A DNA stretch of 35,679 bases from a candidate division WOR-3 bacterium (GCA_037444665.1 JBBILZ010000023.1:1-35679), one strand, 5' to 3'; shown: positions 1 to 35,679, counted from the stretch's first letter. Notes: a model not told the origin generated them from the sequence alone. Numbers and translations: made by a program.

Positions 1-9
1 TTTTCTTTT

Positions 10-107
10 TGTCATTGCGAGGAGCGAAGCGACGAAGCAATCTCATCTGTTATTGCACAGTTCAGGGATTGCCACGCCCTTGCCTTCGGCAAGGGCTCGC
101 AATGACA
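10..107. repeat. Palindromic intergenic element (REP/RPE-like)
   Basis: Terminal IR TGTCATTGCGAG (10-21) / CTCGCAATGACA (96-107); inner GCAATC (37-42) / GATTGC (67-72); 9-bp hairpin GCCCTTGCC-TTC-GGCAAGGGC (76-96). Confidence 0.8.
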
Positions 108-149
108 TTGAATATGAATAATGCAGGTTAAATATCTTTCGGGTTATCT

Positions 150-1400
150 TTATTCATATCTTAATGCCTCAATAGGATTTAATGAGGCAGCTTTGCGTGC
201 GGGATATATGCCAAAAAAGATTCCAACCGCTGAAGAAAAACCAAAACCCAAAATAATCATCCAGGGCGCAACTGCTGCCTTAAGTGGCGAAATCGCTGAA
301 ATCAACCAGGCAAGGAGCATCCCCAGGATAATCCCGATAATACCACCCACAAGGGACAGGACAACTGATTCGGTAATAAACTGGAGCAGAATATTTTGAT
401 TTGAAGCACCCACTGCCTTGCGAATACCGATCTCCCTTGTCCTTTCCGCAACTGAGACGAGCATAATATTCATTATCCCAATGCCACCAACTATCAAAGA
501 TATTGCGGCAATTGCGATAATTGCTACAAAGCCAACACGGGTAATATTTTGATAAATTTCAAACAGCATCTGCTGGGTTCCCAATTCAAAATCATCATTT
601 TGATCAAGGCGCAAGCTGTGCCTTCGCCTCATCAGTTCGCGGATCTCATCCATTGCCTCTTCAACTTTGCCCGATTTTGGCATCACACTTATTGTATAGC
701 CACCGAAAGCCCGCTCATATATACTCGTCCTTCTTCTGGTAGGAAAAATCTTCTCATAAAATGGATAAGGGATGGTAATTAAATTGTCCATACTCTGACC
801 CAGAAATGAACCTTTTTCTTTGTATACTCCAATAATCTTTATGCGGTGTGCACCAATATTCAAATCCTTACCAATGGGTAATTCATCACCGAACAGATTT
901 TTTGCCACATATGAACCGATAATGCCAACATTTCTTTTGTGTAGTATATCATCCGTATTAAGGTCCCTGCCAATCTCTACAATATAATTGTGAACTTTTG
1001 AAAAATCTTCAGTTGAGCCTTCAATTGAGGTCATTGCAACCTCTTTGTCTTTATATTTTAATTTGGTAAAATTTTGTTCAATCGTCGGAACTGCAGTTAC
1101 TACTGAGGAGAGTTGTTTAAGTGCAAGGGCATCATCCGGTGTCAAGTCTGGTCGCTTCGCAATATCTTCAAAATTTGGTGGGCCCATTCTCACCATTGAA
1201 TATTTGGTGACAAATATCAAGTCCGAACCAATGGAACGGATCTGACTCGCTACTGATTGATTTAAGCCCTCAATCAAAGATAAAATCGCAATGACCGTGG
1301 TCACGCCAATGATAATACCCAGCGTTGTCAAAAAAGAACGCATCTTATGGGATTTAAAAGTTTGAACCGCTAAACTAATGATTTCAGTTATGCTATGCAT
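150..1400 (-). CDS. MacB/YknZ-family ABC transporter permease
   Basis: RSFLTTLGIIIGV first TM, periplasmic domain, GGIGIMNIMLVSVAERTREIGIRKAVGA, C-terminal PARKAASLNPIEALRYE; ATG 1400 preferred over TTG 1412. Confidence 0.93.
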   Translation of the reverse strand: MHSITEIISLAVQTFKSHKMRSFLTTLGIIIGVTTVIAILSLIEGLNQSVASQIRSIGSDLIFVTKYSMVRMGPPNFEDIAKRPDLTPDDALALKQLSSVVTAVPTIEQNFTKLKYKDKEVAMTSIEGSTEDFSKVHNYIVEIGRDLNTDDILHKRNVGIIGSYVAKNLFGDELPIGKDLNIGAHRIKIIGVYKEKGSFLGQSMDNLITIPYPFYEKIFPTRRRTSIYERAFGGYTISVMPKSGKVEEAMDEIRELMRRRHSLRLDQNDDFELGTQQMLFEIYQNITRVGFVAIIAIAAISLIVGGIGIMNIMLVSVAERTREIGIRKAVGASNQNILLQFITESVVLSLVGGIIGIILGMLLAWLISAISPLKAAVAPWMIILGFGFSSAVGIFFGIYPARKAASLNPIEALRYE

Positions 1401-1403
1401 AAT

Positions 1404-1493
1404 AAATTCCAATATACATATTTTTCAAACTGTTTGGAATTTTGGTAATTGGAATTTTTATATTGTTTCGGATTTCGATATTCTAATTTCGAA
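1404..1493. repeat. Imperfect 7-bp periodic repeat tract in the ATPase-permease spacer
   Basis: TTTCGGA TTTCGAT ATTCTAA TTTCGAA (1466-1493); TTGGAATTT at 1434 and 1449 complementary to AAATTCCAA (1404-1412). Confidence 0.55.
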
Positions 1494-1562
1494 TTTTTTA
1501 TATGGTATAAACTTATTATCTTGCTGATACAATCACTTTCTGGTAATCTGGTGTTCCGATTA

Positions 1563-2231
1563 TTATCCATTTGCAATCCTGCCATCAATAATCTTTATCA
1601 CCCGTTTTGCATGGCTGGCAATATTCTGGTCATGAGTAACGAGCACAATAGTATTGCCCTCAGCATGGAGTCTATCAAATAATTCCATAATCTCTTTGCC
1701 GGTCTTTGTATCAAGGTTTCCGGTAGGTTCATCAGCAAAAACGATTTTAGGTCGGTTAACCAGTGCCCGTGCAATAGCCACACGCTGACATTCTCCACCC
1801 GACAATTCATTGGGACGGTGATACATTCTTTCAGCAAGGCCGACCTTTGATAAAATTTCTTTTGCCCGTTCAATTCTTTCTTTTTTATTCACATGGGCAT
1901 ATAACAAAGGCAGGGCAACATTTTCCAGTGCAGAAAGTCTATTTAAAAGATTAAAACTCTGAAATACAAAACCAATAGAAAGATTTCTAATCCTTGCCAG
2001 TTCTGCATCTGTATAATCTGAAACCTTTTTATCTTCAAGGAAATAATCACCCTTTGTCGGTGTATCAAGACAACCAAGGATATGCATCAAAGTTGACTTA
2101 CCAGAGCCTGATGGACCCATAATAGAAAGATACTCATTCTCTGCAATCTCTAAACTCACACCGCGTAATGCCTCAATCTCAACCTTGCCCAGACTATATT
2201 TTTTACGGATATCTATTGCCCGGCAGAGCAT
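1563..2231 (-). CDS. ABC transporter ATP-binding protein (LolD/MacB/YknY type)
   Basis: Walker [10 protein letters not shown], signature [15 protein letters not shown], Walker [12 protein letters not shown]-loop VTHD; ATG 2231 (alternative GTG 2246). Confidence 0.95.
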
Positions 2232-2234
2232 TTT

Positions 2235-2255
2235 GTCACTGGTCACTGGTCACTG
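2235..2255. repeat. (GTCACTG)x3 tandem heptamer at the MFP/ATPase junction
   Basis: Three perfect copies at 2235, 2242 and 2249. Confidence 0.8.
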
Positions 2256-3363
2256 ATTTTACGGTATCACTGCCCGCTTTATTTTTCGTTGTTGGTTTAA
2301 TTTCCACTCCTGAACCATCCTTCAATTTTGATAATACCCGATATGGACCACTGATGACCGTATCACCTTCATTAACACCAGAAATAATCTCTATCTCAGT
2401 ATCACTGGATATACCTGTTTGAATCTCTTTTAATAATGCCTTACTATTCTGCACGACAAAAATTGATTCAGTAAGTTTATTTTCTATTTTTCTTTTTCCC
2501 ACTGCCTGGATAGGTACAACCAGTATATCAGTTTTTTTGTTGGTAATAATCTCTGCCTTGACATTCATCCCTGGTCTCAGGTTTGAGGAAAAGTTCTTTA
2601 ATTCTATTTCCACTTCAAAATCGGTCATCTTTTCTGTGGTAGTAATTGAAGTAATGGGCATCAAACCGACTTTGGTCACGATTCCTTTAAATACTGAATC
2701 GGGCAGGGCATCTGCAATCACCTCTGCCTCCTGTCCCAATTTTACCTGCGGAACTTCGGTCTCATCTATCTTTACCACTCCAATCAATCGCGACATATCG
2801 GCAATGGTTGCCAGAACCGTGCCCGCATAATTCATTGTTCCCATTACTGCTGTCTCACCTTCTTCAATATTTAATTTCATTATTTTACCGGATATTGGTG
2901 CATAGATTTTTGTTTTCTGATAGGCATCCAGTGTCTGGTCATACCTTGCCTTTGCAGACCGGTAATTCAATTCTGCGGTCTCAAAATTTTCCTGGCTTAT
3001 AAGCCCTTTGTCATAAAGACTCTGTGTGCGTTTAAAAACCTGCTCTGCCTGTTTGAGTTGTGCCTTAGCAAGTTCATAATTTGCCTGTGCCTGGATATCA
3101 TCAAGTTCAATTAAAAGGCTACCCTTTTTTACAAAATCACCCTCTTTGTAAAAAATCTTTTTTACCCGACCAATCGTTTCTGCCGAGATGTCTACCTGTG
3201 ATTTTGCTTTGAGTTCACCATCTGCACTCACCTTAGATACAATTTCACCCTTTTTGGCAATCTCTATTTCAACGCTTTCACCCTTTGTTTTCTGTGTCAG
3301 ATTCAACACAATAATCAAAATTATCACAATTGCTATGCCTATAACTAAAATTATTTTTTTCAT
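2236..3363 (-). CDS. Efflux periplasmic adaptor (membrane fusion protein, MacA/YknX-like)
   Basis: N-terminal TM anchor, lipoyl-like halves [17 protein letters not shown] and IYAPISG, LRPGMNV, C-terminal GVNEGDTV. Confidence 0.93.
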
Positions 3364-4604
3364 TTTGACTCCTCAATGGTTAACTGCCCTAACAAAAAAG
3401 AGAGCATTGCCTGATTAGTATAAAAATCACTGAGCGCCCTTGATAGATTAATCCGGGCATTGTAGTATTCCTCTTCTGTGCGCAAAAAATCAAGAAGAGA
3501 GATTACGCCCAGGCTATACTGCTCGCGTCCGAGTATAATTGCCTCTTCTGCCACCTCTAAACTTTTTCTGGCAAAATTTAACTTGTCAATTGATTCCTGT
3601 AGGCTATAATAATTCGTATGCAATAACTTTTCTGATTCAAGGATTGCACTTTGTTTACTGTATTCTTTAATCCTCATGTCCTTCTTTGCCGTAAGATAAT
3701 TAAAGATCAAATTTTTAATTTCAAATATCGGAAATGTAATACTCACTCCATAATTTTTTGTGGAATGTTCGCGCCACATATCAAAGTCAAAGATAAAAGA
3801 ATCAAGGCTTACACTGTATCCATAAAAGAGTGAAATCTTCGGTAAAAAAGCGAACATAGAAAACCAGAGATTTACTTTTGACAAACTGCTCATTTGTTTT
3901 GCCAGTTTAATATTTAAATTTACCTTTTCTAAAATCACTTTTAATGAATCAACAGAGGGTAATAAAAAAGTATCAGGGATAATTAGTGAATCCAGCGGAT
4001 AAATTTTGTGTTCAATATTAAGCATTGCTTTTAATTCCTGTTGTGCCTGCATTTCAAGTGTTTTTGCCTGAGAAACATTCTGCAGAATCTGTAGATAGAA
4101 GGCTTCAGCCTGAAGTAATTCCAATTTTGATGCTGAACCGAGATTATATTTTGTTTCCACAAGTTTTTTATTCTCCAGTGCCCGCTCCTGTGCCTTTTGT
4201 GACGAATTCAGCAGTTCATTCGCCGTAATGAGATTATAATAAGATTTTTTTAGATTAAGAATTAAATTGGCTATGGTCTGCTCGTGCTGTATTGCACTCC
4301 CTTTTTCCTGCCCCTTTGCGATAACAATTGAGCTGATCACATCTAAATCAAAAACCGGCATAGAGAAATTGGTTGAACCTGTATACTTTTCAGTTTGTAT
4401 ATTATTAAAGTCACTATGTGTCCAGGTTCCAGTCGTTGTATTTGTGGGCAATAGAAAAGAAAGTGCTTGATAAAATTGCACCCGGGACTTTGATAGGGTC
4501 TCCCTTGATTCTAAATAGTTTGGACTCTGTCTCAATGCAATATCAATTACCTGATTTAAAGACAGAGAATCAATTTCAAATGTTAAAAAAATCAATATCC
4601 ACAT
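3360..4604 (-). CDS. TolC-family outer membrane efflux protein
   Basis: Two OEP repeats (KYNLGSASKLELLQAE; QYSLGVISLLDFLRTE), LSLNQVIDIAL start, 4-nt overlap with the MFP gene. Confidence 0.88.
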   Translation of the reverse strand: MWILIFLTFEIDSLSLNQVIDIALRQSPNYLESRETLSKSRVQFYQALSFLLPTNTTTGTWTHSDFNNIQTEKYTGSTNFSMPVFDLDVISSIVIAKGQEKGSAIQHEQTIANLILNLKKSYYNLITANELLNSSQKAQERALENKKLVETKYNLGSASKLELLQAEAFYLQILQNVSQAKTLEMQAQQELKAMLNIEHKIYPLDSLIIPDTFLLPSVDSLKVILEKVNLNIKLAKQMSSLSKVNLWFSMFAFLPKISLFYGYSVSLDSFIFDFDMWREHSTKNYGVSITFPIFEIKNLIFNYLTAKKDMRIKEYSKQSAILESEKLLHTNYYSLQESIDKLNFARKSLEVAEEAIILGREQYSLGVISLLDFLRTEEEYYNARINLSRALSDFYTNQAMLSFLLGQLTIEESK

Positions 4605-4616
4605 ATGGATTCAAGT

Positions 4617-4644
4617 ATTATACACAATCCTCTACTAAAATCAA
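4617..4644 (-). promoter_or_regulatory. sigma70-like promoter of the tolC-MFP-ABC operon
   Basis: TTGATT-N16-TATAAT, 12 nt upstream of ATG 4604; no SD. Confidence 0.6.
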
Positions 4645-4742
4645 GTATAAAATTTTTAAACCAAACCTGGTATACAGAGGTTAAAATTTTTTGATTATCA
4701 ATGTTTTCTGGCACTTTCAAAAGTTAGTATATTCAGGTGGAT

Positions 4743-6767
4743 TTATTTGCAGGGGCACAGGTGAAGACTTCTATGACCATCCTGCTTGGTAACAATGACA
4801 TTGTCACCAGTTTTGGTTAATCCATGTATGTCGTAAGACATATTCTCAATAAAAGCATCAGGGTCCATTGCCGAGGAGAAAATAATTTTATCCTCTCCAC
4901 TCAGTAAATCAATCCTGTGAATCTGGTAATGTTCAACCAGATATGCATCATTGATTGGTATATATTCGTAAACCTGTTTTCTAAGTTCTGAAGCAAATAT
5001 AACATATTTATCATTAGTTGAAAAGTATATTGCACCTGTACCTATAACCATTGTATCCTCCCATACACCACACCAGAGCACTTTCTTATTTTCCCCATTT
5101 TTATCAATAATCACCAATGTAGTATCAAAATCAATGACCATCCTCTTCCCATTATATGACCAGGTTGGTTCTCCCTCTAATTGCTTGATATTTGAACCTT
5201 TAAGATCTGAAACATAATATGCATATTCACCTGTTTCAGTTGAGAATGTGGTAAAGGTAATCTCTTTATCACCAGGGAGAAATTGTGCAGACTCAACCTC
5301 ATCAGCGATTTTGAGTTTTTTATTATTTTTTAAATCATAGAGATAAAGCATATATATATCATCCAGTTTGTAGTTAAACAGTATGAGATTACCGTCTTTT
5401 GAGATGTCCAGAACATTCATCCAGTATTGCGCAGTATCTATTTGCTGTAAATTACTCCCATCTGTATCAATTACATAAATCGCCATTTTGTCCAAATAAT
5501 TAAATTCATTATCCCAGTTATCATCTGAACGGGCACTTATGAAAATAAATTTCTTCTCATCGGGCGTAAAAAAACCAAGTTTATTATAGAACTCATCTGT
5601 GGCAATCTGGATTTTACCTGTATTATCCGAGTTTATTATCCATAGGGAATTATCTTCAAGTGTATAAGCAACCTTATTCCCTGACTTTGATACGATAAAA
5701 TCATTAATACTGCCAGATGCTTTATCAAGAATGAATTCTGTTTTTTCTTTCAAATTATAATAGCAAACATTGACATTGTATTGTTGCTTCTCAAAACGAG
5801 TTCGTGATGCCAAATAGAATAACTTATCCTGCACCGGCAAAATCTTAGAATTCGATATAATATTTTCAACAATAAGGGAGTCTTGGCGCGGTGGCAATTT
5901 CAGTGGCGGGGCATCCATAATATACAATGCCCATTCACCATCTTTGTTGGAAACGAAGGCAATCTTACCGCCATCCGGTGACCAGACTGGAGCATTTTCG
6001 TGGTATGGCGTTTCCGTAATCTGGGTCAAACCTGAACCATCTTTATTAATCAGCCACAGGTCACTATTTCCGTCTATGTTGTATGTGAATATAATCTGCT
6101 CTCCATCTGGAGAAAATGATGGAAAATATGCCCGAGACAGTACATCAGTAAGGAATTTTTTCTCGCCCATTACAAGGTCTACAATTGCTAATTGTTCAAT
6201 ATCATTTTCCAAGGAAGTATATGATACGAATTCGTCATCACGGGAGAATACCGGGGGACCATTTTCACTCGCATTGTTTGAAATAAGAATGGGTTCACTA
6301 TCTTCCCTCATTACATACAAAACCTTGTTAAATGATGTTCCCGCAAGTAAGGCAGAAGTTCCAATGTTATATGGTGAATTGATGACAATTGCATAGGGTA
6401 GTGGAATTTCTGCGGTTGCTTCTGAATCCACCTTTCCAGAAAACGTGTTAAACTTCAATAATACAGAGATTGAAGAATCTTCTTTTATTTCTTTTTCATA
6501 AGAGGTGGTTATATAAGTGCCGTTTGCCGTATATGATGGATTCCTTTCATATTCTTTCGTATGCGTTAACCTCCTGAGATTTTTACCATCCACACTAATT
6601 GTATATAAATCTCCATTCTGAGAAATAAAGGCTATTTCATCGCCCTGTGGCGACCAGGCAGGTGGTATGACAGGAACTGCTACGCTGTCAGCAAGTTTTA
6701 TTATCTCTGCATTGACCATAGTAAAAAATACAAAAAAAATTACAATTGAGGAGTGCCTTTTATTCAT
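4743..6767 (-). CDS. Secreted TolB-like (PD40 repeat) protein, probably two beta-propellers
   Basis: Signal peptide ending VNA-E; repeats WSPQGDEIAF, FSPDGEQIIF, WSPDGGKIAFVS; Pro-rich linker APPLKLPP; second repeat set FTPDEKKFIF, WSYNGKRMV. Confidence 0.8.
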   Translation of the reverse strand: MNKRHSSIVIFFVFFTMVNAEIIKLADSVAVPVIPPAWSPQGDEIAFISQNGDLYTISVDGKNLRRLTHTKEYERNPSYTANGTYITTSYEKEIKEDSSISVLLKFNTFSGKVDSEATAEIPLPYAIVINSPYNIGTSALLAGTSFNKVLYVMREDSEPILISNNASENGPPVFSRDDEFVSYTSLENDIEQLAIVDLVMGEKKFLTDVLSRAYFPSFSPDGEQIIFTYNIDGNSDLWLINKDGSGLTQITETPYHENAPVWSPDGGKIAFVSNKDGEWALYIMDAPPLKLPPRQDSLIVENIISNSKILPVQDKLFYLASRTRFEKQQYNVNVCYYNLKEKTEFILDKASGSINDFIVSKSGNKVAYTLEDNSLWIINSDNTGKIQIATDEFYNKLGFFTPDEKKFIFISARSDDNWDNEFNYLDKMAIYVIDTDGSNLQQIDTAQYWMNVLDISKDGNLILFNYKLDDIYMLYLYDLKNNKKLKIADEVESAQFLPGDKEITFTTFSTETGEYAYYVSDLKGSNIKQLEGEPTWSYNGKRMVIDFDTTLVIIDKNGENKKVLWCGVWEDTMVIGTGAIYFSTNDKYVIFASELRKQVYEYIPINDAYLVEHYQIHRIDLLSGEDKIIFSSAMDPDAFIENMSYDIHGLTKTGDNVIVTKQDGHRSLHLCPCK

Positions 6768-6801
6768 ATTACATCCTTTTTAATTTTTTATCACCCATTT
6801 T

Positions 6802-9800
6802 TTATTTACCATACCCATAAAGATTGAACGGCGCCCAGAAAAACGGATGGTTAAAATCATTATTTTCTTTTAATTCTCGTTGTGCATCTGTTAATGCCTT
6901 TGCTGAATAGGCACCGCTATTCAATTTCTGATAGAATGATGTCATCAGTCTGCCTGTTGATACATCGCTCACCTTCCATAAAGAAGCGATGATAGTCGGT
7001 GCACCCGCATAGATAAAGCCCCTTAAAAGTCCGATAATCTCATCACCTTTGGTGACCTTTGAAAGACCTGATTCACAGGCACTCAGAATCACCAATCGGG
7101 CATTCTTCAAATCAATGCCATATACTTCATATGCCTCAAGTCTGCCATCTTCAAGAAAATCTGCTCCTTTTGCCAGCAGCAATGAGGACGACATTGGTTT
7201 TAATCTGTTAAATTCGCCGTGACACGCAAAATGGATGATATTGTAATCACCCGCAAAAATACGGCATCTATCTTCAGTCGCATCCTTCCTTAGAAAAACA
7301 ACCTGCTTCTCAAAATATTTAGCAACCTCTTTTACTTCCATTTCTGCATTGGGTAAGTCAAACCTGGGGTTATTCAGGTCTGGATTACCCAGAGCCAGGA
7401 TATTATTTTTTGGCTTATCCTTTTTATTAAGGCAATATTGCAGAATACCTGAACTTGGCAAATAAGTAATATAATATCTATCAATCAAATATGAACCATC
7501 CGCATCCATAAGCGCAGAAAAAGGCAGATAATGTAGTATCCCATGTGGAACAATTATAAGGTTTTCGTCCTTCAAATATCCTTTTACTGGTTCAACCAAA
7601 GTTTTGAATAATTCTGATGCGGGTTCTTTATAATTATCATCAAGGAGCATAATTGCACTGCGGAAATAGTTTATTAAATTGACAAGATTGTTAACAGATA
7701 TTTTTGTTTGCACCAGTTTCAAATCTGTCTTGGTAATTACAAAACAGATGAGGCTCGTATCAGTAAAATAATATTCAAGAATTGTAGTATTATTATCAAG
7801 ATCTTTTTGAACATCAGTCAGACGCAACTGCCTGATGTTAATTAAACTGGCAAGTTCTGGTTTTTTCTTTTCAACTGTTTTTATTAATGAATCGTAAGAA
7901 ATTAATGCCGAGCGAAATTTATTATTCAAATCATTGATTTCGTCTTTATCCAGGGTTTCACTATTCTGTAATTCTTTTTTCAGGTCGTTAATTTTTTCTT
8001 CAATCTTTTTTCGTTCAAGAAAAATATTCTTTTCCTCAGGTGTTGGTAATTCAATTATTTTGCTTTCCAGTAGTTCCAGCAAAACCCTTGCCTTTGCCCT
8101 TTCTACATATTCAAATGCCTTTTGATAAAATCCCTTTTTCAATAAAAGGGTTATTGCCCTCTCATATATTTTCATCTTATCCTCAATAAAATATGAACGA
8201 TTTTCTTCATTTTTGATTGTGCTACGATATTTTTCAAGAATTTCAATTGAGCGTTGGTAATATTTCAATGCTTCATTTTCCTGCCCCTGGAGTTCATAGA
8301 TAAGTCCACGATTTGACATTACCCACATTGTAACTGCGGGAAATACTACTTCATTTAGTTCTATCAAGCCTTCGCTCTTCTGCCCGAGATATTCCATACT
8401 CCGTGTAAAATAAAGCATTGCTTTATTTAATTTATTCATCTCTAAGTATATCTCACCAATCAAATTATATACAAGGGCAAATGCCGATTGATTAAATGTG
8501 TTACCTGCAAAGTCCCGATATTCAGTGCATTTAAAAAGATTGTCTAATGCCGGTTCCATATTCTTCTTTGCCATATTCACAATTCCCAGTCCAAAATATC
8601 CAAATGCCAGAACCTCCTGACCATGTAGCTGCATACGATTTTCATTTTGCCATAAACTCTCTAATGGTTCCTTTGCCATCGCAAAGTATTTTTCTGCAGA
8701 ATCTACCATCCCCATATCAAAATATGTCCAGGCAATATTGCCTTTAATAAATCCTGATGTTACAAAATCAGTGGGCGCAACCCGCTCAATCAATTGTAAC
8801 CCCTGTGTTAATGACTGTAATGCCCGGTCAAAATCTCTCTGAATGCGGCAGGCAAGCCCTAAATTATTATGAGCAGATGCAATATCAAGTTCAGCCTTGA
8901 GATGATGAGAAAATTTTCGGTACAATTCAAATGCAGTTACCGAAAGGTCAATATCACCCATACCAAGGGCATTGAGCCCGGTGAAGTTAAATAAAACAAT
9001 AAGTTTTGTAATATCCTCATATTCAAGTTCTATATGATTTTCACTGTAAAAATGGTGGAAAAATTCAAAAACTTTCCTTGCCTCAGAAAAATTATTAATA
9101 TCATTATATGTTTTTGGTAAGTCCGCAACAAAGATTTTAATACACTGATTTACTTCATCATTATTTTTATTATCTCTAAAAGAAGAAATTGCTCTAATCA
9201 TCATCTCTGGATCTTTCTTTATCTGGTATGCTGCCAGATAAAACAACCCGCGATCATATAATCTGTTTTCTGCTTTGTAGAGTGAATCACTGATTTTCAG
9301 AAAATATTTCACAGAATCTTCTTTCCCTAATCGCAAAAGGGCGATTATTAAATTGGATATTAAATCCAATGAATCATTCTTACCTCGCCACCTGTGGATG
9401 TAAAAATTAAGGCTATCCTTGGATATAGTTAGAGCAGTAAATTTTGCCCGGGTTATTTCCGAAAGTTCCAGGGGATCAACATATAAATACTTAATACCTG
9501 CTCCAATATCACTTAAGAAAAATGGCTCAAGATTTTCTATGTTAGGGACAATAGATTTAGCCGCCTGCAAAAAATCATCAGGATTAATTTTTTCATCATC
9601 AAAGACCAGTGTGCCACGGATAATAGATGCCATTTTTCTAATAGTCACAGTATTCAGGCTATCATCGTTTACATTCTTTGCAATGTTATATATTTCCCAG
9701 AGTATTACAGGATTCTGTGGTGCAAGTTCTAATGCGGAAACAAGATATGCTAAATTGTTGGTGACCTTATAAAGCACAAATAATTGATAAGGCTGGTAAG

Positions 9801-10239
9801 GATAGAGATATTTTAGTTTTTTTATTAATTGTGGAATACTTTCTGTTCTTTTTCCTGACCGTGCCAGCAATAGTAAAAGTCCTGCATAAACATCAGTATT
9901 TGAAGAATCCAGTTCTATCGCATTATAATACTCAGCAATTGCCGAATCAATCATACCTTTGTATTCATAGACCAGTCCCATTCCATAATGAATAAAAGAA
10001 TTTAATGAATCATTCAAATACCTTTTTGTTCTGAAGAAATTCTCTGCCCGATTTAAGTTCTTTGCTGCTGCGCAGGCAAGTACATAATATCTTATTTGTT
10101 CGGGATTGTCTGGATACTCTTTTAGTTCACTCTCAAATTTTAGGATTGCCTGCTGATATAGCCCACTAAACAAGAACTCCCTTGATGCCGGCAAGTCGCT
10201 TAAATTATAAGCAAATAAAAATAATAATTCTAATATCAT
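6802..10239 (-). CDS. TPR-CHAT caspase-like cysteine protease (CHAT-1)
   Basis: TPR arrays, AFEYVERAKAR, coiled coil, dyad IHFACHG / LSACES, IASLWKVSD, HPFFWAPF; short hydrophobic N-terminus. Confidence 0.9.
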   Translation of the reverse strand: MILELLFLFAYNLSDLPASREFLFSGLYQQAILKFESELKEYPDNPEQIRYYVLACAAAKNLNRAENFFRTKRYLNDSLNSFIHYGMGLVYEYKGMIDSAIAEYYNAIELDSSNTDVYAGLLLLLARSGKRTESIPQLIKKLKYLYPYQPYQLFVLYKVTNNLAYLVSALELAPQNPVILWEIYNIAKNVNDDSLNTVTIRKMASIIRGTLVFDDEKINPDDFLQAAKSIVPNIENLEPFFLSDIGAGIKYLYVDPLELSEITRAKFTALTISKDSLNFYIHRWRGKNDSLDLISNLIIALLRLGKEDSVKYFLKISDSLYKAENRLYDRGLFYLAAYQIKKDPEMMIRAISSFRDNKNNDEVNQCIKIFVADLPKTYNDINNFSEARKVFEFFHHFYSENHIELEYEDITKLIVLFNFTGLNALGMGDIDLSVTAFELYRKFSHHLKAELDIASAHNNLGLACRIQRDFDRALQSLTQGLQLIERVAPTDFVTSGFIKGNIAWTYFDMGMVDSAEKYFAMAKEPLESLWQNENRMQLHGQEVLAFGYFGLGIVNMAKKNMEPALDNLFKCTEYRDFAGNTFNQSAFALVYNLIGEIYLEMNKLNKAMLYFTRSMEYLGQKSEGLIELNEVVFPAVTMWVMSNRGLIYELQGQENEALKYYQRSIEILEKYRSTIKNEENRSYFIEDKMKIYERAITLLLKKGFYQKAFEYVERAKARVLLELLESKIIELPTPEEKNIFLERKKIEEKINDLKKELQNSETLDKDEINDLNNKFRSALISYDSLIKTVEKKKPELASLINIRQLRLTDVQKDLDNNTTILEYYFTDTSLICFVITKTDLKLVQTKISVNNLVNLINYFRSAIMLLDDNYKEPASELFKTLVEPVKGYLKDENLIIVPHGILHYLPFSALMDADGSYLIDRYYITYLPSSGILQYCLNKKDKPKNNILALGNPDLNNPRFDLPNAEMEVKEVAKYFEKQVVFLRKDATEDRCRIFAGDYNIIHFACHGEFNRLKPMSSSLLLAKGADFLEDGRLEAYEVYGIDLKNARLVILSACESGLSKVTKGDEIIGLLRGFIYAGAPTIIASLWKVSDVSTGRLMTSFYQKLNSGAYSAKALTDAQRELKENNDFNHPFFWAPFNLYGYGK

Positions 10240-10253
10240 AGGATACCTTCATC

Positions 10254-10706
10254 CTAATATAACTCAATAGGTTTTGAAATTGGACCCACCTTTGCATCGC
10301 GATATTTCTCCATTCCTGCCTGATAAGTAAGATTATATCTGCCTTTGAGTCTACCAGCCTTTATTTCTATATATAATGAAAAGACTGCACCAGGATAATA
10401 TGGATAATCAGCAGTCGTGATTAATTTGTATTGATAATATGGAAGATGATTGACAGAGTCAATTTCATTAATATGCATATAGCCCGAGTAGGAACCCGTA
10501 AAATAGCTTCCTTTTATCTGCCAGTCTTTTGGTATTGTCAAATATAAATACGCCTTATCTTCACCAGATTCCCGTGATTCACCAACGATATGTCCATTTA
10601 ACCTTATTCTAAATTCTTGTCCCTGTGCAATTTTATCGGGCTGCGAGATTGAGTCTATGAAAAGATTACAGCTGGTAATACAAAATATAAACCACAAAAT
10701 TATCAT
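10254..10706 (-). CDS. Hypothetical beta-rich exported protein, possible lipoprotein
   Basis: MIILWFIFCITS-C matches the lipobox pattern; Ig-like alternating strands; alternative start 10733. Confidence 0.6.
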   Translation of the reverse strand: MIILWFIFCITSCNLFIDSISQPDKIAQGQEFRIRLNGHIVGESRESGEDKAYLYLTIPKDWQIKGSYFTGSYSGYMHINEIDSVNHLPYYQYKLITTADYPYYPGAVFSLYIEIKAGRLKGRYNLTYQAGMEKYRDAKVGPISKPIELY

Positions 10707-10787
10707 TTTGATAAAAAAGCAATTATTTAACATATTATGTTGTTTTTTTCTGTTTTATATGAATATTCCGGAGATTGGCGAATTCTT

Positions 10788-11213
10788 TCATTGGAATTTT
10801 TCCTGGTGTTTATCTCCACCTTTAACTATTTGAATGATGATTCTTATAATTCCAATAATGATAAAAATAATCCCAATGCATACCAGAATTATAAATGCCC
10901 AGAACATAGATTGTCCGGGTTTTTGTGGTCCAGTCCAGCCCGGGATCGCTATTGTGGCAAGAATCAGAAAGACAATTCCTACAATGATAAACTGCAGATT
11001 GTATCCCAAAGAAGAGCGGGGTTTTTTGTCTATCGCTTTTTGCTCTTTTCTTGCCTTGATTTTAGCTTTGAGGTCTAAGATTATAACAGCAATGAAAAAG
11101 CCGAGCCCGGCGATTATAGAATAGAGTGAAAAGATAGAACCCGCAGACAAAAGAAGAAATCCAAAAACAAATAGAAGCACTCCAATTATTATCAGCGCAA
11201 TCTTCACAATCAT
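10788..11213 (-). CDS. Small 4-TM membrane protein
   Basis: Two hydrophobic hairpins separated by a Lys-rich loop; ATGA overlap with the CHAT-2 stop. Confidence 0.7.
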   Translation of the reverse strand: MIVKIALIIIGVLLFVFGFLLLSAGSIFSLYSIIAGLGFFIAVIILDLKAKIKARKEQKAIDKKPRSSLGYNLQFIIVGIVFLILATIAIPGWTGPQKPGQSMFWAFIILVCIGIIFIIIGIIRIIIQIVKGGDKHQEKFQ

Positions 11214-14200
11214 CTCCAGTCGCCAATTAAAACAAACGGTGCCCAGTAGAAGGGATGAGAAGTCTTCGGATTCTTAAGTAAAGAAACTTGTGCCTCCTTT
11301 AATGCCTGAATCCTGCTTTTGCCTGCTTTCAAATTTTTATGAAACTGCTGCATTAAATCTGCAGTTGATTGACTTGCTACTTCCCATAATGTTGCCAGAC
11401 AACTTGAACTTCCTGCATAGATAAATCCAAATGCCAGACTAACCACTTCATCGCCTGCAACCAATTTTCCTTCAGCAGTCTCACATGCTGACAATACAAC
11501 CAGTGGACATTCCTTTAAATCCAGACCCCAGATCTCTTCTACTTTTAATTGCCCTTTTTCACCTTTTGGTGCCAGCACCAGATATGATGATGTGGGGTCA
11601 TAAGGAATTGAAACACCATGTGTGGCAAAGTGTAGAATCTTACAGCCTAAAGTTTTAAAGACACTATCTTTTACTGCTTTATCCTGATACAGATTTAAAA
11701 ATTCAGGATACAGACTGGAAATATTCTTCACCTCGTTTTCTGCTTCAGGAAGGGTTCCATCAGCATTAGCAAAGGCAATAAATGGTGCTGATGCAAGATC
11801 ACAACCTTCCTGCTGGGCAACAATTGCAAATAGACTGGTTGAATTTATATAGAAAATATCATATTTCTCGCCTAAAAATTCTTTTTCTTTTGCCTTTTTA
11901 AGGGCACTGAATGGTAAATAATACAATTGTTGATTCGGTATAATACCGATAATCTCAACCCCTGAAAGTTCAGGTTCAACAGGCTCAATCAGATATTTGT
12001 ATAATTCATTAGCATATTCTATAATATCATCAATTGAGGACCTGTTTTTGATTAAGGTGCGATACTCATCAATTAAGTTAGCAATTTTTGTCTGTTTAAT
12101 TGAAACCTTTTTGATGGATAAATCATAGGGTTTCACGATGAAAATGTATAATTCCTCTTCACCGAGTAAATACTGCAGGACCACCATATTGTCAGCAATA
12201 ATGCCCATATCCTGCAACTCTTTTAGGTTTGATGGCTCAGCATTGACAATGGTAAACAACTTGGGGTTTTCGGTCTTTAATCTATGGATATACTTTTTGA
12301 ATTCACGGGCCTTCTTCTGGATTATCGTATCTGTAGATGCCCCCTGTTTTTCCTCTTTTTTAAGTTCTAATTTCATCTCTTCAATCTCTTTTTTGCGCTT
12401 CTTTAATTCATCCATCTCTTTTTTTCTTTCAGGATTCACTGGATTTACTTCCATCTTTTCAAAGTCTTCGTTCATTTTTATCAGAATCAACTTTTCAGTG
12501 AGTTTATGCGCCTCCTCATAGTTGCCTTCAGCAACTGCAGAACGAATCAAGCCATAATATGCTCTGTCCCTGCTTTCCTGTTCCCTGATATTTGTTGCGC
12601 CAATCTTATCAAAACCATCTACTGCCTCTTTAAAAGACGCCTTACCAAGTTCAGTATGGCAGACCCCGGTTCCTGAAGCGATCATAGCCTTCAACCGGTC
12701 GCGTGGTGCTCGCTGCCCCATAAAAATCGCAAGTACTGTGGAAACACGATAATTGAGTTCATTACGGGCATTATTAAAATTCTTCAATGCCTCTTTATAA
12801 TTTTTTTTCTTTAGATTAAGTTCACCCAAGAGATAATAAGTATATGCATCAGGAAATTTTATTTCAAATTCTGACCTCTCCTCATTGGATAAAGAATTAC
12901 ATATTTGTATTGCTTGTTTTAAAAATTTTTCAGCCTCATTATATTTTGCTGAATAAATACAGGCATCAGCAAGCATCCACAATGATTCAAGGATAATTTT
13001 ATAATATTTGCTTTTCTGTGCGTTATTTAAGGCAAGTTCAGCATACCTCTCTTCATTTTCATAGTCTTTTGTGGACTGGGATATTGTAGCCAATTTCAGA
13101 TAAAATTGGGATGCTATTTCTGGGCTGAAATTATATCTAATAAATTTAGATTCAAGTGCGGAAATGTCTTTTTGTGAAAACAAATAAGGTAATGCGTTTA
13201 AAGCACTCTGTATGCCAACTTCATCATTCTGTTTTATTCCTTTTGCGATCAACTCAATGAATTCATCCATTGAGGGACTGAGATGTTTTTTCAACTTTTT
13301 ATGAAGTCCCAGAAACCCAATTAAAATCTCTGTTTGCGTATATCCTATTGCCTCAACAGTATTTATTCTTTCACCGAGTAATAGAAGGTTAATACAGGCT
13401 GGTTCTTTGTATGCCATTTCTTCATAAGAAAGAAAATTATATAACAGAGATTTTATTGTTTCATCAGTATTAATAAAAAGAAGAGTATACAATGCTGAAT
13501 CCCAGTAGTATGTTTTTCTTGGGTCAGTAAGAATTGATTTAATTCTTGGTAATACCCGATCTTCACCATTCAGGGCTAATTTTAAAGCAAGATAATCCTT
13601 CAGACTGTCAGAAATTTCAGAATCTTCATAACATCTTAGAATTGCCTGTATTGCTTCTATGCTGTTAATTTTGAACAACAAATTTATTATTTCAATCTTT
13701 ATCTCGTCATTACTCCCCTGAAGTAATGGAACAATATAAGGCACAATATAAGGGTCCGCCATTATACCCAAATCACGCCAATGTTCATCTTTCACCATCA
13801 CGGGTATTCCGCTCTTATCTTCAAGCATCCATAAAGACCAGGCAGCAAGTCGCCTTGCCTCTTTCTGATTTGAATCAGCAAGCGCTCTCTTTAAAATTGG
13901 AATAGCACTTTCATCACCAATAACTCCCAATGATAGTATTGCAAAGTCGTATGCCGTGCCATAGGCACTACCTGTTGCTTCAGCGCCGATTTCAAGTTGA
14001 TGCTCAAGAATCTTAATGAGCATCTCAATTGAACGGGGTGACGGAATATACATCAATCCATTTGCAATATCCTTTTCATTTGTTTCAAGATAGGGTAATA
14101 TATAATTTAGTGCCCGTTCATCGCCAGTCATACAGAGCACTTTAATGAACCTGCTCTTATCCCTGAATGTCTTTGAAATATTTAATAACTTCTCAAAAAT

Positions 14201-14743
14201 CTCTTGGTTGTGAAATTCAGCGAGTAATTCACAATAATCAGCCTTTACTTCTTCCGGCAGGTTTGTATTATAAACAAAATCAAAGAGAATGGGAATTGCA
14301 TCCTGACCATAAATTCGTCTTAAATAGAAACCCAGAGAGCGCAGAAGTCCTTCACTAAAGAGCGGAATTGAATCAAATCCTGCAATTATTTTGCTATAAT
14401 CCTTAACAAAGTTGACAATCAATCTGCCAATCTCAGTATCTCCAGTTTTAATGCTGGATGTGAGAATATTGATGTCCCAGGAGATTGAAAAGTTATTAAG
14501 ATAATCTGGATATTTCAGAAGGTATTCAAATACTGTTGACAGGATATTCTTTAATTCTTCTTTTGAGGCATAATTAAGGATATAATGACCCACACTATCT
14601 TCTATCATATCAGTTATTTCATCTGACCCCCCTTTTTCTAACCAGTAAGATAATCTTTCTAAATGTGTTAAATTTTTATATTGGTCTTGTGCAGATGAGC
14701 CATTAAAAATGAGTAAAGCACTAATAATACAGGCAAAGAACAT
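11210..14743 (-). CDS. HEAT-repeat + TPR + CHAT protease (CHAT-2)
   Basis: Signal peptide ending SSA-QD; HEAT-like repeats (AILSLGVIGDESAIPILKRAL...ARRLAAWSL); TPRs; coiled coil; dyad LHFATHG / LSACET; HPFYWAPFVLIGDW. Confidence 0.88.
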   Translation of the reverse strand: MFFACIISALLIFNGSSAQDQYKNLTHLERLSYWLEKGGSDEITDMIEDSVGHYILNYASKEELKNILSTVFEYLLKYPDYLNNFSISWDINILTSSIKTGDTEIGRLIVNFVKDYSKIIAGFDSIPLFSEGLLRSLGFYLRRIYGQDAIPILFDFVYNTNLPEEVKADYCELLAEFHNQEIFEKLLNISKTFRDKSRFIKVLCMTGDERALNYILPYLETNEKDIANGLMYIPSPRSIEMLIKILEHQLEIGAEATGSAYGTAYDFAILSLGVIGDESAIPILKRALADSNQKEARRLAAWSLWMLEDKSGIPVMVKDEHWRDLGIMADPYIVPYIVPLLQGSNDEIKIEIINLLFKINSIEAIQAILRCYEDSEISDSLKDYLALKLALNGEDRVLPRIKSILTDPRKTYYWDSALYTLLFINTDETIKSLLYNFLSYEEMAYKEPACINLLLLGERINTVEAIGYTQTEILIGFLGLHKKLKKHLSPSMDEFIELIAKGIKQNDEVGIQSALNALPYLFSQKDISALESKFIRYNFSPEIASQFYLKLATISQSTKDYENEERYAELALNNAQKSKYYKIILESLWMLADACIYSAKYNEAEKFLKQAIQICNSLSNEERSEFEIKFPDAYTYYLLGELNLKKKNYKEALKNFNNARNELNYRVSTVLAIFMGQRAPRDRLKAMIASGTGVCHTELGKASFKEAVDGFDKIGATNIREQESRDRAYYGLIRSAVAEGNYEEAHKLTEKLILIKMNEDFEKMEVNPVNPERKKEMDELKKRKKEIEEMKLELKKEEKQGASTDTIIQKKAREFKKYIHRLKTENPKLFTIVNAEPSNLKELQDMGIIADNMVVLQYLLGEEELYIFIVKPYDLSIKKVSIKQTKIANLIDEYRTLIKNRSSIDDIIEYANELYKYLIEPVEPELSGVEIIGIIPNQQLYYLPFSALKKAKEKEFLGEKYDIFYINSTSLFAIVAQQEGCDLASAPFIAFANADGTLPEAENEVKNISSLYPEFLNLYQDKAVKDSVFKTLGCKILHFATHGVSIPYDPTSSYLVLAPKGEKGQLKVEEIWGLDLKECPLVVLSACETAEGKLVAGDEVVSLAFGFIYAGSSSCLATLWEVASQSTADLMQQFHKNLKAGKSRIQALKEAQVSLLKNPKTSHPFYWAPFVLIGDWR

Positions 14744-14745
14744 TT

Positions 14746-16701
14746 TTAGAAATTAGTATTAAATTGAACATACGGCGAAATTTTTTCCTGGACTGCGTAT
14801 ACCTGTTCCTGCCAGACATAGGTTCGTTCGTAGAGTAAATTTATTGAGAAGAGTCCTTTTAAGAACTTCAGACCAGCAATGCCGGCAATATAGGTATTCT
14901 CATCCATCTCTGTCAGTGTATTAAAATCATCAAATTTATATTTGTAGAAAATACCCTGTAAAATTACCGGAACATCTTCATTGTCTACTACAAAAGCACG
15001 AACCGCAAATACACCACTTGAATCAATATCCGTAACGCTCTGGTAATCTGCAGATAATTTGAAGATGGATGCAAGATTTAACCCACTTGTTATATAGAAA
15101 CCAAGCGCATCTTTCTGGTATCTACTCAGCGCAATATCACGGATATTAGCGGCATATTGGAGCCGTTCCTTTTCATAGAATGCATCAAAAGGTGCTGGTT
15201 CAAAATCCTTTCCCAGAACCAGGCCTGCACCATAAATTGATAATGAAATATCTTTTTTACCCATTCCGCCAAATTGCAAAAACAAACCAGAGACATTGCC
15301 ATACCCGTGTGATACGGTTTTCGCAACTTCGCTGGCAATAAGAAAATGGAGCGCACCATGAGAGGCAATATAAAATAGTAGGTCTCCGCCAAGAACCTGA
15401 TAATCATATTCATTGTCCTGGGCATATGTAAAGCCGAGTTCCAGGCGCTGCAATAATTCCTCAGGATACTGTGCCCACTTACCCAGATAGATATGCCCTA
15501 TTGTTACCTCCATTGGTGAGAGGTTATTAATCATTCCGGTAACACCGATTGCATTATCTTTGGTCTGGAGTGTAAATAGACCACCCATCTTTCTATTATT
15601 TTCATCTGCCTGGTTAAAGTAATTGCGCACAATCAAGCCATAACCAAGTGTATAATTATTTATCACGCCTGTTCCGATATAAAACGGCAGGTTTGGATGT
15701 CCTACACGCACACTCTGAAAGACCTTTTTATAATCCCATTCTTTTGAACGGATGCTATCCTTATTTATTAAAAAATCAAATGCTAAATTAAAACCAAACC
15801 ATTTTGTCTCCATTGCTGGTCTTGATTTTATGGAAAGCCAGCGTTCTTTATTAATGGTGGTAAGACCTGTGCCCAAATTCAAATCAAAAGGTTTTCTCAC
15901 CATCTCGGCAATCCGTTCTTCTGGTCGGACGAGTTTTTGAACAATGATATCCAGCGTTGATATAATAAATGGAATATCTGCCTTTTCGCCCCGGATTGGC
16001 AGGACATCGCTCAGGTCAATCTCTTTTAATTCCGGTTTTAATTTATATGCGAGATTCCTTTCTGCCTCTGCTTCTTTTATCATTCCCTTTCTTTCTAAGA
16101 CAAGACTGTAATATAGATGTGCTTCAGGATATAGTGAATCAAGTCTTATCGCATTTACAAAGAATTCTTCAGCAGTACTGTCATTGCCCTGGGCAAGCAT
16201 TACTACACCCAATCCACACTGGATAATCGGATTAGCAGGTTCAAGGGTTTGTGCCTGATGGAAATCCTGTATTGCCATATCAAAATTCTTTTTTCGGTAA
16301 TGAAGATGTCCAAGGTTAATATAGATGACTGCCCGTTGTGGATAAAGAAGTTTTTCTCTATTGAAATAAAGAATAGCAGAATCTTCTTCTCCCAATCGTG
16401 CATAAAAATCCTCTATCAAATAGTAGGCATCGGTTAGTGTAGTGTCAAAAAGAACTGCTTTTTTGAGATGCGGGATTGCCTCGGCATATTGTCTATTCTT
16501 TCCATAAGCACTAGCAAGTGCCAGACGATAAACGCCATTTGTCGGTTCAAGTTTTACTGCAGTGTAGTATTGCTCAATTGCCTTAGCATAATCCTGGTCA
16601 TTGTAATGTTCGTTGCCCTTGATAAAATATTCCGTGGCAATATCAATGTGTGCTGACCATAGAATTGTCGCAATTGAAATTAAAAAAATAAAATATCTCA
16701 T
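14746..16701 (-). CDS. TPR protein with a C-terminal probable outer-membrane beta-barrel
   Basis: Signal peptide; about 6 TPRs; about 380 aa of amphipathic beta-strands; terminal YVQFNTNF ending in Phe. Confidence 0.7.
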   Translation of the reverse strand: MRYFIFLISIATILWSAHIDIATEYFIKGNEHYNDQDYAKAIEQYYTAVKLEPTNGVYRLALASAYGKNRQYAEAIPHLKKAVLFDTTLTDAYYLIEDFYARLGEEDSAILYFNREKLLYPQRAVIYINLGHLHYRKKNFDMAIQDFHQAQTLEPANPIIQCGLGVVMLAQGNDSTAEEFFVNAIRLDSLYPEAHLYYSLVLERKGMIKEAEAERNLAYKLKPELKEIDLSDVLPIRGEKADIPFIISTLDIIVQKLVRPEERIAEMVRKPFDLNLGTGLTTINKERWLSIKSRPAMETKWFGFNLAFDFLINKDSIRSKEWDYKKVFQSVRVGHPNLPFYIGTGVINNYTLGYGLIVRNYFNQADENNRKMGGLFTLQTKDNAIGVTGMINNLSPMEVTIGHIYLGKWAQYPEELLQRLELGFTYAQDNEYDYQVLGGDLLFYIASHGALHFLIASEVAKTVSHGYGNVSGLFLQFGGMGKKDISLSIYGAGLVLGKDFEPAPFDAFYEKERLQYAANIRDIALSRYQKDALGFYITSGLNLASIFKLSADYQSVTDIDSSGVFAVRAFVVDNEDVPVILQGIFYKYKFDDFNTLTEMDENTYIAGIAGLKFLKGLFSINLLYERTYVWQEQVYAVQEKISPYVQFNTNF

Positions 16702-18419
16702 AAATCCTCCAGTGCTTCCACAATCTGAAACTGGGTAACCTTATCATCATAAACATTAAAGAGCAAACCATATTTGTTATAAACCCACTGCTGAACATCT
16801 TTTTGCTGTATAATATCATCTGGTGCACCGTATGCATTATGTAATTCTGTAATTAAAGAACCAATTCCTATTCCCTTTGAAGTCTTCTCTAAAAACCCTG
16901 GTTGTGCAAGGATGCCGCTCACTTTTCCATTCCTGATAAATATTACCATTTTTTTGTTCACATATTCCAGTGCCCGCATCTTTTCGAGTCCCATCTCTTC
17001 ATCTGGTTCTCCCAATTTTTTGTGCACGCTATCTTCAGGCATACCCAAAATTATTCCACAGATTGTATTTTCGGGTATGATTTCAATCCCTTTTGGTTTA
17101 TTTTTTTTATCAAGCTTTGCGAGATGCTCTATTGCCTTTTTATTATAGCCTGAAACATTGAGTAATTCTTTCCAGATTTCTATTGCCAGGTCTTTTCTAT
17201 CAATTGCCTCATAAGCAATCGCAAGATTATGTTTTGGCATAGGCCAGTTCGGATTTATGTCAATTGCCTTTTCATATAATTCAATAGCATCAGTGTAATT
17301 CCTTTTTAAAAATAAAATGTTCCCTAAGTTATTATAAAATATATGCTCTGCCTTTTTAACTTCCAATGCTTTTTTGGTTAGTTCAATCGCCTTTTCATGC
17401 TCCTTACGCAGTGCATAGATGATACCCATATTAGAGTAATAGACAATGTTATATGCGCTATCTAATTCCAGTGCCTTTTTAAATGCCTCTTCCGCATAGA
17501 GCAGTTCTTCTGGTTCCCCTCTCAGACGATTATCCGGTTCTGTGTAGTAAATGGTCATAAAGAGAACCGGTGGAAGTTCCATTTTTGACATTCCTTCAAA
17601 TAGATATGCGGTTGCTAAATTGGCCCATCCCCAGGCACTGTTAGAAAAAGTTGTTGTAAATAATCTAAAATAGTTTATTGCATCATTATACCTACCTTCA
17701 TTCAGTGCCTCTACGCCAAAATACCACTGGTCAAAGTCCCGCTCTATCTGTGCACGAATTTCATACAAATGAGCAATCCGCTCCGTGAGTCGGGGATGGT
17801 CATTATACTTCTCATCACCCGGTGCTATGTCACCGAGGAGTTCTCGTATTCTTTTATAAAATTTTATTATTGATTCAAAATCATAACCTGCGCGCATTGC
17901 ATAAATAATGCCATATTCATCCGCTTCAAATTCCTGTTCGCGGGTATATCCTTTTTTTAGAATCTCAACAAAGTCATCAGGAATAATAATACTTTCTCCC
18001 TTTACGAAGTTTTCAAGGCGCATCAATGCAACTGAATGGCGCAAGTAAATGTGTGCAACCTCATGGCCTACAATACCTGCAAGCATTGATTGTGTTTCCT
18101 CAGTTTTTAAAGAATCAAGTGCGATGAGTAAACCTGATGTTACATATATTGGTCCGGCAGGCAAGGCAAAGGCATTTATCACATCAGAATTTAAAATTTT
18201 ACATTTAAAAACCATCCTTATATCAGATGATTGCATAACCTTCTGGACTACTGCTTTAACACGCTCAACTAAAATTGTATCATTTATAATTCCATTTTCT
18301 TCTTCAATCTGCTTTGCCGCATCCTCGCTCGCCTTAATAATAAATGTTGGAGTTGAGTTAGGCTGTTGGGCATAAGAAACTATGATGAAGAATATAATAA
18401 GACAAATTAATTTTTTCAT
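16698..18419 (-). CDS. M48 (BepA/YfgC-like) zinc metalloprotease with TPRs and a duplicated C-terminal module
   Basis: Signal MKKLICLIIFFIIVSYA; INAFALPAG, HEVAH, REQEFEAD, HPRLTERI; TPRs; GIILGM...KLGEPD and KGIGIGS...AYGAPD; SD GGAG. Confidence 0.88.
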   Translation of the reverse strand: MKKLICLIIFFIIVSYAQQPNSTPTFIIKASEDAAKQIEEENGIINDTILVERVKAVVQKVMQSSDIRMVFKCKILNSDVINAFALPAGPIYVTSGLLIALDSLKTEETQSMLAGIVGHEVAHIYLRHSVALMRLENFVKGESIIIPDDFVEILKKGYTREQEFEADEYGIIYAMRAGYDFESIIKFYKRIRELLGDIAPGDEKYNDHPRLTERIAHLYEIRAQIERDFDQWYFGVEALNEGRYNDAINYFRLFTTTFSNSAWGWANLATAYLFEGMSKMELPPVLFMTIYYTEPDNRLRGEPEELLYAEEAFKKALELDSAYNIVYYSNMGIIYALRKEHEKAIELTKKALEVKKAEHIFYNNLGNILFLKRNYTDAIELYEKAIDINPNWPMPKHNLAIAYEAIDRKDLAIEIWKELLNVSGYNKKAIEHLAKLDKKNKPKGIEIIPENTICGIILGMPEDSVHKKLGEPDEEMGLEKMRALEYVNKKMVIFIRNGKVSGILAQPGFLEKTSKGIGIGSLITELHNAYGAPDDIIQQKDVQQWVYNKYGLLFNVYDDKVTQFQIVEALEDL

Positions 18420-18430
18420 TCTATCTCCCC

Positions 18431-18455
18431 GGGGCACGGCATTATGCCGTGCCCC
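18431..18455. repeat. Perfect GC-rich intra-operon hairpin
   Basis: GGGGCACGGCAT-T-ATGCCGTGCCCC; no U-tract follows on the coding (minus) strand. Confidence 0.85.
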
Positions 18456-18467
18456 ATTTTAATCATT

Positions 18468-19160
18468 CTAATCCCAGAGATTCCAGGTAAATGTCTCGCC
18501 TTCAGAAATATCCTGGTAGACCGGACCCCAGAAATAGTCAGTATAGGTTCCTTCTCCATAAAGTTTGGTATATCCTTCCCAGATTTTGAAATATGAATAG
18601 TATCCTGGTGAGAGGGTTCCTTTGTACCAACCATCAATATATATATCTATTGTCCAAGAAGAATTGTTATTTACACGAACCCAGCAATAACCTCTGGTCC
18701 CGCCGGCAAGTGCTTCGTATTCTTTGGCAAGTTTTGTATATTCATCAGATTTTGCCTTATTTCCTGCTTCAGTATAAGTATCAGCAAGGGTCTTTGCCAG
18801 CTTTGCATTTTTCTGATCTTTTGCCAGATCACCAACTTCATTGAATAAAGCTTCAGCAGTTATCACGGTACTCTTTTTGCCGGTTGTTTTTTCAGCAAAG
18901 AACAGAAGTTTGGCTGCAGCAAGCAGGTCAAAACCATCCTTCTGGTGCCTTGCATCATCAACCATCGCCCCGATATCAGAAAGGAAGTCATAGGTCGGGT
19001 CAAATTCATCCTGGATGTTTTTATATTTCAGTTTTTCAACTGTGAGGGGAGATGACCCGGTCTTCTGCTCAACACCCTTACCTTTCTGAGCAAAAACAAA
19101 CCCTGGGACGACCAGCATTGCAATCACGAAGATTGCTATTATTTTAGATATGGCTTTCAT
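18468..19160 (-). CDS. Secreted 230-aa hypothetical protein: helical domain + GGTRG linker + aromatic-rich beta domain
   Basis: SD AAAGGAGGT 3 nt before ATG 19160; signal peptide ending VFA-Q. Confidence 0.85.
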   Translation of the reverse strand: MKAISKIIAIFVIAMLVVPGFVFAQKGKGVEQKTGSSPLTVEKLKYKNIQDEFDPTYDFLSDIGAMVDDARHQKDGFDLLAAAKLLFFAEKTTGKKSTVITAEALFNEVGDLAKDQKNAKLAKTLADTYTEAGNKAKSDEYTKLAKEYEALAGGTRGYCWVRVNNNSSWTIDIYIDGWYKGTLSPGYYSYFKIWEGYTKLYGEGTYTDYFWGPVYQDISEGETFTWNLWD

Positions 19161-19186
19161 TTTACCTCCTTTGTTTATAGCCATTA

Positions 19187-22075
19187 TTAGCGCCAATCGC
19201 CAATTACCACAAACGGTGCCCAGAAAAATGGTTTATTATAATATTCCTGTTTCATCAACCATCTCTGGGCATCGCACAGTGCCTTTGTCTTATCAGTTTC
19301 CCTCAGATTTTTATACAATTGCATCATCAATAGAGCAGTTGATACATCGCTCACCTTCCATAAAGAAGCGATAACCGAGGGAGCGCCTGCATAGATAAAG
19401 GCACGACTCAATCCGGTGAGTTCATCACCAAAAACAGCCTTTTCAGAGAAACCACGCAACTGCCCTGTTTCACAAGCAGATAAGGTTACAAGATAGGCAT
19501 TTATTTTCAGGTCAAATATCTCCCTCACTTTTAACTCGCCATCGTTTTCATTATCCTTTGTGAGTATTATGCGGGAATCAAGCGCAGAATCGCCTGGGGC
19601 AAGTTTGCCATGGGTCGCGAGATGGATAATATCATAATCCTTTAAGTATTTTTTGGCATTGGTCTCTGATGGTTGTGGTGACGAATCTTCACCATCTGAA
19701 AATACTTTTACATTTGTCAGTGCCCGGGATCTTATAATTGAATCCTTTTCCGCAGTGGTCCCGGGCAGAGGCATATCAAACCATTCCTGATGTTCGCTAA
19801 AATTAGATTTGGCAAAGATTACAGATTTATTTTTTTTCAATTTATTTTTATTATGGGCAATCTCAAATACCGAGGCAGAAGGGATATAAAAAATATCGTA
19901 GTCATCTATAAGAATCCTATTCTGTGCCTTTTCGGTTAAAATCGTAGCAAAAGGTAGATTATGGAGTATTCCATAAGGAATAATACCAAATCTCTTTTTG
20001 TCTTTAATTTCTGGTATTACCGGTGCGATTAAATTTAAATAAAACCAGTATGAAATTTCGCTAAGTTCATTATCACTATAATCAACCCTCCGTTTTATTA
20101 TCTTACGATAGCGGTCAATTTTTTCATAGAGTTCTTCGGATTTTATTACCATTTTTTTTATACTCAGGTTATGATTAGTAATTGCAAAGATATATAAATT
20201 TTCTGAGCCGATAAAATACTCAATAAAAGCAGTTTTATCATCCAGCATGGATTGGAGTCTATTTATTTCTATTGGTTTTGTTGATTTTAAAACTTTATAA
20301 TCAGGAAATTTCTCTGATAGTTCTTTTACTATTCTGCCATGCTCAATTATTGCATCTGCCTGCTCAGGCATACCAGTAAGAAATTCAATTCTTTTTTCCA
20401 GAGACTGCTCTTTGTGGATAAGTGTTCTAATCTCTGGGTCAAGGCCCTCTTTCCCGGCAATATCTATTCCTGAGAGTAAATCCAGAAATGCCCTTGATTT
20501 TCCTGCCTCGGCATATTCAAATGCCTTTTTTGCATTATGTTTCTGGTAATACAGCTCTATAAGGTATTCATACAGCACAATCTTATTTTCAAAGAATGCA
20601 GAACGGAATTCCTGACTGATGATTCTACCCCGTAAGTCTTCAATAATATCTACTGCCCGGGTCAGGGAATTTATCGCAGCATCAATCAACCCTGTTCTTT
20701 GCTGGGCAAAACCAATGTTTGATAAAATTGATGCCTGCCAATCTTTCCGCTTCATATTTTCAATTATATTATACCCATCTTCATAGGATTTTATTCCCAT
20801 CTTGTAGTCACCAGAAAGCACATAAAGATTTCCTAAATTACAATGAACCTTTGCCTGTCCAATGCTATCCTTAAGTATTTTATATATACCCAGTGCCTTT
20901 TGATAATTATCCTTTGCCAGTTTATAATCTCCTTTTCTTTCGTATAGTATACCAAGATTGTTATAAAATAATGCCTCATCTTTTTTGTCCATTAATAATG
21001 GTTTTGTTAAATTATAATAATAAAATGCTGAATCAAAGTACTGGGTATCAACAGAAGATAGTAGCATATATGTATAACCCATATTCTGCAATGCCTCAAT
21101 CTTCCAGGATACATTCTGTGTTTTTTCAAAGATCTCATAGGCAAGGTTAAATTTCTCAAGGGCAGAACGGTATCTGCCCATATCAAGGTAGAGAGAACCT
21201 ATACCATTCAATAACTCACCTTCTCCAAGGGCAATCTCTTTTTCCTTTTTAATGGTTATTAATAAATTCAATGACTTTGCAAGATTTTCATAGGCAAGGT
21301 CATAATCACCAAGCCTTCTGTAAATATTCCCCATCTCACGATATGCCTCAGCCGCGCTCTTAAGATAACCCATTTCAATTGATAGTGAACAGGAATTGTT
21401 GAAATAATTCAAGGCACTATCAATTTCTGCATTTTGAAGATACAGACTTGCAAGGAAAAAATACCCATCAACCAGCCCCTTTTTATAGTTTATGGACTTT
21501 GATTTATCAATTGCCAGCAACAGATTGTCCATTGCGTTTTTATAATCATTCTTTTGTAATGCAATCTTTGATAGCATTAAATAAAGAGTAATTTCGTCCT
21601 GTAGATTATCTTCGGTCTTCTCTTTTATCAGTTCTTGAAACTTTAATCCATTTTCAAAGAACTCTTTAGCCTTATTATAGTCTCCCTGATAAAAAGAGAT
21701 TGAGCCAAAATTCAAGTATATCTTTACCTCACCAGGATAGTATTTATTCTCTTTAAACACAGCAAGGGCTTGATTATAGTAATCCATTGCCAGATTTAAG
21801 TCACCAAAAGAGAGAGCGATGTTTCCGAGCCCTTTAAGGCAAATTCCTTTATCAATACTCTGCGCAGTTTTAAAAACTATTTTGTAGATACTTTCTGCTT
21901 CAAAAAAATTCTCGCTATAGAATAATGAATCGGCAATTTTAATCCTGGGGTCAATCTCGTATGCAATACCAGAAATGCACAGGGAAAAGATAAAAAGCAG
22001 AATTTTTACCAACTTAGTTTTTTTAAAGATTCTATTCCAGTGCGTGGTAATTTTAATTTTTAAATTATATCTCAT
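19187..22075 (-). CDS. TPR-CHAT caspase-like cysteine protease (CHAT-3)
   Basis: Basic n-region plus h-region ending GIA-YE; long TPR array; AFEYAEAGKSR; dyad IHLATHG / LSACET; KPFFWAPFVVIGDW. Confidence 0.92.
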   Translation of the reverse strand: MRYNLKIKITTHWNRIFKKTKLVKILLFIFSLCISGIAYEIDPRIKIADSLFYSENFFEAESIYKIVFKTAQSIDKGICLKGLGNIALSFGDLNLAMDYYNQALAVFKENKYYPGEVKIYLNFGSISFYQGDYNKAKEFFENGLKFQELIKEKTEDNLQDEITLYLMLSKIALQKNDYKNAMDNLLLAIDKSKSINYKKGLVDGYFFLASLYLQNAEIDSALNYFNNSCSLSIEMGYLKSAAEAYREMGNIYRRLGDYDLAYENLAKSLNLLITIKKEKEIALGEGELLNGIGSLYLDMGRYRSALEKFNLAYEIFEKTQNVSWKIEALQNMGYTYMLLSSVDTQYFDSAFYYYNLTKPLLMDKKDEALFYNNLGILYERKGDYKLAKDNYQKALGIYKILKDSIGQAKVHCNLGNLYVLSGDYKMGIKSYEDGYNIIENMKRKDWQASILSNIGFAQQRTGLIDAAINSLTRAVDIIEDLRGRIISQEFRSAFFENKIVLYEYLIELYYQKHNAKKAFEYAEAGKSRAFLDLLSGIDIAGKEGLDPEIRTLIHKEQSLEKRIEFLTGMPEQADAIIEHGRIVKELSEKFPDYKVLKSTKPIEINRLQSMLDDKTAFIEYFIGSENLYIFAITNHNLSIKKMVIKSEELYEKIDRYRKIIKRRVDYSDNELSEISYWFYLNLIAPVIPEIKDKKRFGIIPYGILHNLPFATILTEKAQNRILIDDYDIFYIPSASVFEIAHNKNKLKKNKSVIFAKSNFSEHQEWFDMPLPGTTAEKDSIIRSRALTNVKVFSDGEDSSPQPSETNAKKYLKDYDIIHLATHGKLAPGDSALDSRIILTKDNENDGELKVREIFDLKINAYLVTLSACETGQLRGFSEKAVFGDELTGLSRAFIYAGAPSVIASLWKVSDVSTALLMMQLYKNLRETDKTKALCDAQRWLMKQEYYNKPFFWAPFVVIGDWR

Positions 22076-23016
22076 TCCCCTTTGGTCAATTTTTCATATT
22101 GCTCAAGGTGTTTATTTCCAAGTTCAACAAGACCATATTTATTATAAAGGGCTGAAAGCGAACGATGAATCACTGGCTCATTCGGTTTAATTTTTAGTAA
22201 AGACTCATACTCTTTAATCGCATTTAGGATTAAACCATTGCTCTCGTATAATAATGCGCTCAAATAATGGAGTGTAAATGTATCAGGATTCTGTTTTTTG
22301 ATATTATCAATCGCAATGAAAAGATTTGTAACAGCATCTGGTTTTAGAACTTTAATGAATCGTTCTGCACTATTCAAAGTATCATTTCCTTTTATTGCGA
22401 GAATCTTTAAAAGATATGAACCCGGCATAAGTTCAGAAACATCTTCAGGATACTTCAAAAAGGTATCGGCTAAAGTCTTTTGCCATATTACTTCACCCAT
22501 CCTCTGAACGATGACCACATACAAATTTGCCTTGTTAAATCTGCTCCAGATAACATCTGGCTTATTACTGACCAATGCAGTATTTCCAGGCTCGTAAACT
22601 TTCAGGGCGAGGCTATCTTCCTCACCACGCACGAGAATTTTCAAACCCGCTCTTTCACCCGTAGCACTGAAGGCAAACAAATGTGAGAGTCCAGTGTTTC
22701 TATCACCGGATTCATCCTGTTCTTCTAACCCCCTCTGCGTCTCATCAACCGCAGGAAGAATTTGAAATCTCATATTTTGTCCAAATGAAGCGAGCTTACC
22801 ATTATTATACAGAAGAGTTATCTCTGAGTTTTCAGCGGTTATCAGGCTGTCATTTGTGAATAGTCCCTGTTCAAGTGTAGCATTAGCGTATTCATTATTT
22901 GTATATCTATAAATTTTTACATTCCCCTCAATTGCGGTTATCACTGCAATGGGGTTTACATCTTCACAAAACGCAAATATCACAAATGATAGCAAAATAG
23001 ACAATAATCTATGCAT
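22072..23016 (-). CDS. Secreted FecR-like N-domain + DUF928-like/TPR C-domain protein
   Basis: Signal peptide; AVITAIEGNV...GLFTNDSLITAENSEITL (FecR-like); LKYPEDVSELMPGSY and ALLYESNGLILNAI (DUF928-like, from recollection); SD GAAAGGAG. Confidence 0.7.
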   Translation of the reverse strand: MHRLLSILLSFVIFAFCEDVNPIAVITAIEGNVKIYRYTNNEYANATLEQGLFTNDSLITAENSEITLLYNNGKLASFGQNMRFQILPAVDETQRGLEEQDESGDRNTGLSHLFAFSATGERAGLKILVRGEEDSLALKVYEPGNTALVSNKPDVIWSRFNKANLYVVIVQRMGEVIWQKTLADTFLKYPEDVSELMPGSYLLKILAIKGNDTLNSAERFIKVLKPDAVTNLFIAIDNIKKQNPDTFTLHYLSALLYESNGLILNAIKEYESLLKIKPNEPVIHRSLSALYNKYGLVELGNKHLEQYEKLTKGE

Positions 23017-23066
23017 CTGCTCCTTTCACTATATATGATTACCACCAAAAAGAATAAATATTCCAA

Positions 23067-23094
23067 ATTTTATTCAATTTTCAAAATTTGTCAA
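23067..23094 (-). promoter_or_regulatory. sigma70-like promoter of the CHAT cluster
   Basis: TTGACA-N16-TAAAAT, about 50 nt upstream of ATG 23016. Confidence 0.65.
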
Positions 23095-23126
23095 TCAATA
23101 ATAGCCCTGTATTTTTTTATGTATCT

Positions 23127-23801
23127 CTATTTTGCGCCAAATATTCCACCAAGTGCAGCACTCAAAAGGATTGATGCAAGCCAGATAGCAAAGACCAGAA
23201 TATAACTATTCTCCTTTTTCAAACTATTGGTAACGTGTATACCATAGGCAACAAGGCACATCTCCCAGAGTATAAAAAAATCAAACTGGCTCAATAATCT
23301 ATAAGCAAATGAATGGGTATTAAGATTGGGAATAAAAAGGGCAATGGATGTACTTACCTGAAGTGAATGCTTTAAAAGGACCAGTATTAACCGTATTATG
23401 TTCCCGGGTATTTTTATCAGGGCAGAAAAAGAAACAACTGAAAAGACCATTTTAAATGAACCTTCGCCACCAAACATTGGAATAAAGAGATTCAACAGCG
23501 CAGAAAAAATCAAAAGGATAACCACAGTATTGATAATGGCACCAAGGCCACCAAAAATGAACAATATTGGACCTGAAGAAAATTTCAAAGCCTGTTCAAT
23601 CTGTTCATCGGTCATATTGCGCTGTCTAAATGCTTCTATCTGCTGGGCAGTAATCAAATCCTGTGTTGTTGAAATTGTTAGGATCGCTATTATTGGGAGA
23701 GCAACAAGCACGACTACCAATGGTAATAGCCATTCTGGCTTTTCTTTGATTCTTTTAAATACTGAGCCTGGATTTAGAAAAATATTAATTATGTTTTCCA
23801 T
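23127..23801 (-). CDS. Yip1-domain membrane protein (YknW-like)
   Basis: IFLNPGSVFKRIKEKPEWLLP, multiple TMs, GGEGSFK, DFFILW; ATG 23801. Confidence 0.85.
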   Translation of the reverse strand: MENIINIFLNPGSVFKRIKEKPEWLLPLVVVLVALPIIAILTISTTQDLITAQQIEAFRQRNMTDEQIEQALKFSSGPILFIFGGLGAIINTVVILLIFSALLNLFIPMFGGEGSFKMVFSVVSFSALIKIPGNIIRLILVLLKHSLQVSTSIALFIPNLNTHSFAYRLLSQFDFFILWEMCLVAYGIHVTNSLKKENSYILVFAIWLASILLSAALGGIFGAK

Positions 23802-23806
23802 AAAAT

Positions 23807-23884
23807 AGTATATATAGCAATGCATTAAAGTCAATATAATATCTTTTTAATCCCCCTTGACTTTGCATTAGCCAGATATATAAT
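23807..23884. promoter_or_regulatory. Back-to-back divergent promoters for yip1 and the M23 gene
   Basis: Minus: TTGACT(23834-23829)-N16-TATACT(23812-23807). Plus: TTGACT(23857-23862)-N16-TATAAT(23879-23884). Confidence 0.7.
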
Positions 23885-23900
23885 AGATTCAGGAGCATCT

Positions 23901-24788
23901 TTGGAAATTATTTTTATTAATGAACGGAAAAACAAGACATTAAATTTAATTGTCAACTGGAGTATTCTTGCCTTAGTTATTATTGTTATTATTGCAATAT
24001 TGATTCTTTTTGTATACGGATTAATCAATTTTGCTCGCGGTAGGGTAGATTATAAAAAAATACAGCAATTAAACTATGAAAATAATATTGTCCGTAAAGA
24101 ACTTGAATTGATGGAGGCCGAAATAAAATCAATAAACATAAATCTTGATAGCCTGGCAAAAAAGGATACTGCCTTAAAATACTTTGCACAATTAAAACCC
24201 CTTGAAACAGTAATCAATTATAAGACTGAAGATAAAATACCAAATGATTCTGTAGAAAATAAAAATTTTAATCAGATATCAATGGTTCTTGATGAATTAC
24301 TTTTGCAGACAAATGACCATTATTTAACAAATAAAGCAATCCTGAATTATCTTGAACAAAAACAAAATTTAAAGGATTTAATACCATCTATTGCACCGGT
24401 TAACGGCTGGTTTATGCGCGGGTTTGGCCATTGTCCGGACCCATTTACTGGAACAGTAAAGATGCATGAAGGGATTGATATTGCCGCGCCCATAGGCACA
24501 CCAGTCATTGCTCCTGCAGATGGTGTTGTAAAAAAAGTGCAGAGAACAAATGACTTTGGCATTATTATAGAAATCAGCCATTATAAAGATTTAACTACAA
24601 TGTATGCACATTTGCAGAATCCAAATGTCATCAATGGGCAATCAGTTAAAAGGGGAGACATCATTGGGTTTATCGGAACAAGCGGTAAAATTACTGGACC
24701 CCATCTTCATTATGAAATAAGAATTGCTGACATTCCCGTAGACCCTTTGAATTATATTATCCTCAATCAAACTGCACATCACAACTAA
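23901..24788 (+). CDS. M23-family peptidoglycan endopeptidase with TM anchor and coiled coil
   Basis: HEGIDIAA (HxxxD), YAHL, TGPHLHYE (HxH); TTG start with SD AGGAG. Confidence 0.9.
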   Translation: MEIIFINERKNKTLNLIVNWSILALVIIVIIAILILFVYGLINFARGRVDYKKIQQLNYENNIVRKELELMEAEIKSININLDSLAKKDTALKYFAQLKPLETVINYKTEDKIPNDSVENKNFNQISMVLDELLLQTNDHYLTNKAILNYLEQKQNLKDLIPSIAPVNGWFMRGFGHCPDPFTGTVKMHEGIDIAAPIGTPVIAPADGVVKKVQRTNDFGIIIEISHYKDLTTMYAHLQNPNVINGQSVKRGDIIGFIGTSGKITGPHLHYEIRIADIPVDPLNYIILNQTAHHN

Positions 24789-24792
24789 TATT

Positions 24793-25695
24793 ATGAATGA
24801 AATTATAAAAAAGATCAACGAATTAAAGAAAAAACATAATGCAATCATTCTGGTTCACAATTATCAACTACCCGAAATCCAGGATATTGGAGATTTTGTA
24901 GGAGATTCCCTGGAACTGGCGCGCATTTCGCGCGATGTTCCTTCAAAGGTTATTGTTTTCTGCGGTGTCCATTTTATGGCAGAAACGGCGAAAATCTTCA
25001 ATCCTGATAAGATTGTGCTAATGCCTGACCTTCACGCAGGCTGTCCCATGGCAAATATGATTGACCCTATAAAATTAGAAAAAGAAAGGGAAAAACATCC
25101 TGAGGCTGCAGTTATTACTTATATTAATTCCACTGCAGAAGTAAAGGCTCTGTCTGATGTCTGCTGTACTTCAGCCAATGGAGTAAAAATAGCAAGGGCG
25201 ATTGATAAAAAAGAGATTATCTTTGTTCCGGATAAATATCTTGGCGCATATGTAGCACGTCAGATTTTAGAAAAGAAGTTTTATCTTTATGATGGCTACT
25301 GCCCTACACATATGTTATTCAGTAAAGCAGGGATACTGAAATTAAAAGAGCAATATCCCCTTGCCAAGGTGCTCGTCCATCCTGAATGTCGCACTGAAGT
25401 TCAGGAAATGGCAGACGCCATCTGCTCTACTTCACAAATGATTACTTATGCAAAAAATAGTTCAGCAGAGCAATTTATTATCTGCACAGAGATTGGTCTA
25501 CTTCACAGATTAAAAAAAGAGAATCCCAAGAAAGAATTTATTCCGGGCAATCCCCATGCCATGTGTCCAAATATGAAACTCACAACACTGGAAAAAGTGC
25601 TCTGGGCTTTAGAGGATATGAAACACGAAATTACTGTTGATGAGAAAATACGGCAAAGAGCATTTACTACAATTGAACGGATGGTTAAAATTTAG
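24793..25695 (+). CDS. nadA: Quinolinate synthase
   Basis: VHNYQ, GDSLEL, FCGVHFMAETAK, three Fe-S cysteines (AGCPMA, YCPTH, MCPNMK), HPEC. Confidence 0.96.
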   Translation: MNEIIKKINELKKKHNAIILVHNYQLPEIQDIGDFVGDSLELARISRDVPSKVIVFCGVHFMAETAKIFNPDKIVLMPDLHAGCPMANMIDPIKLEKEREKHPEAAVITYINSTAEVKALSDVCCTSANGVKIARAIDKKEIIFVPDKYLGAYVARQILEKKFYLYDGYCPTHMLFSKAGILKLKEQYPLAKVLVHPECRTEVQEMADAICSTSQMITYAKNSSAEQFIICTEIGLLHRLKKENPKKEFIPGNPHAMCPNMKLTTLEKVLWALEDMKHEITVDEKIRQRAFTTIERMVKI

Positions 25696-25697
25696 TA

Positions 25698-26972
25698 TCA
25701 ACCCTTTTCTATATCATAAAAGACCAAACCTGAAATCAATTTTGGATAAAAATCCGTAGATTTCTGAGGCATCCTTTCTCTATTTTTTGCGACATCATGC
25801 ACCTGTTCTGGCTTTGTTGGATTCATTAAAAATGCACACTGGAATTCACCGGAGTCTACTCTTTTTATTGTCTCATCTATGCCGCGTTGATACCTGATAT
25901 GATCTTCAATCTTTTCCAGTCTAACACCTAAAATCTTTTCTATCAAAAGGGCATGCAGGACTGCCACATCAAGATTTTGATATTCCTTACTTCGGTCAGG
26001 CAGAATCTTTGACATTATCTTTAAATCCTTCAATTTAAGGAGATAACAACCTTCTGAAGAATAGAATCCAAATGCGTGCATCCTTTCTTTTTCAAGTTCT
26101 TTTTTTATCGCCTCTTTTGTTATTTTTTTTGCCTCAAAAAATTCCTGCGCATTTTGCAAAAATGTTTCAGTTTTAAATCCTCTTAAATTCATTACCAGAC
26201 GATGGGTAGGAAGGATGACCAAACCCGAATCCTGAATATTCACCAGGGTGACCATCTTAAAATTTGCCGGGTGGTTCTGCTCAATATCACCAAGTTCATT
26301 CCGATAATTGAAAAAGGTCTCATAGCGGTGATGCCCATCAGCAATTACAAATATTGAATCTTTTAATCTGCGGGAAATATTTTCTATTGCATTTTTATCC
26401 GAGACCTTCCACAATCGGTGAGCAATATTCCGGTCATCTTTAACATCAATTATTGGTGTATCATTGCAGTGCTTTTCAATTATTTGCATCACCGTATTCT
26501 CCGGGTCAGTATACAGCAAAAATACCGGTTCAAAATCTTTTTTTGTGATGCGGGTAAGATTTAAACGGTCTTCTTTTGGCTTGGAAAGGGTCTTTTCATG
26601 GGGTAGAATATTGCCTTTACCCAATTCTTCCAGTCTTAATCTACAGATAAATCCTTTTCTTATATATTTTTTACCTTCAATGGAAAATTCCTGAAAATAA
26701 GGGTATATTGACTCTTCTTTATCGTAAACAAAGATGCTATTTTTGAACCAATCTTCAACACAATGCTTCGCATTATTATATTCCTGCTCCCGATTATGGC
26801 CATCTGCATAATGGGTAAGAACTAAATTTACAAAACTGTAAGGGCTCCTTTTTTTATACTCCTTCTCCATCTCATCAGTTATCTGGTCATACGGCTGGGT
26901 TATCACATCAGCAAGATTATTTATCTTTTTTAGATTATATCTTATCCCTTTAAATGGTCTAATTTCAGGCAT
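25698..26972 (-). CDS. DUF1015-family protein
   Basis: IRPFKG, QPYD, ILPHEKT, IADGHHRY, ILPTHR, MPQKSTDFYPKLISGL; SD AGGAGG. Confidence 0.9.
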   Translation of the reverse strand: MPEIRPFKGIRYNLKKINNLADVITQPYDQITDEMEKEYKKRSPYSFVNLVLTHYADGHNREQEYNNAKHCVEDWFKNSIFVYDKEESIYPYFQEFSIEGKKYIRKGFICRLRLEELGKGNILPHEKTLSKPKEDRLNLTRITKKDFEPVFLLYTDPENTVMQIIEKHCNDTPIIDVKDDRNIAHRLWKVSDKNAIENISRRLKDSIFVIADGHHRYETFFNYRNELGDIEQNHPANFKMVTLVNIQDSGLVILPTHRLVMNLRGFKTETFLQNAQEFFEAKKITKEAIKKELEKERMHAFGFYSSEGCYLLKLKDLKIMSKILPDRSKEYQNLDVAVLHALLIEKILGVRLEKIEDHIRYQRGIDETIKRVDSGEFQCAFLMNPTKPEQVHDVAKNRERMPQKSTDFYPKLISGLVFYDIEKG

Positions 26973-27073
26973 TAAGCCTCCTTTTTGTGGTTATGCTACA
27001 CATAGATTTACACAAATAGAGATGCAGATTAACGCTGAAAATTTAGTATTCAGGCATTTTAGAATTTTAGGGT

Positions 27074-27970
27074 TTATTTCAGTGCATCCCTGACCAATTC
27101 TGCAATCTGAACACCTGCCCGCTGTTGTCCTTCTTCAGTTTGCGCACCAATGTGAGGAGTTAGAATAACCTGCTCAAGGCTGAATAGTTTATGCTCCTTT
27201 GCAGGTTCCACCTCATAGACATCAAGGCAGGCAACCCTTACCTTACCCGTGGTTATCGCCTCATAGAGTGCATCTTCATCAATAACACCACCCCGCGCAC
27301 AGTTGACAATGACGACCCCGGTCTTCATCTTATCAAAGGCAGATTTATTCAATAAGTGTGCAGTCTCTTTTGTTTTAGGGATATGTAAAGAGATATAGTC
27401 TGATTTTTTGAGCAGGGTATCAAAGTCTACTATCTCGGCAAAATCTGATGATTTGATATAAGGGTCATACGCAATTACTTCCATACCCATTGCCTTTGCC
27501 CTTTTTGCCAGTTCAGAACCGATCCTGCCAATACCAATGATTCCAAGGGTCTTACCATAAAGTTCAAATCCATGAAATTTTTTCTTCTCCCATTTACCTG
27601 CTTTTGTTGAGACAGTTGCCTGAGGAATCATTCTTGCTGCAGAGAGCATCATTCCCAGAGCGAGTTCTGCTACAGAGATAGATGTTGCTGCTGGTGTATT
27701 TACAACTTTTATTCCTTTTGCCTTTGCCGCTTCAGCATCAACATTATCCAGTCCAACGCCTGCCCTGCCAATAACCTTTAATTTCTTTCCTGCATCAATC
27801 ACTTCTTTTGTCACTTTTGTTGCGCTCCGCACAATTATTGCATCAAAATCAGGAATAGTCTTAACCAGTTCCTCAGGTGCCATTCCTGTTTTCTCCACAA
27901 CTTCAAAACCACTCTTTTTTAAAATTTCAATACCTTCTTTAGCAATCGGATCAGAAATTAAAACTTTCAA
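27074..27970 (-). CDS. serA: D-3-phosphoglycerate dehydrogenase-like 2-hydroxyacid dehydrogenase (no ACT domain)
   Basis: VRSATKV, GRAGVGLDNVD, GIIGIGRIG, NCARGG, DVYEVEP, TPHIGAQT; TTG 27970 with SD AGGAGGT. Confidence 0.8.
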   Translation of the reverse strand: MKVLISDPIAKEGIEILKKSGFEVVEKTGMAPEELVKTIPDFDAIIVRSATKVTKEVIDAGKKLKVIGRAGVGLDNVDAEAAKAKGIKVVNTPAATSISVAELALGMMLSAARMIPQATVSTKAGKWEKKKFHGFELYGKTLGIIGIGRIGSELAKRAKAMGMEVIAYDPYIKSSDFAEIVDFDTLLKKSDYISLHIPKTKETAHLLNKSAFDKMKTGVVIVNCARGGVIDEDALYEAITTGKVRVACLDVYEVEPAKEHKLFSLEQVILTPHIGAQTEEGQQRAGVQIAELVRDALK

Positions 27971-27992
27971 GCTACCTCCTCTCACTCTGTAA

Positions 27993-28020
27993 ATTATAAC
28001 CAATTTTTTTTAATAATCAA
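27993..28020 (-). promoter_or_regulatory. sigma70-like promoter of serA-DUF1015
   Basis: TTGATT-N16-TATAAT. Confidence 0.6.
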
Positions 28021-28101
28021 TATTGAGTTTGCAATGTTCTATCGGAAACAAAGTGTCCGCCTTTAATTTTTCTCAGTTTTGTGGTCTAAAATTATTAATA
28101 C

Positions 28102-28839
28102 CTACCAGCAAAACCGTCTTAACCAGGGGAAAATTGTGAAAATAATATTATCCAATCTTTCAAAGAAATTTTTCAATGGGATGAAGCAGGATAATTTATA
28201 AAAAGGTGCGGCAATAAGAGTGAGAAGGTAGTAAAACTTAAATTCAAAATTTGGAAATTCCTCAGCAATAAAATATAAATCTTTCATCTTCAAAGGATGT
28301 TCATCCCTTGAATGTAATCCAGGTGTCAAAAAACGGAATAAATTAATAAATGGATTATGTCCCATAGGTTCTTTAAAAACAGCTTTTCCACCGGGTTTTA
28401 GCACACGCCGAATTTCAGGAATAACTTTTTTAAGGTTAAGATGATGCAAAATAGATTGACCATAAACCATATCAAATTCATTATTTTGAAATTCTAATTT
28501 TTCAGCATCCATAATTCTAAAATCTATTTTAAGATTTTCCTTGTTAGCAATCATTTGTGCTTGTTTTATTGCATAGTTGGAAATATCAATTGCCGTAACA
28601 TCTGATCCCTTGCGTGCCATAGGAATTGCATAACTGCCTAAACCACATCCAATTTCCAACACTCTCTTTGCCACACATTGTGATAATAGTTCCATAAAAT
28701 CTTTATAAATACTTTCATTAATTGAATAGAATACCGTCAATTTATTACGTACACCAGTTTCAAAAATTTTATTATGAAAATCTTTCTCCCTTGTTTTTCT
28801 ATTGGTTTCAAAATTTAAATTATTATTTTTTTGTATCAT
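28102..28839 (-). CDS. Class I SAM-dependent methyltransferase, possibly truncated by an amber stop
   Basis: VLEIGCGLG, AIDIS, MDAEKL, ILHHL, RVLKPGG; the frame continues VLIILDHKTEKN to TAA at 28063. Confidence 0.88.
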   Translation of the reverse strand: MIQKNNNLNFETNRKTREKDFHNKIFETGVRNKLTVFYSINESIYKDFMELLSQCVAKRVLEIGCGLGSYAIPMARKGSDVTAIDISNYAIKQAQMIANKENLKIDFRIMDAEKLEFQNNEFDMVYGQSILHHLNLKKVIPEIRRVLKPGGKAVFKEPMGHNPFINLFRFLTPGLHSRDEHPLKMKDLYFIAEEFPNFEFKFYYLLTLIAAPFYKLSCFIPLKNFFERLDNIIFTIFPWLRRFCW

Positions 28840-28867
28840 TAGTTTATATATTATATTATTTTTTTTA

Positions 28868-28910
28868 CCTGTCAAGAGCTTATTGACAGGCGGATTTTAT
28901 TAATTATAAT
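28868..28910 (+). promoter_or_regulatory. hslV promoter with a back-to-back divergent -35
   Basis: Consensus TTGACA(28883)-N16-TATAAT(28905-28910); IR CCTGTCAA-N7-TTGACAGG provides a minus-strand TTGACA facing the methyltransferase. Confidence 0.75.
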
Positions 28911-28915
28911 TGAGT

Positions 28916-29443
28916 ATGCAGGCAACTACTATTTTAGGAATTCGGCGCAACGGTAAGGTTGCAATTGGCTGCGATGGTCAGGTGACAACCGGCGAAACAG
29001 TAATGAAACAACGGGCAAAAAAGATTCGTAAAATGTATAATGACAAAATCCTTGTTGGATTTGCCGGTGCTACTGCAGATGCCTTAACACTTTTTGAAAG
29101 ATTTGAGGCAAAACTTGAAGAATTCAGGGGTAATCTACCGCGCAGTGTGGTTGAACTTGCCAAGGACTGGCGCCAGGATAAGATTCTACGCCGGCTTGAG
29201 GCATTTCTTGCAATCCTTGATAAAGACCATTCGTATATTATCTCAGGAGCAGGCGATGTAATTGAACCTGATGATGGCATTGTTGCCATAGGTTCGGGTG
29301 CGCCTTATGCCCTGGCTGCTGCCCGTGCCCTATTTAAATATACAGAACTCTCAGCAAAGGAAATCGTTGAAGAGTCAATAAAAATCGCAGCACAGATATG
29401 TATCTATACTAATACGGAAATTTCCATTGAGGAATTAACATAA
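28916..29443 (+). CDS. hslV: ATP-dependent protease peptidase subunit HslV
   Basis: [48 protein letters not shown]. Confidence 0.96.
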
Positions 29444-29458
29444 TTAAAATAGTAATGA

Positions 29459-29564
29459 TTTAGCCACCCTGAAATTGTAATTGCTTGATTTATCAAGCAC
29501 CAAAGAGAGCCCAATGCTCCGTCCCGATGGGACGAGAGTCCCTTCAGAAAATTGGGCAACTATA
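29459..29564. repeat. Dispersed REP-like repeat, copy 1
   Basis: Same orientation as, and nearly identical to, 32762-32868 (five substitutions plus a short variable spacer). Confidence 0.9.
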
Positions 29565-29580
29565 AAAGCAGTAGTAATCT

Positions 29581-30417
29581 TTATTTAATCCGCAAAAGAA
29601 TTAATTTTAGTTTCTTCAATGCATTATCCCTTATCTGCCTTACCCTCTCTTTTGTAATATTCATTAAACGACTTATCTCTTCCAGACTCTGCATTTCATA
29701 ATCACCAAGGCCAAAATTTCTTTCCACAATATCCCGCTCCCGCGGTGAAAGTTTTTTTAATGCCTCCTGTATTTTTTCGGCATCCTGCCTTTTCCTTAAA
29801 ATCTCCTCAGGCGATGGCACAACAAGTTTTTCTGAAGTTTTTTGATCAATAGACAATACTTCAATCAAAGGGCTTGAATCATCATCCCCTGTTTCATCCA
29901 GTGAGATTACTGGTAATAGTTCAGTAAGGGCATTGGTTACCTGATGAGTTGAAACCTTTAAATGTCGGGCAATCTCTTGAATTGTAGGTTCCCTGCCTTT
30001 ATCCTGAACAAAAGTGGGAATAAATGCTTTAATTCTTTTTGCCAGATGGCTCTTTGGCACAATCTCATAGTCTACATAAATAGCCTTATATATCGCCCTT
30101 TTAATCCACCATGTTGAGTAAGTACTGAATCGGTAACCTTTGCGGTGGTCAAATTTTTCTACTGCGTGCATAAGCCCCTGAGTGCCAGCATTGATCAATT
30201 CACTCAGGGGCAACCCATAATCAAGAAAATTCTTACATATATGCAATACAATTCTTAGATTTGAAAGAATCAGCTTTTCTTTTGCTTCGTTATCTCCCTT
30301 TTCCCTTATACTTCTGGCAAGTTTTAATTCTTCTTCTTTTGTTAGAACTGGATACTTTGAAATCTCATCAAAAAATTGTTTTAATCCTCTTTCGGTTAGA
30401 CTCCTCAGTCTTCGCAT
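29581..30417 (-). CDS. sigma70-family (RpoD-like, no region 1.1) alternative sigma factor
   Basis: Region 1.2 VLTKEEE; region 2 NLRIV...GLMHAVEKFDHRKGYRFSTYSTWWI; region 4 SLEEI...TKERVRQI. Confidence 0.92.
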   Translation of the reverse strand: MRRLRSLTERGLKQFFDEISKYPVLTKEEELKLARSIREKGDNEAKEKLILSNLRIVLHICKNFLDYGLPLSELINAGTQGLMHAVEKFDHRKGYRFSTYSTWWIKRAIYKAIYVDYEIVPKSHLAKRIKAFIPTFVQDKGREPTIQEIARHLKVSTHQVTNALTELLPVISLDETGDDDSSPLIEVLSIDQKTSEKLVVPSPEEILRKRQDAEKIQEALKKLSPRERDIVERNFGLGDYEMQSLEEISRLMNITKERVRQIRDNALKKLKLILLRIK

Positions 30418-30420
30418 CAA

Positions 30421-31911
30421 TCAAGGGGTTAATGCTACATATCTCTTTCTCTCTGCCCGCTGGATTTGAAACACTACAGGCTTACCCTTTTTCAAATTCT
30501 TCACCGCATCCCTGAAATCGCTCATATTTTCAATTTCTTTATTTCCAATACCAATAATCACATCTCCTATTTGAATACCTGATTCTTCGGCAGGCGAATT
30601 TGATTCTATGTTAACCACGACAACACCTTTTTTTACGCTAAGATTATAGCTCTTTGCTTCAGGGCTGTCAATATCCACTACCTGTAATCCAAGCTGAGTT
30701 TCCTGTTCTTCACCACTTTGTGCAACGGGCTGAGTTTCCATCTCACCAATTTTCACATTTAAACTCATTTCCTTACCATTTCTTATCAATTTTAATTTTA
30801 CAGTCTTGCCCGGAGATGTTGAGGCAACACGCAGCCGAAATGACTGGACATCAGTTACCTTTTCTCCATTGAATTCAATTATTACATCTCCATCTTTAAT
30901 ACCAGCTCTATCTGCGGGTGAATCCTTAATAACTTCATTTATTAGCACACCTTCAAGAGATGATAGATTGAGCGCTTCTTTCATATCTTCGGTAAGGTCT
31001 TCAAGATAGACCCCAAGATAGCCGCGCGTCACCTTTCCTTTTGTTTTTAATTCGTCAATAATCGTCTTTGCAAGATTGATGGGTATGGCAAATCCAATAC
31101 CAATATTGCCTCCGCTTGTAGAAGTAATTGCGGTATTTATGCCAATTACTTCGCCCTGCAGGTTTAAAAGAGGACCACCTGAATTACCCGGATTGATTGC
31201 GGCATCGGTTTGCAAAAAATTCTGAAAATCTGGCCCTTCACTGAGTGGGATATGACTCCTTCCTTTTGCCGAGATGACGCCGACCGTAACCGTTCCTTCA
31301 AGATTGAATGGATTACCTACAGCCATTACCCAATCGCCTACCCGTATTTTATCAGAATCACCCAATTTCAAATAGGGAAGTTTCTCTTTTGTTTCAATCT
31401 TAAGCAAAGCAATGTCGGTCCGCGAATCTGAACCAATAATCTTTACCTCCTTGCCTTTGTATTCTTTTTTGTTGGTCAATCTAATGATAATATTTGAAGC
31501 ATCTTTAATCACATGGTGGTTTGTCACCAGATAACCATCTTCTGAGATAATAAATCCAGAGCCGAGGCTCCGTGTTTTGCTTTCACCAGGAGGTAAATTT
31601 TTAAAAAAATCTCGGAAAAAATCTTCAAATGGACCGCGAAAATTCCATTCAAAATTATCAAAATTCGTTTTTATGGTCCGCTCTGCTGAAATATTTACAA
31701 CTGCTGGAGAAACCATTTCAGCAACTTTGGTAAAGGGACTCTCGCTATTTTCAGTTATAATTGGATTAATGCTACCCGTCCCCTGACTCGCTTCAGTTCG
31801 GTTTGATAAAACCGGAATGCCGACACTAATAATCAATCCAAAAAGGAATGCAAATATTGCCGCAACACCAGCAATAATTCCTGCTGCTTTTAGAGATATT
31901 TTTCCTTCCAT
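30421..31911 (-). CDS. degP: Do/DegQ-family (HtrA) serine endoprotease with two PDZ domains
   Basis: TNHHV, TDIAL, QTDAAINPGNSGGPL; N-terminal TM/signal; two PDZ domains (DSPA, NSPA). Confidence 0.93.
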   Translation of the reverse strand: MEGKISLKAAGIIAGVAAIFAFLFGLIISVGIPVLSNRTEASQGTGSINPIITENSESPFTKVAEMVSPAVVNISAERTIKTNFDNFEWNFRGPFEDFFRDFFKNLPPGESKTRSLGSGFIISEDGYLVTNHHVIKDASNIIIRLTNKKEYKGKEVKIIGSDSRTDIALLKIETKEKLPYLKLGDSDKIRVGDWVMAVGNPFNLEGTVTVGVISAKGRSHIPLSEGPDFQNFLQTDAAINPGNSGGPLLNLQGEVIGINTAITSTSGGNIGIGFAIPINLAKTIIDELKTKGKVTRGYLGVYLEDLTEDMKEALNLSSLEGVLINEVIKDSPADRAGIKDGDVIIEFNGEKVTDVQSFRLRVASTSPGKTVKLKLIRNGKEMSLNVKIGEMETQPVAQSGEEQETQLGLQVVDIDSPEAKSYNLSVKKGVVVVNIESNSPAEESGIQIGDVIIGIGNKEIENMSDFRDAVKNLKKGKPVVFQIQRAERKRYVALTP

Positions 31912-31936
31912 TATTTCACACTCCCATTTTATTCTT

Positions 31937-32386
31937 TTATTTTACCTCAACCTCTACTTCTTTTGACTTATATGTCTCAGGTTTAGGTAAGGTTATATGC
32001 AGAACACCATCTTTATAAACTGCCTTTATTTTATTCACATCCACTTCACTGGGCAGAGAAATTGTCCGGGAAAATTTTCCATATTGTCTTTCAACCCGAT
32101 GATAAGTCTTACCTTTTACCTCTTCTTCCTGCTTCCTTTCACCGGCAATTGTTAGAAGATTACCCCGAACTGAGATCTTTACATCCTCTTTTTTCAAACC
32201 GGGCAACTCTGCCTTCACCATAAAGTTTTCATTATCCTCTTCAATATCAAGAACCGGCAACCAGATACCTTCGGATTCCTCAGTCAGATGCCTTCCAAAA
32301 AATGTGTTAAAGAGACGGTCCATATCATCGCGTAATGAGATAAGTTCTCTGAAAGGGTCATATCTTTTTATTGGTCTATCTGCCAT
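31937..32386 (-). CDS. Hsp20/alpha-crystallin small heat-shock protein
   Basis: AELPG, ERQYGKFSRTISLP, AVYKDGVLHITLPK; SD AAGGAGGTG. Confidence 0.95.
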   Translation of the reverse strand: MADRPIKRYDPFRELISLRDDMDRLFNTFFGRHLTEESEGIWLPVLDIEEDNENFMVKAELPGLKKEDVKISVRGNLLTIAGERKQEEEVKGKTYHRVERQYGKFSRTISLPSEVDVNKIKAVYKDGVLHITLPKPETYKSKEVEVEVK

Positions 32387-32400
32387 AGTGCACCTCCTTA

Positions 32401-32706
32401 TTATTTATGCTTTTGTCCGATTGTTTTGTATTGTTGCTCTTTCTTTTTTATTTCATTTTTAAGTTTTTTTATCTTTTGGACAATATGCTTAATCTTCTGA
32501 TTATTCTTAAAATCTTCATTTCCCTTTATAGGGAAAAATTCATAAAAATTCTTACCAAGTTCATTGAACATCATTTCCAATTGCCTCTTTAATTCAAATA
32601 TCTCAATCTTAAGTCTGCCCTTCATCGTTAAATCACCTGCTTCTTTGCTCAATACCCTGGATGCATCCTCAAGCCAGCGTGAAAAATCATCAAAAAATTT
32701 TGCCAT
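32401..32706 (-). CDS. Hypothetical helical/coiled-coil protein
   Basis: 101-aa ORF with SD-like AGGGGG; first gene of the hsp20-degP-sigma run. Confidence 0.75.
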   Translation of the reverse strand: MAKFFDDFSRWLEDASRVLSKEAGDLTMKGRLKIEIFELKRQLEMMFNELGKNFYEFFPIKGNEDFKNNQKIKHIVQKIKKLKNEIKKKEQQYKTIGQKHK

Positions 32707-32761
32707 ATAACCCCCTGATATTTTTTAGACAAAACTATAGTAGAAGAGTTTATCTATCAAG

Positions 32762-32868
32762 TTTAGCCATCCTGAAATTGTAGTTGCTTGATTTATCAAG
32801 CACCACCAAAAAGCCCAATGCTCCGTCCCGATGGGACGAGAGTCCCTTCGGAAAATTGGGTAACTACA
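32762..32868. repeat. Dispersed REP-like repeat, copy 2
   Basis: TGTAGTT...AACTACA termini; hairpins TGCTTGAT-TT-ATCAAGCA, CCCAAT...ATTGGG and CGTCCC-GAT-GGGACG. Confidence 0.9.
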
Positions 32869-32947
32869 TTGATTTAATTCCATTTTTTAGAAGGGCTAAC
32901 TTATCAGGTACAAAAAGTTTAAGTTGGTTTTGTTGGTAGTAAAAGAT

Positions 32948-33505
32948 TTATACTTCTCTGATCTCTTTTTCTTTTTTCTTTAAAATCTCATCAACTTTTT
33001 TTATGTATTCATCGGTCATCTTCTGAATCTCTTCCTGTGCCTTAAAAGAATCGTCCTTTGATATTTTTTTGTCTTTTTCAATCTTTTTCAATTCATTGTT
33101 TGCATCCCTTCTAATGTTCCTTATGGCAATCCTTGATTCTTCAGCCAGTTTTTGAGACAATTTTACAAGTTCTTCCCTACGTTCACTGGTTAATGGCGGA
33201 AGGGAAAGCCTTATGACATTGCCATCATTATTTGGGGTAAGGCCCAGGTCAGCCTTATAAATAGCCTTTTCAATTGAACCAAGTGCCTGTTTATCCCAGG
33301 GTTGTATTACAATCAACCGTGGTTCAGGAATGCTAATACTTGCCATTTGATTTAATGGTAAAAGGCTATCATAATATTCAACCTTTACACCATCCAGAAG
33401 TGCAGGCGTTGCCCTGCCCGTGCGGATCTTTGCAAATTCCTGGCTCAAAAGATTTATTGATTTATCCATCTTTTGTCTTGCATCATCCTTAATTTTTTGT
33501 ATCAT
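32948..33505 (-). CDS. frr: Ribosome recycling factor
   Basis: IRTGRATP, IQPWDK, LGLTPNNDG, AIRNIRRDAN. Confidence 0.97.
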   Translation of the reverse strand: MIQKIKDDARQKMDKSINLLSQEFAKIRTGRATPALLDGVKVEYYDSLLPLNQMASISIPEPRLIVIQPWDKQALGSIEKAIYKADLGLTPNNDGNVIRLSLPPLTSERREELVKLSQKLAEESRIAIRNIRRDANNELKKIEKDKKISKDDSFKAQEEIQKMTDEYIKKVDEILKKKEKEIREV

Positions 33506-33526
33506 AATCTTTCCTCCATAAAATAT

Positions 33527-34234
33527 TTAATGAACAATTGTTCCAATGTTTTCCCCAGCTATGATCTTCCTCAAAGGATACTTCATCAAATTATAGACGC
33601 AGATAGGAATCTTTGCTTGCTGACAGATTCTGAACGCAGTTATATCCATCACTTTCAAATTTTTATCTATCGCCGTTTGATAATCTACATCACGATATAG
33701 TTTTGCAGTTCTATCTTTCCTGGGGTCAGCCGAATAAACACCTTCAACCTTGGTGCCTTTTATAAGAATTTGCGCAGACAATTCAACTGCCCTTAAGGCA
33801 GCTGCTGTATCTGTAGTAAATAATGGGTTACCTGTTCCTCCAGTCAGTATGATAATATCGCCTCTATTGTAAATGTCCTCACATTCAAATTTATTAAATG
33901 GCTCAATCAGACCAGAAATTCCAAAACTGCTCCTCAAACAAACCCTACTTATCTTTTTCTTCAGATTAGAATAGAGTGCCATACCATTGATCGCTGTGGC
34001 AACCATACCGCAGAAATCTGCATCAACCGGGTTTAACCAGGATTGGGATTGACCCCTGATAATATTCCCACCACCAATCACTATACCAATTTTAACACCA
34101 AGTTTATGGACTGAAATAATCTGGTCGCCAAGATATTGTAATATCCGAAAATTCAGGACTTCATCATTGTTACCAAGTATTTCACCGGAAATTTTTAAAA
34201 GAATTTTCTTGTATTTTATCTTAATACTACTCAC
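33527..34234 (-). CDS. pyrH: UMP kinase
   Basis: LLKISGE, GGGNIIRG, GTGNPLFTTDTAAALRA, GVYSADP; start uncertain (GTG overlapping the tsf end). Confidence 0.95.
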   Translation of the reverse strand: MSSIKIKYKKILLKISGEILGNNDEVLNFRILQYLGDQIISVHKLGVKIGIVIGGGNIIRGQSQSWLNPVDADFCGMVATAINGMALYSNLKKKISRVCLRSSFGISGLIEPFNKFECEDIYNRGDIIILTGGTGNPLFTTDTAAALRAVELSAQILIKGTKVEGVYSADPRKDRTAKLYRDVDYQTAIDKNLKVMDITAFRICQQAKIPICVYNLMKYPLRKIIAGENIGTIVH

Positions 34235-34814
34235 CGAGGCGAAAACGGGTAAATCTTCTAATCACAATATTTTCGCCAAATTTTGCAATCTGTTCTTTCA
34301 GATAATCGCCTACTGTTTTCTCTGGTATTTTTACAAATGGTTGTTCTAACAAACAGACAGAATTATAAAACTTCTCCATCTTACCTTCAATAATCTTCTC
34401 AATTATTTCAGGTGGTTTTTTGACATCCTGCATTTGGCTACGATAAATATCTTTTTCCCGTGCAATAATATCAGGAGACAATTCTTCCCTGCTCACCACA
34501 AGGGGTTCACTGGCAGCAATCTGTAATGCAATATCCCTGACAAATCTGCGAAAATCCTGGTTACGTGCAACAAAATCGGTCTCACAATTCACCTCAACAA
34601 GCACTCCGAGCCGGTCACCAGGATGGATATAGGCATCAATAATACCTTCTTTTGTTACCCTGCCAACTTTCTTAGCCGCAAGGGCAAGTCCTTTTTTTCT
34701 TAATATATCTACGGCCTGTTCAATGTCACCTTTTGACTGGGCAAGGGCATCTTTACAATCAACAATGCCAGCACCGGTTCTTTCTCTTAATTCTCTAATC
34801 TTTTCCATATCCAT
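34227..34814 (-). CDS. tsf: Elongation factor Ts (short form, 195 aa)
   Basis: LRERTGAGIVDCKDAL, EVNCETDFVA, LLEQPFVK; ATG 34814 with SD AAGGAG. Confidence 0.97.
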   Translation of the reverse strand: MDMEKIRELRERTGAGIVDCKDALAQSKGDIEQAVDILRKKGLALAAKKVGRVTKEGIIDAYIHPGDRLGVLVEVNCETDFVARNQDFRRFVRDIALQIAASEPLVVSREELSPDIIAREKDIYRSQMQDVKKPPEIIEKIIEGKMEKFYNSVCLLEQPFVKIPEKTVGDYLKEQIAKFGENIVIRRFTRFRLGE

Positions 34815-34815
34815 T

Positions 34816-35523
34816 TTATGTCTCCTTTTCTTCGGTCTCAAAACCTTTTCTACCTTCAATTATGGCATTAGAAATAATTTTTGTTACAAGGGAAATAGCC
34901 CTTATTGAATCATCATTACCCGGAATTGGATAGTTTATACCTGTTGGGTCAACATTTGTATCCACAATGGCAATGATTGGAATATTCATCTTTTTTGCCT
35001 CATTTACTGTGGTTTCATCTTTTATAATATCCACAATATATACCAAACCAGGTAATCTATCCATATCCTTTATGCCTTCAAAATATTTTGATAATCTGGT
35101 ATACTCCCTCTCGTATTTTGATAATTCTTTCTTGGGCAACATTGACCAGCGCCCGTCTTCTTTCATCTGCTCAAGTTCTCTAAGTCGTTGAACCCGTGTA
35201 TAGAGGATATTAAAATTGGTTAACAGACCACCAAGCCAGCGCTCAGTAATATAGAATGCACCAGCTCTTAAAGCCTCTTCTTTAATCACATCACGTGCCT
35301 GTTTCTTTGTTCCAACATAAAGTATTCCTTTTCCCTGCTCTGCAATCCGCACTGTGGCATCATAAGCCTTTCTTAATGCCTCCTGGGTCTGTCGCAAATC
35401 AATAATATGAACCCCGTTCTTCTTACCGAATATATATTTACGCATCTTTGGGTTCCAGCGCTTTGTTCTATGTCCAAAATGGATACCCGTATTAATCAAA
35501 TCCTGTAGCGAAACAATCTCCAA
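34816..35523 (-). CDS. rpsB: 30S ribosomal protein S2
   Basis: GIHFGHRTKRWNPKM, VGTKKQA, RWLGGLLTN, DTNVDP, PGNDDS; TTG start with SD AAGGAGGT. Confidence 0.98.
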   Translation of the reverse strand: MEIVSLQDLINTGIHFGHRTKRWNPKMRKYIFGKKNGVHIIDLRQTQEALRKAYDATVRIAEQGKGILYVGTKKQARDVIKEEALRAGAFYITERWLGGLLTNFNILYTRVQRLRELEQMKEDGRWSMLPKKELSKYEREYTRLSKYFEGIKDMDRLPGLVYIVDIIKDETTVNEAKKMNIPIIAIVDTNVDPTGINYPIPGNDDSIRAISLVTKIISNAIIEGRKGFETEEKET

Positions 35524-35543
35524 TTTACCTCCTTATCACCTTT

Positions 35544-35679
35544 TTATCGCTTGGAGAACTGGAATCTCTTACGCCTCTTTGCCAGTCCATATTTCATCCG
35601 TTCTTTTTCTCTGGGATCTCTCTTTAACAAACCAGCACTCTTTAGCGTAGGTCGTAATTCTGGATTGAAATTGACCAGT
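35544..35679 (-). CDS. rpsI: 30S ribosomal protein S9, 3' end (partial; absent from the ORF track)
   Basis: Translates [44 protein letters not shown]. Confidence 0.95.

Follow-up and report, generated by a model that had tools for sequence, protein, structure and literature searches.

What might a row of ten genes for envelope proteins, three of them encoding caspase-like proteases, do in an uncultured WOR-3 bacterium? The genes (g1 to g10) are open reading frames of the minus strand that follow one another head to tail between positions 23016 and 4743 of a 35,679-nucleotide stretch of genomic DNA (the window), the co-directional arrangement that an earlier note on this DNA had described. That note took all ten for a single system; the question is which of them belong together and what they may accomplish outside the cytoplasm.

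An accessory island and its products

The 18.5-kb cluster is an accessory chromosomal island (positions 4650-23113). In the close relative G008, the sequences on either side are retained at 95.9% (positions 24780-23114) and 95.4% (positions 4649-2401), and 82 nt replace positions 4650-23113 exactly; since the flanks are ~95% identical and the segment between them is missing, the gene cluster is identified as accessory. The genes for Yip1 and TolC adjoin each other in G008, G006, and G009, and the cluster found in G005 occupies a different genomic context. All three CHAT genes of the WOR-3 genome sit in the island, and the genes on either side serve housekeeping and efflux, with no defence genes among them. 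A sigma factor gene containing regions 1.2 to 4 is located elsewhere in the window (29581-30420). Direct reading recovered the three 4-nt ATGA overlaps reported previously (g1/g2, g4/g5, and g6/g7). The single promoter proposed for the cluster is not established: the top match of the region, TTGACA-16-TAAAAT upstream of g1 (23067-23094, minus strand), scores 11/12 but is a consensus match only, among 121 promoter-like matches seen versus 79 expected.

Export was judged by comparing the hydrophobicity of N-termini. Each of the ten products has a hydrophobic N-terminal 9-mer (Kyte-Doolittle 2.63-3.82, with g9 the weakest of the ten export-type N-termini), comparable on the same scale to exported or membrane proteins encoded in the window (TolC, 2.50; HtrA, 2.93; M23, 4.06; HlyD, 4.28), whereas 13 cytoplasmic controls reached 1.39 or less. 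This agrees with the earlier statement that every product begins with a signal-like or transmembrane segment, and the CHAT proteases are very likely extracytoplasmic.

A conserved core with swappable cassettes

The gene order g1-g2-g3-(g4)-g5 was found in the window and in eight fetched loci, and both the order and the tight spacing are kept down to 31 to 38% identity. The g4 gene is present in six of these loci (the window, G001, G003, G005, G012, and G025) and absent from the three most divergent (L013 to L015). The conserved core thus consists of g1, g2, g3, an RNA hairpin, an optional g4, and g5, which is fewer than ten genes, and it is followed by two swappable cassettes, g6 with g7 and g8 with g9, each pairing a repeat-CHAT protease with a small partner. 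Of the proposed ten-gene system, the part that stands is the co-occurrence of the core genes, identically ordered, in other genomes, as the suggested gene-neighbourhood check revealed; the unit itself is smaller, because g10 is unique to this genome, g6 to g9 swap, and g4 is optional. Seven CHAT-positive relatives lack g3 (G002, G020, G022, G026, G027, G034, and G038), and elsewhere CHAT genes occur alone.

The three proteases, all encoded on the minus strand, are g2, the predicted exported TPR-CHAT peptidase of the core (19187-22075; CHAT E value, 4.2e-53); g6, a predicted exported HEAT-TPR-CHAT protein of the first cassette (11210-14743; CHAT, 5.4e-60; HEAT_2, 5.5e-12); and g9, a TPR-CHAT protein of the second (6802-10239; CHAT, 3.9e-71). 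Matches to the CHAT family (Pfam PF12770, caspase fold) score 181, 204, and 240 bits for g2, g6, and g9 against a cut-off of 24, and the domain calls made earlier (CHAT, HEAT, TPR, M48, and PD40) all exceed the Pfam curated cut-offs. TPR repeats precede the CHAT domain in all three, joined in g6 by HEAT repeats. The HG and SAC motifs that had been claimed for the three proteins could be read in each: ATHG822 and SAC868 in g2 (H822/C868), ATHG1042 and SAC1087 in g6, and CHG1007 and SAC1055 in g9. The His and Cys residues of g9 align with CHGE and GACET of Csx29, which we take to hold the catalytic His/Cys of that protein. The island CHAT proteins are very likely catalytically intact, and the earlier proposal of intact extracytoplasmic proteases is supported by export-type N-termini together with these motifs. 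In each of them, the only hydrophobic stretch is a short one at the N-terminus. Orthologues of g2 in seven other loci are 36 to 73% identical. Orthologues of g6 occur in G001, G003, and G005, being longer in G005 (1520 aa) and G001 (1531 aa); the G005 copy carries N-terminal WG repeats (Pfam). A g9 orthologue in G025 is 57% identical. The repeats ahead of CHAT thus differ among relatives (TPR, HEAT, and WG, the last fused or separate), as expected from the varied repeat scaffolds noted before.

The first gene, g1 (22072-23016, minus strand), encodes a predicted exported protein with N-terminal beta, Ig-like, and C-terminal TPR-like domains and lies immediately upstream of g2 in all eight loci for which upstream DNA is present. 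It had been called FecR/DUF928-like; judged by profile comparison, it is instead a full-length homologue of MtxA. The g1 profile A3 matches MtxA (PDB 4z29_A) collinearly over the full length (E, 2.9e-6; residues 20-310 on 19-302). The Pfam families MtxA_IG-like, MtxA_C, and DUF7354 were matched by 11/14, 3/14, and 7/14 g1-family members, respectively, with E values of up to 1 and a best value of 5.3e-6; the g1 protein of the window itself scored 14.3 bits against a gathering score of 26. FecR (PF04773) was matched by a single one of the 14 family members (E, 0.038), and DUF928 (PF06051) was not among the 25 families listed of the 28 matched by those members. DUF928 was seen only on look-alike ESM Atlas clusters, in 22 to 26% of cluster members. 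The N-terminal domain of g1 (residues 23-103) weakly resembles the retention module of LapA (NF033682; 23.4 bits; E, 5.5e-5), below the cut-off of 50, and the g1 profile matches 5ix9 with an E value of 0.0035; this likeness is a lead only. The 5ix9 structure served as the template of the LapA retention module in the available part of the published account (bioRxiv 10.1101/198937).

The g3 gene (18468-19160, minus strand) encodes a predicted exported protein with a 205-aa mature form, modelled as a TPR-like helical domain and a small beta-sandwich (AlphaFold pLDDT, 88.8). No specific solved relative and no named family was found for g3, which belongs to a family of 495 representative clusters. 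It is located 24 to 316 nt downstream of a CHAT domain in all 11 genomes compared, and full-length g3 is present in 16/272 genomes of the phylum. On Ignavibacteria-like contigs, members of the g3 family occur with a two-component system and without CHAT. The true start of g3 is probably at 19160 and that of g4 at 18419, each preceded by a Shine-Dalgarno-like sequence. Directly 3' of g3 is a stable, GC-rich RNA hairpin (18431-18455, minus strand; -24.6 kcal/mol; z, -5.6). A hairpin follows g3 in 9/9 loci, and the stems represent at least four sequences unrelated to one another.

The optional core gene g4 (16698-18419, minus strand) encodes a predicted exported M48 metalloprotease with TPR repeats (Peptidase_M48, 7.9e-22). 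BepA is an M48 protease of Escherichia coli with TPR repeats that assists the assembly of outer-membrane barrels, and g4 resembles it in its M48 and TPR domains, HEVAH motif, and signal peptide, its gene overlapping the start of a barrel gene. It differs in scoring 85.9 bits against the BepA model NF052400, short of the equivalog cut-off of 570, in an extra C-terminal domain of ~130 aa, and in being dispensable in part of the lineage.

The last core gene, g5 (14746-16701, minus strand), had been described as a TPR-barrel protein, and this description is borne out for the TPR repeats by Pfam and for the barrel by an AlphaFold model (pLDDT, 81.2). In the model, the signal peptide is followed by a periplasmic TPR array (residues ~20-227) and a closed beta-barrel of ~390 aa with ~20 strands over residues 276-647, so that g5 is a predicted outer-membrane protein. 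Residues 265-651 align with the 18-strand porin OpdQ (3t24_A; Z, 15.7; rmsd, 6.5; 280 residues); among the g5 structure matches, this porin comes 32nd, after TPR matches. The barrel has no Pfam family; no ShlB, POTRA, TPS, or Omp85 signature of two-partner secretion and no DUF560-type barrel of Slam was found by Pfam in the ten proteins, and the TPR_Slam match of g5 (30.6 bits; cut-off, 35.2) covers the TPR part only. The g5 barrel does not belong to the Omp85/TpsB or TolC kind. Stand-alone relatives of the barrel occur in housekeeping contexts and look like ordinary outer-membrane proteins. A strong match to the g5 TPR-barrel was found in 12/272 phylum genomes, all 12 with g3 and 11 with both on the same contig; of the four genomes with g3 and no strong barrel match, two (G004 and G007) have g3 within ~1.1 kb of a contig end.

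In the cassettes, g6 is accompanied by g7 (10788-11213, minus strand), a small polytopic membrane protein predicted from its hydrophobic segments, with orthologues in G005 and G003. The partner of g9 is g8 (10254-10733, minus strand), a lipoprotein-like protein of 159 aa with an ITSC lipobox-like signal, whose sole orthologue is immediately upstream of the g9 orthologue in G025. The final gene, g10 (4743-6767, minus strand), lies inside the G008 indel and encodes a predicted exported PD40 (TolB-like) repeat protein (PD40, 2.2e-28) that is cargo of this genome only. No g10 orthologue was found in 40 relatives, and the top foreign match is partial (E, 3.2e-15). Against TolB (TIGR02800), g10 scores 142 bits, short of the equivalog threshold of 343, and the two have the PD40 repeats alone in common.

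Comparison with described systems

A search of PADLOC-DB 2.0 matched no system, in keeping with the earlier proposal of a new one; the hits consisted of a generic TPR model and of weak, scattered matches to single domains, for example BovA on part of g9 (9.7e-6). Literature searches found no description of the WOR-3 cluster and no published study of its arrangement, which some relatives share and in which caspase-like proteases that appear to be exported are encoded next to an outer-membrane barrel of their own.

The earlier assertion that characterised bacterial CHAT proteins act on cytoplasmic targets is outdated. In the DdvA-DdvS system of Myxococcus xanthus, DdvA is described, in the available text of PMC11506125, as having a periplasmic TPR-CHAT part with a His/Cys dyad in a resting state, linked to phage defence and proposed as a sensor of a protein signal in the periplasm. 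In that same text, a transmembrane helix connects DdvA to a cytoplasmic zinc anti-sigma domain controlling an ECF sigma factor (PMC11506125), whereas the island CHAT proteins are predicted to be soluble and exported, lack sigma and anti-sigma partners, and are encoded together with the MtxA-like g1, with g3, and with the outer-membrane barrel of g5. A DdvA-type anti-sigma identity was rejected, as the CHAT proteins have no second hydrophobic stretch and the island has no ECF sigma factor. Craspase (type III-E CRISPR, Csx29) shares the TPR-CHAT fold, the dyad that aligns with g9, and the principle that a bound partner turns on a protease at rest, but it is cytoplasmic and bound to Cas7-11, and the window has no CRISPR genes. 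Identity with Csx29 was likewise rejected (NF041237, 50.8 and 33.9 bits versus 300; no Cas family among the window genes).

MtxA of Magnetospirillum gryphiswaldense (PDB 4z29) is equal in length to g1 and has the same succession of signal peptide, beta region, Ig-like domain, and TPR-like end. The gene following mtxA encodes a CHASE2-adenylate cyclase, and deleting mtxA had no phenotypic effect in the assays applied, as far as the available part of PMC4439547 reports; the gene following g1 encodes a CHAT protein. In the LapA/LapG/LapD/LapE system of Pseudomonas fluorescens, a protein is kept at an outer-membrane channel by a plug-like module at its N-terminus until a cysteine protease of the periplasm cuts this module off, and this is the module that the N-terminal domain of g1 weakly matches. 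By the same partial account, LapG belongs to another protease family and is under c-di-GMP control via LapD, and LapA is a giant type-1-secreted adhesin in a TolC-like pore (bioRxiv 10.1101/198937); the island contains no Lap parts.

Cyanobacterial plasmids carry an independent parallel. In all four loci inspected, a g1 homologue (tblastn E values down to 6e-10) adjoins a gene for a TPR-CHAT protein that has a signal peptide and the HG and SAC motifs, as well as two-partner-secretion genes, which encode a ShlB-type barrel, a TPS-domain protein, or both. These loci comprise a Ser/Thr kinase, the g1 homologue, the exported TPR-CHAT protein, TpsB and/or the TPS-domain protein, and an NB-ARC protein. 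Outer-membrane transporter genes are a shared trait, but the cyanobacterial barrel is an Omp85/ShlB one accompanied by a TPS passenger, the loci additionally encode a kinase and a STAND protein, and they have no g3, no M48 gene, and no fusion of TPR array and barrel. Literature searches found no paper on these loci.

Proposed proteolysis at an outer-membrane channel and other readings

The account that we favour, tentatively and as a leading possibility rather than a probable outcome, is that regulated proteolysis takes place in the periplasm, at a channel of the outer membrane, and that its output stays in the envelope. We infer each of its steps of binding, activation, and cleavage. The repeat arrays, with the small proteins g1 and g3, would bind a protein cue or hold a substrate; this would bring the CHAT dyad out of its resting position, in the manner of separase, craspase, and DdvA, and the activated CHAT protein would cut an envelope protein. 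The best substrate candidates would be g1, g3, or the linker between TPR array and barrel in g5, g1 being a candidate because of the likeness between its N-terminal domain and the plug-like retention module cleaved off LapA by LapG. The cut would alter which molecules are retained at the barrel or let through it. The BepA-like g4 perhaps serves the g5 barrel, and the hairpin splits the operon into g1 to g3 and the outer-membrane genes. Since none of the core proteins is located in the inner membrane or the cytoplasm, the output is likely to remain in the envelope, and a relay into the cell is disfavoured. The protease cascade proposed earlier, in which one CHAT protein would act on another, found no support. 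Against this account are the lack of relationship between CHAT and LapG, the predicted export of g1 by a signal peptide and not by type 1 secretion threading, the retention-module similarity of 23.4 bits versus 50, the seven CHAT-positive relatives without g3, the four genomes with g3 and no strong barrel match, and the Ignavibacteria-like contigs on which the g3 family occurs without CHAT. The g5 protein could also be an ordinary porin with TPR repeats, since it is not of the Omp85/TpsB/TolC kind and its stand-alone relatives are found in housekeeping contexts.

It is possible, if unlikely, that the locus serves defence by envelope surveillance, as a soluble, sigma-less counterpart of DdvA, the variable repeat-CHAT proteins sensing periplasmic proteins of phages or competitors and the core responding at the outer membrane in a way that protects or kills the cell. 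The patchy spread of full-length g3 (16/272), presence or absence between genomes with ~95% identical flanks, the other genomic context in G005, sensor-like N-terminal repeats, cassettes swapped between relatives, and the tie of a periplasmic TPR-CHAT protein to phage defence in the available text of PMC11506125 are consistent with this, whereas the absence of a PADLOC system match, the housekeeping and efflux neighbours, and the lack of an ECF sigma factor, anti-sigma factor, or nuclease effector in the island argue otherwise. A doubtful alternative is an export or maturation pathway in which the TPR-barrel would be a translocon, g3, g1, or the extra CHAT proteins its surface-bound cargo, and CHAT and M48 the maturing proteases, compare SphB1 on FHA. 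BcsC, PgaA, and Slam are examples of TPR-barrel fusions that act as exporters, the island giving only weak TPR_Slam matches; the cyanobacterial g1 homologue and exported TPR-CHAT gene adjoin TpsB and TpsA genes, and the hairpin parts the possible cargo genes from the outer-membrane genes. Set against export are the missing TPS, POTRA, and Omp85 signatures, a barrel without a Pfam family, no large repetitive passenger protein, and stand-alone barrel relatives resembling ordinary outer-membrane proteins.

Signalling into the cell, with CHAT cleavage of g1 or g3 controlling an unlinked receptor (CHASE2 cyclase, histidine kinase, or Ser/Thr kinase), appears improbable. It would fit the CHASE2-adenylate cyclase gene after mtxA in Magnetospirillum (PMC4439547, available part), the Ser/Thr kinase gene preceding the cyanobacterial g1 homologues, and the HisKA kinase and OmpR-type regulator genes that follow g3 homologues in 3/3 Ignavibacteria-like loci extending downstream, but neither the island nor the eight related loci contain a kinase, cyclase, sigma, or anti-sigma gene, and g7, the sole membrane protein, is small and outside the core. 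Finally, the genes might form no single system, being separately acting exported proteins co-oriented by chance with only some pairs linked, as the uniqueness of g10, the variation of g6 to g9 between relatives, and CHAT genes standing alone elsewhere would allow. This is very improbable overall and is refuted for the core by the observed synteny: the g1-g2-g3-(g4)-g5 order and tight spacing persist to 31 to 38% identity, neighbouring genes overlap at ATGA, and gain or loss involves the entire block together.

Composition and export of the ten-gene island

The island carries a real, conserved and previously unstudied gene module of the TPR-CHAT kind. In the ORF map of the window, ten genes (g1 to g10 in transcription order) run head to tail on the minus strand from 23016 to 4743. 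The first, g1 (22072-23016), encodes a protein of 314 aa and is followed by a TPR-CHAT gene, g2 (19187-22075). The next three are g3 (called as an ORF at 18468-19196), which matches no Pfam family, g4 (called at 16698-18437), which encodes M48 plus TPR domains, and g5 (14746-16701), which encodes TPRs plus about 400 aa without a Pfam family. Downstream lie g6 (11210-14743), encoding a HEAT-TPR-CHAT protein, and g7 (10788-11213), encoding a small membrane protein, then g8 (10254-10733), whose product is lipoprotein-like, g9 (6802-10239), a further TPR-CHAT gene, and g10 (4743-6767), which contains PD40 repeats; these domain assignments are from Pfam. Alignment of g3 orthologues, together with an AAGGAGG box, places the predicted start of g3 at 19160. 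For g4, 18419 is a more probable start than the 18437 of the called ORF.

The three ATGA overlaps described in the earlier note are present in the sequence, at g1/g2, g4/g5 and g6/g7, and the His-Gly and Ser-Ala-Cys motifs are retained in all three CHAT domains, as had been claimed. Both catalytic positions of g9 align with those of Csx29, and HEVAH is retained in g4. The three CHAT genes of the island are the only ones in this genome (2.54 Mb in 120 contigs). The g4 protein carries an extra C-terminal domain of ~130 aa (residues about 450-579; window 16698-17090) that has no family match.

Export was judged by a proxy, the highest hydrophobicity of any 9-mer that begins within residues 1-26. 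All ten products scored 2.63-3.82 in hydrophobicity, compared with 2.50 for TolC, 2.93 for HtrA, 4.06 for M23 and 4.28 for HlyD, the exported or membrane controls from the same window, and with values of 1.39 or less for 13 cytoplasmic controls. By this comparison g9 is the least convincing export case of the ten. Short hydrophobic N termini, often lacking a basic residue, are also found in orthologues and likewise in the adjoining TolC-family protein.

A conserved core with variable cassettes

By the source names of its homologues, the organism falls within candidate division WOR-3. CHAT was present in 18 of 41 related genomes. The order g1-g2-g3-g4-g5 was the same in five relatives (G001, G003, G005, G012 and G025) by tblastn and ORF maps; two further loci, L013 and L014, have g1-g2-g3-g5 without the M48 gene at 31-44% identity, and L015, which starts within the CHAT gene, preserves the end of g2 followed by g3 and g5. 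A survey of 272 genomes of the phylum found g3 at full length in 16, plus one partial copy, and a strong match to the TPR-barrel protein of g5 in 12; all 12 of these have g3, on the same contig in 11. In the 11 genomes reached by the CHAT search and the g3 search alike, 24-316 nt separate the end of a CHAT domain from the start of g3. The link is not strict, however: g3 is missing from seven CHAT-positive relatives, four genomes with g3 have no strong barrel match (in two of them the g3 copy lies at the end of a contig), and another 18 genomes of the phylum carry weaker stand-alone barrels, each about 420 aa long. The stand-alone proteins (in G069-G080, G224-G228 and others; L028:5502-6797 and L029:5679-6917) look like a lineage-specific outer-membrane family without a Pfam model. 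Where inspected, their neighbours are housekeeping genes and offer no functional hint.

Because g6 to g10 vary or are missing among relatives, the island is better described as a core (g1, g2, g3, optionally g4, and g5) with cassettes (g6 with g7, and g8 with g9) than as ten fixed genes. The ten-gene unit proposed in the earlier note thus holds for the gene order of its core, conserved in several relatives, and fails as a fixed set. Orthologues of g6 are found in G001, G003 and G005, and g7 accompanies g6-type genes. The copies in G005 and G001 are longer, at 1520 and 1531 aa, respectively, and Pfam finds seven WG repeats ahead of the HEAT repeats in that of G005; separate WG-repeat proteins precede another large TPR-CHAT in G001, G005 and G012. 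The pair g8 and g9 recurs only in G025, and no orthologue of g10 was found in 40 relatives. In G001, G003 and G005, a cysteine-rich ORF of 107 aa, absent from the window, lies between g5 and g6 (L001:16075-16398, L003:10328-10651 and L008:7690-8013); it has CxxC pairs and neither an export signal nor a Pfam family.

The stop codon of g3 is directly followed by a hairpin rich in GC (18431-18455; -24.6 kcal/mol, z -5.6). A strong hairpin occupies this position in all nine loci compared (the window, L001/L002, L003, L005, L007, L008, L013, L014 and L015), whether the next gene encodes M48 or the barrel. The stems differ wholly between lineages, comprising at least four unrelated sequences, and for each hairpin 0 of 200 shuffles folded as well. 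The loci read show no U-tract after the hairpin, which is therefore probably not a plain terminator. We read it as a putative device setting different levels for g1 to g3 and for the outer-membrane genes.

Core protein identities and homologs beyond the phylum

MtxA has a solved structure and no function that we know of. A profile built from 14 members of the g1 family matched this structure (4z29) end to end (E 2.9e-6; 20-310 against 19-302), and Pfam MtxA_IG-like gave weak matches in 11 of the 14. FecR was rejected as the identity of g1, being matched in only 1 of the 14 members while the match to MtxA is full length; DUF928 was likewise rejected, as it is absent from the 25 Pfam families listed for them out of 28. 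In its published description, MtxA is periplasmic with the same length and build as g1, a CHASE2-adenylate cyclase gene comes after mtxA in Magnetospirillum, and deletion of MtxA gave no phenotype in the assays applied (PMC4439547). The N-terminal beta domain of g1 weakly resembles the LapA-type retention module NF033682 (23.4 bits against a cutoff of 50) and, by profile search, 5ix9 (E 0.0035, also weak), the template on which a retention module was modeled in a preprint (bioRxiv 10.1101/198937). This N-terminal domain spans g1 residues about 23-112 (window 22700-22950); just past it come a variable acidic linker and a nearly invariant LFAFxAxGE motif.

In the model of g5 (pLDDT 81.2), about 20 strands come after a TPR array. 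Residues 265-651 aligned with the porin OpdQ over 280 residues (Z 15.7, rmsd 6.5); the barrel alone matched no Pfam family, and the whole model in Foldseek retrieved only TPR proteins. In the model of g3 (pLDDT 88.8), a signal helix is followed by a helical domain of TPR-like type at about 42-154, and a small beta-sandwich occupies 155-230. No solved structure resembles the whole of g3 (best Foldseek E 2.3e-3; best VIA Z 8.9), and its fold-search matches are only to generic TPR-like and beta-sandwich folds. Complex prediction for g2 (175-962) with g3 (27-230), run without controls, scored 0.29 and 0.26, where the mark is 0.32, and speaks neither for nor against the pairing.

The g3 family comprises 495 representative clusters at an E value of ≤0.001, with named members in Ignavibacteria/Bacteroidota and Eremiobacterota; a g3 alignment search of genome contigs, with narrow peptide patterns, yielded 3 loci only. 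In an Ignavibacteria-like clade represented by metagenome contigs L019-L022, a 139-aa ORF lies upstream of the g3 homolog and, in L020-L022, resembles the beta-sandwich of g3. All three of the loci that extend far enough downstream encode a HisKA kinase and an OmpR-type regulator there, and CHAT was not seen in these Ignavibacteria-like loci. Members of the g3 family may act more generally as periplasmic accessories to envelope sensors. Another g3 homolog is preceded by an exported protein of 1214 aa full of WD40 repeats (L023:4211-7855).

A tblastn search with g1 found 25 cyanobacterial plasmids, with E values down to 6e-10. In all four plasmid loci inspected, a Ser/Thr kinase gene precedes the g1 homolog, which faces a TPR-CHAT gene whose product has a signal-type N terminus and HG/SAC motifs, and behind this lies a gene for a ShlB-type barrel and/or a TPS-domain protein. 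The WOR-3 island is thereby linked to a parallel cyanobacterial neighborhood with two-partner secretion genes, and by analogy this suggests a general, unstudied tie of periplasmic caspase-fold proteases to outer-membrane transport. The island is also, to our knowledge, a first genomic context tying the MtxA family to proteases.

Possible functions and genomic setting

What is known of bacterial CHAT proteases relates almost wholly to the cytoplasm; DdvA is the sole periplasmic case we know to have been studied, and we know of no proof of its trigger or cleavage. Because DdvA already has one, a periplasmic CHAT is not new in itself. As published, this Myxococcus xanthus protein is a transmembrane anti-sigma factor with a periplasmic TPR-CHAT dimer and a resting His/Cys dyad, for which the authors propose signal-induced self-cleavage leading through RseP to release of an ECF sigma factor and activation of a CBASS-CRISPR island (PMC11506125). 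Whereas DdvA is membrane anchored, the TPR-CHATs of the island are a soluble exported form without a route into the cytoplasm. New here are the soluble exported CHATs, their fixed partners (the MtxA-like protein, g3, the TPR-barrel protein and an optional M48 protein), the cassettes and the absence of a cytoplasmic route. Literature searches covering main texts turned up no report of CHAT with FecR, DUF928, CHASE2 or two-partner secretion, and none of the papers retrieved by further searches describes such a gene arrangement.

The observations of the earlier note were confirmed, its interpretation in part only. Our tentative preference is for regulated proteolysis in the periplasm, at a channel of the outer membrane. 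A cue would be bound, or the substrate presented, by g1, g3 and the repeat arrays; the CHAT dyad would be switched on, an envelope protein (g1, g3 or the g5 linker) would be cut, and the cut would alter what is held or let through by the barrel. Genes for candidate substrates adjoin those of the proteases, so that these candidates can be tested as purified proteins. A dedicated export and maturation pathway, which the two-partner secretion genes of the cyanobacterial loci bring to mind, is unlikely. A role in defence seems just as unlikely. PADLOC matched no defence system at this island.

Signaling through an unlinked receptor is distinctly doubtful, and we give little credence to the genes having no common function, set beside the order kept among relatives. 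A more specific caspase-type relay outside the cytoplasm, with tasks divided among its proteases, is similarly a long shot: swappable TPR/HEAT/WG repeat-CHATs would sense foreign proteins in the periplasm and, once triggered, activate the conserved core protease g2, which would remove a plug, formed by g1's retention-module-like domain or by g5's TPR array, and thereby open the g5 barrel. If true, such a relay would parallel, at the outer membrane, pores gated by proteases, for example gasdermin, and would function in defence or programmed release.

The island is an accessory stretch between the Yip1 and TolC genes. In G008, a close relative without it, the flanks are 95.9% and 95.4% identical and 82 nt replace window positions 4650-23113; the Yip1-TolC gap is 123-180 nt in G008, G006 and G009, and in G011 the two genes are on separate contigs. 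The cluster lies at this site in G001 and G003, too, and elsewhere in G005. No integrase, tRNA or flanking repeat was found at the island ends, and the island (G+C 0.33-0.40) resembles the flanks in base composition. Upstream on the minus strand (29581-32706), genes for HtrA, Hsp20 and a 101-aa ORF are followed by a sigma-70-family gene of full length (regions 1.2 to 4); these look like a stress-response group, with no link to the island seen. Directly downstream on the same strand as the island, an operon at 150-4604 encodes a TolC-family protein, an HlyD-family protein, an ABC ATPase and a MacB-type permease. Because relatives without the island have this efflux operon, it is a flank and not a part of the island. 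The signal sequence of its TolC-family protein is very short and contains no basic residue.
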